DNA from: Myxococcota bacterium
GTDB taxonomy: Bacteria; Myxococcota_A; UBA796; CAJQPC01
Reading direction: 5' to 3'
DNA: 64,000 nucleotides
Assembly: GCA_036012755.1 (NCBI GenBank)
Contig: DASCPX010000107.1
Coordinates: 1-64,000 of the forward strand
A model generated the notes under the pieces. The model was not told where the DNA came from, did not search any database, and saw only the letters and a program-made list of their open reading frames with translations. Positions 1 to 64,000 of the stretch are shown piece by piece. Position 1 is the stretch's first letter, and the number at the start of each line of letters is the position of its first letter. Both the position numbers and the translations under genes were made by a program.

Positions 1-257
1 TGCTTGTCGCCGAAGAGCCTGCCGAGCCAGCCCTTCGGGTGGAGGCCGACGCGCTTTCCCAGGTGGTAGACGATCAGGTCGCCCGTGAGCACGCCGATGT
101 ACCCGACGATCCACGCGTCCACCCACGAGGCCGGTCCGGTCCGGGCCAGGACACCCGCGACGGCCAGGGAGACGTCCTCTGGAATCGGCAGCCCCACTGC
201 GGTCAGCACGAGGGCGATGAAGACCGCGACGAGCCCGTACTCGAGGAGGGTGTCCAT
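1..257 (-). CDS. DedA family membrane protein (5' part; runs off window start)
   Basis: Manual translation MDTLLEYGLVAVFIALVLTAVGLPIPEDVSLAVAG...GDLIVYHLGK; GLPIPED and GD-x3-Y-x-LG are DedA hallmarks. Not in ORF track because truncated. Confidence 0.85.
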   Translation of the reverse strand, partial: MDTLLEYGLVAVFIALVLTAVGLPIPEDVSLAVAGVLARTGPASWVDAWIVGYIGVLTGDLIVYHLGKRVGLHPKGWLGRLFGDK

Positions 258-287
258 GATCCGCGCCCCTGATACCTGCTCACGCGC

Positions 288-764
288 ATGAAGCAAGCAA
301 CTGCGGCCTTTGACCTCCCTGGACCGGAGCACACGCGACGCCTCGGCGCGTTGTTGGGGTCGACGGCCTCGGAGGGAGCGACCCTGGCTCTCGACGGCGA
401 GCTCGGAGCAGGCAAGACCACCTTGACCCAGGGGCTCGGCGCCGCGCTCGGAGTCGAGGGTCCAGTGACCAGCCCGACTTTTCAGCTGCTGTTCGTCCAC
501 GAGGGACGCCTGAGGCTGTTCCACGCGGACCTCTACCGACTCGGCGACGCCTCGGAGCTCACCGAGCTGGGCTTCGACGAGGTCCTCGGCACCTCTGGTG
601 TCTCGGTGATCGAGTGGGCCGGGCGCTTTCCCGATGTGCTCCCAGGTGATTACCTGCAGCTGACGCTGACCTACGAGGGGGATGGACGATGCGCGCACGC
701 AGAGGCACGAGGAGCCTGCTCGAGCGGCTGGCTGGAGCGGACGCAGGCGGGCTGGGACCGGTAG
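288..764 (+). CDS. tsaE: tRNA threonylcarbamoyladenosine biosynthesis ATPase TsaE
   Basis: LDGELGAGKTTL Walker A, VTSPTF, HADLYRL, IEWA motifs. Confidence 0.95.
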   Translation: MKQATAAFDLPGPEHTRRLGALLGSTASEGATLALDGELGAGKTTLTQGLGAALGVEGPVTSPTFQLLFVHEGRLRLFHADLYRLGDASELTELGFDEVLGTSGVSVIEWAGRFPDVLPGDYLQLTLTYEGDGRCAHAEARGACSSGWLERTQAGWDR

Positions 765-1048
765 CGGTCGTCGCCTGCCTGGGGCTCGCGCTCCTGGCCA
801 CGACCCTGGGCGTGGAGAGCGTCGGCTCCCTGGACCCGAAGGGCCACGAGCTCGCGGTGCTCGGAACGATCGACGTGAACACGGCCACGGTCGATGAGCT
901 CCAGGCCCTGCCTGGAATCGGTCCCAGTCTCGCCGGGCGCATGGTCGAGGCCCGTCCTTTCGATGAGGTGGCGGACCTCGAGCGCGTCGTCGGGATCGGT
1001 CCCGTCACGCGCGCCAGGCTCTCTCCCTTCGTGGTGGTCGCGCGTTAG
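689..1048 (+). CDS. ComEA-family helix-hairpin-helix DNA-binding protein (true start uncertain, probably near 750)
   Basis: IDVNTATVDELQALPGIGPSLA...RPF...DLERVVGIG double HhH after an N-terminal hydrophobic stretch. Confidence 0.85.
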   Translation: MRARRGTRSLLERLAGADAGGLGPVAVVACLGLALLATTLGVESVGSLDPKGHELAVLGTIDVNTATVDELQALPGIGPSLAGRMVEARPFDEVADLERVVGIGPVTRARLSPFVVVAR

Positions 1049-1059
1049 TACCCGGGGTC

Positions 1060-2133
1060 TTGATCTACCTCGACCACAACGCGACCTCGCCACCGCACCC
1101 CCAGGTGCTCGGCGAGGCTCTGCCCCTGCTCACCGAGCACTGGGGCAACCCGAGTTCGTCGCACTCGCTGTCGCGCAGGCCCATCGAAGCCGTCGAGCGT
1201 GCTCGCCAGCGCCTGGCCACGTGGGCCGGCTGCCTGCCGAAGGAGGTGGTCTTCACGAGCGGGGCGACAGAGGCCAACCACCTCGCCCTGCGCGGCATCG
1301 ACAGGCCAGGGCGCCCCTTGTTCTCGGCGGTGGAGCACCCCTCCGTGCGAGCTCCGGCAGAGGCCCTCGGAGGCGAGGTCCTTCCTGTCGACCGCCGGGG
1401 AGCGCTGGACCTCGCCGCGCTGGAGCGACAGCTCACCGAGCGGACCTCGCTCGTGAGCGTGATGGCAGCCAACAACGAGACCGGGGTGCTCCAGGACCTC
1501 GACAGCGTCGCCGAGGTGGTCCACGCCGCCGGCGCGCTGTTGCACGTGGACGCGGCCCAGGTCGTCGGTCGCCTGCCTGCGCCGAGCTGCTGGGACCTGC
1601 TGACGGTCACCGGCCACAAGTCCGGAGGCATCAAGGGTGGGGGTGCCCTCTGCATTCGCGAGGGGCTGAAGGTCGAGGCCCAGACCCTCGGCGGGGGCCA
1701 GGAGCGCGGGCGCCGGAGCGGCACCGTGAACCCAGCGCCGCTGGTGTCTCTCGGGGTCGTCGCCACGCTCGTCCATGGACCCGAGATCCGCGCCATGCGC
1801 GACCGCCTCCAGTCGGCTTGCGTCGAGCTCGGTGGTGTCGTCACGGCGGCTGGTGCGCGGCGCCTGTCCAACACGCTGAACGTGCGCTTCCCGGGCGTCT
1901 CGGGGGAGCTCGTCGTCATGGGGATGGACCTGGAGGGCATCTGTCTGTCCGCCGGCTCCGCCTGTCACTCCGGCGCCGCGACCGCCAGCGAGGTGCTCCG
2001 GGCCATGGGCATCGAGACAGCGGACATCGTGCGCCTCAGCCTCGGGTGGAGCACCACGGAGGCAGACATCGACACGGCCATCGTCACCCTCGAGCGTGTC
2101 CTCGGGCGCATCCGTGCACAGGGTGTGGCATGA
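1060..2133 (+). CDS. iscS: Cysteine desulfurase (IscS/NifS family)
   Basis: IYLDHNAT, FTSGATEAN, HVDAAQ, GHK (PLP lysine), SAGSAC catalytic Cys; TTG start. Confidence 0.92.
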   Translation: MIYLDHNATSPPHPQVLGEALPLLTEHWGNPSSSHSLSRRPIEAVERARQRLATWAGCLPKEVVFTSGATEANHLALRGIDRPGRPLFSAVEHPSVRAPAEALGGEVLPVDRRGALDLAALERQLTERTSLVSVMAANNETGVLQDLDSVAEVVHAAGALLHVDAAQVVGRLPAPSCWDLLTVTGHKSGGIKGGGALCIREGLKVEAQTLGGGQERGRRSGTVNPAPLVSLGVVATLVHGPEIRAMRDRLQSACVELGGVVTAAGARRLSNTLNVRFPGVSGELVVMGMDLEGICLSAGSACHSGAATASEVLRAMGIETADIVRLSLGWSTTEADIDTAIVTLERVLGRIRAQGVA

Positions 2134-3179
2134 GGGTCGTGGTTGCCATGAGCGGGGGAGTCGACAGCTCCACCACCGCGGCGCTCCTGCAGGAGCAGGG
2201 GCACGAGGTGGTGGGCGTCCACATGAGGCTGCACGACGCGTCCTCGGGCCGGCCGGGGCTCTGCTGCGGCCTGGATGATGCCCTCGACGCCCGGTCCGTC
2301 GCCGACCGGCTCGGCATCGCCTTCCACGTCATGGACCTCCGCCGGGCTTTCCAGGAGGCGGTGATCGACGACCTCGCCCAGACCTACCTCGAGGGCGGGA
2401 CGCCGAACCCCTGCGTGCGGTGCAACGGGGTGCTGAAGTTCCGCGTGCTCCTCTCCAGGGCGCTCGCTCTCGGCGCAGAGGCCCTCGCCACTGGCCACTA
2501 TGCGCGCGTGCTCGAGGGGAGGCTCCACAGGGCGCTGGACGAGGACAAGGACCAGTCCTACTTCCTGTTCCCCATCGAGCCGGAGGCCCTGGAGCGTACG
2601 CTCTTCCCGCTCGGGGATCTGCCCAAGGACCAGGTGCGGGAGCTGGCCCGGCGCTTTGGCCTGGTCACGGCGGACAAGGCCGAGTCCCAGGAGATCTGCT
2701 TCATCCCGGAGGGCGACCACGCCCAGTTCATCGCCGAGCAGCGCCCGGGGGTCAAAGGGAGCGGGGACATCGTCGACCTCGACGGTCGAGTGCTCGGTCG
2801 CCACGACGGCTACTGGCGGTACACCGTCGGCCAGAGACGCGGGCTGCGGGTCGCGCTCGGAGTGCCGGTCTACGTCGAGCGCGTCGAGCCCGACACCCAC
2901 CGCGTCGTCGTCGCGGCGCAGGACCATCTCTGGCACCACGCGCTCCAGGCGGGCGACTGGACCTGGCAGGAGCGCCCGGAGGAGGGCGCGTCGGTCCACG
3001 CTCGCATCCGTCACCGCGGGGCGCTCGTGCCCTGTCACCTGGAGGGAGACATCGTCTGCTTTCACGAGCCCGCCTGGGCTGTCGCTCCGGGCCAGGCCGT
3101 CGTGCTCTACTCGGGTGACCGGGTGCTGGGGGGCGGCTGGATTCGTCGGGTCGTTCGCGACTCCAGGGGCGCAGCATGA
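2130..3179 (+). CDS. mnmA: tRNA-specific 2-thiouridylase MnmA
   Basis: MRVVVAMSGGVDS, TPNPCVRCN, ATGHYAR, KDQSYFL, ESQEICF, TVGQRRG, PGQ; ATGA overlap with iscS stop. Confidence 0.96.
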   Translation: MRVVVAMSGGVDSSTTAALLQEQGHEVVGVHMRLHDASSGRPGLCCGLDDALDARSVADRLGIAFHVMDLRRAFQEAVIDDLAQTYLEGGTPNPCVRCNGVLKFRVLLSRALALGAEALATGHYARVLEGRLHRALDEDKDQSYFLFPIEPEALERTLFPLGDLPKDQVRELARRFGLVTADKAESQEICFIPEGDHAQFIAEQRPGVKGSGDIVDLDGRVLGRHDGYWRYTVGQRRGLRVALGVPVYVERVEPDTHRVVVAAQDHLWHHALQAGDWTWQERPEEGASVHARIRHRGALVPCHLEGDIVCFHEPAWAVAPGQAVVLYSGDRVLGGGWIRRVVRDSRGAA

Positions 3180-3862
3180 CCCCGGAGACACTCCAGGAGC
3201 GCGTCGGCGTCCAGTTCAAGGACACCGTGCTGCTGCACCAGGCCCTGACGCACCGCTCCTTCTCGGAGGAGACCGGAGGGCTGAACAACGAGCGCCTCGA
3301 GTTCCTCGGCGACGCCGTGCTGGAGCTGACCGTGACGGAGATGCTCTTCCGGCGGGTCCCCGAGGCCACGGAGGGCCAGCTCTCCCGGATCCGGGCTCAC
3401 CTCGTCCAGACACGACGCCTGGCGGAGGTCGGCCGCAGCTGGGGAATCGGCGAGGCGCTCTCGCTCGGTCGGGGCGAGCTCCGGAGCGGAGGGCGGGACA
3501 AGGACTCCCTGCTCGCGGACGCTGTCGAAGCCCTCGTCGGCGCCCTCTACCTCGACCAGGGTCTCGGCCCGGTCTCCGAAGTGGTCGAGCGCAGCTTCGA
3601 GCCCTGGGTCAGCGAGATCGACGACCCCTCCGTCTACGGCGTGGACCCGAAGAGCCAGCTCCAGGAGCTCACGATGGCGCGGTGGCGCCTGCTCCCGAAG
3701 TACGAGCTCCTGCACACGGACGGCCCTGCCCACGCCAAGAGCTACAGCGTGCGCGTGCTCGTCGGCGACAAGGTCGAGGCCGAGGGCACTGGGAGCAGCA
3801 AGCGCAAGGCCCAGCGGGCCGCAGCCCGGATGGCACTCCTGAAGATCGAGGGGGTGCTGTGA
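3176..3862 (+). CDS. rnc: Ribonuclease III
   Basis: ALTHRS, NERLEFLGDAVL, ADAVEALVGALYLD, C-terminal dsRBD (DPKSQLQE). Confidence 0.97.
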   Translation: MTPETLQERVGVQFKDTVLLHQALTHRSFSEETGGLNNERLEFLGDAVLELTVTEMLFRRVPEATEGQLSRIRAHLVQTRRLAEVGRSWGIGEALSLGRGELRSGGRDKDSLLADAVEALVGALYLDQGLGPVSEVVERSFEPWVSEIDDPSVYGVDPKSQLQELTMARWRLLPKYELLHTDGPAHAKSYSVRVLVGDKVEAEGTGSSKRKAQRAAARMALLKIEGVL

Positions 3863-4794
3863 GCGCTCCCTTCCGCTGCGGCTACGTCGCCATCGTCGGA
3901 CGTCCGAACGCCGGCAAGTCGACCTTGCTCAACACGGTGCTGGGCCAGAAGGTGAGCATCACCTCGAAGAAGGCCCAGACGACGCGAAACCGCGTCATCG
4001 GCATCCTCAACCGCGAGGGCTCCCAGGTCGTGCTCGTCGACACGCCGGGACACCACGAGGCCTGGTCGCGCATCAACAAGGCCATGGTGCGCGAGGTCGA
4101 CGCGGCCCTCGCAGAGGTCGACGCCGTGCTGTTGCTCGTGGACCTCGTCCCCGCGGTGAAGGCCGCCAGGGCAGGGAAGTCGGTGCTCTCGAAGGGAGAC
4201 GAGGTGCTGCTCGAGCGCTGCGCCGCGACCAGGCGTCCGGTGATCCTCGGGCTCAACAAGATCGATCTCATCGAGCGAGAGTGGGCGCTCCCGGTGCTTC
4301 AGAAGTGGTCGGAGTGCCACGACTTCCAGGCGCTGATCCCGCTGTCCGCCCTCGACGGTGACAACGCCGAGGAGATCGTCGGCCAGCTCATCGCCGTGCT
4401 GCCGGAGCACCCGCCGATGTTCCCGATCGACCAGCTGATGGACACCACGGAGCGCTTCGTCGTCTCCGAGATCATCCGCGAGAAGCTCTTCCACAACCTG
4501 GACCAGGAGCTGCCCTACTCGGTCGCGGTGACGGTGGAGCGCTTCGACGAGTCAGAGCGGGACACCCCCCAGAAGCGCGTCAACATCCTCGCGACCATCC
4601 TCGTCGAGCGGCCCTCGCAGAAGGGGATCGTCATCGGCAAGGGCGGCTCGATGCTCAAGCGTGTCGGGACCCAGGCCCGCCGCGAACTCAACCGCATCCT
4701 CGACGCCCGCGTCCACCTGGAGCTGCACGTCCGCGTCCAGAAGGACTGGACCAGCTCGGCCCGGGTGCTCAAGGACCTCGGGCTGGAATCATGA
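3859..4794 (+). CDS. era: GTPase Era
   Basis: GRPNAGKSTL, QTTR, DTPG, NKID, ELPYS, KH motif VIGKGG; GTGA overlap with rnc. Confidence 0.96.
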   Translation: MSAPFRCGYVAIVGRPNAGKSTLLNTVLGQKVSITSKKAQTTRNRVIGILNREGSQVVLVDTPGHHEAWSRINKAMVREVDAALAEVDAVLLLVDLVPAVKAARAGKSVLSKGDEVLLERCAATRRPVILGLNKIDLIEREWALPVLQKWSECHDFQALIPLSALDGDNAEEIVGQLIAVLPEHPPMFPIDQLMDTTERFVVSEIIREKLFHNLDQELPYSVAVTVERFDESERDTPQKRVNILATILVERPSQKGIVIGKGGSMLKRVGTQARRELNRILDARVHLELHVRVQKDWTSSARVLKDLGLES

Positions 4795-6134
4795 GCCTCC
4801 CTGTCGTCGCCGTCGTCGGCCGGCCCAACGTCGGCAAGTCCACCCTCGTGAACCGCCTGGTCGGCGAGCGGGTCGCCATCGTTCACGACACCCCCGGGAT
4901 CACCCGGGATCGGCACTACGCCACCTGCAGTCGCTACACGGACCAGGAGATCCTCGTCGTCGACACCGGCGGACTCGAGCCCCACTTGGACGATGACCTC
5001 TTCAAGTCCATGCGAAGCCAGGCGCTGATCGCCGTCGACGAAGCGGACGCCGTGATCTTCCTCGTCGACTCCAGGGCTGGCATGACCCCCATGGACGCAG
5101 AGGTCGCGAGGCTCCTGCGCGCCTCTGACCGCCCGGTCGTCTGCGCGGTGAACAAGGTCGAAGGCGACGAGCAACAAGCCGCCGCCTACGAGTTCTACGC
5201 TCTCGGCATCGAGCCGCTGTTCCTCATCTCCGCCGAGCACGGGGGCGGGGTCGGCGAGCTGATGGAGCACATCGAGGGCATGCTGCCACCGCCTTCGGAA
5301 GAGGACGTCAGCGACGACAGCGAGCTGCGCATCGCCATCATCGGGCGCCCCAACATCGGCAAGTCGACGCTGGTCAACCGCATGATCGGCGAAGAGCGTC
5401 ACGTCGTCCACGACATGCCTGGCACGACGATGGACCCGGTCGACTCGGTGCTGGTTGTCGGGGAGCGGACCTATCGCCTGGTCGACACGGCGGGGGTCCG
5501 ACGCCGGGCGCGGGTGGACACCCAGTTCGAGGGCTTCGCGGTCAGCAAGTCGATTCGCAGCGTCGAGCGCTGCCACGTCTCGCTCTTGATGATCGACGGC
5601 GCAGAGGGCATCACGGAGCAGGACGCGCGGTTGGCTGCCCTCGTGATCGCGCGGGGTCGAGCCCTTGTCCTGCTCATCAACAAGTGGGACCAGGTCCGCG
5701 AGGATCCCGAGCGCGACATCAAGGTCGTCGAGAATGAGCTCTGGCGCCGCATGCCCCACACGACCTGGGCCCCCGTGCTCTACATCTCGGCGCTGACCGG
5801 GAAGGGGACCCACAAGATCCTGGAGATCGTCGAGTCCGTCTACGAGCAGTTCGACACCCGCGTCAGCACCAGCGAGTGCAACCGGTTCCTCGCGGCGGCC
5901 ATCGAGAACCACTCTGTGCCGCAGCGCTACCACCGACCCGTCCGGCTGAACTACATGACCCAGGTTCGGGTCAGGCCGCCCAGCTTCGTCATCTGGTCCA
6001 ACACGCCAGAGGGCGTCGACGCGACCTACAAGCGCTACCTCATCAACCGCATGCGGGACGTCTGGGGCCTTCGAGGCACGCCGATCCGCCTGAACTTCCG
6101 CAAGAAGCGCCGACCTTGGGACGAGCCCGAGTAG
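4791..6134 (+). CDS. der: Ribosome biogenesis GTPase Der (EngA)
   Basis: Two tandem G domains (GRPNVGKSTL, GRPNIGKSTL) and C-terminal KH-like domain. Confidence 0.97.
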   Translation: MSLPVVAVVGRPNVGKSTLVNRLVGERVAIVHDTPGITRDRHYATCSRYTDQEILVVDTGGLEPHLDDDLFKSMRSQALIAVDEADAVIFLVDSRAGMTPMDAEVARLLRASDRPVVCAVNKVEGDEQQAAAYEFYALGIEPLFLISAEHGGGVGELMEHIEGMLPPPSEEDVSDDSELRIAIIGRPNIGKSTLVNRMIGEERHVVHDMPGTTMDPVDSVLVVGERTYRLVDTAGVRRRARVDTQFEGFAVSKSIRSVERCHVSLLMIDGAEGITEQDARLAALVIARGRALVLLINKWDQVREDPERDIKVVENELWRRMPHTTWAPVLYISALTGKGTHKILEIVESVYEQFDTRVSTSECNRFLAAAIENHSVPQRYHRPVRLNYMTQVRVRPPSFVIWSNTPEGVDATYKRYLINRMRDVWGLRGTPIRLNFRKKRRPWDEPE

Positions 6135-7865
6135 ATGGGCCGGATCCGCATCCTCGAAGACCACCTCGTCAACAAGATCGCGGCGGGCGAGGTCGTCGAG
6201 CGACCGGCGAGTGTCATCAAGGAGCTCGTCGAGAACAGCCTGGACGCGGGCGCGACGCGGGTAGAGCTGCGCTTGAAGAGTGGCGGGCGGCAGCTCATCG
6301 AGATCGTCGACGACGGCCGTGGCATGGACGGTCAGGACCTGCTGATGTGCATCGAGCGCCACGGCACTTCCAAGATCCGCACGGAGCAGGACCTCTTCGC
6401 GGTGAGCACCCTCGGCTTCCGCGGCGAGGCCATCCCGAGCATCGCCAGCGTCTCGCGCATGGAGATCGCCTCGCGCTGCGAAGGGGACGAGGTCGGTCTG
6501 CTGCTGAGCATCGACGGCGGCAAGCTGCGGCCCCCGGAGCCGGTCGCCTGTCCTGTCGGCACGCGGGTCTCGGTGCGCAAGCTCTTCTTCAACGTGCCCG
6601 TGCGCCGCAAGTTCCTACGCACCGTCCAGACCGAGCTCGGCCACTGTCTCGAGACGGTCGTGCGGCAGGCGCTGGTCCGGCCCGAGACGGACTGGACGGT
6701 CGAGCACGAAGGACGCGTGTTGGTGCGCGCCCCGCGCGTGGAGTCCCGGGCCGCCCGCGCTGCTGATCTGCTCAAGGGCCACGGCGGGGCGCTGGTGCCC
6801 GTGCAGTTCCAGTCAGGCGCGCTCGAGGTCGAGGGGCTCATCAGCCCGGTCGGCGTCCACAGGGCCTCTGCCCGGGGCAGCCAGTACCTCTACGTCAACG
6901 GGCGCTTCGTTCGCGACGCCACGCTGCGCCGAGCCATCCGCGAGGCCTACCGGGCGATCGTGCCAAAGGGCCGTCACCCGGTCGTCGTGCTCGAGGTCCG
7001 CGTCCCCTCAGAGGACGTCGACGTCAACATGCACCCCACCAAGACAGAGGTCCGCTTTCGCTTCCAGCGCGACCTGTTCTCCGTGGTCTCAGAGGGCCTC
7101 CGCGACGCACTTCGGAGCCACGGAATCCGCCGGCCGGTGGCTGATGAGAAGCGCTACAAGCCCCGGTGGACTCCGCCTCCGCAGGTCTCGGAGCCCCTGC
7201 CGCTGCCCACGCCGGGGCCGGGGTCGGACCCTCCTGCTCCCCCGCCTGACGCGACCCTGGTGACGGGACCCCTGCTCCCTGTCGAGCGCTTCGGTGACCT
7301 GAGGGTGATCGGCCAGTTCGCCGACACCTACATCCTCTGCGACGGCGGTGGCGAGCTCGTCGTGATCGACCAGCACGCCGCCCACGAGCGCGTCACCCTC
7401 TACCGTTTCCAGCGGCAGCGGAGCGAGCGCCTCGGCTCGGCCCAGCGGCTGCTCACTCCCGTGATCGTCGAGCTCCCAGCAGATCGGGCGGCGGCCTTCG
7501 CCCAGGAGCTCGATGCCCTCCGCGAGATCCAGCTCGAGGTCGAGGACTACGGAGGAGGCAGCTTCGCAGTCCTCGCCGTCCCGCCCGGGCTCGCCGACGA
7601 GGACATCTCGGCGGTGCTCACCGACGTGGCCGACGACCTCGCCCAGGGCGGGCGTGGCCTCCAGGGGAGGGACCTGGGCGACCACGTGCTCGCGACCATG
7701 GCCTGCCACAACTCGATCCGGGCCAATCGCCGCCTGTCGCTGTACGAGATGCGCGAGCTGCTCAAGGCCCTCGACGGCGTCGACTTCTCGGTCTGCGCTC
7801 ACGGGCGGCCTGTCGTCATCCGCCTCGACCAGAGCGAGCTCGAGCTCCGCTTCCACCGAGCGTGA
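6135..7865 (+). CDS. mutL: DNA mismatch repair endonuclease MutL
   Basis: IAAGEVVERPASVIKELVENSLDAG, GFRGEA, DVNMHPTK, endonuclease motifs DQHAAHER, ACH, CAHGRP. Confidence 0.97.
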   Translation: MGRIRILEDHLVNKIAAGEVVERPASVIKELVENSLDAGATRVELRLKSGGRQLIEIVDDGRGMDGQDLLMCIERHGTSKIRTEQDLFAVSTLGFRGEAIPSIASVSRMEIASRCEGDEVGLLLSIDGGKLRPPEPVACPVGTRVSVRKLFFNVPVRRKFLRTVQTELGHCLETVVRQALVRPETDWTVEHEGRVLVRAPRVESRAARAADLLKGHGGALVPVQFQSGALEVEGLISPVGVHRASARGSQYLYVNGRFVRDATLRRAIREAYRAIVPKGRHPVVVLEVRVPSEDVDVNMHPTKTEVRFRFQRDLFSVVSEGLRDALRSHGIRRPVADEKRYKPRWTPPPQVSEPLPLPTPGPGSDPPAPPPDATLVTGPLLPVERFGDLRVIGQFADTYILCDGGGELVVIDQHAAHERVTLYRFQRQRSERLGSAQRLLTPVIVELPADRAAAFAQELDALREIQLEVEDYGGGSFAVLAVPPGLADEDISAVLTDVADDLAQGGRGLQGRDLGDHVLATMACHNSIRANRRLSLYEMRELLKALDGVDFSVCAHGRPVVIRLDQSELELRFHRA

Positions 7866-8731
7866 TCCTCGTCGTCGGCGGGCCGACCGCCACCGGCAAG
7901 ACCGCGGCGGCCATCGAGGTCGCGAGGCGCTTCGATGTCGAGCTCGTCAGCGCCGACGCGATGCAGGTCTACCGGGGCCTCGACGTCGGGACGGCGAAGC
8001 CCGAGCCGGCGGTCCTCGCCGAGTTCCCACACCACGGCATCGACATCCGAGAGCCACACGAGCACTTCGACGCCGCCGACTTCGCCGCGATGGTGGACGC
8101 GCTGGTCGGAAGGGACCTGGTCGTCGCCGGAGGTACGGGTTTCTACCTTCGCGCCCTGCTGGTGGGACTCGCGCCGACTCCGGAGCCGGACCCCGAGCTT
8201 CGGGCGGAGATCGCGCTGCTGGGGGATCCCCACGCCCTGCTCTCGGAGCTGGACCCGGTCCTCGCCGAGCGCCTCCACCCCAACGACCGGGTCCGCGTCT
8301 CGCGGGGCATCGAGGTCTTCCGACAGACCGGTCGGCGGCTCTCGGACATCCAGGCCGAGCACGCCTTCGACACCCCTCGATGCGCCAGCGTCCGCCTGCA
8401 CCTGGACCGGGACGATCTAGCCGGGCGCATCGATGCGCGGGTCCTGTCCATGATGGAGCGCGGGTACCTGGAGGAGGTGAGGGGGCTCCTCGCCGCGGGC
8501 GTCCCCCCGGAGTGCAAGCCGATGCGCTCGCTCGGCTATCGCTGGCTCACCGCCCACTGCCGTGGCGAGATCGATCGGGACGAGGCCATACGGCGCACCC
8601 AGCGCGACACACGCCGGCTGGCAAGGAAGCAGCGCACGATGTTGCGCAGCATCGGCGGCTTCGAGGTCATTGGCGGAGACGACATGGACGCGGTGCTGGG
8701 GGCCGCAGAGAGGGCCTTTTCAGGTCGCTGA
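7862..8731 (+). CDS. miaA: tRNA dimethylallyltransferase
   Basis: GPTATGKT, SADAMQVYRGLDVGTAK, GGTGFY, HPND; follows mutL. Confidence 0.96.
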   Translation: MILVVGGPTATGKTAAAIEVARRFDVELVSADAMQVYRGLDVGTAKPEPAVLAEFPHHGIDIREPHEHFDAADFAAMVDALVGRDLVVAGGTGFYLRALLVGLAPTPEPDPELRAEIALLGDPHALLSELDPVLAERLHPNDRVRVSRGIEVFRQTGRRLSDIQAEHAFDTPRCASVRLHLDRDDLAGRIDARVLSMMERGYLEEVRGLLAAGVPPECKPMRSLGYRWLTAHCRGEIDRDEAIRRTQRDTRRLARKQRTMLRSIGGFEVIGGDDMDAVLGAAERAFSGR

Positions 8732-8830
8732 CGGTGTCACCGCAGTTTCATCGTGAAGATTGTCGTTCGCATTTGCGTTCAACCAGGTGTCTGTATTCGT
8801 GAAAGGTCAGCAGGGAGCCCGGAGGAAAGC

Positions 8831-9433
8831 ATGAGCATGCGCGCCACCGTCACCCCGGCCCTCATCGCCATCCTGGCCACCGTGGGGCTCGGCAGCTGCG
8901 CTCCCATCGACCGCGACGAGGCCTTCGAGGTCCAGGAGCGCATCGAGCGGGTCGTGATTCGCGTCGACCACGGTGACCTCGTAGTTCTGGGCACGGATAG
9001 GGACACCGTCAGCGTCGAGCGGACGGTCCAGGGTTGGCAGGGCAGCCTCGACATGGAGACCCGTGTCGACGATGGGACCCTGACGATTCGCGCGGGCTGC
9101 GATGGCCCCCTTCGTTGCCGCATCGACTCCGTCGTCGAGGTTCCTCGCGACGTCGAGTTGTCCATCGTCGTCGGCGCTGGAGAGATCGAGCTGGTCGGAC
9201 TCTCTGGCGTCGTCGACATCTCCCTTCGAGATGGCGACCTGAGCGCGCGTGGCCTGGAGTCGTCGGAGCTGGCCGCTTCGCTCGCCGCCGGTGACGTCGA
9301 CCTCGAGCTCGAGACGATGCCCGAGCACCTCTCCATCGCTGTCGGGTCCGGCGACGTCCGCGTCTCCGGCGCCACCGGCGACCTCGACCTGGCAGACCTT
9401 TCGGTCGCCAGCGGTGACATCGAGGTCCACTGA
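8831..9433 (+). CDS. DUF4097-like beta-strand repeat lipoprotein
   Basis: GGAGG RBS, canonical lipoprotein signal (LGSC), repeated G[DE][ILV]x[LV] beta-solenoid units. Confidence 0.7.
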   Translation: MSMRATVTPALIAILATVGLGSCAPIDRDEAFEVQERIERVVIRVDHGDLVVLGTDRDTVSVERTVQGWQGSLDMETRVDDGTLTIRAGCDGPLRCRIDSVVEVPRDVELSIVVGAGEIELVGLSGVVDISLRDGDLSARGLESSELAASLAAGDVDLELETMPEHLSIAVGSGDVRVSGATGDLDLADLSVASGDIEVH

Positions 9434-9453
9434 GGTGTGTTAGATGGGCTCCC

Positions 9454-10410
9454 ATGGAGCTCATCCTCGACTTCGAGCGCCCCCTCATCGAGCTGTACAA
9501 GCGCATCGACGCGCTGGAGACGATGCAGGAGGAGGACGGCGCGGACATGTCGGCCTCCATCGAGCAGCTGCGGTCCCAGGCTGAGCGCCTGCACCGCCAG
9601 ATCTTCTCGGCCCTGACGCCATGGCAGCGAACCCAGCTCTCTCGCCACCCGCGGCGGCCCTACACGCTGGACTACGTCGAGCACCTCTTCACGGAGTGGC
9701 AGGAGCTCCACGGTGACCGCGCCGGCCACGAGGACGCCTCGATCGTCTGTGGCTTCGCTCGGTTCAAGGGGCAGCCGGTGCTTCTCATCGGTCACCAGAA
9801 GGGGCGGAACACGAAGGAGAACCTCGAGCGGAACTTCGGCATGTCCCGTCCGGAGGGCTACCGGAAGGCCCTGCGGCTGATGGAGCTGGCGAACCGCTTC
9901 GGGCGGCCGATCATCACCTTCATCGACACGCCCGGGGCGTACCCCGGCATCGACGCGGAGGCTCGAGGCCAAGCCGAGGCCATCGCCCGGAACATCCTGG
10001 AGATGGCGACCTTTCGAGTCCCGATCATCTGTGTCGTCATCGGAGAGGGCGGCAGCGGCGGTGCCCTCGCCATCGGCGTCGGGAACCGGGTCCTGATGCT
10101 GGAGAACGCCATCTACTCGGTGATCTCTCCGGAAGGCTGCGCGGCCATCCTCTGGCGCGACCGGGCCGAGGGCCCGAGGGCGGCTGCGGCCCTGCGCATC
10201 ACGGCCCAGGACTGCGAGCGCCTCGGTGTCGCCGACGAGATCATCGGCGAGCCGGCGTGCGGAGCTCACCGGGACCACGAGGCGACGATGTCGGCCCTCG
10301 ACGAGGCGCTCTCGCGGCACCTCGACGAGCTCATGCAGCTGAACCCCGACGCCCTCAGGGCGGATCGCTACGAGCGCTTCCGCAAGCTGGGCGAGTTCAC
10401 GACCGCGTGA
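9454..10410 (+). CDS. accA: Acetyl-CoA carboxylase carboxyltransferase alpha subunit
   Basis: LDFERP, RHPRRP, ELHGDR, PEGYRKALR, IDTPGAYPG, GEGGSGGALA. Confidence 0.97.
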   Translation: MELILDFERPLIELYKRIDALETMQEEDGADMSASIEQLRSQAERLHRQIFSALTPWQRTQLSRHPRRPYTLDYVEHLFTEWQELHGDRAGHEDASIVCGFARFKGQPVLLIGHQKGRNTKENLERNFGMSRPEGYRKALRLMELANRFGRPIITFIDTPGAYPGIDAEARGQAEAIARNILEMATFRVPIICVVIGEGGSGGALAIGVGNRVLMLENAIYSVISPEGCAAILWRDRAEGPRAAAALRITAQDCERLGVADEIIGEPACGAHRDHEATMSALDEALSRHLDELMQLNPDALRADRYERFRKLGEFTTA

Positions 10411-11684
10411 GGATCCAGACCGCCCCCGGACGCCCACTGCGCGGGCGCATCCGGGTCCCAGGCGACAAGTCCATCTCCCACCGAGCCCTCATGTTCAACG
10501 GGCTCGGGCGCGGGGAGGCCCGCATCGAGGGTCTGCTCGATGCCCTCGACGTCCAGGCCACGGCGGCGTGTCTGCGCAGCCTCGGAGTCCGGATCGAGCC
10601 CAGCGGCACGGCGATGGTCGTCAGCGGGCTGGGGGGTCGTCTGCGCGAACCCTCGGGGGTGCTCGACTGCGGCAACTCCGGCACCTCGATGCGCTTGTTG
10701 GCGGGGCTCGTGGCGGGACAGGACCTCTTCGCCGTGCTCGCCGGCGACCGCTCGTTGAACCGCCGTCCGATGGGGCGCGTGACCATGCCGCTGCGGTCGA
10801 TGGGGGCGGTCATCGACGGGCCCGGGGAGGGCACGCGTCCCCCCCTCGCCATCCGTGGTGGTGGACTCGTGGCGGGTCCCTGCGTCTCCCCGATCGCGAG
10901 CGCCCAGGTGAAGAGCAGCCTCATCCTCGCCACCCTTGGAGCGCGAGAGGGCCGGCTCTGCTTCCGCGAGCCGAGCCGGAGCCGAGACCACACCGAGCGC
11001 ATGCTGCGGGCGATGGGCGTCGACATCGAGGAGCGAGACGGCGCCTTGCTCGTCGACGCCGGACAGGTGCCCGAGTGCCGCGACGTGGTGGTGCCCGGGG
11101 ACATCTCCTCCGCGGCCTTCTTCCTCGTCGCCGCCAGCATCGTGCCGGGCTCCGACCTCGTCGTCGAGAACGTGGGGACGAACCCGACGCGCAGCGGTGT
11201 GCTCGATGTGCTCGAGGCGATGGGGGCCTCACTGGAGCTCCTCGACTCTCGCGAGGTCTCCGGGGAGCCGGTCGCAGACATCCGCGTCCGCCCCACTCGA
11301 CTTCGGGGCGCGCGCATCGACGGGGAGCTCATCCCGCGCCTCATCGACGAGATCCCGGTGCTCGCTGTGGCCGCTGCCTTCGCGGATGGCGAGACCGTCG
11401 TCGCCGACGCTGGAGAGGCCCGCGTGAAGGAGTCGGACCGCATCGCGGCGACCGTCGCCGGGTTGCGGGCTTGCGGGGTCGAGGTCGAGGAGCGGCCGGA
11501 CGGGCTGGCCCTGATGGGCGGCGGCTTCACCGGTGGCTCCGTGGACGCCCGTGACGACCACCGCATCGCCATGGCCTTCGCAGTCGGCGGCTGCGCCGGG
11601 GGCGAGGTCACCGTCGAGGACGCCAGCGCGGTGAGGACCTCCTTCCCGACCTTCACCTCGCTCCTGGAGGCAGCTCGTGCCTAG
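10407..11684 (+). CDS. aroA: 3-phosphoshikimate 1-carboxyvinyltransferase
   Basis: PGDKSISHRA, DCGNSGT, SAQVKS, RDHTERML, KESDR, DHRIAM; GTGA overlap with accA. Confidence 0.97.
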   Translation: MRIQTAPGRPLRGRIRVPGDKSISHRALMFNGLGRGEARIEGLLDALDVQATAACLRSLGVRIEPSGTAMVVSGLGGRLREPSGVLDCGNSGTSMRLLAGLVAGQDLFAVLAGDRSLNRRPMGRVTMPLRSMGAVIDGPGEGTRPPLAIRGGGLVAGPCVSPIASAQVKSSLILATLGAREGRLCFREPSRSRDHTERMLRAMGVDIEERDGALLVDAGQVPECRDVVVPGDISSAAFFLVAASIVPGSDLVVENVGTNPTRSGVLDVLEAMGASLELLDSREVSGEPVADIRVRPTRLRGARIDGELIPRLIDEIPVLAVAAAFADGETVVADAGEARVKESDRIAATVAGLRACGVEVEERPDGLALMGGGFTGGSVDARDDHRIAMAFAVGGCAGGEVTVEDASAVRTSFPTFTSLLEAARA

Positions 11685-12372
11685 CCACGGCTTCGCCATC
11701 GCCGTCGACGGACCTGCCTCTTCCGGCAAGGGCACCGTGGCGCGCCTGGTCGCCAGGGAGCTGGGCTTCGCCTACGTGGACACGGGCTCGATGTACCGAG
11801 CGGTCGCGCTGACGGCCATCGCCGAGGGTATCGATCAGCTCGACGGTGAGGCGCTGGCCGCCCGCATCTCCACCATGCGCCTGTCCTTCGGCTTCGACCA
11901 CGGCCGCTTCACCATCGGCCTCGACGGCGAGGACATCAGCCGCGCCATCCGCACCCAGGAGGTCGGAGCTGGTGCATCGCTCGTCGCCACGCTGCCCGAG
12001 GTGCGACGTGCGCTGCTGGACACCCAACGGACCCTGGCCAGCGAGCAGGGGGTCGTGATGGATGGCCGGGACATCGGCACCGTCGTGCTGCCCGACGCCG
12101 ACCTCAAGATCTACCTCGACGCCGAGTCCTCCGTTCGAGCCATGCGCCGCCACGCCGAGCTCCTCGACCGTGGGGTCGAAGTCAGCCTCCAGGAGGTGCG
12201 CTCGGAGCTGGCTTCTCGGGACGCCCAGGACAGCGGACGGGCTCATGCACCGCTGGCCCGGGCGGCCGACGCAGTGGCCCTGGACTGCACCCATCGAACG
12301 CCCGAGGAGGTAGCTGCGAAGGTGGTCAGCATGGCGCGTGGGCGCCTTGACGCGAGGGCCGACCTGGGCTAA
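11677..12372 (+). CDS. cmk: Cytidylate kinase
   Basis: DGPASSGKGT, DTGSMYR, DGRDIGTVV; aroA-cmk-rpsA synteny. Confidence 0.96.
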   Translation: MPSHGFAIAVDGPASSGKGTVARLVARELGFAYVDTGSMYRAVALTAIAEGIDQLDGEALAARISTMRLSFGFDHGRFTIGLDGEDISRAIRTQEVGAGASLVATLPEVRRALLDTQRTLASEQGVVMDGRDIGTVVLPDADLKIYLDAESSVRAMRRHAELLDRGVEVSLQEVRSELASRDAQDSGRAHAPLARAADAVALDCTHRTPEEVAAKVVSMARGRLDARADLG

Positions 12373-12436
12373 TTGGCGCGGCCCTTTCAACCCAAACCCC
12401 GCGCTCGTCATTGGGACGACCCCGGGCCAGGAACCT

Positions 12437-14155
<1,719 letters not shown>

Positions 14156-14196
14156 CCAGGCTGCACAGCCCGGCGCCAGCGCGCCAGCGCTCAGGT

Positions 14197-14205
14197 TGAT
14201 ATGGT
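14197..14205 (+). promoter_or_regulatory. Putative extended -10 element (TGATATGGT) 6 nt before the GTG at 14212; leaderless candidate
   Basis: TGnTAnnnT match; no Shine-Dalgarno before the start codon. Confidence 0.5.
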
Positions 14206-14211
14206 GCCGGC

Positions 14212-14514
14212 GTGACCGCCAAGCACGTCAAGTGGGTCCTGTTGGCCCTGTTGTTCGCCTTCGTCATGCTGGAAGTGGCGGCGTTCTCGCTGCAGAACAG
14301 CCAGCTGGTCGAGCTGTCCTGGAACATGGGCTTTGTCGAGTTCTACGCCTCCAGGCCCTGGCCGGTGTCGACACTGGTGTTGCTGAGCGGAGTCGTCGGT
14401 GTCCTGCTCGGACGCATCTGGGGCTGGTTCGCCGGTGCCCGAAAGGAGCGCGTCGCGCGCGCCGCCGAGCGGGATCGGGCCTTGGGTGCCAGCGCCGACG
14501 ACGACTGGGTCTGA
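14212..14514 (+). CDS. LapA-family (DUF1049) small membrane protein
   Basis: Two TM helices flanking F-x-LQN-x3-V; basic C-terminal tail; located downstream of rpsA. Confidence 0.65.
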   Translation: MTAKHVKWVLLALLFAFVMLEVAAFSLQNSQLVELSWNMGFVEFYASRPWPVSTLVLLSGVVGVLLGRIWGWFAGARKERVARAAERDRALGASADDDWV

Positions 14515-15254
14515 TGCTCCTGGCGTGGATGGTGGCCTGCGGCACGCCGCAGCCGGCCGCGCCGTCTCCCCAGACCTTCCAGTCCACGCCGGTGGGCGAG
14601 GCGCGGGAGAACCTGGTCGTGCAGCCGTCGAGTGACCGCCGCCCCGATGGGCGAGAGCCCCTGACCATCGGCGAGATGGAACACCTGGCGGTAGAAGGGC
14701 TGGATGCGCTCACCGCCGACCAACGCGTGCTGGCGATGGCCTTCTTCAACGGCACCACGGGGCCTTGCCCTACCTGCATGGACGAGGGCACACCGCTGGG
14801 AGCCTGCTTCGAGCAGGCCCCCCCGGGCTGCGACAACGTCCCTGTGGTCGCCCGGCGGGTGGTGCGGCTCGCTGGAGAGGGCCTCGACGTTGACGCGATC
14901 TCCTTGCAGGTCGAGTACGCAGACGCCTGGTACGACCTCGACGCCACGGACCTCCCGCGCACCGGCCCGGAGGGTGCCGCGGTCGAGCTCGTTGTGGCCT
15001 TCGACGCGACCTCCCAGCTCTCCAACGAGGCGGAGGCCCGCTGGACGGGGATCGCCGAGGCCTGCCCGGGACACGTGGCGATCTTCCGGCTCGACGTGCG
15101 CGAACACGCAGAGGTCGCCGAGTCCTACGGTGTCCGGTCTACGCCCACGGCCTTCGTGAACGGCTACCGCGTCCGTGGGAGCCAGCAGGCCGAGGCCTAC
15201 CTGCGCCTCGTCCGCGCCGAGCTCGGAGATCGCGGGCTGTCGTGCCAGGGCTGA
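14514..15254 (+). CDS. Lipoprotein with Cys-rich domain and DsbA/thioredoxin-like domain lacking CxxC
   Basis: TGATG overlap; MLLAWMVAC; PCPTC...C...C; GPEGAAVELVV; GVRSTPTAFVNG cis-Pro loop. Confidence 0.65.
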   Translation: MLLAWMVACGTPQPAAPSPQTFQSTPVGEARENLVVQPSSDRRPDGREPLTIGEMEHLAVEGLDALTADQRVLAMAFFNGTTGPCPTCMDEGTPLGACFEQAPPGCDNVPVVARRVVRLAGEGLDVDAISLQVEYADAWYDLDATDLPRTGPEGAAVELVVAFDATSQLSNEAEARWTGIAEACPGHVAIFRLDVREHAEVAESYGVRSTPTAFVNGYRVRGSQQAEAYLRLVRAELGDRGLSCQG

Positions 15255-16393
15255 GCCCGGGCCGACGCGCCGCGGCACAGGCGCTGTTGGCGGCGGAGAG
15301 TGGCAAGCACGCCGAGATCGTCGGCGTCGCGGGCCGTGACCTGGGGCTCGCCCGTCACCTCGTCGCTGGCGTCTTGCGTACCCGCGGGCAGCTCGACGCC
15401 GCGATCTCGAAGCTCACGAAGGGTCGGCTCGACCTGGAGGTGCAGACCGCGCTCCGCATCGGGCTCTTCGAGCTGCATCGCTCGAGAGTGCCGCCGCACG
15501 CCGCGGTGGATCAAGCCGTCCAGCTGGTCCGTGTCCTGCGCAAGGCCCGGGCCGCCGGACTGGTGAACGCGGTGCTTCGAAAGGCCCCGCCGCTTCCAGC
15601 CGTGCCCAACCACCCCGACTGGCTGGTGAAGCGCTGGACCGCGCGCTACGGGGACGTCTCGGACTGGCTCGCGCGACTCGACACCGAAGCCCCCCTGGCC
15701 CTGGCGCACAAGCCCGGGGTCGCCATGGGTGGCCTCCGCGACACGGGCGTGCCGGACACGGGCTGGCTCGATCACAGCGGCCCTATCGAGGAGATCGAGG
15801 GCTACGCAGAGGGCGGATGGTGGGTCATGGACCCTGCCGCGGCGATGGTCGCGGACCTCGTGGAGGCCCGAACTGGGCTGCGCGTCCTCGACGCCTGCGC
15901 CGCGCCAGGTGGCAAGGCGATGCGGCTCGCCTCTCAGGGTGCCACGGTGCTCGCGACCGACCGGAGCGCGGCGCGGCTGGAGCGCCTGCGCGAGAACCTC
16001 GACCGCACGAGGCTCGAGGCTGAGGTGCGGGTGGTCGACTGGACCCGGGGCGCCGAGCTCGGAGAGTTCGACGCGGTCCTCGTCGACGCGCCCTGTACCT
16101 CGCTGGGCACCACCCGCCGCCACCCCGAGATCCGGTGGTCGCGGCTGCCCACCGACCCCCTCGCGATGGCGGTCCTCCAGGACCGGATCCTCGACGGAGT
16201 GTGTGGCCACGTCCGGGTCGGCGGGCGCCTCGTCTACGCCGTGTGCAGCCCGGAGCCGGAGGAGGGGAGCGAGCGCATCGCCGCCTTCGTCGCCCGGCAG
16301 CCCGGTTACGTGCTCGAGACCGAGCGCTGCACGGCGCCCCCCGTCGGCGACGAAGACGCCTTCTATGCGGCGGTCCTCACCAAGAAGAGCTGA
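15242..16393 (+). CDS. rsmB: 16S rRNA m5C methyltransferase RsmB/Sun
   Basis: NusB-like N-terminus (VNAVLR), LDACAAPGGK, DAPCT, YAVCS. Confidence 0.9.
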   Translation: MPGLSPGRRAAAQALLAAESGKHAEIVGVAGRDLGLARHLVAGVLRTRGQLDAAISKLTKGRLDLEVQTALRIGLFELHRSRVPPHAAVDQAVQLVRVLRKARAAGLVNAVLRKAPPLPAVPNHPDWLVKRWTARYGDVSDWLARLDTEAPLALAHKPGVAMGGLRDTGVPDTGWLDHSGPIEEIEGYAEGGWWVMDPAAAMVADLVEARTGLRVLDACAAPGGKAMRLASQGATVLATDRSAARLERLRENLDRTRLEAEVRVVDWTRGAELGEFDAVLVDAPCTSLGTTRRHPEIRWSRLPTDPLAMAVLQDRILDGVCGHVRVGGRLVYAVCSPEPEEGSERIAAFVARQPGYVLETERCTAPPVGDEDAFYAAVLTKKS

Positions 16394-16394
16394 A

Positions 16395-18950
16395 GTGGCC
16401 AAGGCCGACACCCCCATGTTCCGGCAGTACCTGGAGCTGAAGGCGCAGGCGCCCGATGCCCTGATGTTCTTCCGCATGGGTGACTTCTACGAGCTGTTCT
16501 TCGACGACGCGCGCATAGCGGCAGAGGTCTGCGAGCTCACGCTCACCTCCCGGAACAAGGACGACCCGGAGCCGATCCCGATGGCGGGGGTGCCTCATCA
16601 CGCCGCCCCCGGGTACCTCCAGACGCTGGTCGACCGGGGCCACAAGGTAGCCATCGCCGACCAGGTCGAGGACCCCAAGCTCGCTCGCGGTCTCGTTCGA
16701 CGCGAGATCGTGCGCATCGTGTCGCCGGGCATCGCGCTGAACCCAGAGGACCTGCCCGCCAGGGAGCCCTGCTGGATCGTCGGCGTGGTCCGCGACGGAG
16801 AGCGCTGGGGTCTGGCGAGCCTCGACGTCTCCACCGGAGATCTGCGCGCTACCGAGCCGCTGAGCGAGGTGGCGCTCCACGACGAGCTCGGGCGCATCCA
16901 GCCCAAGGAAGTGGTGCTGCCAGAGGGGCTGGAGTTGGAGCTGACCGGCCCTCGCATCGAGCGTGTCAGTGGCTGGGAGATCGACGAGTCAGCAGCGCGC
17001 AAGCGGCTCCACGATCTGCTCGGCGTCCAGGATCTCGCTGGCTTCGGTGCGGAGGGCATGGGCCCGGCGCTGTCGGCGGCCGCCGTGGTGGTCGACCACG
17101 CGGAGGCAGCGCTGAAGTCCTCGCTGCCCCAGATCACGCGAATCCGGCCCTATGCCTCGACCGGCTTCATGGTCCTCGATGCCCCCACGCGGCGGAACCT
17201 GGAGCTCACGCGACCCCTCGTCGGCACCGGACGCAAGGGCACGCTGCTGGGCTTGCTCGACCGGACCGCCACCGCCATGGGGGGCCGCCTGTTGCGCGAG
17301 CACATCGCCTACCCGCTGTTGGACATTGACGACATCAAGCGGCGGCTCGACGCCGTCGGGGCGCTCGTCGAGGACGGTCCTGGCCGACGGCGCCTGCGAG
17401 AGCTGCTCAAGGGCGTCGCGGACATGGAGCGCCTGGGCAGCAAGCTCGCCCAGCAGACAGCGAACGGCCGCGACCTCGTGGCCCTCGGGCTGAGCATCGA
17501 GAAGCTCCCAGAGCTCTTCGGCGTGGTGGCGGAGTACCGGACCCTGCGCCACCTGCTGCCGGGAGACTTCGCAGAGGAGGTCGGCGAGCGCATCTGCAAG
17601 ACCCTGGTCGACGAGCCGCCCGCGACCATCACGGAGGGCGGGCTCCTGCGCGGAGGCGTCGATCCGGAGCTCGACGAGCTCATTCGGCTGTCCCGCGAGG
17701 GCAAGGGCATCATCGCCGCCCTGCAGGAAGCCGAGCGCGAGGCGACGGGCATCGGCTCGCTGAAGGTCCGCTACAACAAGGTCTTCGGCTACTTCATCGA
17801 GATCACCCGGGCGAACCTGCACAGGGCCCCCGAGCACTACATCCGCAAGCAGACGCTCACCAACGCGGAGCGCTTCATCACCCCGGAGCTCAAGGAGCTC
17901 GAGGAGAAGGTGCTGGGGGCAGACGAGCGCCGCCGCGCTCTCGAGCACCAGCGCTTCGTCGAGCTGCGCGAGGAGCTCGCCCGCGAGGTGCCGCGGCTCC
18001 AAGCCCTGGCAGGAGTCATCGCTGCCCTCGACGTCCACGCTTCCCTGGCCAAGGTCGCCTCGGACAATCGCTATGTGCGCCCCGAGTTCGACGCTGGCCT
18101 GCGCATCGAGATCGAGGCCGGGCGGCACCCGGTCGTCGAGCAGATGGACCTCGGCGAGCGCTTCGTGCCCAACGACCTCGTGTTGGACCCGAAGGGCCGA
18201 CAGCTCGTGATCGTGACGGGTCCGAACATGTCCGGGAAGTCGACGGTGATGCGCCAGACGGCGCTCATCGTGCTGATGGCCCAGCTCGGCTCCTTCGTGC
18301 CCGCAGAGCGCGCGCTCATCGGGCTCTGCGACCGCGTGTTCACCAGGGTCGGGGCCTCTGACGAGCTCGCCACCGGGCGCTCCACCTTCATGGTCGAGAT
18401 GTCGGAGACCGCGAACATCCTCCACCACGCCACCGAGCGCAGTCTCGTGCTGTTGGACGAGATCGGGCGCGGCACGAGCACCTACGACGGGCTCGCCATC
18501 GCCTGGGCGGTCGCGGAGGCTCTGCACGACCGGATTCGCGCCAGGACGCTCTTCGCCACCCACTACCACGAGCTCGTCCAGCTGGCGGAGTCCCGGGCCA
18601 ACGTCGCCAACGTGAGCGTCGCCATCTCCCTGTGGGGCGAACGCATCCTGTTCCTCAGGCGGCTCAAGGAGGGGGGCGCCTCCAAGAGCTACGGCATCCA
18701 GTGCGCGCGCCTCGCGGGCATGCCGCAGGAGGTCGTCGAGAGGGCAAGGTCGCTCCTGAAGGAGCTCGAGAAGCACGCCGCGCTCTCGCCCACTCCGCAG
18801 CTGTCGCTCTTCGGCGCGCGACCACCCGAGCCCGAGGCGGAGGCCGGGACAGACGAACTCAGGGCTGCGCTGGAGACCCTCGAGCCTGATACCCTGAGCC
18901 CTCGCGAGGCGCTGGAGGCGCTCTACCGCTTGAAGGAGCTGGTCAGGTGA
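16395..18950 (+). CDS. mutS: DNA mismatch repair protein MutS
   Basis: TPMFRQY, FRMGDFYELF, TGPNMSGKST, STFMVEM, DEIGRGTST, FATHYHEL. Confidence 0.98.
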   Translation: MAKADTPMFRQYLELKAQAPDALMFFRMGDFYELFFDDARIAAEVCELTLTSRNKDDPEPIPMAGVPHHAAPGYLQTLVDRGHKVAIADQVEDPKLARGLVRREIVRIVSPGIALNPEDLPAREPCWIVGVVRDGERWGLASLDVSTGDLRATEPLSEVALHDELGRIQPKEVVLPEGLELELTGPRIERVSGWEIDESAARKRLHDLLGVQDLAGFGAEGMGPALSAAAVVVDHAEAALKSSLPQITRIRPYASTGFMVLDAPTRRNLELTRPLVGTGRKGTLLGLLDRTATAMGGRLLREHIAYPLLDIDDIKRRLDAVGALVEDGPGRRRLRELLKGVADMERLGSKLAQQTANGRDLVALGLSIEKLPELFGVVAEYRTLRHLLPGDFAEEVGERICKTLVDEPPATITEGGLLRGGVDPELDELIRLSREGKGIIAALQEAEREATGIGSLKVRYNKVFGYFIEITRANLHRAPEHYIRKQTLTNAERFITPELKELEEKVLGADERRRALEHQRFVELREELAREVPRLQALAGVIAALDVHASLAKVASDNRYVRPEFDAGLRIEIEAGRHPVVEQMDLGERFVPNDLVLDPKGRQLVIVTGPNMSGKSTVMRQTALIVLMAQLGSFVPAERALIGLCDRVFTRVGASDELATGRSTFMVEMSETANILHHATERSLVLLDEIGRGTSTYDGLAIAWAVAEALHDRIRARTLFATHYHELVQLAESRANVANVSVAISLWGERILFLRRLKEGGASKSYGIQCARLAGMPQEVVERARSLLKELEKHAALSPTPQLSLFGARPPEPEAEAGTDELRAALETLEPDTLSPREALEALYRLKELVR

Positions 18951-20116
18951 GCCTCTTTGCACTGCTCAGCGCCGTACACGCGGGGGAGTTGGAGCAGGTG
19001 CACGTCTTCATCGGCGAGGGGCACGCCCGAGTGCTGCTCCTGACCGACACGCCGGTGCTGGGCGCGACCGCCCGCAGTACGCCGGCGAAGGGAGCTTCTC
19101 CGGCTCGAGGCACGGTCCTGCTCCCGGGCACCGGGCTCGACGCCTCGCTGGCCGAGGCCTACGTGCGCGAGGACGAGCACGTCTACATCCCGGTCGATGA
19201 CGGAGGCGTGAGCAGGGTCGTGCTCGCCGACCTGTCCGGCACGGTCCAGGTCGGGGTCGAGATGGACCAGAGCCGGGAGCTGAGCGTCACGACGGTCGGC
19301 GAGGTCGGGCTGCTGCTCGACCTGCGCATCCAGGGTGTCTCCCCCGACACCTCGTTGCCGGACGCGCAGCTGCTCGGGGCCTGGATGGAGGGCGTGAGCC
19401 TGGCGCGGGCGGGGGAGGGCGTCTCGAAGTCCCGGCGCGTGGTGGTGGTCGATCCGGGCCACGGTGGTCACGACCCGGGCGCGACCGGTCTCACCGGGAC
19501 CCACGAGGCGGACATAGCGCTCCAGCTCTCGCGTCGGGTTGCTCGCCAGCTGGAGGAGCGGCTCGACGTCGACGTGGTGCTCACGCGGGACGACGACATC
19601 TTCATCCCCCTGGGGGACCGAGCGGCGATGGCCAACGCCCTGGACGCGGATCTCTTCCTGAGCATCCACGCCAACGCGGCGCCCGGGCCCACGGCCTGGG
19701 GCATCACCACCTTCTACATGGACACCGCCAGCGACGCCGGAGCGGCCCGGGTGGCGGCGCGGGAGAACGCCCTGGTCGTCGAGTCGGACCAGTCGATGGA
19801 CCGCCTCGTGGCAGAGCTCAGCGTCACGGGCACATCCCGCCTGTCCCGCGATCTGGCCGGGATGGTGCAGTCGAGCGTCGTCTCGGAGCTCGAGGGCGTC
19901 TACGGTGACGAGCAGATCCGGGATCTCGGCGTCCAGACCGCGCTCTTCTACGTGTTGGTGTCCACGAGGATGCCCGCGATCCTGTACGAGGCCAGCTTCC
20001 TCACCCACCCTGAGGACGAGATGCGGCTCCGACAGCCGCTCTTCCAGGAGCTGACCGCCGACGGCATCGTCGACGCCGTCGAGGAGTACTTCGCGACCCA
20101 GGACGGCGCGGAGTAG
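18947..20116 (+). CDS. N-acetylmuramoyl-L-alanine amidase (Amidase_3)
   Basis: VVDPGHGGHDPGA, LTRDDD, FLSIHANA, PAILYEASF. Confidence 0.93.
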   Translation: MSLFALLSAVHAGELEQVHVFIGEGHARVLLLTDTPVLGATARSTPAKGASPARGTVLLPGTGLDASLAEAYVREDEHVYIPVDDGGVSRVVLADLSGTVQVGVEMDQSRELSVTTVGEVGLLLDLRIQGVSPDTSLPDAQLLGAWMEGVSLARAGEGVSKSRRVVVVDPGHGGHDPGATGLTGTHEADIALQLSRRVARQLEERLDVDVVLTRDDDIFIPLGDRAAMANALDADLFLSIHANAAPGPTAWGITTFYMDTASDAGAARVAARENALVVESDQSMDRLVAELSVTGTSRLSRDLAGMVQSSVVSELEGVYGDEQIRDLGVQTALFYVLVSTRMPAILYEASFLTHPEDEMRLRQPLFQELTADGIVDAVEEYFATQDGAE

Positions 20117-20119
20117 CCG

Positions 20120-21010
<891 letters not shown>

Positions 21011-21020
21011 GCGGAGAGCA

Positions 21021-22034
21021 ATGCGCATCCCCGTCGACGTCCTCGGTGCGACCGGTATGGTCGGTCAGCGCCTCGTGCAGTCCCTGCTCGGCCATCCTTG
21101 GTTCGAGGTCGGCAGGCTCTGTGCATCGGAGAGATCGGTCGGCAAGACCTACGGCGAGGCCTGCACCTGGCGCCTCCCGGGACCCGAGCCCGAGGGGCTC
21201 CGGGGGCTCTTCGACCGCGTCGTCGGGCCCTGCTCCCCGACAGTCGGCGGCGGCGTCGCGTTGAGTGCCCTGCCCAGCGCGAGCGCCCGCACCGTCGAGC
21301 CGGCCTTCGCGGAGGCGGGCTTTGCGGTGGTGAGCAACGCCAGCGCCTTCCGCATGGATCCGCGGGTTCCCCTGGTCATCCCAGAGGTCAACCCGGGCGC
21401 CCTCTCTCTGTTGGAGTCGCAGCCCTGGCCGGGCTTCATCCTGACGAACCCGAACTGCTGTGCCATCCCCGTGGCCCTCGCCCTGGCGCCGCTGCATGCG
21501 CGCTGGCCAGTGCGGGCTGCCTGCCTCAGCACCTGGCAGGCGGTGAGCGGCGCCGGCTACCCCGGCGAGTCCAGCTGGGACATGGTCGGCAACGTGCATC
21601 CGCACCCGGGGGACGAGGAGGAGAAGCTCACGGAGGAGCCTCAGAAGCTGCTCGGAGCGGACTTCGCCAGCTCCGCGCGGTGTGTGCGCGTGCCTGTCGC
21701 CGACGGCCACCTCGTGAGCATGCAGCTTCGGCTCGAGGGCGATCCCACGCCCGAGCAGTGCGAGGCAGCGATCCGTGACTTCGTTCCGGCCTGTCCGGAC
21801 CTGCCCTCCTCGCCGAAGCCGCTGTTGGTCGTGGACTCGCGTCGGGACCGGCCCCAGCCCCGCATGGACGCCATGCGTGGCCAGGGCATGGCCGTGACCG
21901 TCGGTCGCATCGAGGCCTGCCCGGTGATGGGCGTGAAGCTCTTCTGTCTCGCCCACAACACCCTCCGTGGTGCAGCCGGCGCGGCGATCCTCAACCTGGA
22001 GCTCCTGCAGGCGACGGGACGCCTCAGCGGGTGA
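21021..22034 (+). CDS. asd: Aspartate-semialdehyde dehydrogenase (archaeal/fungal-like subtype)
   Basis: [52 protein letters not shown]. Confidence 0.92.
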
Positions 22035-23554
22035 GCAGGGCGACATGGGCGCTCGCCTGGGTGCTTCTGCTCGCGGCCACGGTCGTGAGCTACCGCTTCG
22101 TCTTCGACCTCGGCTTCACCGACACGGACGCCTGGGCGGACTACCGCGCCGCCGGCCAGAGCTGGGCCCACCAGCTGACGATGCCGCTCACCGATGGTGT
22201 GGGCGGCGCCAACGCCAACTTCTTCCGGCCGACGGCCAACCTCCACTTCAAGCTCCTTCGCACCCTCTTCGGTGACTGGGCTCTTGGCTGGCAGGCCTGG
22301 GATCTGGGACTCCACCTCGCCTGCGTCGTGCTGCTCGGGCTGGTGGTGCGGGCGGCCGGAGGCGGCCCTCGCACTGCCTTGTTGGCGGGCGGGCTCGCGG
22401 CGCTCCACCCCCTGGGCGTGGAGGTGGTCCCCGCGGTCGCTCGGAACATCGACCTGCTGCTGTCGCTGTTGGTGCTCGGCTCCGCCCTCGCGCTGCTCCG
22501 CGGGCGCTGGGTGGTGGCAGCACTCCTGGGCCTGCTCGCCCTCGGGTGCAAGGAGACGGCCGTCGCCCTGATGCCCCTTGCGCTGCTCTTCGCCTGGCGG
22601 CGGGGGGGGCGGGACGGGGCACTTCGGCTTGGCGTGCCCTGGCTGATCGGGGGTGTGGCCTTCCTCGCGCTGCGGTCATTCGTGCTGTCCGGACTCGGTG
22701 GCTACGATCCTCAGCCCATCGATCCCGTGGGCCTGGAGCGGGTCCTGCGAACGGCGGTCCTCGAGCACGCGGCGCCCGGCTGGGCCGCGCCACTGGCGGG
22801 CTGGAGCTGGCCGGCGCAGCTGGCGCTGGGAGTCCTCGCCAGCATCTTTGTGCTGTACGGAATCCACCGCGTGCGCCGGATGGGAACAGGGCTCACCGGC
22901 GCGGCGCTCTTCCTTGCACCGCTGTTGCTCTACGGGCTCGTCGGGCTCTACAACCGGCGGCTGTTGTACCTCACGACCCTCGGGTGGTCCGTGCTGCTGG
23001 CCACCTGGATCGTCCGTGACCGCCACATGCGCTTGCCGGCCCTGCTCGGTGTCGCCTTTCTCCTGCCGCACACCCCGCTCTGGCACCAGGACGAGGACTG
23101 GGCGCGCAACGACGCCGTCACCCGCTCGATGGAGGCGAACCGGGAGGAGCTGGCCGCCCTGCCAGCTGGCACGGTCGTGTGGGTGCTCGATCGCTGCCTG
23201 CGCGTCCACACGGATCCCGTGCGCCAGAAGTGGTGGGGTGACACGAGCCAGAACAACTGCGTGGGCTTCTACAGCCTGCAGGCCTGGGTCGACGAGTTCC
23301 ACGACCTGCAGTTGATGCGGCTGTCGTTGGTCCAGCCGACATCTCCGATGCTCGCTGCCGAGGTGGAGGTCGACGACGAGGGCTTCACCGTCACCCGAGA
23401 CGCGGGCAAGCGGAGCGTCTACAAGGCCGCGCGAGAAGCCGGGTGGGAGATCGACGAGGGCGGGGATAGCTGGCACTTCAGCCTGCCGGAACACGACGGT
23501 GAGTTCGTCATCGTGCTCGGCGGAGCCAAGGCCCAGCTGCTCCCCATCCCTTGA
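22031..23554 (+). CDS. Polytopic membrane protein, probable GT-C (TMTC/ArnT-like) glycosyltransferase
   Basis: About 10 TM segments; DTD in first loop, [18 protein letters not shown] motifs; soluble C-terminal domain. Confidence 0.55.
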
Positions 23555-25206
23555 AGCGCACCCTCGCCATCGTCGTTGCAACGCTCGCGCTCGGCGGGAT
23601 CGGGGTCGCTACGCAGCTGGAGGAGGGCCCCTCCTACGAGCCCTGGATCGACCCGCTCCCGGAGTACGCGGTGGGAGTGGGGTTCTGGGCCTTTCGGGAC
23701 ACGGAGGGTGGCTACGCGGTGCCCTGGTGGCCCGACCTCTGGCTGGGTTGGCAGGGACCGCAGGGTGACGGCCCGCTGCTCATCGACAGGCGCCATGCGA
23801 CCAAGCAGCTCGAGACCCACGACCTGCCGCTCGGCGCCTACGGCTACGACGACATGCACGGTCTCTACCGGGCATTCGAGCCCGCACGAGCAGCGGGTGT
23901 GCGGCTTCAGCCGGTCTGGGATCCCTGGACTCCTGGCGCCCTCGGCGGCGCCTCGGCGGTCTTCATCAACCTCGTCAGCGGAGACAACCCGGGCTTTCGG
24001 CACAGCGAGGTGCTCGCGCTCGAGTCCTTCGTCCGCCATGGCGGAGGGCTGGTCATCATCGTCGACCATACGAACTGCTACTTCCACGCCGAGATGCTCC
24101 AAGAGCTGAGCGAGGCGCTGGGCTTCGAGATCGGGCCCTACACCGCGGCCGACAGGGCGAAGGGAAACCGCCTGTCACCCCGATCGGTGGCCTGGATCCG
24201 CGTTCGACCGACCGCGGTCGACCACCCGGTGACAGAGGGTGTCCGCATGCTCGGCTGGATGAACGGCGGCGTCGTCGAGCCGACCGAGGGCTCCAAGCTG
24301 CAGGGCCTGATGCAGAACTCGGCCGAGGGCGGGTGGGCCGACCGCATGTTGCCCTACAAGAAAGCGGAGTCTGCCGGGTTCACGGGGAACTTGAGCTTCG
24401 ACGACGACGAGCTCGCCGGGCCGCACTCTGTCGTCCTCGCGGGCCGCCACGGACAGGGGAGGGTGGTTGTGCTCGCCGACCAGAACGCCTGGGGGGCGAC
24501 CCTCGTCGGCTACGAGGACAACGCCAGGCTCTTCGCCAACGCAATCGGCTGGGCTGTGGGCCAGGACGTCGACATCGACATGCGAGGGCCGGACAGCGTC
24601 ACCACGATCGGGGGCAATCGCAGCCTCTGCACCTCCGCGGCCGACCACGCCTTCCGCACCTTCCAGGTTCAGTCCCAGCGAATCGGCGAGCACCTCGCCG
24701 TACCCGAGTTCTGCACCGCCGAGGCCGAGGTCGACAGCGAAGGCCTCGTCCTGCTGCCGGAGGCCCGCCGTGAGGACCTCGAGGGCCTGCTGTCTCGCGA
24801 GCGCGTCCTCGCCGTCGTCGATCCCAGGTTCGCGGGCAGCCGCCGGCTGCTCGAAGCCCTCGACCTCTCCTGGGGTGAGGCGGGTGACGAGGTCATGGGC
24901 CTGTCCTGGAGGATCGAGCGGCCGACCTTCGACACCCGCCTGTTTTTGGACGTGTCCGAGCTGGAGCCCCTCTCGGTCGCGCCGATCGCGGTCGAGGGCG
25001 ACTACGAGGTGCTCGCAGAGGACACCTCCGGGCGTCCGATCGTGATCCGGAAGGGCAACGTCACGCTGCTCTTGGACGCGAGCCTGCTCCACAACGCCCA
25101 GCTGGGCGGAGAGCGTGAGAAGCCCTGGCTGACGGACGACCCGGGCGTCGCCGCCGCCCACCGGCTGGCCTTCGAGCTCCTGGCCGGCGTCTATCCAGCG
25201 CCCTGA
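23551..25206 (+). CDS. Exported protein with DUF4350/GIFT (class I GATase-like fold) domain
   Basis: Signal/anchor MKRTLAIVV...; E-x2-ALESFVRHGGGLVII-x-DH, HPVTEGV, GQGRVVVLAD, DNARLFANAIGW. Confidence 0.55.
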   Translation: MKRTLAIVVATLALGGIGVATQLEEGPSYEPWIDPLPEYAVGVGFWAFRDTEGGYAVPWWPDLWLGWQGPQGDGPLLIDRRHATKQLETHDLPLGAYGYDDMHGLYRAFEPARAAGVRLQPVWDPWTPGALGGASAVFINLVSGDNPGFRHSEVLALESFVRHGGGLVIIVDHTNCYFHAEMLQELSEALGFEIGPYTAADRAKGNRLSPRSVAWIRVRPTAVDHPVTEGVRMLGWMNGGVVEPTEGSKLQGLMQNSAEGGWADRMLPYKKAESAGFTGNLSFDDDELAGPHSVVLAGRHGQGRVVVLADQNAWGATLVGYEDNARLFANAIGWAVGQDVDIDMRGPDSVTTIGGNRSLCTSAADHAFRTFQVQSQRIGEHLAVPEFCTAEAEVDSEGLVLLPEARREDLEGLLSRERVLAVVDPRFAGSRRLLEALDLSWGEAGDEVMGLSWRIERPTFDTRLFLDVSELEPLSVAPIAVEGDYEVLAEDTSGRPIVIRKGNVTLLLDASLLHNAQLGGEREKPWLTDDPGVAAAHRLAFELLAGVYPAP

Positions 25207-25272
25207 CGAGGCCCTGACACGAGCGAGCGGTCGGGGTGTTTGATTCTGCCAACACCACTGTCCGGAGTTGCC

Positions 25273-26304
25273 GTGTTCGAGCTCTTGATCGCTACCGCGC
25301 TGTCAGCCGACCCCAAGATCATCAACGGCGCGGACGCCGGCCTCGATGACTACCCGATGACGGGTGGGATGCTCATGGACGCCGAAGCGGACATGGGCAG
25401 CTGGGGGTCCTACGACTTCCGCATGTTGGTCTGCAGCTCCACGCTCATCGCGCCGGACGCCGTGCTGCTCGCGGCCCACTGCGTCGACCCGGACTCCTTC
25501 ACCTACGGCCAGGGCGACCTCTCCGACGTGGACATCCGCTGGACCCGCGAGGTCGACCTCACCGACTTCGACGGCTCCCGACGCAACCCGGAGTGGCCAG
25601 AGGACGCCGTCGGCGCCTGGGACTGGGTCGCCCACCCGGACTTCGACCTCTTCGGCATGGAGGTCGGGATCGCCGACAACGCCGATGTGGCCTTGCTCTT
25701 CCTGGATGCGCCGATCACAGACGTCGAGCACGCCTACCTGCCCTCGGCGGACGAAGCCGGACAGCTCGCCGAGGGTGCCGACGTCGACGTCGTCGGCTGG
25801 GGGCAGCAGGTCGCTACCGATGGCTACTCGGAGCCCCCGGCGGGCACCTACGCCATCAAGCAGGTCGGCACGAGCTGGATCGCCGAGCTGGGCGACAACG
25901 AGATGAAGATCGGCGAGCTGGAGGACGACGTGCGCAAGTGCCACGGGGACTCGGGTGGCCCGAGCTTCATGGAGGTCACGGCGGACACAGAGGTGTCGAC
26001 CCGCCTCGTCGGCGTCACCTCCCACGCCTACGACCGCAGCGACTGCGAGGAGACCGGGGGCGTGGACACGCGCGTCGACGCCTACCTCGACTGGATCGAC
26101 GGGGAGCTCAGGGCACGCTGCGAGGACGGCACGCGCTCCTGGTGCGAGGAGCCCGGCATCGTCGCTGCTCCGGTCCCGGTCGTCGAGGACCCCGTCGCCC
26201 AGGGCGAGGAGGTCCGCCGCTTCGGCGCCTGCTCGACCGGAGGCCTCGCTCCCACCGCCCTCTACGCACTGCTCGGGCTCATGGCGCTGCGCCGCCGGGG
26301 CTAG
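25273..26304 (+). CDS. Trypsin-like (S1) serine protease with MYXO-CTERM-like tail
   Basis: IING N-terminus, CSSTLI, LAAHC, DVALL, CHGDSGGP; tail GACSTGG-hydrophobic-RRRG. Confidence 0.9.
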   Translation: MFELLIATALSADPKIINGADAGLDDYPMTGGMLMDAEADMGSWGSYDFRMLVCSSTLIAPDAVLLAAHCVDPDSFTYGQGDLSDVDIRWTREVDLTDFDGSRRNPEWPEDAVGAWDWVAHPDFDLFGMEVGIADNADVALLFLDAPITDVEHAYLPSADEAGQLAEGADVDVVGWGQQVATDGYSEPPAGTYAIKQVGTSWIAELGDNEMKIGELEDDVRKCHGDSGGPSFMEVTADTEVSTRLVGVTSHAYDRSDCEETGGVDTRVDAYLDWIDGELRARCEDGTRSWCEEPGIVAAPVPVVEDPVAQGEEVRRFGACSTGGLAPTALYALLGLMALRRRG

Positions 26305-28715
26305 AAGGGCAAGAGCCGCCTGCGCCTTCTACGCTTCTTGTCCACGAGGTCGTCGACCTTCTCCTCGTCGGCGAGGTCGATCCGCCAGGGGAGGAGCTCC
26401 AGCAGGTCGCTCACCAGCGGCGGTGCGCAGCCGTTTGCGGGCTCGGTGCCCCGGGTGTAGAGCTCCAGCGCGCACTCCTGGCACTCCCAGTCCTCGAATC
26501 CGCCCACGCAGGACTCCGCCTCGACGACCTCGTCGCTGACGGGGAAGTCGCCGTCGCTGGTGCCGCTGCCGTCGACGAAGCGGGCCCAGGTTGGGATGGC
26601 TGCCGTCGCCCCCGAGAGACCCACACCGCGGCCCTGGTCGAAGCCGACCCACACGGCGACCGAGAGCTCCGGGGTGAAGCCCACGAACCAGGCGTCGCGG
26701 GTGCCATCGGTGGTGCCGGTCTTTCCGGCGACTGCGCCGGTTGCGCCAAAGGTCGTCGCGCGGGTGCCGGTGCCGGAGTCGATGACGGTCTCCAGGACAG
26801 AGGTCGCCAGCGTCGTCGCCCGGGCGGAGGCCTGGCGGATCACGATGGGCTCGTCGTTGATCAACAGCGAGCCCTCCTCGTCGAGCACGGCGCGGACGAG
26901 CCGCGGCTCGGCGTACCTCCCCTGGCCCGGGAAGACGGTGTAGGCGCCGGCGAGCTCTGCGGGGGCTGCATCGAAGGCTCCCAGGGACGCCGAGGGGAGG
27001 GTCGTCGTCCCGCTCAAGCCGAGGTGCTCGTAGAAGCGCGCGAGGTCCGCCCACCCGACCTGCTCGGCCAGCAGCACCGCGGGGATGTTCCGGCTCTCGG
27101 CGATGGCCCGCCGGAGCGTGATCTCGCCGACGAACTCCCCGTCGTAGTTGGTCGGAGCCCACGTGGTCCCGTCGAGGGTCTTCTCGTAGGGTTCGTCGAG
27201 CAGGACGGAGGCTGGTGAGAGCGTGCGGTCCTCTTCGAAAGCGGCGAGCATGGTCAGCGGCTTCACCGTGGATCCGGGCTGGCGGCGCGCTCGCAGCGCT
27301 CGGTTGTATTGGCTCTGGGCGTAGTCCCGGCCGCCCACCATCGCGACGATGGCGCCGTCCTCGACGCGCACGGCCACCAGGGCGACCTGGGCTCCGGCTG
27401 CGTCGGGGAAGGCAGCGTCGAGCTTGGCCATCGAAAGGGCGACCATGCGCTCCGCGTGGCGCTGGAGCGGCGGGTTGATCTCCGTGTAGATGTCGAGACT
27501 GCGCTCGGCGACGACGCCCTGGCCGAGGGCTGCCTCGACGTGGTCGACCGCGGCGTCGACGACGAAGGGTGCCTTGCGCCCGGTGGGGCCGGCGTGGACC
27601 CCGAGCGGCTCCGCGGCTGCCGCCTCTGCCGCCTCTGAGTCCAGGAAACCCTCCAGCACCATGCGCTTCAGGGCCAGATCCCGGCGAGCACGAGCCTGCT
27701 CGGGGTGGCGCAGGGGGCTGTAGGAGTTCGGCGAGCTGATGATGCCCGCCAGCGTCGCGGACTCGCTGAGGGTCAGCCTCTCGACGGGCTTGCCGAAGGT
27801 GACGCGAGCGGCCTCGTCCGCGCCGCAGATGGCGACGCCGCCGACCTGCCCCCAGTAGATCTCGTTGAGGTACAGCGCGAGGATCTCGTCCTTGGTGAGC
27901 TCTCGCTCCAGGGCGAAGGCCAGCAGGAGCTCCTGGCTCTTGCGGGAGAGCGTGCGCTCCTGGGACAAGAAGAGGTTCTTGGCGAGCTGCTGGGTGAGCG
28001 TGCTGCCGCCCTGCACGGTCTCGCCCTCGATGGCGTTCACCAGGAGGGCTCGCACGATGCCGAAGGGCGAGATGCCCTGGTGCTCGTAGAAGTGGGCGTC
28101 CTCCATGGCGAGCACGGCGTCTCGAAGGTGCTCGGGGAAGTCCTCGAGCTCGCGTGGCCGGCGGGTCTCGTTGTCCGCGCCGCGGATGCTGGCCAGCTCT
28201 GTGGGAGGGAAGCGCACCGGGTCCGTCGGCGAGGTGCTCGCGACCCGTCCCGAGCGGAAGGTGACCAGCACTTCGCCTTCGCGGATCGTCCAGCCCCTGC
28301 CTTCGGTTGCGCGGTTCCAGACCATCACCGCGTCGTCGTTGACGACGAAGTCTCCGGGGCCCTCCAGGCGCGAGGTTCGCGCCAAGCCGGCTCCAGACAG
28401 GTCCGTCGCGAGCTCCTCCGGGCTCAGGGCGAGACCCGGCCAGACCTCTACCGGCCCCGACCACACGCGCCCCGGAAGCGTCCAGACGCCCTGTTCGATG
28501 CGCGTCTCCACCTGGGACACGGCGTCGCGGTAGAGCGCGAGACCGACGAAGGACGAGCCCGCGACGAAGGCCAGCGTGCCGGCGATGCCGAGGCGCTTGA
28601 GGACACGCACAGCCCTCGGAAGGAAGGCTCCGGAAGGCCGCTTGCCCTTCGTCTTCTTCCTGGGCTTCCGCGCCTTTGGCTTGGAACCCTTGGTTGGTTT
28701 CTTTCGAGGACTCAT
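26301..28715 (-). CDS. mrcB: Class A penicillin-binding protein (PBP1B-like)
   Basis: Basic N-terminus, TM, UB2H-like region, EDAHFYEH, GGSTLTQQL, transpeptidase STVK, SRN, KTGT. Confidence 0.9.
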   Translation of the reverse strand: MSPRKKPTKGSKPKARKPRKKTKGKRPSGAFLPRAVRVLKRLGIAGTLAFVAGSSFVGLALYRDAVSQVETRIEQGVWTLPGRVWSGPVEVWPGLALSPEELATDLSGAGLARTSRLEGPGDFVVNDDAVMVWNRATEGRGWTIREGEVLVTFRSGRVASTSPTDPVRFPPTELASIRGADNETRRPRELEDFPEHLRDAVLAMEDAHFYEHQGISPFGIVRALLVNAIEGETVQGGSTLTQQLAKNLFLSQERTLSRKSQELLLAFALERELTKDEILALYLNEIYWGQVGGVAICGADEAARVTFGKPVERLTLSESATLAGIISSPNSYSPLRHPEQARARRDLALKRMVLEGFLDSEAAEAAAAEPLGVHAGPTGRKAPFVVDAAVDHVEAALGQGVVAERSLDIYTEINPPLQRHAERMVALSMAKLDAAFPDAAGAQVALVAVRVEDGAIVAMVGGRDYAQSQYNRALRARRQPGSTVKPLTMLAAFEEDRTLSPASVLLDEPYEKTLDGTTWAPTNYDGEFVGEITLRRAIAESRNIPAVLLAEQVGWADLARFYEHLGLSGTTTLPSASLGAFDAAPAELAGAYTVFPGQGRYAEPRLVRAVLDEEGSLLINDEPIVIRQASARATTLATSVLETVIDSGTGTRATTFGATGAVAGKTGTTDGTRDAWFVGFTPELSVAVWVGFDQGRGVGLSGATAAIPTWARFVDGSGTSDGDFPVSDEVVEAESCVGGFEDWECQECALELYTRGTEPANGCAPPLVSDLLELLPWRIDLADEEKVDDLVDKKRRRRRRLLPF

Positions 28716-28725
28716 TGACGGGTCA

Positions 28726-28734
28726 AGTTTAGCA
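28726..28734 (-). promoter_or_regulatory. Putative extended -10 (TGCTAAACT) for the PBP1B gene; overlaps a TAGCAT hexamer on the + strand
   Basis: TGnTAnnnT in a 36-bp AT-richer divergent gap, 10 nt before ATG. Confidence 0.5.
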
Positions 28735-28751
28735 TCGGTTAAGCCGGCGCG

Positions 28752-29498
28752 ATGCTGGATCCGGAGCTCATCTCAGAGACGCTGGAGGCACTGTCCGACA
28801 AGGACACCGCGCGACGTCGCGGCAAGCACCTCAAGCCCTTTCGCGGCCTCAGAGGCACTCCGGTGACGGAGATCGCGCAGGTCACCGGGACCTGCTGGAA
28901 GGAGTCACGGCCCCGGCTCCCCGACCACGAGGCGGAGCTCCACGCCCTCTTCTGCACCGCTTTCGAAGACGGTCTCGTGGCCATCGGACTCCTCGCGGGG
29001 GTAGCACCCGACTCGCCATACGGAGCGCTGGACCTCGTCGACCGCTGGCTCCCGCTGGTGGATGATCTCGAGACCGCCGACGCGCTGGGCTGGTTGGTCC
29101 TCGGGCCCTCACTCCTGGCTTCGGGAGAGCCGCTCTCCGCGTCGCTGCTGGAGCACCGGGGGGGCCGCGCGCTGTCACGCCGGGTCGCCGTCGTCGCCGC
29201 CCTGGCCGCCCTCCCGGTTCCGGTGACCGGACCCTCGGCCGCGGCCCTTCGCGTGCGCCTCGGACAGCGGCAGGTCGTCTTCGTCGAGGAGCCTCGCGGT
29301 GTCGAGGTCGCAGGGGTCCTCGCCGGCTACGTCCGCGACGACGACCCCCACGTGCGCAAGGCCGTCGCCCGTGTCGGTCGCCTCCTCGGCGAGGTCGCCC
29401 CGGATGCCCTCGAGCCGCTCCTCGACCTCGCCGGTGGACTGCCGAAGAAGGTGCGCGAGAGCTGGCAGAAGGGCCAAAGACGCGGTCGCCGGGTCTGA
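28752..29498 (+). CDS. DNA alkylation repair (AlkD-like HEAT repeat) family protein
   Basis: G-x-P-x2-EI, RW...DDLETADALG, RRVAVV, DDDPHVRKAV patterns. Confidence 0.55.
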   Translation: MLDPELISETLEALSDKDTARRRGKHLKPFRGLRGTPVTEIAQVTGTCWKESRPRLPDHEAELHALFCTAFEDGLVAIGLLAGVAPDSPYGALDLVDRWLPLVDDLETADALGWLVLGPSLLASGEPLSASLLEHRGGRALSRRVAVVAALAALPVPVTGPSAAALRVRLGQRQVVFVEEPRGVEVAGVLAGYVRDDDPHVRKAVARVGRLLGEVAPDALEPLLDLAGGLPKKVRESWQKGQRRGRRV

Positions 29499-29555
29499 GT
29501 CACAGGTCGCTCGGTGACCCGGGCGTTATACGGCGCGCCTGCTCAGGAGGCAGCC

Positions 29556-30047
29556 GTGTTCAGCGCAAAGAAGATCCTGGTCCCCGTCGACTTCTCCGAC
29601 GTCTCCCGCGCCGCGATCAGCGCCGCGCTGCAGATGGCCGCCGCCTCGAGCGGAGAGGTCTGGCTGCTCCACGTCGAACGCGGTCTCGAGTCCGACATGG
29701 CCGAGGCCATCCAGACCGCACCGAACGAGACCGTCATCGAGAACCAGATCCGCTTCGACGAGCACGCGCTCACAGAGGCCGCCGCGCTCGAAGCGCAGCG
29801 GTGCGCCGAGGCTGGCAAGCCGCTCCCCTTCGTACCGGTCCACGTTCGGGTCACGGGGGGCTCCTGGCTGGAGGTCGCCATCGACATGATCTCCGAGCTG
29901 CAGCTCGACCTGGTCATCACCGGCACCCACGGTCGCAAGGGGGTCGCGGGCTTCCTCATGGGCTCGGTGAGCGAGCGCCTGGCCGGCAAGGCCCCGTGCT
30001 CGGTCTTCGTCGTGAAGCCCCAGGGTTTCCCATACCTGCGTGACTGA
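29556..30047 (+). CDS. Universal stress protein (UspA family)
   Basis: KILVPVDFS, LLHV, DLVITGTHGRKG...GSVSE...APCSVFVV; AGGAGG RBS before GTG. Confidence 0.93.
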   Translation: MFSAKKILVPVDFSDVSRAAISAALQMAAASSGEVWLLHVERGLESDMAEAIQTAPNETVIENQIRFDEHALTEAAALEAQRCAEAGKPLPFVPVHVRVTGGSWLEVAIDMISELQLDLVITGTHGRKGVAGFLMGSVSERLAGKAPCSVFVVKPQGFPYLRD

Positions 30048-30828
30048 GCTCCGGGCTGGCCTCGAGGCGCTCTACGCCTCTTGTGACTTCCAGGCCCGGC
30101 TGGCCACGGACCCTGTCAGGTTTCCACGCCGCTACTCGGACCCTGGTGACATCGAGGTCGCTGGCTTCCTGGCGGCGACCTACGCCTTCGGTCGGGTAGA
30201 GCTCTTCGGGGCGGTGCTGGAGCGACTCCTGGCGTCGATGGGGCCCAGCCCCCGGGACTTCGTCGAGACCTACGATGGGGCCTCGCTGGCCAGCTTCGAG
30301 TACCGCTGGCTCAAGGCGGCGCGCCTGCAGGCGCTCATCCGCTCGATGCGCCTGGTCCTGGCGGAGCGAGGAAGCCTCGAGGCGGTCGCTGTCGAGGCCT
30401 TCGACGGCGGACTCGCCAGCTGCCTGGAGGCCCTCGGCGACGCTCTCGGACCAGAGGTCGCCAGGCCTTCCAAGGGCTCGGCGTGCAAGCGCATGTGCAT
30501 GTGGCTGCGGTGGATGGTGCGTCCCCCGACCGAGGGCATCGATCTCGGGACCTGGGACCTGCCGAGCTCGGCGCTGGTGGTGCCGCTGGACACACACGTC
30601 GCCCGCATCGCCCGCCTCGTCGGATTGACCACCCGCAAGACGGACGGCTGGCGGACCGCCCTCGACATCACGCGCGGCCTCTCCGAGCTCGACCCGGTCG
30701 ACCCGGTGCGCTTCGACTTCGCCATCGCGCACCTCGGCATCAGCGGCGCCTGCCGCGGCAGTCACGACGCCGAGCTCTGCCCGCCCTGCTCGCTCCGCGG
30801 GTCCTGCAGCGCAGGCGGATCAGCCTGA
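30040..30828 (+). CDS. TIGR02757/DUF2400 family protein (HhH-GPD-like)
   Basis: DPV-x-FP, SACKR-x2-MWLRWMVR, DLG-x-W, PLDTHV, DPVRFDFA; C-terminal 4-Cys cluster. Confidence 0.85.
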   Translation: MTELRAGLEALYASCDFQARLATDPVRFPRRYSDPGDIEVAGFLAATYAFGRVELFGAVLERLLASMGPSPRDFVETYDGASLASFEYRWLKAARLQALIRSMRLVLAERGSLEAVAVEAFDGGLASCLEALGDALGPEVARPSKGSACKRMCMWLRWMVRPPTEGIDLGTWDLPSSALVVPLDTHVARIARLVGLTTRKTDGWRTALDITRGLSELDPVDPVRFDFAIAHLGISGACRGSHDAELCPPCSLRGSCSAGGSA

Positions 30829-31818
30829 CAGCCTCAGGGCGCCGAGGACCTCGTCGATCCGCGCGAGCTCTTCGTCGGCCAAGGACAGATGCATCGCCGC
30901 CGCGTTCTCCGCGGCCTGACCCCCGTCGCGGGCCCCGACGATGGCTGCGGTCACACCCGGCCTCGAGAAGGTCCAGGCGATGCTCATCTGAGCGAGGGTC
31001 ACCCCGTGTTCCTCCGCGATGGGCTGGAGCTTCGAGAGGGCCTCTGCGACGGCGCGGCGGTTCTCGGGAGAAAAGCGGGGCAGCTCCCCCCGGCGGTCTC
31101 CTGGCGGGAAGACCCGCTCGGCGGTGACCTTGCCCGTGAGCAGCCCCTGCTCCAGCGGCGAGTAGACGATGACGGCGACCTCGTGCTCCCGGCACCAGGG
31201 CAGCACGTCGGCCTCGATCGCTCGATCCAGGGCGCTGTAGCGTGGCTGGGTAGAGGCCAGCGGCACATCTCCGAGGGCTCGCTGTGCCCGCTCGAGGAGC
31301 TCGGGGCCGAAGTTCGAGACCCCGATCGCGTCGATCTTGCCTTCCCCTTTGAGCTCCAGCAGGGCGCCCATCGTGTCCTCGACTGGGGTGGTTCCGTCGG
31401 GCCAGTGACACTGGTAGAGGTCGATGCGCTCGACGCCGAGGCGCGTCAAGCTGGCCTCGCACTCCAGCCGGATGCTCTCCGGACGCAGGTTCTTGGTCAC
31501 CTGGACGTTCCCGAGACGGGCCGCCCGGGTCTGGAAGAAGGCCTCGCCTCCAGGGACCGAGCTGTCCCAGCGCAGGCCGGCCTTCGTTGCGATCCGCACC
31601 TCGCGGCCGCGGATGGCCCTGCCGATGACATGCTCGCTGTGGCCGAAGCCGTAGATCGGAGCCGTGTCGATCCAGCCGACGCCGTGGTCGATGGAGGCTG
31701 CGATGGCCTCTGCGGCCTTGTCGTCGTCGGTGTCGCCCCAGAACCAGCCGCCGATGGCCCAGGCTCCGAAGACGACGGGGTCGACCTCGAGGCTGCAGCG
31801 ACCGAGGGGGCGTCTCAT
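30820..31818 (-). CDS. Aldo/keto reductase
   Basis: GAWAIGG, IDTAPIYGFGHSE, ATK, IDLYQCHWP, IGVSNF, YSPLEQGLLTGK. Confidence 0.93.
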   Translation of the reverse strand: MRRPLGRCSLEVDPVVFGAWAIGGWFWGDTDDDKAAEAIAASIDHGVGWIDTAPIYGFGHSEHVIGRAIRGREVRIATKAGLRWDSSVPGGEAFFQTRAARLGNVQVTKNLRPESIRLECEASLTRLGVERIDLYQCHWPDGTTPVEDTMGALLELKGEGKIDAIGVSNFGPELLERAQRALGDVPLASTQPRYSALDRAIEADVLPWCREHEVAVIVYSPLEQGLLTGKVTAERVFPPGDRRGELPRFSPENRRAVAEALSKLQPIAEEHGVTLAQMSIAWTFSRPGVTAAIVGARDGGQAAENAAAMHLSLADEELARIDEVLGALRLSG

Positions 31819-33635
31819 TGCTCGAGCGCCTCCAGGAGCTCCAGCATCTCCTCGGGAGAGGGCTGCTGACCGGGAATGACGGGAGCCAGCTCCGGGGCGC
31901 CGCCCACACCGAGCATCGCGAAGAGGTCCTTGGGCGACATGCCGAGGAACTTCATGCCCTGCTCCAGGCCCTCGGCCATCTCTTCGCCGAGCAGGATGCG
32001 CAGGGCGGCGTGACCCTCCGGATCCAGGCCGAAGTCCTCGTCGCCCCAGGCCTCCTTCCACCATCGGCGACCCTTGCCGGTGGCATCCGTGGCGCCGTGG
32101 CGTTCCAGGGAGCTCAGCCAGTCCTCTGTCCCTACCAGCTCCCAGGCGTGCTCCTCTGTGGCGGCGCGGAGGGCGCGATCGAGGGCGTCGCGGCCGAGGT
32201 CCTCTTCCAGGTCGACGTAGAGGTAGGGCGCCTTGCCGTAGACCAGGGCGGCGTACTCCAGGGTGGAGGAGAAGCTGGTCGTCGGTCGCGCAGCGGCTGC
32301 GTCCTGGCCGTCCATGAGCCGGAACAGGGCGAAGTTGGCCTTGACGCTCCGGTCGCGCAGGTCGTCCCCGAGCACAGTGCCTGCGAGGTACTGGGCCAGC
32401 GGCTCGTCGAGGGCGGGCTGGTCGTGGGCGTCGCTGCCGACCAGACCCGGGAACCACTGGTGAGCGACCTCGTGGGCGACGACGAAGCGGCGCTGCTCGG
32501 CCACGACGGCGGTCATGTCGGGCACGCCCATGCCCATGCCGCCCATCTGCTGGAGCATCTGGTAGGTCGGATCCTGGCTCGTGGTCGGGTCGCGGTAGAG
32601 GAAGCCGGCGACGAGGATCAGCGAGGAGAACTCGACCCCTCCGGCCCCTCCGGTCAAGGTCGCCTCGACGACGTCGAGCTCCGTGAAGGGGTAGTCGGCG
32701 ATGCGCTCGTCGAGGGCCTGGAGGCTCATCGTCGCGTCGGCGAGGGCTGCGTCGGTGGCCTGGGCGTCCCGGGAGAGCCCCCAGCTGCGCACGAGCACAT
32801 CGCCGAGCCGTCGCTCGGAGACGTGGAAGTCCCGCGACGCGATGAGGACCAGGTCGCGCGCCCCGACCCCGACGCCCTCGACGACCTGGACGTCGCCCTC
32901 TACCTTTGGCTCGGAGTCGACGAGGTTGGTGACCACGCGAAGGCCCACCGGAGTGACGACCCGGACGTCGAAGGCCAGCGGTGCGTTCCAGGCGAGGTCG
33001 CCGATGCCGCTGGGAGGCGGGGTCTGGAAGGCGCCGTCGCGGTACGGGGCGATGGTCGGGAAGGCGCTCGCGGCGGTCAAGAGCCCGTCTCCCTGGCCGA
33101 GCAGGCCGTAGTCCGCGGCCTCGATGGGCCCCTGGGACATGCCGGCGGATGCCTGGGCCCAGACGTCGTTGGTCTCGGTGGTCAGGAGCTTCAGGGTCCC
33201 GCCGAACTCCACCTCGATGGCCACCTGTCCGCCCGGGGGGATCGGCGAGGCGAAGTCCAGCTCTGCCAGGGTCGGCCTCACCGATCGAAGGGTCGCGCCC
33301 GGGCTCTCCGCCCGCCGAAGCTCCAGGCTGGCGGTGGTCGCGGCCCCCAGCTCCTTCGGGGCGTTCGGGTGCAACAACAGCGGCAGCGTCGAGATCGGCC
33401 CGTCGGTCGTGTTGGTCCAGGTGATGGTGCCGCGACCCTCGTAGCGGTTCGCCACGTCCGAGATCGACAGGTCCAGCTCGTAGCGGGGGAGCACATGGAG
33501 GGGCCCGACGACCTCGATGAAGCCCTCCGCGTCACGCAGGAGCTCCGCGCCGGGGACCTCTACGACCTCGACGACCTGCTCCACCGGCGCCACCGGTTCC
33601 TCCGCTGCCTTGCTGAAACAGGCGAGCCACCACAT
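31815..33635 (-). CDS. M1-family (gluzincin) metallopeptidase, probable lipoprotein
   Basis: GGVEF exopeptidase-like motif, HEVAH-x18-E, VYGK; MWWLAC N-terminus. Confidence 0.85.
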   Translation of the reverse strand: MWWLACFSKAAEEPVAPVEQVVEVVEVPGAELLRDAEGFIEVVGPLHVLPRYELDLSISDVANRYEGRGTITWTNTTDGPISTLPLLLHPNAPKELGAATTASLELRRAESPGATLRSVRPTLAELDFASPIPPGGQVAIEVEFGGTLKLLTTETNDVWAQASAGMSQGPIEAADYGLLGQGDGLLTAASAFPTIAPYRDGAFQTPPPSGIGDLAWNAPLAFDVRVVTPVGLRVVTNLVDSEPKVEGDVQVVEGVGVGARDLVLIASRDFHVSERRLGDVLVRSWGLSRDAQATDAALADATMSLQALDERIADYPFTELDVVEATLTGGAGGVEFSSLILVAGFLYRDPTTSQDPTYQMLQQMGGMGMGVPDMTAVVAEQRRFVVAHEVAHQWFPGLVGSDAHDQPALDEPLAQYLAGTVLGDDLRDRSVKANFALFRLMDGQDAAAARPTTSFSSTLEYAALVYGKAPYLYVDLEEDLGRDALDRALRAATEEHAWELVGTEDWLSSLERHGATDATGKGRRWWKEAWGDEDFGLDPEGHAALRILLGEEMAEGLEQGMKFLGMSPKDLFAMLGVGGAPELAPVIPGQQPSPEEMLELLEALEQ

Positions 33636-33759
33636 GCCCAAGTAAACCAGTGAATCGGTCAATCAGTGAACCAGCGATGGTGCATCGCGCCGTTTGACGA
33701 TCCTGCGAACCTGGCCAGCCACCGGCTGGAGGTGAGACGCCAGCGGGCTATGAGCGGGC

Positions 33760-34731
33760 ATGAAGCCCGACGCATACAAGGAAGCTGGGGTGGACATCGA
33801 CGCCGGCGAGGCCGTTGTCGAGGGGATCCGCGAGGCCGTGCGCAGCACTGGCAGGCCAGAGGTGCTCGGGGGCATCGGCGGCTTCGGCGGGCTCTTCGCC
33901 CTGGGCAAGTACCGCGAGCCGGTGCTGGTGAGCGGGACCGACGGGGTCGGGACCAAGCTGCTGGTCGCTCAGCGCCTCGGGCGACACGGGAGCATCGGCG
34001 TCGACCTGGTCGCCATGTGCGTCAACGACATCGCGGTCGTCGGTGCCGAGCCGCTGTTCTTCCTCGACTACTTCGCCACGGGAAAGCTCGCGCCCGATGT
34101 CGCCGTCGAGGTCGTCGAGGGCATCGCCGAGGGCTGTCGCCAGGCTGGCTGCGCGCTCATCGGCGGCGAGACCGCAGAGATGCCGGGCATGTACGGGCCC
34201 GGACACTACGACCTCGCCGGCTTCGCCGTGGGCGTCGTCGAGCGCGACGAGCTCCTCGACGGCTCGGACATCCAGGCCGGGGACGTGCTCGTGGGCTTGC
34301 CCAGCTCCGGGCTGCACAGCAATGGCTACTCGCTGGTCCGGCGGATCGTCGAGGACCTCGACTGGGAGTCCGAGTACGAGCTCGGCCGCCCCCTCGGGGA
34401 GGTGCTGCTCGAGCCGACGCGGATCTACGTGCGCGAGGTCCTCGCGGCCCGGGATGCCAAGGGCTTCGTCCACGTCACTGGCGGCGGCTTCTACGAGAAC
34501 CTGCCGCGGGTCTTGCCCGAGGGCCTGGGCTGCTCCGTCGAGGTGGGGTCGTGGTCCGTGCCGCCGATCTTCGATCTCCTCGCCAGCCACGGCGGGCTGA
34601 GCACACGCGAGCTCTACCGCACCTTCAACATGGGCATCGGCATGGTCGCGGTGATGCCCCCGGGAGAGACCCTCGACGGGGGCGTGGTCATCGGCGAGGT
34701 CGTCGCCGGTGAGGGCGTGGTCCTGCGATGA
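33760..34731 (+). CDS. purM: Phosphoribosylformylglycinamidine cyclo-ligase
   Basis: [45 protein letters not shown]. Confidence 0.97.
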
Positions 34732-35357
34732 GCGTCGTCGGGGTCCTGCTCTCCGGCGGCGGGACGAACCTCCAGGCCCTCATCGACGCGACGAAGAGCG
34801 AGGACTTCCCTGGCCGGATCGGGGTCGTCATCTCGAACCGACCAAAGGCCCATGGGCTGGAGCGTGCCAGGGTCGCGGGCATCCCCGCGGTCCACATCGG
34901 CCACCGCAAGTACCCCTCTCGCGAGGCCTTCGAAGAGGCCCTGACCGACTGCCTGCGTGCCCACGACGTCGAGTGGGTGGCCTGCGCCGGCTTCATGCGC
35001 ATCCTCACGCCGACCTTCCTGGCCGCCTGGCCGGACCGGGTCCTGAACATCCACCCGGCGCTCTTGCCCGCCTTCCCCGGCGTCGACGCCCAGGGCCAGG
35101 CCCACGCTCGGGGCGTGCGAGTCGCCGGAGCCACCGTGCACTTCCTCGACCCCGGCACCGACACTGGCCCGATCGTCGCCCAGGCCGCGGTCCCGGTGCT
35201 GCCCGACGACGACCGCGATGCCCTGCAAGGGCGCATCCTCGAAAAGGAGCACGTCCTGTACCCGATGTGCCTGCGCATGGCGGTCGAGGGTCGCCTGCGC
35301 GTCGTCGGAGGCCGCGTCGAGGTCGACCTGCGAGACGGAGAGAGCCTGCTGCTGTGA
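34728..35357 (+). CDS. purN: Phosphoribosylglycinamide formyltransferase
   Basis: [34 protein letters not shown]. Confidence 0.97.
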
Positions 35358-35438
35358 GCCCGTAGGGGCTCTGCGGTGCCGGAGCCCGACGCCTGGTAGC
35401 TCCCGTCGCACCAACACGGCGCGCCGTCTCAGGGCGGG

Positions 35439-35939
35439 CTACTCGCCTCCGCCGTCGTCTCCGGTCTCTGTCGGGGTCCAGCCCGTAGCGACGCCGATGT
35501 TGCTGGGCTCGGCCTCCGAGTCCGTGATGCGCACGGCGAAGTCCATCTCCGTGTCGTAGGGGATGGAGCCGCCGACCTGCAGGTAGAGGCCGAGGTTCTC
35601 TGCGGTCTCGTTGCAGGCGGCGCTGTCTTGCCGAGGGGTCCAGGTCTTGTCTCCGGCGGCTGTGCCGCTGGTGTCGACCGCGCCGTCGGGGGTCTCGTCC
35701 CACCAGATCTCCATGGTCACGACGTCGAGGTTGCCGTCGGCGTCCTCTGTGTCGGCCCAGATCAGGATCGTGGGGTAGGGCGTGCCCTCGAAGTCCTGGA
35801 CTCCGCCGTTCTCGAGCGCGACCTCGTTGATCACGGGGTCGTTGCCGAAGCACTCCAGGGTCGAGTCGTCGCCGCCCAGGGGCGGGACGTTGCTGTCGCC
35901 GGCCGGCTTGTCGCAGGAAAGGAAAAGGAGCAGTGACAT
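35439..35939 (-). CDS. Acidic lipoprotein, hypothetical
   Basis: GGAGG RBS, MSLLLFLSC, beta-rich with DADGNL and ITDSE..PSN. Confidence 0.6.
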   Translation of the reverse strand: MSLLLFLSCDKPAGDSNVPPLGGDDSTLECFGNDPVINEVALENGGVQDFEGTPYPTILIWADTEDADGNLDVVTMEIWWDETPDGAVDTSGTAAGDKTWTPRQDSAACNETAENLGLYLQVGGSIPYDTEMDFAVRITDSEAEPSNIGVATGWTPTETGDDGGGE

Positions 35940-35959
35940 CGAAGTCCTCCGAGCCCAGA

Positions 35960-35968
35960 AAGCTATCA
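35960..35968 (-). promoter_or_regulatory. Putative extended -10 (TGATAGCTT) for the 35939 lipoprotein gene
   Basis: TGnTAnnnT about 20 nt upstream of the ATG, RBS in between. Confidence 0.45.
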
Positions 35969-35986
35969 CCGGCGTTAGTGGCCGGC

Positions 35987-36778
35987 ATGGCCGACCGCCC
36001 CGGCACCCTCACCCGCGTCTACCGTTACCTCCGAGGTCAGCTCGGCAGCGTGCGCCGTGTGTACGTGAAGGGCAACGGCATCGTGCGACGGGGAGACCTC
36101 GGGAACAGGCCCCAGACCGTGCTGATGTTGCACGGCTTCATGCAGACCAGGGCCGTCTGGCAGGTCATGGAGGATCGGCTCCGCTACGATGGCTACGGCG
36201 TCTTCAGCTTCGACCTCGGTGGCCTCTTCTACCGCTTCAACACGGAGTCCATCGACACGCTCGGCGAGCGGGTCGCCGAGAAGATCGAGGGCATCTGCCA
36301 GCGCTACGACCTGTCGGGCTTCCACGTCATCGGCCACAGCAAGGGCGGCATCATCGCCCGGCACTACGTGCAGAACCACGGCGGTGATCGGCGGGTGCGG
36401 AGCCTCATCACCCTCGGCTCGCCCCACCACGGCACGCCCACGGCCCTGCTCGGCGTCGCGATGTTCGGTGGCGGGCTGATCTCCAAGAGCCCCTGGGAGA
36501 TGCTGCCCAAGAGCCGCCTCATCAGCGACCTCGCCCAGGACACCTTCCCTTCACACATCCCCCTGGTCAGCGTCTACTCGAAGGCCGACCTGGTCTGCCC
36601 CTACTGGTGCAGCGTCCTGCGACCGCGCCAGGGGGAGACCTCGATGAAGAACATCGAGATCGAGGGGCTCGGTCACACCCAGCTCTGCCACGCCCCGAAG
36701 GTCTACCTGGCGGTGCGCAAGGAGCTCGACGCCGCCTCGCAGGTCTGGCGAGAGCGCCAGAGCGTCCAGCTAGTCTGA
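35987..36778 (+). CDS. Alpha/beta hydrolase (lipase/esterase)
   Basis: LHGF oxyanion motif, GHSKGG nucleophile elbow, ITLGSPHHGT, D and GH triad candidates. Confidence 0.88.
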   Translation: MADRPGTLTRVYRYLRGQLGSVRRVYVKGNGIVRRGDLGNRPQTVLMLHGFMQTRAVWQVMEDRLRYDGYGVFSFDLGGLFYRFNTESIDTLGERVAEKIEGICQRYDLSGFHVIGHSKGGIIARHYVQNHGGDRRVRSLITLGSPHHGTPTALLGVAMFGGGLISKSPWEMLPKSRLISDLAQDTFPSHIPLVSVYSKADLVCPYWCSVLRPRQGETSMKNIEIEGLGHTQLCHAPKVYLAVRKELDAASQVWRERQSVQLV

Positions 36779-38440
36779 GGGAGCCTCTGGCGGGGTGACC
36801 GTGCCGCTCTCGTCGATCGAGAGGCAGCAGCGGAAGGTGAGGGTGCTCTCCGCGTAGTCGGCGTCCTCGTCAACGCTGAACGCACAGCGGGCCCCGCGCT
36901 CGGGGTTGCCGCGCTGACCACCCTTCACGATCTTGCGGTTCGGCCGTCCCGAGGGCGAGCTGTCGCTCCACTCCCGGAAGCCGCCGCTCATGTCGAAGAC
37001 GCCATAGCCGCTGACGCAGTCGCCGCGGCTGCCCAGCTTGTAGGGTTCGTCCATGGCGCTGCCGCACATGGTGCCGTCCCAGGTGTCGCCGTAGGTGTAG
37101 ATGTAATTCCCGGGCCCCTTGCAGGCCTTCTCCCACTCCAGCGCCGTGCAGAGGCGCTTGTGGACCTTCGCGCAGGCCTCCTCGGCCTCGGTGTATGAGA
37201 CCTTGCCCGCTGGCAGCTGCTCTGGGCGGTTGGGGAACTCGTAGCGATCGATGTAGAAGTCCGAGACCTTCGAGACCTTGCGGAGGGGCTCGCTCGGCGA
37301 GGCCATCGTGCCGTCCTCGCTGGCGAGTCGCCCCTGGACGAAGGTCCCGCCCGGGATCCACACCATGTCCGGCTGCGCCTTGATCATCGTCTGGACGATG
37401 GCGTCGCTCGGCAGCGGGTTGTCGGACAAGAGCTGCTTGCGGACGAGCTCGTCCTCTTCGGTCTTCGAGAGGTTGGGGTCCGAGGGCTCGCGGCTCCCGA
37501 TGTAGAGGCCGGCGAGAGAGACCACCGCGATGCCGATGCCGATGCCGATGAGGATGTTCTTCAGCGAGGTCTTCTTCGGCCCGCCCTGCATCTCCAGGTT
37601 GAAGGAGCGCTGGATGTCGAAGACCATGTCCTTCGCGGTCGGATAGCGGTCGCCCTGGTCCGGCGACAGCCCCAGCTCGACGAGGTGGTCGACGTGATCT
37701 GGGAGGTCCTCGCGGATCTGGGTGGGGGAGAGGAAGGTCCCGCGGGGGACCTGGCCGCAGAGCAGCTCGTAGAGCACGACGCCCACGGAGTAGATGTCGG
37801 CCTGGGGCGTGCCATCGCTGCCGAAGCCGGAGAGCTCGGGCGCGAGGTAGGGCGAGTCCATGTGGGAGCTGTAGCGATCGCCGATGGCCTCTGGATCGAA
37901 CATGTCGACCATGCCGAGATCGCTGAGCTTCACGGTGCGCACGACCTTCGAACCGCCAGGTCCCGAGCGCTGGGTGTGGACCAGGATGTTCTCGGGCTTC
38001 AGGTTGCGATGGATGAGCCCTTCGTCGTGGCCGACCTGCAGGGACTCCAGCACCTTGATGACGATCTGGCAGGCGTCCTGCAGCGTGAAGGCCTGGTCGC
38101 TGCCGAGGTACTCGTCGATCACCTGTCGCAGCGACTGGGACTTGAAGTACTCCTGGACGAGGTAGGTGAGGCCGTTGTGCTCGTTGATCTCGCCGTAGCG
38201 GACCAGGCCGGCGTGGCGGATTCGCTTGGCGGCCGCGAAGGACTTCTTCAGGCGCTCGTTGGCGCCCGCGCTGTCCATTAGGTGCGGCTGGACGAACTTC
38301 AGCGCCACGTGCTTGCCGCTGGCGATGTGCCGGGCGAGGTAGGTCTTGCCGAAGACCCCGTCCCCCAGGTGGTTCTCGATCTCGTACTTGCGGGAGACGA
38401 CGTCCCCGCGCGCGAATGTCAGCCTCGAATCGTCAGCCAA
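36770..38440 (-). CDS. Ser/Thr protein kinase-like (HRN pseudokinase) - TM - FGE-sulfatase/SUMF1-like domain
   Basis: LGDGVFG, VALK, HRNLKPEN, DLG, YLAPE, DIYSVG; TM IGIGIGIAVVSLAGLY; MVWIPGG, FYIDRYE, KRLCT..EWEKAC, DMSG..EW, FRCC. TTG start with GGAG RBS. Confidence 0.88.
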   Translation of the reverse strand: MADDSRLTFARGDVVSRKYEIENHLGDGVFGKTYLARHIASGKHVALKFVQPHLMDSAGANERLKKSFAAAKRIRHAGLVRYGEINEHNGLTYLVQEYFKSQSLRQVIDEYLGSDQAFTLQDACQIVIKVLESLQVGHDEGLIHRNLKPENILVHTQRSGPGGSKVVRTVKLSDLGMVDMFDPEAIGDRYSSHMDSPYLAPELSGFGSDGTPQADIYSVGVVLYELLCGQVPRGTFLSPTQIREDLPDHVDHLVELGLSPDQGDRYPTAKDMVFDIQRSFNLEMQGGPKKTSLKNILIGIGIGIAVVSLAGLYIGSREPSDPNLSKTEEDELVRKQLLSDNPLPSDAIVQTMIKAQPDMVWIPGGTFVQGRLASEDGTMASPSEPLRKVSKVSDFYIDRYEFPNRPEQLPAGKVSYTEAEEACAKVHKRLCTALEWEKACKGPGNYIYTYGDTWDGTMCGSAMDEPYKLGSRGDCVSGYGVFDMSGGFREWSDSSPSGRPNRKIVKGGQRGNPERGARCAFSVDEDADYAESTLTFRCCLSIDESGTVTPPEAPSD

Positions 38441-38495
38441 ACCTGCTACTCCAGGGGGTCCTCGGGCGGGTGCCGAGCGAGCTTTCAACGATGCG

Positions 38496-38504
38496 AAGGT
38501 AGCA
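38496..38504 (-). promoter_or_regulatory. Putative extended -10 (TGCTACCTT) for the pseudokinase gene
   Basis: TGnTAnnnT in the intergenic gap. Confidence 0.45.
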
Positions 38505-38529
38505 CAGCGGAGTCCCCGGGAATCGGCGG

Positions 38530-40230
38530 TCAGCCGGTGAAGAAGCGCAACAGCGCGCTCGCACGCCGCCTCCACCACTCTGGTCTGAGCTGATCACCGA
38601 AGAGCGTCACCGTGACCAGACCCGCCCACATGCCGACCGCGACGATCAACACCAGCCACCCGAAGATGAACAGCAGCGGGACGTCGCCGGGCATCGGGTT
38701 CCAGGTCGTGATCAGCAGCGTGCCCGACACCAACAGCGCCATGGCGCACAGGGCGAGGGAGACCCGGAGCGCAGCGAGGCGGATCTCGACCCGAAGCTCC
38801 GCTGACTCGGGGTCCCGGGTGACGACGCGCAGCTGACCGCGCTCGAGGTCCAACAACAGCTGGTTGAGCTGGGTCGGGAGCTGCTTGAAGCCCCCCTGGG
38901 CCTGGATCAGGAGGCGCATCAGGTCGGCGCTGACCCGCTCGGGGTCGAGGCGCTGGGTCATCATCCGCTTGGCGTGGGGCCGGATCAGCTCGACGGGATC
39001 CGACTCCGGCGCGCGCTGCCGCAGGATGCCGTCCACGATCGAGCAGGCGCGGACGAGCAGGGCGTACTCCGGAACGAGCTTGATCTGGTACTTCGAGGCC
39101 ACCTGGATGAACTCCACGAGGCTGGCCTGGGTGGAGAGGTCCGCGAGGGAGGCCCCGTGGTACTTCTGCATCAGCCGCGCGATCTCGCCTCGGAACTGCT
39201 TGAGGTCCACGCGTCCCTCGATGCCACCCGAGTGGTAGATGCTCAAGCTCAAGGTCTCGGCGTCCTGGAAGACCAGCGAGACCACGCAGGTGACGAGCAC
39301 GTGGCGCATCTCGGCGGTCAGCGAGCCACACATGCCGAAGTCGAGGAAGGCGAGGCGACCGTCCTCTGTCACCAGGAGGTTCCCCGGGTGGGGGTCCGCG
39401 TGGAAGAAGCCGTGGTCGAAGATCTGGGCGACCGTGGCGTCGACGAGTCGGTGCAGCGTGGGGCGGAGGCGGCCGTCGTCGTCGCCCACGGCGCTCAGCG
39501 GGGTGCCGACGATCCGCTCCATCACCAGGACACGGCTCGAGGACCAGCGCCCGTGGATCGCGGGCACGACGATCCACTCGTCGTCCTCGAAGCACTCGGC
39601 GAAGCGGACGGCGTTGCGGCCCTCCTGGAGGAAGTCGAGCTCCTCGTGGATGGCTCGCTCGAGCTCGCGCACGATGGCGACCGGGGTGTAGACGCCGGGC
39701 AGGCTGATCCGGCCCTCGATCAAGGTCGCCATGGTGTGGAGGATGTGGAGATCGGAGCGGATCGTGGCCGGGATGCCGGGACGCTGGATCTTCACCGCCA
39801 CCTCTCGCCCGTCCCGGAGCTCCGCGAAGTGCACCTGGGCGATGGAAGCCGAGGCGACCGCCTCCGTCTCGAACTCGCCGAAGGTCTCGTCGAGGACGTC
39901 TGCGCCGAGCTCGTCGACGAGGACCTCGCGGGCCTGCTCCCAGCTCACTGGAGGGACCTCGTCCTGGAGCTTCTGGAGCTCCATGATCAAGGCCGGGGGC
40001 ACCATGTCCGGGCGCACGGAGAGGATCTGGCCGAGCTTCACGAAGGTGGGGCCCAGATCGATGAGGACCCCGCGGATCCGGCTGGCCCACGGCTCGGTGG
40101 TCTCGCCGACCTCGACGTCGGTGTACTGCTCCCAGCCCGCGGCGCTGAGGAAGCCACCGAAGCCGTGATTGGCGAGCACCCCCGCGATCTCGCGGACGCG
40201 GCCAAGGTCGCTGACGTCGATGTGAGCCAT
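38530..40230 (-). CDS. ABC1/UbiB (AarF) family atypical kinase
   Basis: LGPTFVKLGQILS.RPD, ASASIAQVH, VAVKIQRP, ELDF..EG, FFHADPHPGN, LDFGM; two C-terminal TMs. Confidence 0.93.
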   Translation of the reverse strand: MAHIDVSDLGRVREIAGVLANHGFGGFLSAAGWEQYTDVEVGETTEPWASRIRGVLIDLGPTFVKLGQILSVRPDMVPPALIMELQKLQDEVPPVSWEQAREVLVDELGADVLDETFGEFETEAVASASIAQVHFAELRDGREVAVKIQRPGIPATIRSDLHILHTMATLIEGRISLPGVYTPVAIVRELERAIHEELDFLQEGRNAVRFAECFEDDEWIVVPAIHGRWSSSRVLVMERIVGTPLSAVGDDDGRLRPTLHRLVDATVAQIFDHGFFHADPHPGNLLVTEDGRLAFLDFGMCGSLTAEMRHVLVTCVVSLVFQDAETLSLSIYHSGGIEGRVDLKQFRGEIARLMQKYHGASLADLSTQASLVEFIQVASKYQIKLVPEYALLVRACSIVDGILRQRAPESDPVELIRPHAKRMMTQRLDPERVSADLMRLLIQAQGGFKQLPTQLNQLLLDLERGQLRVVTRDPESAELRVEIRLAALRVSLALCAMALLVSGTLLITTWNPMPGDVPLLFIFGWLVLIVAVGMWAGLVTVTLFGDQLRPEWWRRRASALLRFFTG

Positions 40231-40238
40231 GGAGGCGG

Positions 40239-40244
40239 AGCATA
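40239..40244 (-). promoter_or_regulatory. Putative -10 (TATGCT) 8 nt before the ABC1 kinase ATG; leaderless candidate
   Basis: TAnnnT hexamer followed by CCGCCTCC then ATG, no SD. Confidence 0.5.
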
Positions 40245-40259
40245 GCCCCGCACGGAGCG

Positions 40260-41753
40260 TCAGTAGGCGCGGGCGAAGATCGCGATGCGGTTCGCGGGCT
40301 TGCCGCTGTAGAAGCAGCTTCGGCCCTCGATGTCCTGCTCGCCGATGGGGAAGCAGCGGAGGCTGGCCTTCGTCTCGGCCTTGATCGTGGCCTCTGCTTC
40401 TGCGTCGTCGAACCAGGGCACGAGGTACCACCCACCGCGCTCGGCCAGCTTCGTCTTGAAGTCGTCGTAGGAGCTGACCTCGTGGGTGTTGTCATCGCGG
40501 AAGCGGCGGGCGCTCTCGAGGAGCTCCGCTTGCATGTTCTCGAGCACGGAGGTGACCGCTTCGGCGCAGCCCTCCAGGGGGATGCCGAAGCGGTCGCCGC
40601 CCGTGCGCTTCTTGCAGAAGGCGGCGCCCTTGGCGACGTCGCGAGGCCCTACCTCCATGCGGAGGCAGACACCCTTGCGCTCCCACTCGTAGTACTTGGC
40701 GCCTGGCTTCATGTTCTCGCGGGCATCGACGTGGACGCGGACGCCGGAAGCGGCGAGGGCCGCCTGGATCGACCGCGCGAAGTCGAGGACCGCGTCTCTG
40801 TCCCGGTCCTTGCGCCAGATCGCGACCACGACGACCTGGATTGGCGCGATCCTGGGGGGCAGGACCAGGCCGATGTCGTCCGAGTGGGTCATGATCAGGG
40901 CCCCCACCAGGCGGGTGCTGACACCCCAGGAGGTGGCCCAGACGAGCTCGCGCTCGCCCCGGCTGTTCTGGAAGGTGACGTCGAAGGCGCGGGCGAAGTT
41001 CTGGCCGAGGAAGTGGGACGTCCCAGCCTGCAGAGCCCAGCGGTTCTGCATCATCGCTTCGATCGTGTAGGTGTCCTCTGCGCCGGCGAAGCGCTCGGTC
41101 TCGGACTTCAGCCCGGGCACGACGGGGATCGCCAGGGTCTCGTGGGCGAAGTCGGTGTAGACCTGCAGCATCTGCTCGGTCTCGGCGACGGCCTCGTCTC
41201 GGGTCGCGTGGGCCGTGTGGCCCTCCTGCCAGAGGAACTCGGCGGTGCGCAGGAAGGGGCGGGTCTTGAGCTCCCAGCGGACGACGTTGGCCCACTGGTT
41301 GATGAGCAGGGGCAGGTCGCGCCAGCTGTCGATCCACTTGCCGTACATGTGCCAGATGATGGTCTCGCTGGTGGGGCGGACGATCAGGGGCTCCTCCAGC
41401 TTCGCGGCCGGGTCGGGCTCGCAGCGGACCTTGCCGTCGGCGTCTGTGACGGCGCGCAGGCGGTGGTGCGTGATGACCGCGCACTCCTTGGCGAAGCCCT
41501 CGACGTGCTGGGCCTCGCGGGAGAGGAACTCCTGGGGGATGAACAGCGGGAAGTAGGCGTTGACGTGGCCGGTGGCCTTGAAGCGCGCGTCGAGATCGAC
41601 CTTGATGTTCTCCCAGATCGCGAAGCCGTGGGGACGCAGCACCATGCAGCCCTTCACGGGGCCGTAGTCGGCCAGCTGGGCTTCGCGGATGACGTCGAGG
41701 TACCAGGCGCTGTAGTCCTCTGCGCGGGGCTTGATGGTGTTCTCCTGGGCCAT
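40260..41753 (-). CDS. proS: Proline--tRNA ligase, archaeal/eukaryotic-like type (no INS editing domain)
   Basis: YFPLFIP, HVEGFAKE, RPTSET, NQWANVVRWE, FLWQEGHT, QAGTSH.LGQNF, terminal FARAY. Confidence 0.96.
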   Translation of the reverse strand: MAQENTIKPRAEDYSAWYLDVIREAQLADYGPVKGCMVLRPHGFAIWENIKVDLDARFKATGHVNAYFPLFIPQEFLSREAQHVEGFAKECAVITHHRLRAVTDADGKVRCEPDPAAKLEEPLIVRPTSETIIWHMYGKWIDSWRDLPLLINQWANVVRWELKTRPFLRTAEFLWQEGHTAHATRDEAVAETEQMLQVYTDFAHETLAIPVVPGLKSETERFAGAEDTYTIEAMMQNRWALQAGTSHFLGQNFARAFDVTFQNSRGERELVWATSWGVSTRLVGALIMTHSDDIGLVLPPRIAPIQVVVVAIWRKDRDRDAVLDFARSIQAALAASGVRVHVDARENMKPGAKYYEWERKGVCLRMEVGPRDVAKGAAFCKKRTGGDRFGIPLEGCAEAVTSVLENMQAELLESARRFRDDNTHEVSSYDDFKTKLAERGGWYLVPWFDDAEAEATIKAETKASLRCFPIGEQDIEGRSCFYSGKPANRIAIFARAY

Positions 41754-41851
41754 CCGGGCTTCCTTGCGGCGGGGTGGGCGTTTAACGCGAATGCCACTCT
41801 GCGCACCGTTGTCGACGAGTTAAGCCCGCGCGCCCGGGAGTAGAGGTCACC

Positions 41852-43801
41852 TTGGACATCGCGCGGAAGACGGTCAACACGATCAAGGGTCTGTCGATCG
41901 ACGCGATCCAGCAGGCCAACAGCGGGCATCCGGGCATGCCGATGGGCATGGCGGACGCCGCATACGTGCTGTGGTCCCGCTTCCTGAAGCACGACCCCTC
42001 CAATCCCACCTGGGCCGACCGGGATCGCTTCGTGCTCTCCGGTGGCCACGGGAGCATGCTGCTCTACAGCCTGCTCCACCTCTTCGACTACCGCGGCCCA
42101 GCGGGCGGCGAGGCCGTCTCACTGAACGATATCAAGAACTTCCGCCAGTTCGGCTCGCGCACGCCCGGCCACCCGGAGCACGGTCACACGGCCGGGGTCG
42201 AGACGACCACCGGCCCCCTCGGGCAGGGCTTCGCGATGGGCGTCGGCATGGCGCTGGCGGAGCGCTACCTGCGCGAACGCTTCGGCAGCGAGCTCTGTGA
42301 CCACCACGTCTACGCCATCGCCGGGGACGGTGACCTGATGGAGGGCGTCGCCTCAGAGGCCGCGTCCCTGGCCGGCACGCTCCAGCTGGGTCGGCTCGTC
42401 TACCTCTACGACGACAACAGCATCACCATCGACGGCAGCACGGAGATCTCCTTCACAGAGGACTGCGGCGCGCGCTTCGAGGCATACGGCTGGCACGTCC
42501 AGGCCATCGATGGCCACGACCACGACGCGGTCGCGACCGCCATCGAGCTGGCGAGGGCCGATGGGCGTCCCTCCCTGATCTGCTGCAAGACCCACATCGG
42601 GCACGGCTCCCCGAACAAGCAGGACAGCGAGAAGTCGCACGGGGCCCCGCTCGGTGTCGGCGAGGTCGCCTTGACCAAGGAGAACATCGGCCTCGATCCG
42701 ACCGAGTTCTTCGCCGTGCCGGCAGAGGTCCTCCACCACTGCCGCGAGCATGCCGTCGAGCGGGCTGATCTCCGCCTCGCGTGGGGGCAGCGTCTCGAGG
42801 CTTCGGGCCGGCGAGCTCACTGGGAGGCCTGGCACGAGGCCCCGGACGTCGACGGGATTCGGTGGCCCAGCTTCACGGTCGGAGAGAAGCTGGCGACGCG
42901 AAAGGCCTCCCACGCGGCGCTCAACGCGGCGGCCCAGAGCGTGCCGCAGCTGTTGGGCGGCTCGGCGGATCTCGCCGGGTCGAACGGTTCGCTGATCAAG
43001 GGCGCTGTCGGTATCGCGGCCTCGGACTTCTCCGGACGCAACCTCTTCTTCGGCGTTCGCGAGCACGCCATGGCGGCGATCTGCAACGGCATGGCGCTGC
43101 ATGGCGGCGTGCGCCCCTACTGCGCGACCTTCCTCGTCTTCCACGACTACATGCGCCCGGCGGTGCGCATGTCGGCCTTGATGAAGCAGCCGGTGGTCTA
43201 CGTCTACACCCACGACAGCATCTACCTGGGCGAGGACGGCCCGACCCACCAGCCGGTGGAGCACCTCATGGCGATGCGGCTCATTCCGGGCCTCTGGACC
43301 ATCCGTCCGGCGGACGCCAAGGAGACCGCCGGGGCCTGGGCTGCGGCCCTCGGGCGCCACGACGGGCCGGTCGCCCTCTCCCTCACGAGGCAGGGCGTGC
43401 CGATCCTGGAGGGGAGCTCCGCGGACAAAGTCGCCTCTGGGGCCTATGTGCTCGCCGAGGCGGGAGCCGAGCACGCCGTGACGCTCCTGGCCACGGGCTC
43501 CGAGGTCGAGCTCGCGCTGCAAGCCAAGGCTGCGCTGGAGGCAATGGGCGTCGGGACACGCGTCGTCAGCTTTCCCTGCTGGGAGCTCTTCGAGCAGCAG
43601 GACCCGGACTACCGCGCCGCGGTCCTGGGCACCGCTCCGCGGGTCTCGATCGAGGCCGGACGCACCTTCGGGTGGTCACGGTACGCGCAGGCCCACGTCG
43701 GTCACGATGACTTTGGCGCCTCGGCGCCCGCCTCCGACCTGGCCAGGGTCTTTGGCTTCACGGTCGACAACGTCGTGAAGACAGCGCGTACCCTGCTGTA
43801 G
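41852..43801 (+). CDS. tkt: Transketolase
   Basis: [62 protein letters not shown]. Confidence 0.98.
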
Positions 43802-43819
43802 GTCGTCGTAGAAGGGTCC

Positions 43820-44401
43820 ATGCCCAAACAGCGCGAGATCGACATAGAGCTCGCGGGGGTCTCACCAACCGAGGCCGCCACCCGGATGAAGGCGGAGACG
43901 AAGGCGGCGCTCATGCCCTCCTTTTCCAGCCCGCTGCGCGGCCGTGGGGAGGAGTCCCTCGCCGGTCGGGTCGACGAGGAGGGCTTCGTCGTCTCTCCAA
44001 ACGAGTTCGCCACCAAGAAGATCGTGGTCACCGCGCGGGGGAGCTTCGAGGCGACGGAGACCGGGACGCGGGTGACGGGCGTGGTCGGCATCCCCCCGGC
44101 CATCGTCTGGCTGCTGCGGTTGTCCTGGATCGCAAGCCTCGGGGCCGTCGGCGTCGCGGGCTACGAGCTGCTCACCGCCGGCGAGAGCGCGATCTTCGCC
44201 GCCTTCCTCGCCGGCTTCGTCGTGCTCGCGACCATGGCGACGGGCTGGAACGTGCACACGGCGGAGGCGGGCATCCCCAAGTTGGCCGCGGACGTCGACA
44301 ACGCCCTCCTCGGGCGGGGGCGCGAGCCGACGGAGACGATGGAGGTCGACGTCGGCCTCGACGAGCGCAAGCGAAGGCAGGCCCGGAGACAGCGGGACTG
44401 A
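43820..44401 (+). CDS. Hypothetical protein with two TM helices
   Basis: Typical codon usage; two hydrophobic segments. Confidence 0.6.
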   Translation: MPKQREIDIELAGVSPTEAATRMKAETKAALMPSFSSPLRGRGEESLAGRVDEEGFVVSPNEFATKKIVVTARGSFEATETGTRVTGVVGIPPAIVWLLRLSWIASLGAVGVAGYELLTAGESAIFAAFLAGFVVLATMATGWNVHTAEAGIPKLAADVDNALLGRGREPTETMEVDVGLDERKRRQARRQRD

Positions 44402-44424
44402 GAGCTCCGCTGACTCGCTTGTCC

Positions 44425-45039
44425 TCAGTCGGTCATCAGCACCGCGCGCACCGGAGAGGCGTCCGCGCCGACGACCTTCAGCGGGAGGGCGATCAGCGTG
44501 TAGAGGCCAGGCTGGACTTCATCCAGCACCAGCCCCTCCAAGATGGCCAGATCGTTCGCGAAGGCAGCCTTGTGGCTTTCAAGTCCGACCGAGCGGAAGG
44601 GGTCGACCGAGGGGGTGTCGATGCCGACGAGCACGACCCCCTGGAGGGCGAGGTCGTCGATGAGCTCTGGGGACAAGGCGGCGAAGTCCTCGTCGAAGGC
44701 GTCGGGGTCCGGGGAGCTCCCGGTCTTGAAGAGCACCCGAGGTGCGCGAACGGCTCCGACGGGAGGGACACGACCACCGGCGGCGACCATCACCTCCACG
44801 ACCTCGCAGGGGCCGTAGTACAGCGCGAGGTCCCGCTGGTCGATGCTGGCACCGTCCCGATGGAGGTGGCTGGGGGCGTCCGCGTGTGCGCCCGCGTGAA
44901 GGGTCGTCCGCACGCTGGAGGCCTCGACGCCGGCGTCGTCGAACGAGCAGGTGAGCTCGCGAGAGAAGGCGACGTCGCCGGGCCACACGGCGATGCCGGC
45001 GTGCAGGGGGGGGGAGATGTCGATGAACGATGCGCCCAT
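44425..45039 (-). CDS. kynB: Cyclase family protein / kynurenine formamidase
   Basis: DIS, WPGD, HAGAHADAPSH metal motif, GIDTPSVD, ILEGL, DASPVRAVL. Confidence 0.85.
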   Translation of the reverse strand: MGASFIDISPPLHAGIAVWPGDVAFSRELTCSFDDAGVEASSVRTTLHAGAHADAPSHLHRDGASIDQRDLALYYGPCEVVEVMVAAGGRVPPVGAVRAPRVLFKTGSSPDPDAFDEDFAALSPELIDDLALQGVVLVGIDTPSVDPFRSVGLESHKAAFANDLAILEGLVLDEVQPGLYTLIALPLKVVGADASPVRAVLMTD

Positions 45040-45131
45040 GAGCGCCTCTAACTGGCAGTCGCTACGACCGAAGAGTCCTGGTGGGACCTCGCTCGTCGCT
45101 CCGGTTATGGGTGCCGCTTCAGAGGTCGCCT

Positions 45132-47006
45132 GTGCGTGAGCCGCTCGACATCCTCGCCCGCTATGGAGCAGCTCGGAGCGCCGTCATGGTGTCCGGAACC
45201 GAACAGGTGCGCGAAGGGGAGGGTGGACGCCTGGGCGCCTCGGTCGAGGCCCACGGCATCGAGCCCCTCGCCGGCCTGCTCTGGTCGATGGCCGAGCTCG
45301 AGGCGCTGGAGCTCGTCGACGCCGACGTGACGCTGCGGCTGGTGCGCAACGGCGTGGGCGCCGCGCTGTCGGTGGCCTGGGCCTCCGGCGAGGTCTTCGA
45401 GGAGACCGTCGACCTCGCGCCGCATCCAGGCCTGGACGAGGGCCGGCCGAGCTTCCTCCCGGACTCCGGGAGCCGCATCCACGACGTCGCCGCGGCGCTG
45501 TCGGACCCGAGTCGGTCGCTGTTCGTGGTCGAGGGGGGCGAGGGCCTTCGCTGGTACGGCGCCGGCCACTTTGGCAGCGGCGGCGGCGCCCTGCCGCTGG
45601 TGGCCCAGGCCGGGCCCTGTCAGCCCCTGGGTCCGGCGAGCTTCCGGCGGCGCCACGGCCTGCGCGCCAACTACCTCGGGGGCGCGATGGCGGGAGCCAT
45701 CAGCTCGGCCGCGATGGTCCAGGCCATGGGCGAGAGCGGGATGCTCTGCTTCTTCGGCGCCGGCGGCCTGCCGCTGCCAGAGGTCGAGAAGAACCTCATC
45801 GACATCAAGGCAGTGCTCGGGGACAGGCCAGCTGGCTTCAACCTCCTCCACAACCCCGTGGAGCCGGCGATCGAGGACAGGACGGTCGAGCTCTTCCTGG
45901 AGCACGGCTGCACCTACGTGAGCGCCAGCGCCTTCATGGGGCTGACGCCGGCGATCACGCGCTACCGCTACACGGGCATCCACCTCGACGACAGCGGCGC
46001 CATCGTGTGTCCGAACCGCGTCTTCGCCAAGGTCTCCCGGACAGAGGTCGCCGAGCACTTCCTGCGCCCTGCCCCTACCACTCTCCTGGCGGAGATCGTG
46101 GCCGCCGGCGGACTCACGGAGAGCGAGGCGGAGCTGGCCTCGCACCATCCGATGGCGGACGCCATCACGGCAGAGGCGGACAGCGGGGGGCACACCGATC
46201 GACGTCCTCTGCCGGTGCTGTTGCCGCTGATCCTGCGCCAGCGGGACCGGGTCTCCAGGGAGCTCGCCTACGCGGAGCGGGGGATCGAGGTCTTCGTCGG
46301 GGCGGCGGGCGGCCTCGGCTCGCCGGAGTCGATCGTGGCGGCCTTCGCCATGGGCGCCGACTTCGTGCTCACGGGCTCGGTGAACCAGGCAACGACCGAG
46401 GCGGGCACCTCGGCCAGCGCCAAGGCGATGCTCCTCGAGGCGGGCATGGCGGACGTGGGCCTCGGCCCGGCGCCGGACATGTTCGAGCTCGGGGCGCACG
46501 TCCAGGTGCTGTCCAGAGGCACGATGTTCGCCAACCGCGGGACGCAGCTCTACGCGGTCTACAAGGAGCACGCGGACTGGGACCTCGTCCCGGAGAAGAC
46601 GCGGAAGAAGATCGAGAAGCAGATCCTCGGTCGCCCCTTCGCCGATGTCTGGTCGGACTGCGTCGACTACTGGTCCGAGCGGGACATCGGCCAGATCGAG
46701 CGCGCCGAGGCGGTGGGCCGGCACAAGATGGCGCTCGTCTTCCGCTGGTACCTGGGAATGTCGAGCCGCTGGGCTCGCATCGGAGACACCAAGCGCAAGC
46801 GGGACTACCAGATCTGGTGTGGCCCGGCGATGGGTGCTTTCAACGACTGGGTCGCGGGGACGACCCTGGAGCCGCTCGAGGCCCGCGGCGTCGTGCGGGT
46901 CGCCGACGCCCTGCTCGAGGCCGCGGCGGTCCTCGCCCGGGCCCGACGGCTGGAGGCTCGTGGCGTCCCGATTCCGGCCGAGGCGTGGCAGGTCTCGCCC
47001 TCCTAG
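45132..47006 (+). CDS. pfaD: PfaD-family (FabK-like) trans-acting enoyl reductase with N-terminal extension (start uncertain)
   Basis: GAMAGAISS, FGAGGL, NLLH, SASAFM, AKVSR.EVA, EADSGGHTD, GAAGGLG, DMFELG, FRWY, DYQIWCGPAMGAFN. Confidence 0.9.
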   Translation: MREPLDILARYGAARSAVMVSGTEQVREGEGGRLGASVEAHGIEPLAGLLWSMAELEALELVDADVTLRLVRNGVGAALSVAWASGEVFEETVDLAPHPGLDEGRPSFLPDSGSRIHDVAAALSDPSRSLFVVEGGEGLRWYGAGHFGSGGGALPLVAQAGPCQPLGPASFRRRHGLRANYLGGAMAGAISSAAMVQAMGESGMLCFFGAGGLPLPEVEKNLIDIKAVLGDRPAGFNLLHNPVEPAIEDRTVELFLEHGCTYVSASAFMGLTPAITRYRYTGIHLDDSGAIVCPNRVFAKVSRTEVAEHFLRPAPTTLLAEIVAAGGLTESEAELASHHPMADAITAEADSGGHTDRRPLPVLLPLILRQRDRVSRELAYAERGIEVFVGAAGGLGSPESIVAAFAMGADFVLTGSVNQATTEAGTSASAKAMLLEAGMADVGLGPAPDMFELGAHVQVLSRGTMFANRGTQLYAVYKEHADWDLVPEKTRKKIEKQILGRPFADVWSDCVDYWSERDIGQIERAEAVGRHKMALVFRWYLGMSSRWARIGDTKRKRDYQIWCGPAMGAFNDWVAGTTLEPLEARGVVRVADALLEAAAVLARARRLEARGVPIPAEAWQVSPS

Positions 47007-47830
47007 TCGCCTGCGGCGGGCCCTCCGACACCAGCTTGCACGCCGCGGTGCTCGCCGCGGACCTGGAGTCGGTCGAGGTCGCCGACTGCGGCACCATCCG
47101 TCACGAGGAGCTCCGTGGGGAGTGCCAGCTCTATGCTGCCTTCACGGTGGGCTCCCGGCGGGGCGAGGAGCTGGGACCCCGCTGCGACGCGGTCGACGAG
47201 GGGGTCTGGCGCGACGAGTGCTACTTCCTCGCTGCAGAGGACCTTCGGCGGCGCCAGCGGGACTTCGCGGCCGCCGGAGCCCTGTGCGCCAGGTCGAGTC
47301 GTTTCGTCGACGACTGCGGCCAGCACCTCTGGCAGTCCCCGGTCAAGGTCATCGTCGACCGGCACCTCGCCACGGGCGACCTCGAGTCCGCGCTGGCGGA
47401 GGCCACGCCGGTCTACTGCGAATGGGAGACCATCCTGGGCGAGGACAGCGACATCGCCAGCCGCTTCTGGCGCAAGCTCTTCGGGGGCTTCTTCGAGCAC
47501 ACGCGGGTCCTCGATACGGAGCGCTGTGCCCCCCTCGACGACGTGGCGGAGGCCCACTGCCGCGCTGCGGTCGCGCAGGTCTACCTGCGGCGTCTCCACA
47601 TGCTGAGCGTCGCGGAGCCGGACCTGCTCTGCAAGAGCACGGCTTCGAACAAGCCCTCCGTCGAGGCGCTCCGGCGGCTGCCCAACCTCCAGGCCGAGCC
47701 CGACCCCCTGTTGCAGTCGCTGCTGGAGGAGCAACACCGCTGGGCCTGCGAGCTCGGCGAGGGCGGCCTGCCCCCGATGGGCGCCGAGCTGTTGGAGGTA
47801 GAGGGCACACCCGTGGACTGCTCGGGCTAG
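46985..47830 (+). CDS. Cys-rich helical lipoprotein, hypothetical
   Basis: GTG start, AGLALLVAC; repeated C-x8/9-[ED]C units. Confidence 0.6.
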   Translation: MAGLALLVACGGPSDTSLHAAVLAADLESVEVADCGTIRHEELRGECQLYAAFTVGSRRGEELGPRCDAVDEGVWRDECYFLAAEDLRRRQRDFAAAGALCARSSRFVDDCGQHLWQSPVKVIVDRHLATGDLESALAEATPVYCEWETILGEDSDIASRFWRKLFGGFFEHTRVLDTERCAPLDDVAEAHCRAAVAQVYLRRLHMLSVAEPDLLCKSTASNKPSVEALRRLPNLQAEPDPLLQSLLEEQHRWACELGEGGLPPMGAELLEVEGTPVDCSG

Positions 47831-47839
47831 GATCGTGGC

Positions 47840-48064
47840 GTGCTCGCCCTCCTCCTGACCGCCTGCGGCAACCCATGCATGGACCTCTGCCAGCGGCACG
47901 AGGTCTACCTGGACGAGTGCGGCTATGGCTGGTCGACGGTCTTCGCCGAGGAGGGCTGGGCTTCGATCGAGGACTGCTACGAGGACCAGGCCGAGGCCTC
48001 TGACGAGGAGCGGGACGCCTGCGCCGAGGAGCTCTCCGAGCCAGAGCAGCGGAGCTGCTATTGA
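47840..48064 (+). CDS. Small Cys-rich lipoprotein, hypothetical
   Basis: MLALLLTAC plus six further Cys in 74 aa; acidic. Confidence 0.65.
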   Translation: MLALLLTACGNPCMDLCQRHEVYLDECGYGWSTVFAEEGWASIEDCYEDQAEASDEERDACAEELSEPEQRSCY

Positions 48065-49014
48065 TCCACTTCGCCCCAGGCCGCGCCTGCCTCCTCGGCG
48101 AGCACTGCGACTGGGCCGGGGGCGTCGACGCCGCCTGCCTCGTCGTGCCCCTGAAGGTCGGCATAGAGGTCACGGTGCGTCGCGCCGATTGGGGGCTCGT
48201 GGTCCACAGCGCCTACGGGGTGACGCGCATGGGGGCGGACATGCGCTGCGTCGCAGAGGACCCGAACCGCTACGTCGCCGCGGTGGCGAGGGAGCTGCTC
48301 CGCCAGGGGTTGTCCCTCCCTCCAGCCCGTGTCGTCGTGCGCTCCACGCTGCTTGCGGGGCGCGGGTTCTCGTCCTCGGCCGCCGTCTGTGTCGCCGCCG
48401 CCCGCGCCCTGGCGGCTCACGCCGGGGTCGAGGTGGACGCCGCGGGCGTCGCCTACCGCGCCGAGCGCAGGGATCTCGGCGTCAACTGCGGCGAGATGGA
48501 CCAGCTGGCCAGCGCAGCCGGGGCGCCACTGTTCATCGACTGGGGGCCGCCCCGCGCCGAGCGCCGCCTGAGACCGGGCCTCTCGATCCCGCTGTTGGTC
48601 GCCGCCTTCCCCGACGAGATCTCCGCGGCACCGATCCTGGCGGCCCTGGCCGAGGCTCGCCCCAGCGCGGCCTTCGCAGCCTGGGGCGCCGGGGCTCGAC
48701 GCGCCGCCGTGGCGCTGGAGGCTGGGGACCTCGTCGCCCTCGGGGCCGAGCTCGACGCGGCCCAGGCGGTCTACGAGTCACTGGAGCTGCCGGCGCTCCA
48801 AGCTCCGAAGCTCGGTGAGACCTGCGATGCGCTCAGAGCGCTGGGCGCCCTCGGCGCCAAGTTCTCCGGTGCAGGTGGGGACCGCAGCCTGGTCGCCGTG
48901 TTCGAGGACGATGGGGGCCTGGCTCGTGGGCGCGTCCTGCTGGAGGAGCGGGGGCTGATCGTGCTCGACGCGTCGCTCGCTCAGAGCTCGTCGACCACGC
49001 CCACGTCCATGTAG
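48061..49014 (+). CDS. GHMP-family kinase (galactokinase/mevalonate kinase-like)
   Basis: APGRACLLGEHCDW, GRGFSSSAA, CGEMDQ, GAKFSGAGG. Confidence 0.85.
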   Translation: MIHFAPGRACLLGEHCDWAGGVDAACLVVPLKVGIEVTVRRADWGLVVHSAYGVTRMGADMRCVAEDPNRYVAAVARELLRQGLSLPPARVVVRSTLLAGRGFSSSAAVCVAAARALAAHAGVEVDAAGVAYRAERRDLGVNCGEMDQLASAAGAPLFIDWGPPRAERRLRPGLSIPLLVAAFPDEISAAPILAALAEARPSAAFAAWGAGARRAAVALEAGDLVALGAELDAAQAVYESLELPALQAPKLGETCDALRALGALGAKFSGAGGDRSLVAVFEDDGGLARGRVLLEERGLIVLDASLAQSSSTTPTSM

Positions 49015-49889
49015 GGACAGTCCGTCTCGGAGCCCTCCGCGGGGTTCACGCCCTCTGAGTCCGCCTTGAAGGTGAGGACGCCGTCCTCGCTCCAGCACTG
49101 GGTCAACACCAGCCCGGGGTAGGGGTAGTCGCCGCCCTCGATGGTGCCGTCGGCGCGGCCGGTGCCCGAGCTGTCCCAGCGCGTGATGAGCTCGATGTCC
49201 TCGTCCCGCGGGAGCAGCTCGCCAGGGTTGGCGTCCATGCGCATTGCGAACTGGAGCTCTCCGGAGCCGTCTGCTGGGGCATCGAGCCACATGCGCGTGG
49301 ACTGGGCCTGCTCGAAGGCCGTCGCGTAGCCCTGCGAGTCGATCTGGACGATGACACCGCCCTCTTCCATTGCGGCGTAGGCCAGCTCGAGGCTCCCCTC
49401 TCCGCCGGCATCGATGGCCTCTGCGAGGGCGGCCTGGTCCCACTCGAGCTCGACGTCCCAGTCGCCCTCTGCCCAGGTCTCGCCTGTCATGAACTCGGTC
49501 CAGGGACCGTCGGACATCTCAGAGGCCTGGAAGGTCCAGTGATACAGCCCGTGATCGGAGGTGCGGCTCATCTCCAGGCGCAGGAAGCTGCCCGGGTAGA
49601 CGTCCCAGGCCCCGGGGCCCCAGATGCGGTAGTCCTCTCCGCGGGTCGATGGCGGCACGGCGCGCACCGTGGCGGTCACGGTGGTGATGAGTCGAGACCA
49701 GTCCTGGAGCCCGTCGAGGGTCTGGACCGTCGTCTGGAAGTAGCTCGCGTCGTCGGCATCGGGCGTGGGGGATCCCGGGTACTCCACGCCAAGGCCCTCG
49801 CCGCCGGGCAGCGCGTCGAGGAAGTCGGCGTCTTCGAGGAAGATCGCGTTCGACAGCGAGCCCGAGCAGGCCGACAGGAGGAGGATCAC
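48981..49889 (-). CDS. Acidic beta-rich lipoprotein, hypothetical (last gene of ECF/caspase module)
   Basis: GTGA overlap with caspase stop; ILLLSAC; WGP, RW..SG.GRAD, terminal CW...C. Confidence 0.7.
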   Translation of the reverse strand: MILLLSACSGSLSNAIFLEDADFLDALPGGEGLGVEYPGSPTPDADDASYFQTTVQTLDGLQDWSRLITTVTATVRAVPPSTRGEDYRIWGPGAWDVYPGSFLRLEMSRTSDHGLYHWTFQASEMSDGPWTEFMTGETWAEGDWDVELEWDQAALAEAIDAGGEGSLELAYAAMEEGGVIVQIDSQGYATAFEQAQSTRMWLDAPADGSGELQFAMRMDANPGELLPRDEDIELITRWDSSGTGRADGTIEGGDYPYPGLVLTQCWSEDGVLTFKADSEGVNPAEGSETDCPYMDVGVVDEL

Positions 49890-51457
49890 CAACGCATTCC
49901 GACGCTGAGCAGGACGTGGCGTGTGAAGAACGCGGCCTGCTCGTCGCTCAGCTTGTAGGGCACGAGCGAGCTGTGCCACTCGAGCTCGAGCATGAAGCGA
50001 CCGGGGTGCCAGCCGGCGAACCAGACTCCGCCCGGAGCGAAAGTGACCAGCGACTGGTCCGGGGTGTCGTCGAAGGGGAAGGAGCGGTTGATGTAGAGCA
50101 CCTCGCCCCGCACGCCGCCGCCCCACTGCAGCCCGTACCACTCAGGGCTCTGGTAGCCGGCGGAGACCCCGATCGTGGTCCAGAAGGTGCTGACGTCGAT
50201 GGCCGTCACCAGCTCTGGCACGGTGATCTGGCCCGGTCCCCCTCCCGCGAGCATGTCGAGGCCCCAGAAGCCGCGCTTGCCGCTCCCCCGGTAGCCGAGC
50301 CCCGCCATTGGGGCGGGCGGAAGGTACTGGGCCGAGATCTTGGGGGCGGTGGGTCCGCCTACACCCGCGAGGACCTTGATGCTGGTGTCGGGCCGCCGCG
50401 CCTGGCGGACACGCTTCTCGACCTCGCCCTTGGCAGTGTCGTTCTCGTACTCGACCGCCTCGAAGGTCGCGGTGGAGAGGTCGACGACGCCATCCCTGGG
50501 CACCTTGACCTCGGCCACGTAGAGGTGCGTCGGCCGCCTGACCTGGACGAGGTAGCGCCCGGGTCGCACGGCCAGCTTGCGGTCGCCGTCGCCCGCGGTG
50601 ACCTCGCCGACGAAGGTGCTGCGTCCGAGGTCGAAGACGGCGAAGGTGCCGATGAGGTGGGACGGGAAGAGCAGCCCGGAGGCGGCTGGCTCGAGATCGG
50701 CGAGGATCACGTCGCCCTCGCCGGAGAGGTCCCACTCGAAGGTCGGGTGCTGAGTGCCCAGGGCCGACTGCGCCGTCCCGATGATGGTCTGGATGTAGAC
50801 GTAGTCGTAGACCTCGGACAGCGTCACGCGCTGGTCGTAGTCCTCGTCCGCGGCGCCCGCGAGCCCGCTGACGAGGTAGTGCGTGAAGTAGGACCCGCCG
50901 ATCTCGTCGGACTCTTGCGAGGCCTCGTCGGAGGAGGACGAGGTGACGATGACCGTGCCCTCTGCGGCGAGGCGTTCCGTCACGTCGAAGACGAAGCTCG
51001 GCGCCATCGTGCCCCCCTTGCGACGGGTCGCGGTGCCGCTCTGGCAGGCGTCGAGGAAGGCCATGCGGACGTCGGCGCCGCTGCGCTCCAGCAGCGTGTC
51101 GAGCTCGTCGTAGCCGAGCACCGTCGGTCCCAGCTGCAGGCCGTCGTCGGTGGCGTGGCCCGAGTAGTAGAAGAAGAGCACGACGTCGTCGCCGCTTGCC
51201 TTTGCGTCCGCGATGTCCCGCTTGATCGCGCCGAAGTCGGTGAGCATCTGGCTCTTGCGGAGACCCAGCGCCAGCTTGACGTCGTCTTCGGCGTAGCCCC
51301 CGACGTCGATGAGCACGTCGGCGACCTTCTCCGCGTCGTTCTCGGCGAAGTACAGCGGCGACGAGGTCGTGGCGCCCTCGTTGTTGCCGACGAGGAAGGC
51401 CATTCGGACGACGGCCGCCTCGGCGCTCCCGGACAGCGCTAGCAACAAGGCGATCAT
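49886..51457 (-). CDS. Exported caspase-like (peptidase C14) protein with C-terminal beta-barrel-like domain
   Basis: Signal peptide; VGNN, L.FAENDA, FYYSGH and LDACQSG dyad, SQES, FTHYLVSGL.G.AD, QHP; amphipathic strands ending in Trp. Confidence 0.88.
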   Translation of the reverse strand: MIALLLALSGSAEAAVVRMAFLVGNNEGATTSSPLYFAENDAEKVADVLIDVGGYAEDDVKLALGLRKSQMLTDFGAIKRDIADAKASGDDVVLFFYYSGHATDDGLQLGPTVLGYDELDTLLERSGADVRMAFLDACQSGTATRRKGGTMAPSFVFDVTERLAAEGTVIVTSSSSDEASQESDEIGGSYFTHYLVSGLAGAADEDYDQRVTLSEVYDYVYIQTIIGTAQSALGTQHPTFEWDLSGEGDVILADLEPAASGLLFPSHLIGTFAVFDLGRSTFVGEVTAGDGDRKLAVRPGRYLVQVRRPTHLYVAEVKVPRDGVVDLSTATFEAVEYENDTAKGEVEKRVRQARRPDTSIKVLAGVGGPTAPKISAQYLPPAPMAGLGYRGSGKRGFWGLDMLAGGGPGQITVPELVTAIDVSTFWTTIGVSAGYQSPEWYGLQWGGGVRGEVLYINRSFPFDDTPDQSLVTFAPGGVWFAGWHPGRFMLELEWHSSLVPYKLSDEQAAFFTRHVLLSVGMRW

Positions 51458-52185
51458 GGGGCCTTCTCGACGCGGATGGTGTCGACGCCCGGCAGGTCCT
51501 TGAGGTCTCCGACGGCGTCGTGGCTGCCGGTGGCGTAGGCCTCTTCGACAAGCTCGGCGGCCTCTTCGACGCTGCCGGAGCCGAAGACGGCCACGAAGAC
51601 CTCTGGTCCGCTGGCTCCGTCGAGCTGGATCGAGCGCTCCAGGAAGTGCCGCTCGCCCGGGATGATGGGGTGGGGGACGTCGCCCTCGCCGGGGTAGTAG
51701 ACCGACAGCACGCCGTCACCGTCGATGCTGAGCAGCACGAGGTCGGACAGTCCCGGGGCGTAGTAGCTGAACTGGAGTCGGTCTCCCTCGGACAGCAGGG
51801 CGCCCTCGGTGCCCGGCCGCAGCTCGCCGTCGACGAGGACCACGAAGTCGAGGTCCGGATCTCCCTTCACGCCGGCGTAGTCCCGCGGGATGACGAAGAT
51901 GAGGACCGCCAGCGCAGCCGCCAGGGTCGGCACCAGCCACCAGGCCCTCCACCAGGGGCGGCGGGCCTCTTCCCGAGGGCTCTCCATGCGCGGCTCTTCG
52001 GCCATGCGCGCGGCGGCCTTCGAGAGGATCTCGAAGTCGAATGGCTCCAGCGCGACAGCGGAGAGGGCGACCGCCTCGGCGAAAGCCCGCTCGGCCTCGA
52101 TGCCCTGGGCGGGGAGCTCCCCCACCATCCGGCGCGCCAGCTCCAGCTGCGAGGGGCGGCTGCCGTCGTTGACGTCGAAGATCAC
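51454..52185 (-). CDS. Putative anti-sigma factor, single TM, DUF4384-like extracytoplasmic domain
   Basis: N-terminal PS.LEL.R..GEL, TM, KG, L..GDRLQF, LSIDGDG..SVYYP, SIQLD...GPE; directly after ECF sigma. Confidence 0.7.
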   Translation of the reverse strand: MIFDVNDGSRPSQLELARRMVGELPAQGIEAERAFAEAVALSAVALEPFDFEILSKAAARMAEEPRMESPREEARRPWWRAWWLVPTLAAALAVLIFVIPRDYAGVKGDPDLDFVVLVDGELRPGTEGALLSEGDRLQFSYYAPGLSDLVLLSIDGDGVLSVYYPGEGDVPHPIIPGERHFLERSIQLDGASGPEVFVAVFGSGSVEEAAELVEEAYATGSHDAVGDLKDLPGVDTIRVEKAP

Positions 52186-52727
52186 AACAGCACCACGAGC
52201 AACAGGGCCAGGGCGCCAGCGGGGAGCGTGCCCTCCTCCATGCGCTTGCGGGCCTTCTTCAGGAAGAGGTTGAGCCGCTTGCGCAGGGTGGGGACGGAGA
52301 TGCCGACGAGCTCCGCGGCCTGCTCGCGCGTCATCTCGTCGAAGAAGAGGTAGGTCACGATCTGCCGGGTCTCGTCATCGCAGTCGGCGAGCAGCGCGCG
52401 GATCGTCTCCGAGACCTCCCACCGCCCGGCCTCGGGCCTGGTGAAGCCCTCTCCGACGATGGCGTCCTTGTGCTGGACGCGCTTCTGCTCTCGACCGGTC
52501 CGGTTCCGGATCTGGTTGAGGCAGTGGTTGGTGGAGATCCGGTACATCCAGGTCAGCGGTGAAGAGTGTCCGCGGAACTCGTCCCACTTGTTGATGACCT
52601 TGGCGAAGGTCTCCTGCACCGCGTCGTTGGCGTCCTCGTCGTTTCGGAGGATCTGACGGCAGCGATGAAAGAGGACCGGCCCATAGCGCTCGTAGAGCTC
52701 CCTGATTTCGCCTTCGGTGGCCGTCAA
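52182..52727 (-). CDS. ECF sigma-70 factor with hydrophobic C-terminal tail
   Basis: LYERYG, DANDAVQETF, TWMYRISTNHCLN (region 2); MTREQAAELVGIS..TLRKRL (region 4). TTG start inferred. Confidence 0.9.
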   Translation of the reverse strand: MTATEGEIRELYERYGPVLFHRCRQILRNDEDANDAVQETFAKVINKWDEFRGHSSPLTWMYRISTNHCLNQIRNRTGREQKRVQHKDAIVGEGFTRPEAGRWEVSETIRALLADCDDETRQIVTYLFFDEMTREQAAELVGISVPTLRKRLNLFLKKARKRMEEGTLPAGALALLLVVLL

Positions 52728-52776
52728 CTGAGTTCCGTCCCTTGGACCCCCCAGCTCAGGGGGATCGAAAAGGATC

Positions 52777-53352
52777 TTAGGATCTCTGCGGCGGGCCTGA
52801 TCTGCTGGAGAGCCCGAGGGAGGAGATGAAGATCTCCTCCTCGGCATCGGCCGAGGCCTTGAAGTCGACCCTGACGTGGTCGCGGCCTTCCATGTTCGGG
52901 GCGGGCGACTCGGGGATCCCCAGGTCCTCCAGCACGTCCCTGAAGCTGGGATCGTCGGGGTAGACCCAGACCATGCCGAGCTCGTCGAGCACGAGCTGCT
53001 CCTGCATCGCGCCTCGCAGCCAGAGCTGGTGGCGCGCGTCCCGGTACAGCAAGGTGGCGCAGCGCTGGAGCGCCGAGCGCAGCGCGTGCTCCGGGACGTC
53101 GAGGGCGAGCAGGCGGTGGGGCTCTTCGAGCTGTCTGTTGGCCTGCCGGTCGACGAGCCGCACGTAGAGCACGGACACGGGCTTGGACAGGGCGGCGAGA
53201 AGAGCCGCGTGCGTCTGGGCGAGGCGGTCCGGCGGCACGCTGATGGCCAGGCGGGTGGCGCCGCTGGGGTCCACCTCGCCGCGGTAGGCGAGCGGCGGCT
53301 CGAAGCCATCGAGCTCGCCTGTCGCGGTGACCGAGGTGGCCTTCGGCGTCAC
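52777..53352 (-). CDS. Hypothetical protein
   Basis: GTGA overlap with upstream stop, GGAG RBS, globular composition. Confidence 0.65.
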   Translation of the reverse strand: MTPKATSVTATGELDGFEPPLAYRGEVDPSGATRLAISVPPDRLAQTHAALLAALSKPVSVLYVRLVDRQANRQLEEPHRLLALDVPEHALRSALQRCATLLYRDARHQLWLRGAMQEQLVLDELGMVWVYPDDPSFRDVLEDLGIPESPAPNMEGRDHVRVDFKASADAEEEIFISSLGLSSRSGPPQRS

Positions 53353-53900
53353 AGCTCCTCCAGCTCGCCGAGCCCCCAGCGGGCGTGCCCCGACCAGCGG
53401 TCGTCGGGGCTGGCGAGGACCGAAGTGTAGGCAGCCGTCGCCTGGGTGATCAGGGGCTCGGCGGCCTCCTCCAACAACACGGTCGCGTCGGCCCCGGGCA
53501 CCGGATCCCGGGTCTCGAGGACCGCCGTGGCCGCGAGTCGCAGGGCATCCGCCGTACGGCAGGCTGCGATGTCGCCGAGGTCGTGCTGGGAGGCAGCGGT
53601 CCCGAACAGCTCCAGCGCCCGCTCCGACTCCCCGACGAGGTCCATCGCGCGCTTCTTCGAGGTGGCCGGGTCCGTCGCGGCGGGCCAGCGGTCCATTCCG
53701 AGCACGATCTCCTCTCCGGCGACCAGGGACTTCTCGGCCTCTGTGCTCGCGAGCTCGAAGGGCAGGGCGGCGCCGTAGGGGATCGGGTTGCCAGCGACGG
53801 TCGGCATGAGGATGGGGACCTGTGGCACGTCCCGCTCGACGGCGACCGAGCCGACCGGAGGCTGCTTCGGCCCGCAGGCTATGAGGAGGAGCCAGGACAC
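53349..53900 (-). CDS. Helical lipoprotein, hypothetical
   Basis: MSWLLLIAC; Ala-rich helices. Confidence 0.6.
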   Translation of the reverse strand: MSWLLLIACGPKQPPVGSVAVERDVPQVPILMPTVAGNPIPYGAALPFELASTEAEKSLVAGEEIVLGMDRWPAATDPATSKKRAMDLVGESERALELFGTAASQHDLGDIAACRTADALRLAATAVLETRDPVPGADATVLLEEAAEPLITQATAAYTSVLASPDDRWSGHARWGLGELEEL

Positions 53901-53919
53901 GCCGCCCAGCTAACACCGA

Positions 53920-54936
53920 ATGTTCCCCGCCTCCTACCGCGTCGCCGACCTCCGGATCGAGCCCAACCTGGTGCTGTCACCTATGGAAGGGGTCACGGAC
54001 CTGACCTTCCGGCGGCTCATCAGGGGGATCGGCGGGGCTGGCCTGACCGTCACCGAGTTCGTCCCGGGCGCGGCCCTGGGGCGCGGGGACAAGAAGGTCG
54101 TGCAGACGGTGGAGCTCGACGAGGACGAGCATCCGGTCGCGGTCCAGCTCTATGGCAACGCCCCGGGTCGGATGGCGGAAGGAGCCAGGGTCGTCCAGGG
54201 CATGGGCGCTGACATCGTCGACATCAACATGGGCTGTCCGTCGAAGAGGGTCTGCAGGAGCAGTGGGGGCTCGGCCCTGATGCGCGAGCCCGCGCTGGCT
54301 CGGGAGATCGTGGCGGCGGTGGTCTCGGCGGTGGACATCCCCGTCACGGTGAAGATGCGCTCCGGCTTCGACGCCTCGAACCGGAACGCCCCAGAGATCG
54401 CCTGGATCTGCCAGGAGGAGGGGGCCTCGGCCGTCACGATCCACTGGCGAACCAGACAGGACGGCTACGGCGGCGTGCGCGCGGTCTGCAAGATCGCCGA
54501 GGCCAAGGGTCGGCTGTCGATCCCGGTCCTCGCCAACGGGGACATCGTCGACGTCCGCTCCGCCCGGCGCATGTTCGAGGACACCGGCTGCGACGGTCTC
54601 TTCGTCGGTCGAGGCGCGATCCGGGATCCCTGGCTCCTGCTCCGGCTCCAGCGCTGGATGCGTGGCGAGGAAGAGCCGGTCGTCCAGGACTCGGACAGGC
54701 ACAGGCTGCTGTTGGACTACGTGGCGGGCCTTCGCGCTCGCTTCGCGATCTCCATCGGGAGCCAGGCGAGGGTCGACCACGCCGTGCTGGGTCGCTTCAA
54801 GATGTTCACGAAGCACTTCGCGACGCTGCACCTGTCCAAGGACGAGACGATCCGGACGAAGCTGCTCCGGAGCCAGACCCTCGATACGGCCTTGGGGCAT
54901 GTCGAGGAGTACTTCGACCGCTATCGGGTAGCCTGA
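53920..54936 (+). CDS. dusB: tRNA-dihydrouridine synthase (DusB-like)
   Basis: LSPMEGVTD, QLYG, DINMGCP, VTVKMR, H.RT, ANGDI, GRGA. Confidence 0.88.
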   Translation: MFPASYRVADLRIEPNLVLSPMEGVTDLTFRRLIRGIGGAGLTVTEFVPGAALGRGDKKVVQTVELDEDEHPVAVQLYGNAPGRMAEGARVVQGMGADIVDINMGCPSKRVCRSSGGSALMREPALAREIVAAVVSAVDIPVTVKMRSGFDASNRNAPEIAWICQEEGASAVTIHWRTRQDGYGGVRAVCKIAEAKGRLSIPVLANGDIVDVRSARRMFEDTGCDGLFVGRGAIRDPWLLLRLQRWMRGEEEPVVQDSDRHRLLLDYVAGLRARFAISIGSQARVDHAVLGRFKMFTKHFATLHLSKDETIRTKLLRSQTLDTALGHVEEYFDRYRVA

Positions 54937-54940
54937 GGAC

Positions 54941-56413
54941 GTGGACAATGACCCGCTGATCGGCGCGGTGATCGAGGACCGCTACGAGCTCGTCGCGGCG
55001 ATCGGGCAGGGTGGCGCTGCCCGGGTCTACCGGGCGATCCAGCAGCCGCTGGGGCGCGAGGTCGCGCTGAAGGTCGTCCGGCCCGATCTGCAAGGGGCGC
55101 AGCGGAAGGAGTTCCAGTCCCGCTTCCTGCGCGAGGCCGCCGGGGCTGGACGACTCGCGCATCCGGCCATCGTTCGGGTCTACGACTTCGGCCAGACGGC
55201 GGATGGGGACTGCTTCATCGTCATGGAGCTGCTCGTCGGCCGTCCCCTCCGGCGGCTCGTCAACTCCCCCGTGGACCCGCGCGAGGTAGCCCGCATCGGC
55301 GCCGTCCTGGGGCGTGGGCTCCGACACGCCCACGTCCGCGGCGTCGTCCATCGGGACGTCAAGCCGGGGAACATCCTGCTCGTGCGGGACGACGACGGCG
55401 TCGAGCAGCCGAAGCTCCTGGACTTCGGCCTCGTCAAGGCAGAGGACGAGCCCACCTTCACCGGCGTGGGCACCTTCATGGGTACACCCCACTACATCGC
55501 GCCGGAGCAGGCCAAGAGCGACGGCGTCGTCGACGGGCGAGCCGACCAGTACAGCCTCGGCGTCATCCTCTACCGAATGCTCACCGGAGTCCTGCCCTAC
55601 ATGGCGGAGCACCCCATGGGCATCGCCCTGGCTCACATGAAGGAGCCCTACCCGCCGATGCGCGTCCGCGCGCCAGAGGTCACCGTCGACCCGGAGCTCG
55701 AGGACATCGTGCGGCGCTGCCTCGAGAAGGCCCCTGGGGATCGCTTCCCCGACGGGCGCGAGCTAGCCCGTGCCCTCGAAGCCTGGCTCGGCGCCGGGCC
55801 GGTGCTCCGAGAGGACTCCACGGTGAGCACCATCGAGCTCCCCGAACCAGAGCCAGAGCGCACCTGGGTTCCGCTCGTCGCTGGGGTGATCGGGCTGTTG
55901 CTCGCGCTCGGCGCCGGAGTAGCTCTCTGGCCCGAAGCCACCGAGGAGTTCCCCCTTCCGGTGCCCGATCCCCGCTTCGAGGTCCCCGAACTCACGGCGC
56001 TGCCGGAGACCCCGGTCTCCACCGCGCCGCGGAGCGTGTTCAGCCCACCTCCAGTCGACGAGGAGCCAGTCCTCGGTGAGGTGCCGGTCGAGGTCGCGAT
56101 CGAGGTGCCCGTCGAAGAGCCGCTGGAGCCGCCTGCTCCCGCCGCGGTCGAGCCGCTGGCTCCCGCAGAGGAGCCTCCGCCGGTGGGGCCCTCCGCGTCC
56201 TACGACGGCGTCCAGATGACCCGAGAACAAGCGGCTCGCACCCTGGCCTGGGTCAACGAGGCCGACGAGCAGGCCCTCCGCGCAGGAGGCGTCTACGGCC
56301 GCGGCGCCAACATCATCCTGGAGGCCCGCCCCTTCGCCACGATCGAGGCCTTCGTCGCGACGCCGTACATCGGCGAGAAGACGGTTCGCGCTGCCTACGA
56401 CGCTGCGAACTGA
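54941..56413 (+). CDS. Ser/Thr protein kinase - TM - Pro/Glu linker - ComEA-like HhH domain
   Basis: IGQGGAARV, VALK, HRDVKPGN, DFG, GTPHYIAPE, DQYSLG; TM near 55865-55930; C-terminal VNEA...EARPF...YIGEKT. Confidence 0.9.
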   Translation: MDNDPLIGAVIEDRYELVAAIGQGGAARVYRAIQQPLGREVALKVVRPDLQGAQRKEFQSRFLREAAGAGRLAHPAIVRVYDFGQTADGDCFIVMELLVGRPLRRLVNSPVDPREVARIGAVLGRGLRHAHVRGVVHRDVKPGNILLVRDDDGVEQPKLLDFGLVKAEDEPTFTGVGTFMGTPHYIAPEQAKSDGVVDGRADQYSLGVILYRMLTGVLPYMAEHPMGIALAHMKEPYPPMRVRAPEVTVDPELEDIVRRCLEKAPGDRFPDGRELARALEAWLGAGPVLREDSTVSTIELPEPEPERTWVPLVAGVIGLLLALGAGVALWPEATEEFPLPVPDPRFEVPELTALPETPVSTAPRSVFSPPPVDEEPVLGEVPVEVAIEVPVEEPLEPPAPAAVEPLAPAEEPPPVGPSASYDGVQMTREQAARTLAWVNEADEQALRAGGVYGRGANIILEARPFATIEAFVATPYIGEKTVRAAYDAAN

Positions 56414-56423
56414 GCAGGGATCG

Positions 56424-57104
56424 TCAGGCGATCGGCGTCGAGACCAGGTTCGCCACGTAGAAGAAGTGCAACGTCGCGCCGGCCAGCACGAAGAGGTGCC
56501 AGACCTCGTGGTGGCCGAAGCGCTCCGGCCAGGGGTCGGGCCACTCGCGCCAGAAGATCAGGGCGCCGATGGTGTAGGCGAGGCCGCCGGAGAGCAGCCA
56601 GAAGATCTCGATGCCCGTCAGCTGCGGGAAGAACAGCAGGACAGGGAACAAGCTGAACCAGCCGAAGGCGAGGTAGAGCCCGGTCGACAGCCAGTGGGGT
56701 GCGTCCAGCCAGACGACCTTGAGCAGGACGCCGGCGACCACGAAGGCGCCGACGATGCACAGCATGACGACTCGCCACGCGCCGTCGAGGAGGATCACCA
56801 GACCGGGCACATAGGTGCCGGCGATCAACAGGTAGATCGTCATGTGGTCGATGCGGCGGAGGAGGCGATTGCCGCGCTCTCCGAAGTCGAAGAAGTGGTA
56901 GGCCGCGCTCGCGGCGAAGAGCGCCACGAGCGTGCCGCCGTAGATGCTCGCCGAGGTCACCCTGGCCGCCCCTGGCTCGCAGAAGACGAGCAACAGCACG
57001 AGGCCAACGATGGCGGCGACGAAGCCGGCGAAGTGGGAGAGCCAGGACCAGAAGTCCTTGAAGATGCCGAAGCGCACCCGGATGCCCTGGCGGAAGAAGC
57101 TCAT
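56424..57104 (-). CDS. Hemolysin III / PAQR (TrhA) family membrane protein
   Basis: SAAYH, RRIDH..IYLLIAGTY, GGLAYTIGA, HEVWHLFV, H. Confidence 0.93.
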   Translation of the reverse strand: MSFFRQGIRVRFGIFKDFWSWLSHFAGFVAAIVGLVLLLVFCEPGAARVTSASIYGGTLVALFAASAAYHFFDFGERGNRLLRRIDHMTIYLLIAGTYVPGLVILLDGAWRVVMLCIVGAFVVAGVLLKVVWLDAPHWLSTGLYLAFGWFSLFPVLLFFPQLTGIEIFWLLSGGLAYTIGALIFWREWPDPWPERFGHHEVWHLFVLAGATLHFFYVANLVSTPIA

Positions 57105-59836
57105 TCGTCGCGGCGGCGCCTCATCAGGAGCATGCCGAGCAGTGTAAGCACCGAAGCCGCAGCGGCGCCACCGCCGCTGCAACCGAAGCAGGCAGCGGAG
57201 CCCTGGCAGTCCGCGTCGATGTCGTCGCCAGCGCCGTCACAGTCGTTGTCCTTTCCGTCGTCGCACTGCTCGATGGCGTCCCGGTAGACCCAGGGATCCT
57301 CGTCGTCGCAGTCGCCCTGCGCGGGTGCCTGCCCGTCGCCGTCGTTGTCGTCCCACCACCCTGGGATGCCGCTGTCGGTGGGGGAGGTGCCCGTGTCGGT
57401 GTCGTCTGTGTCGCCGGTGTCCTCTGGGGCGATGCCGTCGACCCCATCGCAGTTCTGGTCGATGCCGTCGTCCAGCACCTCGTCGGCGTTCGGGTAGATC
57501 GTCCCGTCCGTGTCGTCGCAGTCGGTCTCTTCCGGCGGGTCTCCACCACTCTCGTGGCGGAAGCCGTCACCGTCGGCGTCGTAGTCGTCGGCGCCGTCGC
57601 AGTCGCTGTCCACCCCGTCGTACCAGGTGTCGGTCGCGCCCGGGTAGACGCTCGCGTCGTCATTGTCGCAGTCGCCGTCGCTGGGCTTGTAGCCGTCGCC
57701 GTCGTCGTCCTCGTCAGCGGCCTCTGGCCCGCCGAAGCTGCCCATGTCCGAGCGCGAGCCGTCGGTGTCGGTGATGTCGGGGTCCCCAGCGTCCCGGCAA
57801 GGCGAGGTGGAGCTCAGGTACAGGATGTCGTTGTCGGCGTTGTCGTCAACGCTCCAGCCCGTGTAGTCAGGGTCCTTCGAGATGTTGCCGTCCAAGCCAG
57901 TGAGATCACTGAGACCTTGACCCCAGTCGGTGCCGTTGTCGTGGCTGTCGTTGTAGGTGATGACGAAGTCGCTGATCGAGTAGGCACGGAAGCCGTCGCC
58001 GTCGTTGAAGGCGGCGATGTCGTTGACGAGGGTCACACCCTCGCCGTACTCCACGCTGAAGCCGCGCTCGCCGTTGCCGACCGCGTCGGAGTTCTGCACG
58101 ACGAAGGCCCCGGTCGCGTCCGAGACCGTCAGGCCAGTGCCGCCGTTGCCTATGAAGACGCTGTTGGTGACGATGTGTGAGCCGCTCGCCGAGTAGTAGG
58201 CGCCGCCGTCCAGGTTGCCGCGGAAGCTCGTGTTCTCCATGTAGGAGCCGTCGATCGAGACCGCCTTGAGGCCCTCTTCGGCGTTCCCGCTGTAGCTGTC
58301 CGATGTGATCTTGAAGCTGTTGGCGCCGATGACGTAGACGCCCTCTGGGCTGTTGTCGTCGAAGTCGTTCTGGGACGAGATCCATGACTTGGGCGCGTCG
58401 GCATAGACGGCGCCGCCGCTCGTCGTCGCGGTGTTGCGCTGGAAGCTGTTCTTCGACAGCGTGCCCGTGGCCCCCGAGGCGTCGTTGGCGTGGTGGAAGA
58501 CGGCGCCCCCGACGTCGGAGGTGTTCGTCAGGAAGGTGCTGCGCTTGAGGGTCATCGCGGCCCGGTAGACGCGGATCGCCCCGCCCTGGGAGCCGCCGGA
58601 GTTGGCCGTGAAGGTCGAGTCGTAGACCTCCAGCTTGCCCTCGTCGGCGAAGATGGCGCCGCCGGCGATGTCAGCCGTGTTGCTCGTGAAGTCCCCGTCC
58701 TGGATGTAGATGGGCGCAGAGGACCAGATCGCCGCTCCCTCCTCCGTGGCGGTGTTGTCCTCGAAGGTGCAGGTGTCGACGGCGAGGTCCTCGCCGCTGC
58801 CGGTGTCGATCACGTAGACAGCGCCGGAGTCGGAGCTGTGGTTCATGATCGTGCAGTCCCGCAGGGTCAGCTTCGTGCCGCCGCCGAAGTAGATGGCCGG
58901 CCCGCGGATGGTGCTCGCCGCGGCGGTGTTGCCGTCCATCTCGCCGCGGACCTCCATCTTCGTGTCCCAGCTGTAGATCCCGCCCCCGTTCCCGCCTGCG
59001 GCGTTGTCGTTGATCTCCGCGGTGGCCCCGCGGAACCAGCTGCCAGAGCTCGAGTTGGACCCCTCGATGTAGGCGCCTGCGCCGGAGAGCCCGGAGCTGT
59101 TGTTGGTCACGACACAGTTCTGGCAAGCCAGGTCGGAGTCACGGACGTCGACACCGCCACCGTTGTCCGCGGCAACGTTCGAGTCGACCGTGACCCGCGT
59201 CATCGTGACCGTGGAGCCGTCGCGGATCCGGAAGCCCCCGCCGTGCCACTCGGCGGTGTTGTCTTCGACGGTGACGTCGGTGAGGTCCGCCGTCGAGTCG
59301 GTGATGTAGAAGCCCCCGCCCTGGTACGCGGTGTTGCCGCTGACCGTGCAGTTGCTGGCGGTGAGGGTGCTGCCGTCGACGAAGAAGCCGGCCCCGTACT
59401 GGCTGTTGGTGAGCTCCACGTTCTTGACGTTGCAGCTGCTGATCGTCAGCGTGGCGCCGTTGGTGACGAGGTAGCCCCCGCCGTTGCTCTTGCCCGTGAC
59501 GTTGTTGACGCGGATCGACGAGGCCGTCACGGTCGACCCGCGGACCTCCAGCCCCTGGTCGCTGCCGGTCAGCTCGAAGCCCGAGATCGTCACGGTCTCG
59601 CCCTCGTCTACCGACACCGCGTGGGTCTCGCCCGTGGCGTCGATGATCGTGGTCGACGGGCCATCGCCTGTCAGGGTGAGGTTCTTTCCGCTGGTGTCGA
59701 CGGCCTCTTCATAGGTGCCGGCGGCCACGGTGATCGTGTCTCCGCTGCTGGCGGCGTCGATCGCGGCCTGGATGGTGGAGTGGTCACCGGGCACGGAGAG
59801 CGTCGCGCCCCACGCCGGAGCGAGCAGGATCAGCAC
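57101..59836 (-). CDS. Large surface protein: right-handed beta-helix (Pmp-like repeats), MopE-like repeats, MYXO-CTERM-like tail
   Basis: GGAGG RBS, short signal, VPGD..TIQAAI, AGTY.E, FxxN/GGA[IV] repeats, SP..DAGDP, three DCDD-type repeats, CFGC-hydrophobic-RRRR. Confidence 0.85.
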   Translation of the reverse strand: MLILLAPAWGATLSVPGDHSTIQAAIDAASSGDTITVAAGTYEEAVDTSGKNLTLTGDGPSTTIIDATGETHAVSVDEGETVTISGFELTGSDQGLEVRGSTVTASSIRVNNVTGKSNGGGYLVTNGATLTISSCNVKNVELTNSQYGAGFFVDGSTLTASNCTVSGNTAYQGGGFYITDSTADLTDVTVEDNTAEWHGGGFRIRDGSTVTMTRVTVDSNVAADNGGGVDVRDSDLACQNCVVTNNSSGLSGAGAYIEGSNSSSGSWFRGATAEINDNAAGGNGGGIYSWDTKMEVRGEMDGNTAAASTIRGPAIYFGGGTKLTLRDCTIMNHSSDSGAVYVIDTGSGEDLAVDTCTFEDNTATEEGAAIWSSAPIYIQDGDFTSNTADIAGGAIFADEGKLEVYDSTFTANSGGSQGGAIRVYRAAMTLKRSTFLTNTSDVGGAVFHHANDASGATGTLSKNSFQRNTATTSGGAVYADAPKSWISSQNDFDDNSPEGVYVIGANSFKITSDSYSGNAEEGLKAVSIDGSYMENTSFRGNLDGGAYYSASGSHIVTNSVFIGNGGTGLTVSDATGAFVVQNSDAVGNGERGFSVEYGEGVTLVNDIAAFNDGDGFRAYSISDFVITYNDSHDNGTDWGQGLSDLTGLDGNISKDPDYTGWSVDDNADNDILYLSSTSPCRDAGDPDITDTDGSRSDMGSFGGPEAADEDDDGDGYKPSDGDCDNDDASVYPGATDTWYDGVDSDCDGADDYDADGDGFRHESGGDPPEETDCDDTDGTIYPNADEVLDDGIDQNCDGVDGIAPEDTGDTDDTDTGTSPTDSGIPGWWDDNDGDGQAPAQGDCDDEDPWVYRDAIEQCDDGKDNDCDGAGDDIDADCQGSAACFGCSGGGAAAASVLTLLGMLLMRRRRDE
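57232..57709 (-). repeat. Three MopE-like / putative metal-binding repeats (DxDGDG...DCD...P...DGxDxxCDG) in the surface protein; limits approximate
   Basis: DDDGDGY..DCDNDD..DGVDSDCDG; DADGDGF..DCDDTD..DGIDQNCDG; DNDGDGQ..DCDDED..DGKDNDCDG. Confidence 0.85.
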
Positions 59837-59855
59837 AGATGACCTCCGCGGGGCG

Positions 59856-61604
59856 TCAGTCTGCCACCAGTACCAGCACCCCTGCTTCGCTGGCCTCGTC
59901 CTGGCAGTGGACCTGCCCGTCTTTCTCCGGCCAGCAGCGCAGCTCGAGTGCGTCGACGAGGTGGAGATCGGTGTATGCCGTGCTCCTGCCGACCACCTTG
60001 ACGGCGAGGGTGTAGTCGCCTTCTGGCACCTCTCCTTGCAGCCCCAGCTCGTCGCCGTCCAGCGCGCGCTCCCCTGCCTGCAGAAGGCGCACCCACTGCA
60101 CCGTGTCACCGTCGATCTGCACTGCGACGGGCACCGACCCTTCGATCTCGAGGGGGATCGGAGGCTGGTCGTCGATTGGCGCGATCGGGTCCGATCGGTA
60201 GTAGAGCCAGGCCGCCGTACCTCCGACGAGCACGACGAGGAAGCCCAAGGCTGCGACGGCGAAGCCGACCATCAGGAGCGGTCCGAGCACCCCCCTCTTC
60301 TTTGGGACCTCTGCGGGCGACGGGGGAAGCGGGGGCGGCGGGGGCCGCGCGATCGGGTCGGGCTCGTCGGCGGGCTCGCCGACGGGCTCGCCGACGGGCT
60401 CGGGCGGCCGTGCCAGGTTCGGCCCCGCGACCGCGTGCTGCACGATGTGTTCGACCGGAGGCTCGGGCTCCGGGCGGAACCCCGACAGCGGCGTGGGCGC
60501 TTCGAGGTCCTCTACCGGTACGCGGCCTGGAGTGCGTCGAGGCCTCCGAGCTCGCGGAGGCGCCGCCTCGGGTTGGGTCGGGCGGGGCTGGTCACCGCTG
60601 GTGCGCGGATCGATGTAGACCTGCTTCCCCGCGAGGACGCCGCTGGGCTCCTCCTCGTCGGGGAAGGCGAGGTCGACCAGTTGGCCCATGCTGTCGGCGC
60701 AGAAGTCTTCGAGCGAGGGACCGCGCGCGCGATCCGCGAAGGCGCGCAGGAGCTTCACGGCCTGCTCGCCCGTGGGGCGCTGACCGGGGCGATCGGCGCA
60801 CATCTGCAGCAACACCTTTCGGACCGCGTGATCCCAGTCCGTCTCGCTCATGCCCGTGTCGCTGATCGCCCCGGCAGCTTTGCGAAGGGCCTCGTGGTGA
60901 CGAGGGCCATCTGGCAACACCTTCAGCCACTGCCCCTCGAGCAGCTCCATGAGCAACAGGCCCAGGGAGTAGATGTCGCTGGTGTGCTCTCCGCGGTCGC
61001 CCTCCCGACGCTCCGGGCTCATGTACTTCAGCGAGCCGAAGCGGAGCATCGCCGTCTCCGCCTCGCGCCCCTCGAAGAAGCCCCGCGCCGTGCCGAAGTC
61101 GAGGACCTTGATCTCGCCCTCCTGCGTCAACATGATGTTGCTCGGCTTGATGTCGCGATGGACGACCTGGAGCGGCGCTTCGTGCCCGTAGGGTGTCTTT
61201 CGGTAGGCGGCGTCGAGCGCCGAGGCGACCTTGGCGCAGATCTGGTAGGCCGCGCGGGGCGGGAGTCGCTCCTTGCGCTCCGCCAGATGCTCCACGACCT
61301 GCTTCAGGTCGAGGCCGTCGACGAACTCCATCACGATGGCGAGCTGGCCGTCGAGCTCGGTCATCTCCTCGACCCGAACGATGTTGGGGTGGCGCAGGCG
61401 GGCCAGCATCCGCGCCTCGTCCTGGGTCCGGATGTGGAACTCGTCCGCGTCGTTCCACTTCTCGCGTAGGACTTTCACTGCCACGAGCCGCGTCAGGCCA
61501 CCCGTCCCGGTGACCTGGGCGAGGTAGACGCGAGCGAAGGTCCCACCGCTCCGTTCGTGGAGCAGCGTGATTTGTTGACGTCCGGGCGCGGAGGAGCGGT
61601 CCAT
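59856..61604 (-). CDS. Transmembrane Ser/Thr protein kinase with small extracytoplasmic beta domain
   Basis: GGTFARV, VAVK, HRDIKPSN, DFG, YMSPE, DIYSLG; Pro-rich linker; TM. Confidence 0.92.
   Translation of the reverse strand: MDRSSAPGRQQITLLHERSGGTFARVYLAQVTGTGGLTRLVAVKVLREKWNDADEFHIRTQDEARMLARLRHPNIVRVEEMTELDGQLAIVMEFVDGLDLKQVVEHLAERKERLPPRAAYQICAKVASALDAAYRKTPYGHEAPLQVVHRDIKPSNIMLTQEGEIKVLDFGTARGFFEGREAETAMLRFGSLKYMSPERREGDRGEHTSDIYSLGLLLMELLEGQWLKVLPDGPRHHEALRKAAGAISDTGMSETDWDHAVRKVLLQMCADRPGQRPTGEQAVKLLRAFADRARGPSLEDFCADSMGQLVDLAFPDEEEPSGVLAGKQVYIDPRTSGDQPRPTQPEAAPPRARRPRRTPGRVPVEDLEAPTPLSGFRPEPEPPVEHIVQHAVAGPNLARPPEPVGEPVGEPADEPDPIARPPPPPLPPSPAEVPKKRGVLGPLLMVGFAVAALGFLVVLVGGTAAWLYYRSDPIAPIDDQPPIPLEIEGSVPVAVQIDGDTVQWVRLLQAGERALDGDELGLQGEVPEGDYTLAVKVVGRSTAYTDLHLVDALELRCWPEKDGQVHCQDEASEAGVLVLVAD
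60359..60402. repeat. 12-bp tandem repeat (CGGGCTCGCCGA, about 3.7 copies) encoding EPVG/EPAD in the kinase linker
   Basis: Direct inspection of the sequence. Confidence 0.75.
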
Positions 61605-61639
61605 GCGGTCTCGCGGGCTCCGGGACGGGCCCAGGGCCG

Positions 61640-61648
61640 AGGATAGCA
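61640..61648 (-). promoter_or_regulatory. Putative extended -10 (TGCTATCCT) for the kinase at 61604
   Basis: TGnTAnnnT in the divergent intergenic region. Confidence 0.45.
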
Positions 61649-61809
61649 CCGCCTTTTCTTCGCCAGGGGACGATGGGCGGAGTCCAGGGGGTTCGCCCGC
61701 GTGTCGATTCGGTTAGACTCCCCGCCGATTCGGACGGGATCCTCCAGTGGAACCCGAGCCGGGCGCGGGCGTCCGACAAGACGCGCGTGCTCCGCACAGG
61801 GAGAATGGA

Positions 61810-62817
61810 ATGCTTCTGGGCTTCTTGTGGCTGACGAGCTGCTTCGTCCTCGACATGATCGGCGGTGACGACGGGGCCTTGCTCCAGGGCGCGGACGCCA
61901 AGCTGAGCGCTGGCGATGTCGCTGGCGCGATCGTCGACTACGAGACCGTGCTCGCCGGCAATCCGGAGAGCGTCGACGCCGCGATCGGCGTGGCCTATGG
62001 CGCCTACGTCAGTGGCGACCTCGGGCGCGCCGAGACCGTGCTCGCCTCTGTCGAGGGTGTCGCGGGCGAGCGACTCAGCGAGATCAAGCTCCGGCGTGCG
62101 CTGGTCGCGATGGCCTCTGGGGACACGGACGCGCTGCGCGAGCACGCGGCCGCCTCGGGTCTGCCGGAGGGCAAGGTCCTCGTCGCAGAGGTGGCCCTGG
62201 CCGACGGTGAGCGCGAAGAGGCCATCGCGCTCCTGCAGGACGCAGCTGGTGCCGGCGGCGAGGTCGCTTCTGCCGCCAACGGCTACCTGGAGCTGCTCGG
62301 GGATGACGATCCTGCCGTGCAGGGTCTGGCCGAGAACTACGCGCTGTGGGCGCTCGGTGCCCGCAGCGTGGCGGTGAAGTCCGTCGAGGAGGTCGTCAAG
62401 AGCGTCCCCGACGATCGCGATCGAAAGGCGGAGGAGCTCTTGTTGTGGGCTGGCCGGGCGGCGGGTGAGGGGGAGACCCTCGTCGCTTCCAGCCTGCTCG
62501 AGGCGATCAGCTTCCCACCGCCGGGGCAGGCGTGGCGTGTTCCGGCGACGCGGGCGATCATCGACTGCGCCGACGGCGAGCACGACACCTGCCTCGCCAC
62601 CTTCGAAGACCTCGACGGAAAGGCCCCTGCGGACGGCCTCCTGCATGCCCGCGCGACCGCTGCCATGCTGGTGGACGACGCCGAGGTCGTCACAGAGCTC
62701 CTTCCGGAGCACCCCAGCGCGGCCTCGGCTCTAGCTGCCGCGATGGCTGGCAATGACTCCATGGCTCGGAGCCTGGCCCCGTCTGGCCTGCTCGCCGAGC
62801 ACCTCAACGCGAGGTAA
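61810..62817 (+). CDS. TPR-like helical repeat lipoprotein
   Basis: MLLGFLWLTSC; GD..GAI..YE.VL..NP..VDA..G.A TPR pattern. Confidence 0.7.
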   Translation: MLLGFLWLTSCFVLDMIGGDDGALLQGADAKLSAGDVAGAIVDYETVLAGNPESVDAAIGVAYGAYVSGDLGRAETVLASVEGVAGERLSEIKLRRALVAMASGDTDALREHAAASGLPEGKVLVAEVALADGEREEAIALLQDAAGAGGEVASAANGYLELLGDDDPAVQGLAENYALWALGARSVAVKSVEEVVKSVPDDRDRKAEELLLWAGRAAGEGETLVASSLLEAISFPPPGQAWRVPATRAIIDCADGEHDTCLATFEDLDGKAPADGLLHARATAAMLVDDAEVVTELLPEHPSAASALAAAMAGNDSMARSLAPSGLLAEHLNAR

Positions 62818-62819
62818 CC

Positions 62820-63278
62820 ATGACACGAAGCATCCTGTCCCTCTTTGCCCTGCTGCTCCTGGCAGTGCTCCCTTCAGAGGCCCTCGCCAAGAAGGGCGCT
62901 GACTCGATCGGCACACGGGTCTACGTCCAGGTCCTGGACGAGGCTGGTGAGCCGATCCGCACGGCGGTCATCCGCCACCCCGATGAGGCCGACCGCCATC
63001 GCGTCAACAGTGTCGACGGCACCTGGGACGACGAGGTCCTCTACCTCCCGGACGGCACGGAGCTCATCTTCACCCCGGGAATGATGCTGGTGCTCGAGGT
63101 GTCGGCGCCTGGCTACGAGACCCAGGTCATCCAGTACCAGGTCCGGCGGCGCAAGAACAACCTGAAGGTCACGCTCACCGAGCTCAAGTACGACGAGGGC
63201 GAGATCGAGGAGCCGATGATGTCCTTTGGACGCGACACCCCGCGCGACGAGAGCGGCGGTGGCGACCCGGCCAACTGA
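62820..63278 (+). CDS. Secreted protein with carboxypeptidase-regulatory/transthyretin-like beta sandwich
   Basis: Canonical signal peptide; V.VLDEAGEPI..A, LEVSAPGY. Confidence 0.6.
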   Translation: MTRSILSLFALLLLAVLPSEALAKKGADSIGTRVYVQVLDEAGEPIRTAVIRHPDEADRHRVNSVDGTWDDEVLYLPDGTELIFTPGMMLVLEVSAPGYETQVIQYQVRRRKNNLKVTLTELKYDEGEIEEPMMSFGRDTPRDESGGGDPAN

Positions 63279-63295
63279 AGAACCAGGAGAGAAGC

Positions 63296-64000
63296 GTGAA
63301 GAAGACTGCACTCGCACTCGCCGTTTTCGGGCTCTCCTCGGTGGCCTGGGCCCAGGACATCGGTTCGATGGAGGATCTGTTCCCGGCCATGCCCTGCCAC
63401 GATGGCTGGGCCGCCTGCCTGGTCGACGGGGCGGAGATCAGCCCCGACGCGGTCCGCGACTCCGCCGGGCGTCCGTTGCCCAGCGACATGCGGGTCGGCT
63501 GGTTCGATCTGGACGCCACCGCGGCCTTCGATCCCTTCCAGGGCCTCTCCGACTACACCGGTGATCTACCCGCCGTGGCCAGCGCAGATGGCGCCGTCGA
63601 TGCCCTCCTCGAGGACGGTGATCCGGCGGTGGCAGCCCTCGATCCGGTCGACAGCGCGGTCGAGGTCGCCTCGGGCGATCCCTCAGGGGACGACCCCGAA
63701 CTGGAGCCGTCCTTCGAGGATCCCGTCGTCGAGCCCACCACCTTCGACGATCCGCCGGATCCTCATTTCGGCGAAAACCCCGGTGGCAAGGGCAACACGG
63801 TGGTGCTCACCGACGATCGGAACACGACCACATCCCCAGGCAACGGCCTCGACTTCACGACGCGCAGCCAGGGACTGGAAGTGGTCGAGCCCGGTCCCGG
63901 ACCGAAGGTCGGCAAGGCCACGAAGAAGGATGATCCCCTGCTGAAGCCCGTGCCCGAGGACGACGAGGACAAGGACACGGAGATCGAGACCGGCGGGATC
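63296..64000 (+). CDS. Secreted acidic protein (3' end beyond window)
   Basis: AGGAG RBS, GTG, MKKTALALAVFGLSSVAWAQD...PCHDGWAAC; frame open to the window end; not in ORF track. Confidence 0.75.
   Translation, partial: MKKTALALAVFGLSSVAWAQDIGSMEDLFPAMPCHDGWAACLVDGAEISPDAVRDSAGRPLPSDMRVGWFDLDATAAFDPFQGLSDYTGDLPAVASADGAVDALLEDGDPAVAALDPVDSAVEVASGDPSGDDPELEPSFEDPVVEPTTFDDPPDPHFGENPGGKGNTVVLTDDRNTTTSPGNGLDFTTRSQGLEVVEPGPGPKVGKATKKDDPLLKPVPEDDEDKDTEIETGGI

What the first reader, a model, noticed from the sequence alone, without database searches (positions are those of the whole stretch)
14514..62817. Recurrent ultra-short signal peptides with no positively charged n-region
Seen: eight putative lipoproteins have the lipobox Cys at residue 6-11: 14514 MLLAWMVAC, 33635 MWWLAC, 35939 MSLLLFLSC, 46985 MAGLALLVAC, 47840 MLALLLTAC, 49889 MILLLSAC, 53900 MSWLLLIAC, 61810 MLLGFLWLTSC. 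Four secreted proteins have 11-14 aa leaders: 18947 MSLFALLSAVHA, 25273 MFELLIATALSA, 51457 MIALLLALSGSAEA, 59836 MLILLAPAWGA. None has K/R. Several starts are supported by stop/start overlaps (14514, 18947, 49889, 51457) or an RBS (35939, 59836). Canonical signals coexist (8831, 23551, 62820, 63296). Established: Sec/SPII signals usually span roughly 15-30 aa with a basic n-region. Inference: this lineage may use a non-canonical export or lipidation route, or modified SecA/SRP/Lgt/LspA.
Basis: partly seen in the sequence, partly recalled or inferred. Interest (0 to 1): 0.75.

Follow-up and report, generated by a model that had tools for sequence, protein, structure and literature searches.

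The report
Ultra-short uncharged export signals, altered SecY
In this uncultured marine myxobacterium-like genome, many proteins that must leave the cytoplasm start with export signals of only about 7-14 greasy, uncharged residues, and its whole order carries an unusual small residue in the narrow ring of the export channel SecY, which may be what allows such minimal signals.

Summary
All 12 short N-termini are at the stated coordinates. Nine of the 12 cannot gain a Lys or Arg from any in-frame ATG/GTG/TTG within 30 codons upstream. Two have an in-frame stop 3 codons upstream.

The trait is genome-wide. 697 of 5840 called genes begin M + 3-11 uncharged residues + [AGS]C, with the Cys most often at residue 8. 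106 of them are bounded by a stop within 3 codons. The same pattern at internal start-like codons occurs at 0.36%.

Proteins that must be exported use such leaders too: TonB receptors, a BamA-like protein, TolC-like proteins and an AmiC-type amidase. Homologues in relatives carry normal MR/MK signals.

The trait is patchy within one order and was not found elsewhere in the phylum. Lgt, LspA, Lnt, LepB, SecA, Ffh and SecY are all present, so no separate export route is indicated.

New here: the only SecY column that separates this order from the rest of the phylum is pore-ring Ile187 (E. coli numbering). It is Ala or Ser in 21 of 21 genomes of the order and Ile or Met in 33 of 33 outside. This suggests a permissive, prl-like channel, but it is untested.

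This scan had already noted the short signals on three other pieces of this genome. I found no published description.

The parts
14514..15254 (+). Putative lipoprotein, leader MLLAWMVAC (Cys 9). Weak thioredoxin-like match.
   Evidence: The ATG overlaps the stop of the upstream gene 14212-14514 (TGATG). No in-frame ATG/GTG/TTG within 30 codons upstream. Pfam match is below cut-off.
31815..33635 (-). Peptidase_M1 lipoprotein, leader MWWLAC (Cys 6), or MGMWWLAC if it starts at TTG 33641.
   Evidence: In-frame stop 9 codons upstream. Both alternative TTG starts add no Lys or Arg. Pfam PF01433, E 6.6e-10.
35439..35939 (-). Putative lipoprotein, leader MSLLLFLSC (Cys 9).
   Evidence: GGAGG at -11. 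A GTG 10 codons upstream would add RR, but neither the coding score nor the ribosome-binding site favours it.
46985..47830 (+). Putative lipoprotein, leader (GTG) MAGLALLVAC (Cys 10).
   Evidence: The start lies inside the end of upstream gene 45132-47006. No alternative start within 30 codons. A contig of run X6 is identical here.
47840..48064 (+). Small putative lipoprotein, leader (GTG) MLALLLTAC (Cys 9).
   Evidence: In-frame TAG 3 codons upstream, which is the stop of the previous gene. AGGA at -11. Contigs of X6 and X9 are identical here.
48981..49889 (-). Putative lipoprotein, leader (GTG) MILLLSAC (Cys 8).
   Evidence: GTGA overlap with the stop of gene 49886-51457. A contig of X9 is identical here.
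53349..53900 (-). Putative lipoprotein, leader (GTG) MSWLLLIAC (Cys 9).
   Evidence: In-frame TAG 3 codons upstream, so it cannot be extended. A contig of X6 is identical over 53887-54500.
61810..62817 (+). TPR lipoprotein, leader MLLGFLWLTSC (Cys 11).
   Evidence: GGAG at -10. The only upstream start, GTG 61747, would add 21 polar and acidic residues. TPR_19 matches below cut-off.
18947..20116 (+). AmiC-type N-acetylmuramoyl-L-alanine amidase with a 12-residue leader, MSLFALLSAVHA|GELEQ.
   Evidence: GTGA overlap with the mutS stop. No other start in the 19 open codons upstream. PF01520, E 3.4e-44. Orthologues in relatives carry RR-type or single-R/K leaders and align from the same mature residue.
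25273..26304 (+). Trypsin-like serine protease, leader (GTG) MFELLIATALSA|DPK. It contains a Glu and no Lys or Arg.
   Evidence: GGAG at -9. The alternative TTG 11 codons upstream adds no Lys or Arg. PF00089, E 3.3e-17.
49886..51457 (-). Caspase-domain (Peptidase_C14) protein, leader MIALLLALSGSAEA|A.
   Evidence: ATGA overlap with the stop of gene 51454-52185. No alternative start. PF00656, E 4.4e-15. Run X9 carries 51451 C>A, which changes Ala3 to Ser within the leader.
57101..59836 (-). 911-residue beta-helix / NosD / MopE-repeat protein, leader (GTG) MLILLAPAWGA|TLS.
   Evidence: GGAGG at -11. No alternative start within 30 codons. PF13229, E 2.5e-36.
8831..9433 (+). Canonical lipoprotein signal in the same window: MSMRATVTPALIAILATVGLGSC.
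23551..25206 (+). Canonical basic signal in the same window: (TTG) [16 protein letters not shown]...
62820..63278 (+). Canonical SPI-type signal: MTRSILSLFALLLLAVLPSEALA.
63296..64000 (+). Canonical SPI-type signal, (GTG) MKKTALALAVFGLSSVAWA. The gene runs off the window.
   Evidence: My gene caller picked an internal start at 63341, which shows that it can truncate n-regions.

Best explanation
These are real translation starts. They most likely work as minimal Sec signal peptides: Met, a very Leu/Ile/Phe-rich core of about 4-9 residues, and then either a lipobox (consensus L-L-[AGS]-C) or an A-x-A-type site. There is no charged n-region.

The proteins would go through the ordinary SecYEG channel and be processed by the ordinary Lgt/LspA/Lnt or LepB enzymes, all of which the genome encodes.

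Signals of this kind make up most of the predicted lipoprotein starts in this genome, about 12% of all genes. They arose inside one order of the Myxococcota by loss of the n-region and shortening of the h-region of normal signals.

Inferred and less certain (about 0.35): a channel that opens more easily is what tolerates such weak signals. Every sampled member of the order has Ala or Ser at SecY pore-ring position Ile187 (E. coli numbering). Most strong-trait genomes have a second change at channel positions Ser282 or Phe286. In E. coli and yeast, pore-ring and plug (prl) mutations let shortened or defective signal sequences through. The higher hydrophobicity of the short cores would compensate for their length.

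Shown here: the starts, the genome-wide excess, the phylogenetic distribution, the canonical homologues, the presence of the machinery and the SecY substitutions. Inferred: export, cleavage, lipidation and any causal role of SecY.
For: Starts:
- 106 of the 697 short lipobox N-termini have an in-frame stop 3 codons or fewer upstream, and show the same Cys position as the rest (mean 8.5).
- 482 of 697 have no alternative start within 25 codons upstream.
- The 10 residues upstream have the same composition as for other genes: R 0.163 against 0.152.
- A Shine-Dalgarno core is present in 332 of 697, against 2061 of 5058 other genes.

Excess over chance:
- 11.9% of predicted starts match, against 0.36% of internal start-like codons.
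- By a start-independent test, 675 of 1088 lipobox N-termini cannot obtain a Lys or Arg from any standard start.

Exported families use these leaders:
- 4 of 10 Plug/TonB-receptor genes have 11-residue leaders without Lys or Arg; one of the four contains a Glu.
- The best Omp85 (BamA-like) gene starts MIHLLLAFWIALAQS.
- An Omp85-like gene and a TolC-like gene have 10-residue leaders bounded by stops 3 and 5 codons upstream.
- In the window: Amidase_3, Trypsin and Peptidase_M1.

Canonical homologues:
- The amidase carries MRR- or single-R/K leaders in G028, G019, G009, G010 and L090, aligned from the same mature residue.
- Homologues of G000 short lipoproteins carry MR..-type signals with medians of 15-19 residues in G004, G030, G059, G022 and G050.

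Compensation: the short cores are more hydrophobic than the canonical ones, Kyte-Doolittle 2.98 against 2.23 and L/I/F fraction 0.71 against 0.42, p = 6e-33.

Machinery present.

Distribution.

SecY:
- Aligned to E. coli SecY (PDB chain 5abb_A).
- Position 187 is A or S in 21 of 21 genomes of the order and I or M in 33 of 33 elsewhere in the phylum.
- It is the only column of the alignment that separates the two groups with 2 or fewer exceptions.
- 8 of 8 further genomes picked by an MLLLLLAC DNA pattern fall inside the order's SecY clade (support 0.999) and have A or S. One of the 8 is identical to G012.
- Ser282 and Phe286 are invariant in 33 of 33 outside the order. Inside it they are changed in 5 of 21 and 5 of 21, and in all 8 of the further genomes.

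Papers, passages read:
- PMC2171872: I187 belongs to the isoleucine ring, and prlA mutations occur at G69, I191, I278, S282 and I408.
- PMC3518225: most prl mutations map to the plug or the pore ring. They improve translocation of signal sequences shortened by 2-6 residues and are thought to shift the closed/open equilibrium of the channel.
Against: - There is no experimental evidence of export, cleavage or lipidation for any of these proteins. No RNA or protein data were available.
- The gene caller and the signal classes are my own. The short-class pattern excludes charged residues by construction, so the informative numbers are the counts and the start-independent test, not the statement that none has K/R.
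- The SecY Ile187 change is order-wide. It is also present in members with almost no short signals: G026 1/156, G028 0/96, G022 0/126. At best it is permissive, not sufficient.
- The Ile187 change is a single evolutionary event, so the correlation has n = 1.
- The second-site changes fit imperfectly. G007, G008 and G014 have the trait without them. G004, G042 and G022 have them with little or no trait.
- I187 is not among the prlA positions named in the passages I read.
- I did not examine SecE, SecG, SecA, Ffh, YidC, Lgt or LspA residue by residue.
- Samples from relatives are small (64-178 genes each), and kin are not independent.
Confidence: 0.7

Rival explanations
1. Start-site artefact: the true starts lie upstream, possibly at non-canonical codons such as CTG, and restore normal basic n-regions.
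For: - My caller can truncate n-regions (63341 instead of 63296).
- Three of the 12 window genes, and 130 of the 697 genome-wide, have an upstream standard start that would add a Lys or Arg.
- In relatives, two amidase orthologues (L089 and G007) have a hydrophobic leader with no standard start before it, which hints at CTG or other starts.
Against: - 106 genes have an in-frame stop 3 codons or fewer upstream and show the same leader length as the rest.
- Two window genes (47840, 53900) are stop-bounded in this way.
- The upstream residue composition is the same as for other genes.
- There are stop/start overlaps and Shine-Dalgarno motifs at the short starts.
- All three stop codons are in normal use as gene ends.
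Confidence: 0.04
2. The hydrophobic N-termini are not cleaved signals. They are uncleaved N-terminal anchors, or the proteins stay in the cytoplasm. The lipobox-like Cys is not lipidated.
For: No experimental data exist. A 5-7 residue hydrophobic stretch is too short to span a membrane as a helix (general knowledge).
Against: - The same leaders sit on outer-membrane barrels (TonB receptors, Omp85, OEP) and on a periplasmic amidase, all of which must cross the inner membrane.
- Homologues carry canonical SPII or SPI signals ending at the aligned Cys or A-x-A site.
- The positions before the Cys are strongly conserved (L 422, L 413, A/G/S 697 of 697) and are followed by acidic, Pro/Thr-rich linkers, as in the canonical lipoproteins of this genome.
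Confidence: 0.08
3. A dedicated, still unknown targeting factor or export or lipidation route reads these leaders, instead of relaxed SecYEG gating.
For: - The trait is patchy inside the order even though the SecY Ile187 change is shared by all. Something else must therefore differ between members with many and few short signals.
- I made no gene-content comparison between the two groups.
Against: - All standard components are present in single or ordinary copy number.
- Canonical and short signals coexist on the same protein families in one genome.
- Lgt and LspA paralogue numbers do not track the trait.
Confidence: 0.15
4. Assembly or binning artefact of a metagenome-assembled genome.
For: The genome has 250 contigs, with 95.95% completeness and 1.62% contamination.
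Against: - The trait is spread over all large contigs.
- It recurs in many related genomes.
- Contigs of runs X6 and X9 reproduce the window's short starts and their upstream stops.
Confidence: 0.01

Closest known systems
Bacterial lipoprotein (Sec/SPase II) signal peptides of the E. coli Lpp type (the PROSITE PS51257-style rule is recalled, not taken from a call)
   Same: - N-terminal hydrophobic stretch ending in a lipobox with an invariant Cys.
- Lgt, LspA and Lnt are encoded.
- Homologues in relatives carry the normal form at the same position.
- The mature part starts with a flexible linker.
   Different: - No Lys or Arg n-region.
- Cys at residue 6-14, most often 8, against medians of 15-24 in the canonical-type genomes sampled here.
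- Position -2 of the lipobox is mostly Leu.
- The core is far richer in Leu, Ile and Phe.
Sec/SPase I signal peptides
   Same: A hydrophobic core followed by a small-x-small site. They sit on outer-membrane barrels and periplasmic enzymes. LepB-type peptidases are present.
   Different: About 10-15 residues in all, with no basic n-region. 509 of 5840 starts fit a loose short pattern, against 2.75% of internal controls.
prlA (SecY) and sec61 prl signal-sequence suppressor alleles
   Same: A substitution by a smaller or polar residue at a pore-ring position. Further changes occur at S282, a prlA position named in PMC2171872, and at F286, whose link to prlA4 is recalled from memory. Prl alleles let truncated or defective signal sequences through (PMC3518225, passages).
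   Different: These are natural, fixed changes in a whole order, not laboratory mutants. I187 itself is not listed as a prlA site in the passages I read. No phenotype is known, and some members carry the change while keeping normal signals.
Earlier notes of this scan on ultra-short signals (the same genome, a lake Myxococcota genome, a hot-spring bacterium)
   Same: The same kind of leaders. The same conclusion that the trait is genome-wide and lineage-bound.
   Different: Those notes named no SecY feature: a word search of the notes for 'SecY pore ring' found none that held all the words. The other genomes were not examined here.

Membership tests
Sec/SPase II lipoprotein signal peptide | Lipobox with an invariant Cys preceded by small and hydrophobic residues | tested here: met
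   Position -3 is L in 422 of 697, -2 is L in 413 of 697, and -1 is A/G/S in 697 of 697 (the last by construction of the pattern). Leu at -2 is unusual; that judgement is recalled.
Sec/SPase II lipoprotein signal peptide | Basic n-region (Lys or Arg near the N-terminus) | tested here: not met
   675 of 1088 lipobox N-termini cannot obtain a Lys or Arg from any in-frame ATG/GTG/TTG. The same is true for 9 of the 12 window genes.
Sec/SPase II lipoprotein signal peptide | Usual length, Cys at about residue 15-35 | tested here: not met
   Cys at residue 6-14, most often 8. The distribution is the same in the 106 stop-bounded genes.
Sec/SPase II lipoprotein signal peptide | Processing enzymes Lgt, LspA and Lnt are encoded | tested here: met
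   Five Lgt, two LspA, one Lnt over cut-off.
Sec/SPase II lipoprotein signal peptide | Homologues carry recognised SPII signals at the aligned position | tested here: met
   MR..-type signals with medians of 15-19 residues in G004, G030, G059, G022 and G050.
Sec/SPase II lipoprotein signal peptide | Diacylglyceryl modification and cleavage before the Cys | not testable with these tools
   Needs lipid labelling, globomycin treatment or mass spectrometry.
Sec/SPase I signal peptide | Tripartite n-h-c structure with a small-x-small cleavage site | tested here: inconclusive
   The h and c parts are present (for example ..ALA|QE on TonB receptors). The n part is absent. Cleavage was not tested.
Tat signal peptide | Twin-arginine motif | tested here: not met
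   None of the 12 leaders contains an Arg.
prl-type (signal-suppressor) SecY | Substitution in the pore ring or plug of SecY | tested here: met
   Ile187 is Ala or Ser in 21 of 21 genomes of the order plus 8 of 8 further genomes, and Ile or Met in 33 of 33 outside.
prl-type (signal-suppressor) SecY | The same position or substitution is known as a prlA allele | tested here: inconclusive
   The passages of PMC2171872 list G69, I191, I278, S282 and I408, not I187. S282 is changed in 5 of 21 genomes of the order.
prl-type (signal-suppressor) SecY | Suppression of defective signal sequences in vivo | not testable with these tools
   Needs genetics in E. coli or another host.

The most novel reading that the evidence does not exclude
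An entire order of Myxococcota carries a natural 'prl-like' SecY, with pore-ring Ile187 replaced by Ala or Ser. Several of its lineages add changes at Ser282 or Phe286. This lowers the threshold for opening the channel. It has allowed several lineages to reduce the signal peptides of most of their envelope proteome to about seven uncharged residues that occupy only part of the membrane. If so, the length and charge of signal peptides are set by co-evolution with the channel and are not a fixed physical minimum.
Probability: 0.3. Interest if true: 0.9.

Novelty: new variant of a known kind. Interest (0 to 1): 0.78.

Why it matters
**Limits of signal peptides.** Textbook rules and prediction tools assume a basic n-region and roughly 15-30 residues. 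Here about 12% of genes, and about 18% if every uncharged hydrophobic start is counted, break both rules. They include essential outer-membrane machinery. Standard annotation probably misses or mis-starts much of the envelope proteome in this group.

**A natural experiment.** The trait shows how little sequence is needed to open SecYEG and to be read by Lgt, LspA and LepB.

**A testable cause.** The fixed pore-ring change in SecY can be tested directly in E. coli. Very short leaders that work with a matched channel could also be useful for secretion engineering.

Tried and rejected
- **Taxonomy from MutS.** The best matches were only 38-60% identical and came from many phyla, so this was uninformative. 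The amidase search gave the nearest named records: a 'Proteobacteria bacterium' MAG at 74% and a 'Myxococcota bacterium' MAG at 55%.
- **Extra Lgt or LspA copies as the cause.** Rejected. Lgt has 2-7 matches across the whole class. LspA has 1-2 matches in genomes with and without the trait.
- **Loss of SRP, SecA, deformylase, LepB or Lnt.** Rejected. All are present.
- **Acidic mature N-terminus replacing the missing positive charge.** Only a small difference: net charge of the first 30 residues is -5.23 for short and -4.49 for canonical lipoproteins, p = 0.001. Both classes are acidic.
- **Canonical signals mark recently acquired genes.** Not supported. GC3 is 0.903 against 0.897, p = 0.11.
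- **The trait in other phyla.** An exact MLLLLLAC DNA pattern was scanned against the public genome collection. The Elusimicrobia, Cryosericum and Acidobacteriota hits are an internal membrane segment of a conserved protein, not N-termini. A Rhodocyclales hit has a normal MMPRR.. leader.
- **Kinship of those genomes.** The tool does not report it. I placed them with a SecY tree instead.
- **Expression.** No RNA holder is listed for window 46000-54500.
- **Reading PMC2585858.** My call had a term that was too long, and I did not repeat it.
- **Not run.** No structure or complex prediction was run, because none would decide the question.
- **Literature.** Searches for a prior description showed none in their listings. 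PMC13616975 (passages) deals with dual cleavage sites in Myxococcia beta-lactamase signals, not with this trait.

Full report
**1. Observation**

The window is contig C107, bases 1-64000, of a 6.73-Mb genome in 250 contigs with about 69% G+C. Completeness is 95.95% and contamination 1.62%.

Six are on the minus strand.
- The genes at 47840 and 53900 have an in-frame stop 3 codons upstream. The gene at 33635 has one 9 codons upstream.
- Nine of the 12 cannot acquire a Lys or Arg from any in-frame ATG/GTG/TTG within 30 codons.
- The other three (35939, 49889, 61810) could only do so by unlikely extensions.

A dicodon gene caller that I trained on this genome uses no signal-peptide information. 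It chose the same start for 11 of the 12 and a TTG two codons upstream for the twelfth. It also truncated one canonical signal (63341 instead of 63296), so its starts are not taken at face value.

Contigs of other sequencing runs (X6, and X9 from another study) reproduce the stretches around 47840, 49889 and 53900 without differences.

**2. The trait is genome-wide and above chance**

- 697 of 5840 called genes begin M + 3-11 uncharged residues + [AGS]C. The Cys is at residue 6-14, most often 8. Only 181 genes fit a canonical pattern with Lys or Arg.
- The short pattern excludes charged residues by construction. The informative controls are therefore these:
  - 106 of the 697 have an in-frame stop 3 codons or fewer upstream, and their mean Cys position (8.5) is the same as for the rest.
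  - 482 of 697 have no alternative start within 25 codons upstream.
  - The ten upstream residues have the same composition as upstream of other genes.
  - A Shine-Dalgarno core is present in 332 of 697, against 2061 of 5058 other genes.
  - The pattern occurs at 296 of 82587 internal start-like codons, or 0.36%.
- In a start-independent test, 675 of 1088 lipobox-type N-termini cannot get a Lys or Arg from any standard start.
- A loose SPI-type short pattern fits 509 of 5840 starts, against 2.75% of internal controls. Any uncharged hydrophobic start fits 1037 of 5840, against 2.6%.

**3. Are these proteins exported?**

In the window, the leaders sit on these families:
- Amidase_3 (E 3.4e-44)
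- a trypsin-like protease
- a Peptidase_M1 protein
- a caspase-domain protein
- a beta-helix/NosD protein
- a TPR protein

Elsewhere in the genome:
- 4 of 10 Plug-domain (TonB-receptor) genes have 11-residue leaders without Lys or Arg that end in A-x-A. One of them contains a Glu. Three have basic leaders.
- The best Omp85 (BamA-like) gene begins MIHLLLAFWIALAQS.
- An Omp85-like gene and a TolC-like (OEP) gene have 10-residue leaders with stops 3 and 5 codons upstream.

Outer-membrane barrels and a periplasmic amidase must cross the inner membrane, so these leaders must act as export signals or be replaced by something unknown.

Homologues in relatives:
- The amidase aligns from the same first mature residues in relatives.
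  - Its leader is short and without Lys or Arg in G002.
  - It is 15-17 residues with no n-region charge in G003, G006 and G023.
  - It carries a single Arg or Lys in G009 and G010.
  - It is a normal RR-type leader in G028, G019 and L090.
- Homologues of G000 short lipoproteins, found in DNA sampled from relatives, carry MR..-type signals with medians of 15-19 residues in G004, G030, G059, G022 and G050. In G005 and G007 they carry short uncharged ones. These pairs are best hits, not proven orthologues. Several queries hit the same subject. Pairs with no lipobox near the aligned site were listed but not classified.

**4. Distribution**

The DNA pattern ATG-(NTN)5-GCN-TGY was counted in 301 genomes of the phylum, with the pattern read backwards as a control (0-2 everywhere).

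| Group | Genomes | Count |
|---|---|---|
| Own genome | G000 | 42 |
| Same family, genus g4 | G005, G012 | 90, 56 |
| Same family | G007 | 11 |
| Same family | six other members | 1-5 |
| Second family of the order (f7) | five genomes | 9-35 |
| Family f3, genus g26 | G059, G205 | 9, 14 |
| Rest of the order | 27 genomes | 0-7 |
| Other orders of the class | 14 genomes | 0-2 |
| Rest of the phylum | 243 genomes | 0-4 |

I then sampled 99-200 kb from each of 16 relatives and called genes with a self-trained codon model. The table gives the share of genes with a lipobox N-terminus that cannot have a basic n-region.

| Genome | Share |
|---|---|
| G000 | 675/5840 |
| G005 | 30/178 |
| G007 | 18/135 |
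| G008 | 8/77 |
| G030 | 7/107 |
| G059 | 9/161 |
| G006 | 6/157 |
| G004 | 5/166 |
| G026 | 1/156 |
| G028 | 0/96 |
| G022 | 0/126 |
| Three genomes of other orders of the class | 0/64, 0/107, 0/72 |
| Three genomes of other classes | 0/114, 0/112, 1/69 |

The trait is therefore graded and patchy inside one order, and it was not found outside it in the genomes searched.

An exact MLLLLLAC pattern scanned over the public species collection returned mostly N-terminal hits in MAGs labelled Myxococcota, Deltaproteobacteria or 'proteobacterium'. Some labels are implausible.

**5. Machinery**

The genome has:
- five Lgt and two LspA, including a tandem lspA-lspA-lgt-lgt block
- one Lnt over cut-off
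- three Peptidase_S26 matches
- one SecA
- one Ffh M-domain
- two deformylases
- one SecY

Multiple Lgt copies are class-wide. LspA number does not follow the trait. Nothing points to a separate route.

**6. SecY**

I aligned the single SecY of 54 genomes, 21 from the order and 33 from the rest of the phylum. Positions were mapped through the tool's alignment to E. coli SecY, PDB chain 5abb_A.

| E. coli position | In the order (21) | Outside (33) |
|---|---|---|
| I82, I86 (pore ring) | I or V | I or V |
| I191, I278, I408 (pore ring) | I | I |
| I187 (pore ring) | A 12, S 9 | I 31, M 2 |
| S282 | changed to A in 5 | S in 33 |
| F286 | changed to A or I in 5 | F in 33 |
| 411 | S, N or A in 12; G in 9 | G 28, V 4, A 1 |

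- Of all columns of the alignment, position 187 is the only one that separates the two groups with 2 or fewer exceptions.
- If exactly one column discriminates, the chance that it is one of the six ring residues is roughly 6 in 449.
- Ten genomes were picked only by the MLLLLLAC pattern. SecY was found in eight of them. All eight fall inside the order's SecY clade (FastTree support 0.999) and have A or S at 187. One is identical to G012. All eight also have S282A or F286A/V/I.

Passages I read in three papers:
- PMC8082313: the E. coli ring is made of six isoleucines.
- PMC2171872: I187 is a ring member, and prlA alleles lie at G69, I191, I278, S282 and I408.
- PMC3518225: most prl mutations map to the plug or the pore ring. 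They improve translocation of signal sequences shortened by 2-6 residues and are thought to shift the closed/open equilibrium of the channel.

This makes a permissive, easier-opening channel a reasonable mechanism. The limits are plain:
- The Ile187 change is one event at the base of the order.
- It is also present in members with normal signals.
- The second-site changes fit only partly. G007, G008 and G014 have the trait without them. G004, G042 and G022 have them with little or no trait.
- I187 is not named as a prlA site in what I read.

**7. How the short signals might work (inference)**

- The short cores are much more hydrophobic than the canonical ones in the same genome: Kyte-Doolittle 2.98 against 2.23, and L/I/F fraction 0.71 against 0.42.
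- Residue 2 is mostly Leu, Ile or Phe. By the usual rules the initiator Met would then be kept; those rules are recalled, not taken from a call.
- A Met plus five to seven such residues cannot span the bilayer as a helix.
- Absence of charge would let the N-terminus sit inside the membrane or the lateral gate, with the Cys or the A-x-A site at the outer face, where LspA, Lgt and LepB act.
- This would explain why shortness and lack of charge go together.
- Both classes of lipoproteins have acidic early mature regions, so charge compensation downstream is at most minor.
- Canonical-signal genes are not compositionally foreign.

**8. Novelty**

- Three searches of the paper library showed no description of such signals in their listings. 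One candidate paper concerned another matter.
- This scan had already noted the trait on three other pieces of this genome, in a lake Myxococcota genome and in a hot-spring bacterium. I re-tested the trait independently here.
- The notes did not mention SecY: a word search for 'SecY pore ring' found none that held all the words.
- I class the finding as an extreme variant of a known kind (Sec signal peptides), with a new and testable mechanistic lead.

Noticed in passing
G000:C59:100000-102591 (outside the window): Tandem block lspA-lspA-lgt-lgt. Three further Lgt paralogues lie elsewhere. Multiple Lgt copies are common across the class.
   Followed up: partly
L089:1-600 and L103 (G007:C46): Amidase orthologues in two relatives have a hydrophobic leader with no in-frame ATG/GTG/TTG before it. 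In L089 a CTG that overlaps the mutS stop (CTGA) is the only candidate start. This hints at non-canonical initiation in relatives.
   Followed up: no
L102 (G008:C53:15948-20090): mutS and the downstream amidase lie in one open frame with no stop between them (open frame 1283 aa). This is either a fusion or an assembly error.
   Followed up: no
genome-wide; in the window at 47828-47830 and 53910-53912: There is a sharp spike of in-frame stops, mostly TAG, exactly 3 codons upstream of start codons: 74 of the 697 short-signal genes and 359 of the 5143 others. It is probably a T followed by an AGGAGG ribosome-binding site at -11, not a separate signal.
   Followed up: partly
L291, L332, L293 and others: Several public MAG records with clear Myxococcota-type MLLLLLAC lipoprotein starts are labelled Enterobacteriaceae, Klebsiella pneumoniae or Cognaticolwellia. 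Their SecY, where found, falls in this order's clade, so the labels look wrong.
   Followed up: partly
window 53349-53900 (-) and 53920-54936 (+): Two divergent genes are only 19 bp apart, so both promoters must lie inside the neighbouring coding regions.
   Followed up: no
window 51451: Run X9 (another study) carries C>A. This changes Ala3 to Ser within the 14-residue leader of the caspase-domain gene, a conservative natural variant.
   Followed up: no
G261 sample (L216-L222): A member of another class of the phylum has rather short but still basic lipoprotein signals. The median Cys position is 15, with forms such as MRGLLLIVVAAC. Short signals may therefore be a wider tendency of the phylum, taken to an extreme here.
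   Followed up: partly

Follow-up and report, generated by a model that had tools for sequence, protein, structure and literature searches.

The gene at positions 54941..56413 (+ strand) of the window, which is the whole 64,000-nucleotide stretch of Myxococcota DNA analyzed here, is strongly supported as encoding a receptor-type Hanks Ser/Thr kinase composed of a kinase domain, one transmembrane (TM) helix, an acidic Pro-rich stalk and a ComEA-type helix-hairpin-helix (HhH) module. Judged from sequence, the kinase-TM-stalk arrangement with a diverged ComEA-type tail is a newly recognized variation on the receptor Ser/Thr kinase plan, and its members form a conserved family that carries no Pfam annotation for the kinase-TM-stalk-HhH fusion. 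The best explanation for these features, favored tentatively and with a little less than even confidence, is a receptor kinase with a ComEA-derived periplasmic tail, in which predicted DNA binding would lead to clustering and clustering to activation.

Architecture of the kinase and placement of its tail

The gene begins with a GTG codon, ends with a stop codon at 56411-56413 and encodes 490 amino acids. Its GC3 is 0.87, and its orthologues across the order are single. The earlier note had described an open reading frame with an intact kinase, one TM helix and a Pro/Glu stalk, and the Pfam, motif and hydropathy analyses all agree with that description. The Hanks-type kinase domain (residues 15-269; 54983..55747, + strand) matched Pfam Pkinase (PF00069) with an E value of 1.3e-44 and 153.1 bits, against a cut-off of 31.7. 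The G-loop (residues 22-27), VALK (41-44), HRDVKPGN (137-144), DFG (161-163) and APE (187-189) motifs were all present at the expected spacing, and the VAIK, HRD and DFG motifs were kept in 35 of 37 full-length representatives of the family. A catalytically intact, cytoplasmic kinase domain is strongly supported.

The juxtamembrane stretch (residues 270-307) is acidic, with a net charge of -3 over its last 15 residues, and leads into the single TM helix (residues ~309-331; 55865..55933, + strand), where Kyte-Doolittle hydropathy peaked at 2.35 over 19 amino acids; no other hydropathy window exceeded 1.6. The stalk that follows (residues 332-417; 55934..56191, + strand) was recognized by its acidic, Pro/Glu/Val-rich composition and is predicted to be periplasmic. 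The 85 residues from 332 to 416 include 23 Pro, 17 Glu and 13 Val and no Lys. The linker between the TM helix and the tail, whose limits differ slightly from those of the stalk, has a net charge of -18 in the window protein and a negative one in 34 of 36 members of the family, with a median Pro content of 24%. The C-terminal module (residues 418-490; 56192..56410, + strand) is predicted to consist of a beta-hairpin, a helix and a diverged ComEA-type (HhH)2 domain, and according to Pfam and the AlphaFold (AF2) model it is the sole folded extracytoplasmic domain of the window kinase.

Placement of the tail outside the cytoplasm, as the earlier note had supposed, is supported by topology and by relatives for three reasons. 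First, a single TM helix follows the cytoplasmic kinase, and the tail is always C-terminal to that helix in kinase members of the family. Second, a PEGA domain lies between the TM helix and the tail in 8 of 28 orthologues. Third, in non-kinase relatives the module sits behind lipoprotein signal peptides. A second TM helix that would return the tail to the inside was considered and rejected; the extra hydrophobic windows seen in 6 relatives were Pro-rich linkers or PEGA strands.

Relationship of the tail to ComEA-type HhH domains

The window also contains a canonical ComEA-like open reading frame (689..1048, + strand; 119 amino acids), which lies 54 kb from the kinase, is not part of the kinase system and served as a comparator. 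It has G-I-G in both hairpins, scores 55 bits against HHH_3 and matches TIGR01259 and TIGR00426 below their cut-offs. Compared with this protein by BLASTP, the tail aligned over a 7-residue "EARPF" stretch only (E 0.041). The window tail scored 14.0-14.7 bits (E 0.055 / 0.034) against Pfam HHH_3 (PF12836), below the cut-off of 27, and a genome-wide PF12836 search at E<=10 listed 9 matches without it. The NCBIfam models, those for ComEA included, gave no match to the tail. Taken singly, the ComEA likeness of the window tail is at chance level and not significant.

Comparison of the whole family supports homology of the tail to ComEA-type HhH domains. An hhalign comparison of 30 orthologous tails with 30 canonical domains of the same order gave a probability of 96.8% and an E value of 2.7e-10 over 49 columns, and it agreed at every column with the alignment of the tail and the ComEA-like protein that the earlier note had made by eye. 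HHH_3 was matched by 24 of the 30 orthologous tails at E<=1 (best E 5.8e-6); no kinase tail reached the HHH_3 gathering score of 27 bits, the best being 22.0 bits. A profile of the tails searched against the PDB returned ComEA entries as its top three matches (2duy, 3.6e-4; 8dss, 1.2e-3; 8dfk, 2.4e-3), and the same profile retrieved multi-repeat proteins that score above the HHH_3 cut-off, with E values down to 1e-46. The ComEA relationship asserted in the earlier note is upheld by these comparisons. HhH relatives that do not bind DNA were also found among the weak matches, with one Pfam match to T2SSK/GspK (E 0.088). A word-indexed homologue search with the tail found nothing beyond its own cluster and a single 78% relative (2 proteins among 963 candidates), and the family alignment has no conserved stretch of 7-10 columns.

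The AF2 model of the tail (pLDDT 91.8) is a beta-hairpin and five helices, with the helices at the expected places. HhH domains prevailed among its structural neighbors by VIA, with TEFM (Z 7.7), KIF22 (6.2), ComEA 2duy (4.7), Tex (4.6) and ComEA 8dss (4.4), all of which (Z 4.4-7.7) fall below the level that the tool rates distinctive. Across the whole module, the nearest experimental structure is the N-terminal HhH domain of human TEFM (5OL9), with 26% identity over 72 residues at that VIA score and a TM score of 0.64 as the best Foldseek match. TEFM and the modeled tail share an additional N-terminal helix packed on a double HhH; TEFM is a eukaryotic mitochondrial transcription factor, and with a Z score under the distinctive level the likeness is one of fold only. 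Foldseek of the tail model against the PDB gave nothing at E<=0.001. PsbU was among the weak structural matches (Foldseek rank 7, VIA ranks 39 and 45). The named Atlas look-alikes of the tail were all HHH_3, with a score of 0.86 that is a lead only. That the ComEA likeness arose by chance or composition, with the tail being a small helical domain of unrelated origin, is scarcely credible: the short BLASTP match, the sub-threshold HHH_3 score of the window tail, the Foldseek result and VIA Z scores of 4-8, a range rated common for small helical models, would fit such a reading, but it is contradicted by the hhalign result, by ComEA entries in all three top places of the PDB profile search, by the 24 members that match HHH_3 and by the bona fide HHH_3 repeat proteins that the profile draws in at E<1e-30.

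The tail is nevertheless diverged at both hairpins. In the hairpin 1 region (residues 449-455, G-G-V-Y-G-R-G; 56285..56305, + strand), delimited by column counts and alignment, Gly450 is invariant, Tyr452 occupies the canonical position of the second Gly and Arg454 is a conserved basic residue. Column counts in the hairpin 2 region (residues 474-481, T-P-Y-I-G-E-K-T; 56360..56383, + strand) place Tyr476 where the first Gly would be, with Gly478 invariant and Lys480 nearly invariant. The second Gly of hairpin 1 was found in none of 30 tails, which have Y, A or V instead, and in at most one of 47 global representatives. For hairpin 2, 5 of 30 tails and 15 of 47 global representatives keep the first Gly. 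In canonical domains of the same order, each of these two Gly residues is present in 30 of 30. G-h-G in both HhH motifs, a mark of the ComEA type, is absent from the 30 tails. The earlier note had called the first hairpin degenerate; this holds across the whole family, but it understated the divergence, as the second hairpin has also lost a Gly in most members.

Basic residues lie directly behind both hairpins. Alignment position 44, behind hairpin 1, is R or K in 25 of 30 tails and in 0 of 30 sequences in the canonical column; position 70, behind hairpin 2, is K in 28 of 30 tails and in 6 of 30 canonical domains. A column that is often K or R in canonical domains (14 of 30) is G or Q in all 30 tails, with a register that is uncertain by one residue. 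Asp422, in the added beta-hairpin, is invariant, and Tyr452 and Tyr476 are conserved specifically in this family. One report on Vibrio cholerae ComEA states that DNA binding requires lysines directly behind the HhH1 hairpin, and that in the hairpin DNA uptake is lost with G60V and G60E but withstands G60A (PMC3879209). Net charge was rejected as an argument against DNA binding, since the tails and the canonical domains (30 of each) are alike in their HhH cores, with a median of 0; net-positive cores number 14 of 30 in each set, and the window's two domains are both -2.

Family distribution and gene neighborhoods

The module is present in 98 of 154 genomes of the order. The earlier note had proposed a search for the Pkinase-TM-HhH architecture, and this search recovered Pkinase in 28 of 28 best orthologous open reading frames; kinase-TM-tail proteins made up 47 of the 150 best global representatives. 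Outside the order, none of 7 long-ORF matches from other orders and classes, which are a sample only, carried the kinase fusion. Within the sample examined, the kinase-TM-stalk-HhH fusion appears confined to one order of Myxococcota. Full-text searches of the freely accessible literature turned up no report of a Hanks kinase that bears an HhH or ComEA-like domain outside the cytoplasm.

The nearest non-kinase relatives of the tail are secreted tandem-HhH proteins of Myxococcota and other phyla (for example P0009, P0018 and the lipoprotein G000:C203). These have the same 70-residue module, with a "D-G-V-x-F" beta-hairpin start, in 2 to 13 copies behind a signal peptide and without a kinase. Some of them carry NuiA, LTD, FG-GAP or RCC1-like domains. 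In L132 the module is joined to NuiA, a nuclease-inhibitor domain (24.9 bits, cut-off 22.1), and it also co-occurs with LTD and with canonical HHH_3 repeats.

The neighbors of the window kinase are dusB, TrhA, a beta-helix surface protein, a second kinase and a TPR protein; none of these neighbors is a DNA-related gene, and there are no competence genes nearby. The dusB-like gene (53920..54936, + strand; TIGR00737, E 1.4e-79) has its stop 4 nt before the kinase start, and the two genes may be co-transcribed in the window's genome only. In 4 of 5 other genomes examined with the same family, f1 (G001, G004, G011, G013), Dus is on the opposite strand and 2.4-4.9 kb away, and the fifth (G016, L091) had no neighbor matches at all. 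The neighborhood with the widest distribution, found in families f1, f6 and f7, consists of a beta-helix/MopE surface protein, a second kinase, a TPR protein and two unknown genes. In many loci there is a further conserved Pkinase gene at a distance of 1-3 genes from the first.

The sister family f3 has a different neighborhood, with a deoC/deoA/nupC cluster within 7 kb in 17 of 20 loci. The 5' end of deoA lies -46 to +50 nt from the kinase stop on the same strand in 12 of 20 loci, and 13 of 20 have deoC upstream, on the opposite strand. This gene order suggests transcriptional coupling of the f3 orthologue to deoA-nupC, with deoC-aldehyde dehydrogenase transcribed divergently from it. The deo linkage is synteny of one lineage, and outside f3 it was found in 0 of 32 loci, that of the window included. 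In the window's own genome (G000), homologues of deoC, deoA and nupC lie together on contig C157, where an open reading frame separates deoC from deoA and there is no kinase. The window kinase domain is 59% identical over 282 amino acids to the deo-linked orthologue of G063, and the window tail is 59-69% identical to deo-linked f3 orthologues.

Candidate ligand and comparison with known receptors

Ligand-driven clustering drives trans-autophosphorylation of other Hanks kinases. In the favored explanation, the stalk would hold the module out in the periplasm, where it would bind a phosphodiester polyanion, most likely periplasmic DNA or its larger breakdown products, by means of both hairpins and the basic residues behind them (Arg454, Lys480). 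One polymer binding many tails would raise the local density of kinase and so promote trans-autophosphorylation. A plausible output, amounting to a "DNA as food" signal, is regulation of how deoxynucleosides are taken up and catabolized, because the f3 orthologue appears coupled to deoA-nupC and divergent from deoC-aldehyde dehydrogenase. DNA as the ligand of the tail is possible without being probable. Circumstantial evidence for DNA sensing comes from the conserved basic residues behind both hairpins, from the fusions to NuiA, LTD and HHH_3, from the f3 deo cluster and, by analogy, from a precedent in YabT, discussed below. Circumstantial evidence against it comes from the loss of a canonical Gly in each hairpin, from a window locus without DNA-related neighbors and from the deo operon of the window's own genome, which has no kinase. 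In addition, the strongly acidic stalk (net -18 here) would repel DNA. Prey or phage DNA as the source, which the earlier note had named, is pure speculation.

The tail may instead be an HhH-derived domain that no longer binds nucleic acid and binds a protein partner or an envelope polymer, so that the kinase monitors the state of the envelope or surface; this is a serious possibility, although it too falls well short of probable. HhH domains without DNA binding are found in PsbU of photosystem II and, as HhH-like domains, in GspK of the type II pseudopilus, and both proteins appear among the weak matches of the tail, PsbU structurally and T2SSK/GspK in Pfam. The Gly lost from each hairpin, the conserved Tyr452 and Tyr476 and the invariant Asp422 look like a surface turned to another use, and the most widely distributed neighborhood (f1, f6, f7) is not one of DNA-related genes. 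The neighboring beta-helix surface protein could be the partner, but it is so far a candidate only, and a tail without nucleic-acid binding fits poorly with basic residues conserved exactly behind both hairpins, with fusions of the module to NuiA, LTD and canonical HHH_3 repeats and with the embedding of f3 in a deo cluster.

A clearly improbable alternative is that the tail does bind DNA, but as an anchor or localizer that tethers the kinase to periplasmic DNA, uptake machinery or matrix DNA while activity is set elsewhere, for instance by the cytoplasmic juxtamembrane region or the nearby second kinase. A long stalk suits a tether, a second Pkinase gene is conserved nearby in many loci and ComEA is reported to act as a passive DNA ratchet or anchor and not as a sensor (PMC3879209). 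Nothing specific argues against anchoring, and the present data do not separate it from sensing; the tail is, however, the only folded extracytoplasmic domain, which in receptor kinases is normally the input.

The favored receptor can be compared with three known systems. First, ComEA proteins (Thermus thermophilus 2DUY, Geobacillus 8DSS, Bacillus subtilis 8DFK and V. cholerae) have a homologous (HhH)2 domain that is also extracytoplasmic, and they share with the tail an Asn cap, one Gly per hairpin, an Arg-Pro-Phe turn and a Thr after hairpin 2. ComEA proteins are small DNA binders, either free-standing or anchored in the membrane, and keep G-h-G in each hairpin. The tail has lost one Gly per hairpin and carries an additional N-terminal beta-hairpin and helix, in which an Asp is invariant, and a TM helix and stalk join it to a kinase that has no competence genes nearby. 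With its domain fused to a 300-residue kinase, the protein falls outside the ComEA competence proteins (TIGR01259 / TIGR00426), which are small exported or anchored proteins that serve solely to bind DNA during uptake. Secondly, the PASTA receptor kinases (PknB / PrkC / StkP) have the same plan of a cytoplasmic Hanks kinase, a single TM helix and an extracytoplasmic ligand-binding domain. The best NCBIfam match of the kinase domain was NF033483 (274 bits, residues 8-287; family cut-off 450), and Pfam found no PASTA repeats in the window kinase, which places it outside this class. Its putative sensor differs from theirs in being an HhH module carried by a Pro/Glu stalk, and its host is a diderm. 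Third, B. subtilis YabT, a transmembrane Hanks kinase, depends on DNA binding for its activation; its DNA-binding region is residues 230-315, after the kinase domain, and it is described as having no canonical extracellular receptor domain (PMC3708118). By our own reading, this region is cytoplasmic and precedes the TM helix. YabT is the sole precedent found for a DNA-activated bacterial Hanks kinase; there the DNA-binding region is not extracellular, and the window kinase differs in that the domain put forward as its DNA binder, a folded HhH module, comes after the TM helix and outside the cytoplasm.

Very few receptor Ser/Thr kinases of bacteria have a known ligand, the textbook case being muropeptides for the PASTA kinases. 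To our knowledge, the inputs of myxobacterial Ser/Thr kinases are mostly unknown. Myxobacteria encode very large numbers of such kinases, according to one report (PMC2887360). The present architecture has been missed by routine annotation because every tail scores under the Pfam cut-off. The family offers a concrete hypothesis for an input, as its predicted sensor domain has an ancestor that binds DNA in the periplasm, and in f3 the kinase stands in an operon-like arrangement with a thymidine/pyrimidine nucleoside phosphorylase and a nucleoside transporter. The fullest form of this hypothesis, which is unlikely to hold in every part, is that this is the first bacterial transmembrane receptor kinase to sense extracytoplasmic DNA directly, that its ComEA-derived domain, on an acidic stalk spanning the periplasm, would bind DNA during uptake, such as that of lysed prey, that this polymer would cluster the kinase and phosphorylation would then turn on nucleoside uptake and deoxyribose catabolism, as in a sensor of DNA as food, and that the sensor arose once, in one Myxococcota order, when a secreted HhH module became fused to a Hanks kinase. 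If DNA does not bind, an HhH domain would have been adapted to some other ligand outside the cytoplasm. Should DNA both bind and activate the kinase, the family would provide a route by which predators or scavengers sense nucleic acid outside the cell, and a direct receptor for eDNA in bacterial signaling.

The kinase and the placement of its tail

The reading frame that the earlier note had placed at 54941..56413 was confirmed on the + strand, with a GTG start and 490 codons. Its GC3 is 0.87, which is typical of real genes, and the window is 70% GC. The kinase, described in that note as intact, matches Pfam Pkinase over residues 15-269 with 153 bits (cut-off 31.7, E 1.3e-44). The Gly loop, VALK, HRDVKPGN, DFG and APE are all found at the usual spacing, so the kinase should be active. 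A hydropathy scan agreed with the single transmembrane (TM) segment proposed: residues ~309-331 are strongly hydrophobic (Kyte-Doolittle 2.35), and 1.6 is exceeded nowhere else. The long Pro/Glu stalk is equally evident in the 85 residues after this segment, which include 23 Pro, 17 Glu, 13 Val and no Lys. An acidic Pro-rich stalk is a trait of the family; 34 of 36 members have one with a net negative charge, and the medians are about 106 residues in length and 24% Pro. The tail is the last ~73 residues.

Kinases need ATP, so the kinase domain would be cytoplasmic, and with a cytoplasmic kinase and a single TM segment the tail would lie outside the cytoplasm, as had been claimed. This predicted placement is supported by the single TM segment and by two further observations. 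First, a PEGA domain lies between the TM segment and the tail in 8 of 28 orthologues (loci L020, L022, L024, L025, L028, L030, L032 and L035, from families f6 and f7), where it replaces part of the Pro-rich stalk. Secondly, non-kinase relatives have the module immediately after a lipoprotein signal peptide, one example being a 374-aa lipoprotein of the window's own genome, G000 (L008 682-1806, - strand, contig C203). That lipoprotein holds two degenerate module copies, the second starting with W-D-G-V-T-F-T, and the hairpin glycines are mostly lost; no Pfam family matched its C-terminal half. A second TM segment in six relatives was considered and rejected, as the extra hydrophobic segments are Pro-rich linkers or PEGA strands and no helices. 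A tail in this position could also serve as an anchor instead of a sensor, a role that we consider unlikely.

Relationship of the tail to ComEA-type domains

Taken alone, the resemblance of the window tail to ComEA falls short of significance. When the tail was compared by BLASTP with the canonical ComEA-like frame in the window (689..1048, + strand), only seven residues around EARPF aligned (E 0.041). Pfam HHH_3 gave the tail 14-14.7 bits, below its cut-off of 27, no NCBIfam model matched it, and it was absent from the matches of a PF12836 scan of the whole genome G000.

The family was represented by an alignment, A1, built from 30 tails of the best loci in the order. The tail was detected in 98 of 154 genomes of the order (E<=0.01) and is the C-terminal end of the reading frame in all 30 best loci. 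Asp12, Asn29, Gly40, Arg53, Pro54 and Gly68 (A1 columns) are invariant. HHH_3 was matched by 24 of the 30 tails at E<=1 (best 5.8e-6), and the top three PDB matches of the A1 profile are all ComEA (2duy, 3.6e-4; 8dss, 1.2e-3; 8dfk, 2.4e-3). The matched control consisted of 30 canonical ComEA-type domains of this order; of 61 genomes sampled from it, 60 have such a domain. Comparison of the two profiles by hhalign gave 96.8% probability and E 2.7e-10 over 49 columns, and printed an alignment of the two window sequences identical to the one made by eye in the earlier note, which thus held up. When 1.84 billion representative proteins were searched with the A1 profile, 1172 matched at E<=0.001; some of those scanned carry 4-11 HHH_3 repeats, far over the Pfam cut-off. 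On this family-wide evidence, with which the fold is consistent, homology of the tail to the ComEA-type double helix-hairpin-helix (HhH) domain is established at the level of sequence, mainly by profiles, and a chance likeness is very improbable.

AlphaFold2 predicted for A1 a beta-hairpin (8-17) and five helices, with pLDDT 91.8. Foldseek against the PDB found no match to this model at E<=0.001, the best being the TEFM HhH domain (TM 0.64). An exhaustive structural aligner ranked Fft3 first (Z 8.1), followed by the HhH matches TEFM (Z 7.7) and KIF22 (Z 6.2), with ComEA 2duy (Z 4.7), Tex (4.6) and ComEA 8dss (4.4) at lower ranks. Non-HhH proteins, for example DNA primase, are interspersed among the matches, and the aligner itself rates such Z values as common for small helical models. 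The predicted structure agrees with HhH homology and is no proof of it.

The sequence evidence on putative DNA binding cuts both ways. Against binding, all 30 canonical domains retain the second Gly of hairpin 1 as well as the two of hairpin 2, whereas the hairpin 1 position is Tyr in 22 tails, Ala in 7 and Val in 1, and the first Gly of hairpin 2 is retained in 5 of 30. The caution already voiced about a degenerate first hairpin was thus justified, and hairpin 2 is also short of a Gly in most tails. Among 47 global kinase representatives, at most 1 has the second Gly of hairpin 1 and 15 the first Gly of hairpin 2. For V. cholerae ComEA, it is reported that DNA uptake is lost when Gly60 of the HhH1 hairpin is mutated (G60V, G60E), that G60A is tolerated, and that binding requires K62/K63, directly behind that hairpin (PMC3879209). 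These residues can be mapped onto the tail, tentatively, through the 2duy alignment and that of the canonical domains (A2). In favour of binding, a basic residue stands straight behind each tail hairpin (R/K44 in 25 of 30, K70 in 28 of 30); at those columns the canonical domains are basic in 0 and 6 of 30, with K/R one position later in hairpin 1 in 14 of 30. Tails and canonical domains differ by a one-residue indel right at the hairpin 1 basic position, and therefore Arg44 may take a K63-like place. Overall charge does not discriminate, since tail cores and canonical domains share the same median. A tail re-purposed for a non-DNA ligand is a real possibility, though less likely than not.

Distribution, partners and gene neighbourhood

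A search for the Pkinase-TM-HhH architecture, as the earlier note had suggested, found a conserved family that Pfam leaves unannotated. Pkinase was present in 28 of 28 orthologous frames tested, and HHH_3 reached E<=0.001 in only 2 of the 28, both under cut-off. The best 150 global representatives comprise 47 kinase-TM-tail proteins (one with two tails), 74 secreted proteins with multiple repeats and no kinase, and 29 short single-domain pieces. P0006, a 670-aa metagenomic protein, is a family kinase in which a long linker rich in Pro, Ser and Ala leads to two tandem tails (504-578 and 594-668). The module occurs at E<=1e-8 in 43 of 251 sampled genomes of the phylum. Outside the order, none of 7 long-frame module matches carries a kinase, and three further matches inside it all do. 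The fusion did not turn up beyond one order in the sequences searched; the module alone ranges more widely, reaching at least one Planctomycetota protein.

In proteins without a kinase, the domains that accompany the module have a DNA flavour. They are canonical HHH_3 repeats, LTD domains, which are common in extracellular nucleases, and NuiA (nuclease A inhibitor-like; Pfam cut-off 22.1 bits). NuiA follows three module copies in two proteins from Myxococcota outside the order (L132 2-1375, - strand, 24.9 bits; L133 555-1901, + strand, 20.5 bits), both fetched stretches ending inside NuiA.

Neighbourhoods were compared at 53 orthologous loci, in 51 of which the tail was re-found. In the sister family f3, one or more of four genes, deoC, deoA (pyrimidine nucleoside phosphorylase), nupC (CNT nucleoside transporter) and an aldehyde dehydrogenase gene, lie within 7 kb at 17 of 20 loci. 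At 12 of 20, deoA is co-oriented with the kinase and its frame starts -46..+50 nt from the kinase stop; nupC directly follows the kinase in 2 more. At 13 of 20, deoC is located upstream, on the opposite strand. These kinases are the window protein's nearest relatives outside its genus (tail 59-69%, kinase domain 59%). No deo genes were found near the kinase at the 32 loci outside f3, the window included, so the link is one lineage's invention, kept in several genera; it is suggestive but amounts to a single event. In G000 the deoC, deoA and nupC homologues lie together, in that order, on another contig (C157:63443-68164, + strand), with no kinase there. A 512-aa open frame between deoC and deoA may be deoB, and one TGA inside the deoA match is probably an overlap of neighbouring frames.

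Families f1 (that of the window), f6 and f7 share a different block, in which Dus lies upstream and then come a surface protein of the beta-helix/MopE type, another kinase, a TPR protein and two unknown genes. In the window, dusB (53920-54936, + strand) is co-oriented with the kinase and its stop is 4 nt from the kinase start. Four other genomes of f1 (G001, G004, G011 and G013) have Dus on the opposite strand, 2.4-4.9 kb off, so the coupling looks recent. TrhA (PAQR/hemolysin III; 56424-57182, - strand, 173.8 bits, cut-off 80) is tail to tail with the kinase, beginning 11 nt past its stop, and tblastn found no TrhA near other orthologues. Also tail to tail with the kinase is a 1002-aa surface protein (57101-60109, - strand) with a right-handed beta-helix, NosD and MopE-type metal-binding repeats; members of its cluster were present at 9 of the 21 loci examined. 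Its C-terminus consists of Gly-Cys-Ser-Gly-Gly followed by a hydrophobic stretch and a run of Arg, and we take this to resemble a MYXO-CTERM-type sorting tag. The second Ser/Thr kinase (59859-61712, - strand, Pkinase E 4.9e-39) has a conserved place 1-3 genes away from the HhH kinase at many loci of f1, f6 and f7, and is followed by a conserved TPR protein (61717-62814, + strand) and a conserved small unknown frame (62757-63275, + strand).

A putative periplasmic input

Tentatively, and at somewhat less than an even chance, we read the HhH kinase as a sensor of a periplasmic polymer. The tail would bind a periplasmic phosphodiester polymer, each such polymer would hold several tails, and the clustered kinases would trans-autophosphorylate; in at least one lineage the signal would feed nucleoside salvage or catabolism.

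Several known systems are comparable. The B. subtilis Hanks kinase YabT is switched on by DNA, and its DNA-binding region comes after the kinase domain and is no extracellular one (PMC3708118). The PASTA-type receptor kinases are alike in plan, but the HhH kinase lacks PASTA repeats and falls under the PASTA-kinase family cut-off. The ComEA domain is the ancestor of the sensor, which nevertheless scores below the HHH_3 Pfam cut-off and departs from the G-h-G pattern in both hairpins, and assignment of the HhH kinase as a ComEA protein was rejected. The full-text literature searched, largely outside the subscription journals, yielded no account of a Hanks kinase with an extracytoplasmic HhH domain. 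The known element is thus the receptor Ser/Thr kinase and the new element is its sensor domain, and the hypothesis for the input of the HhH kinase is directly testable.
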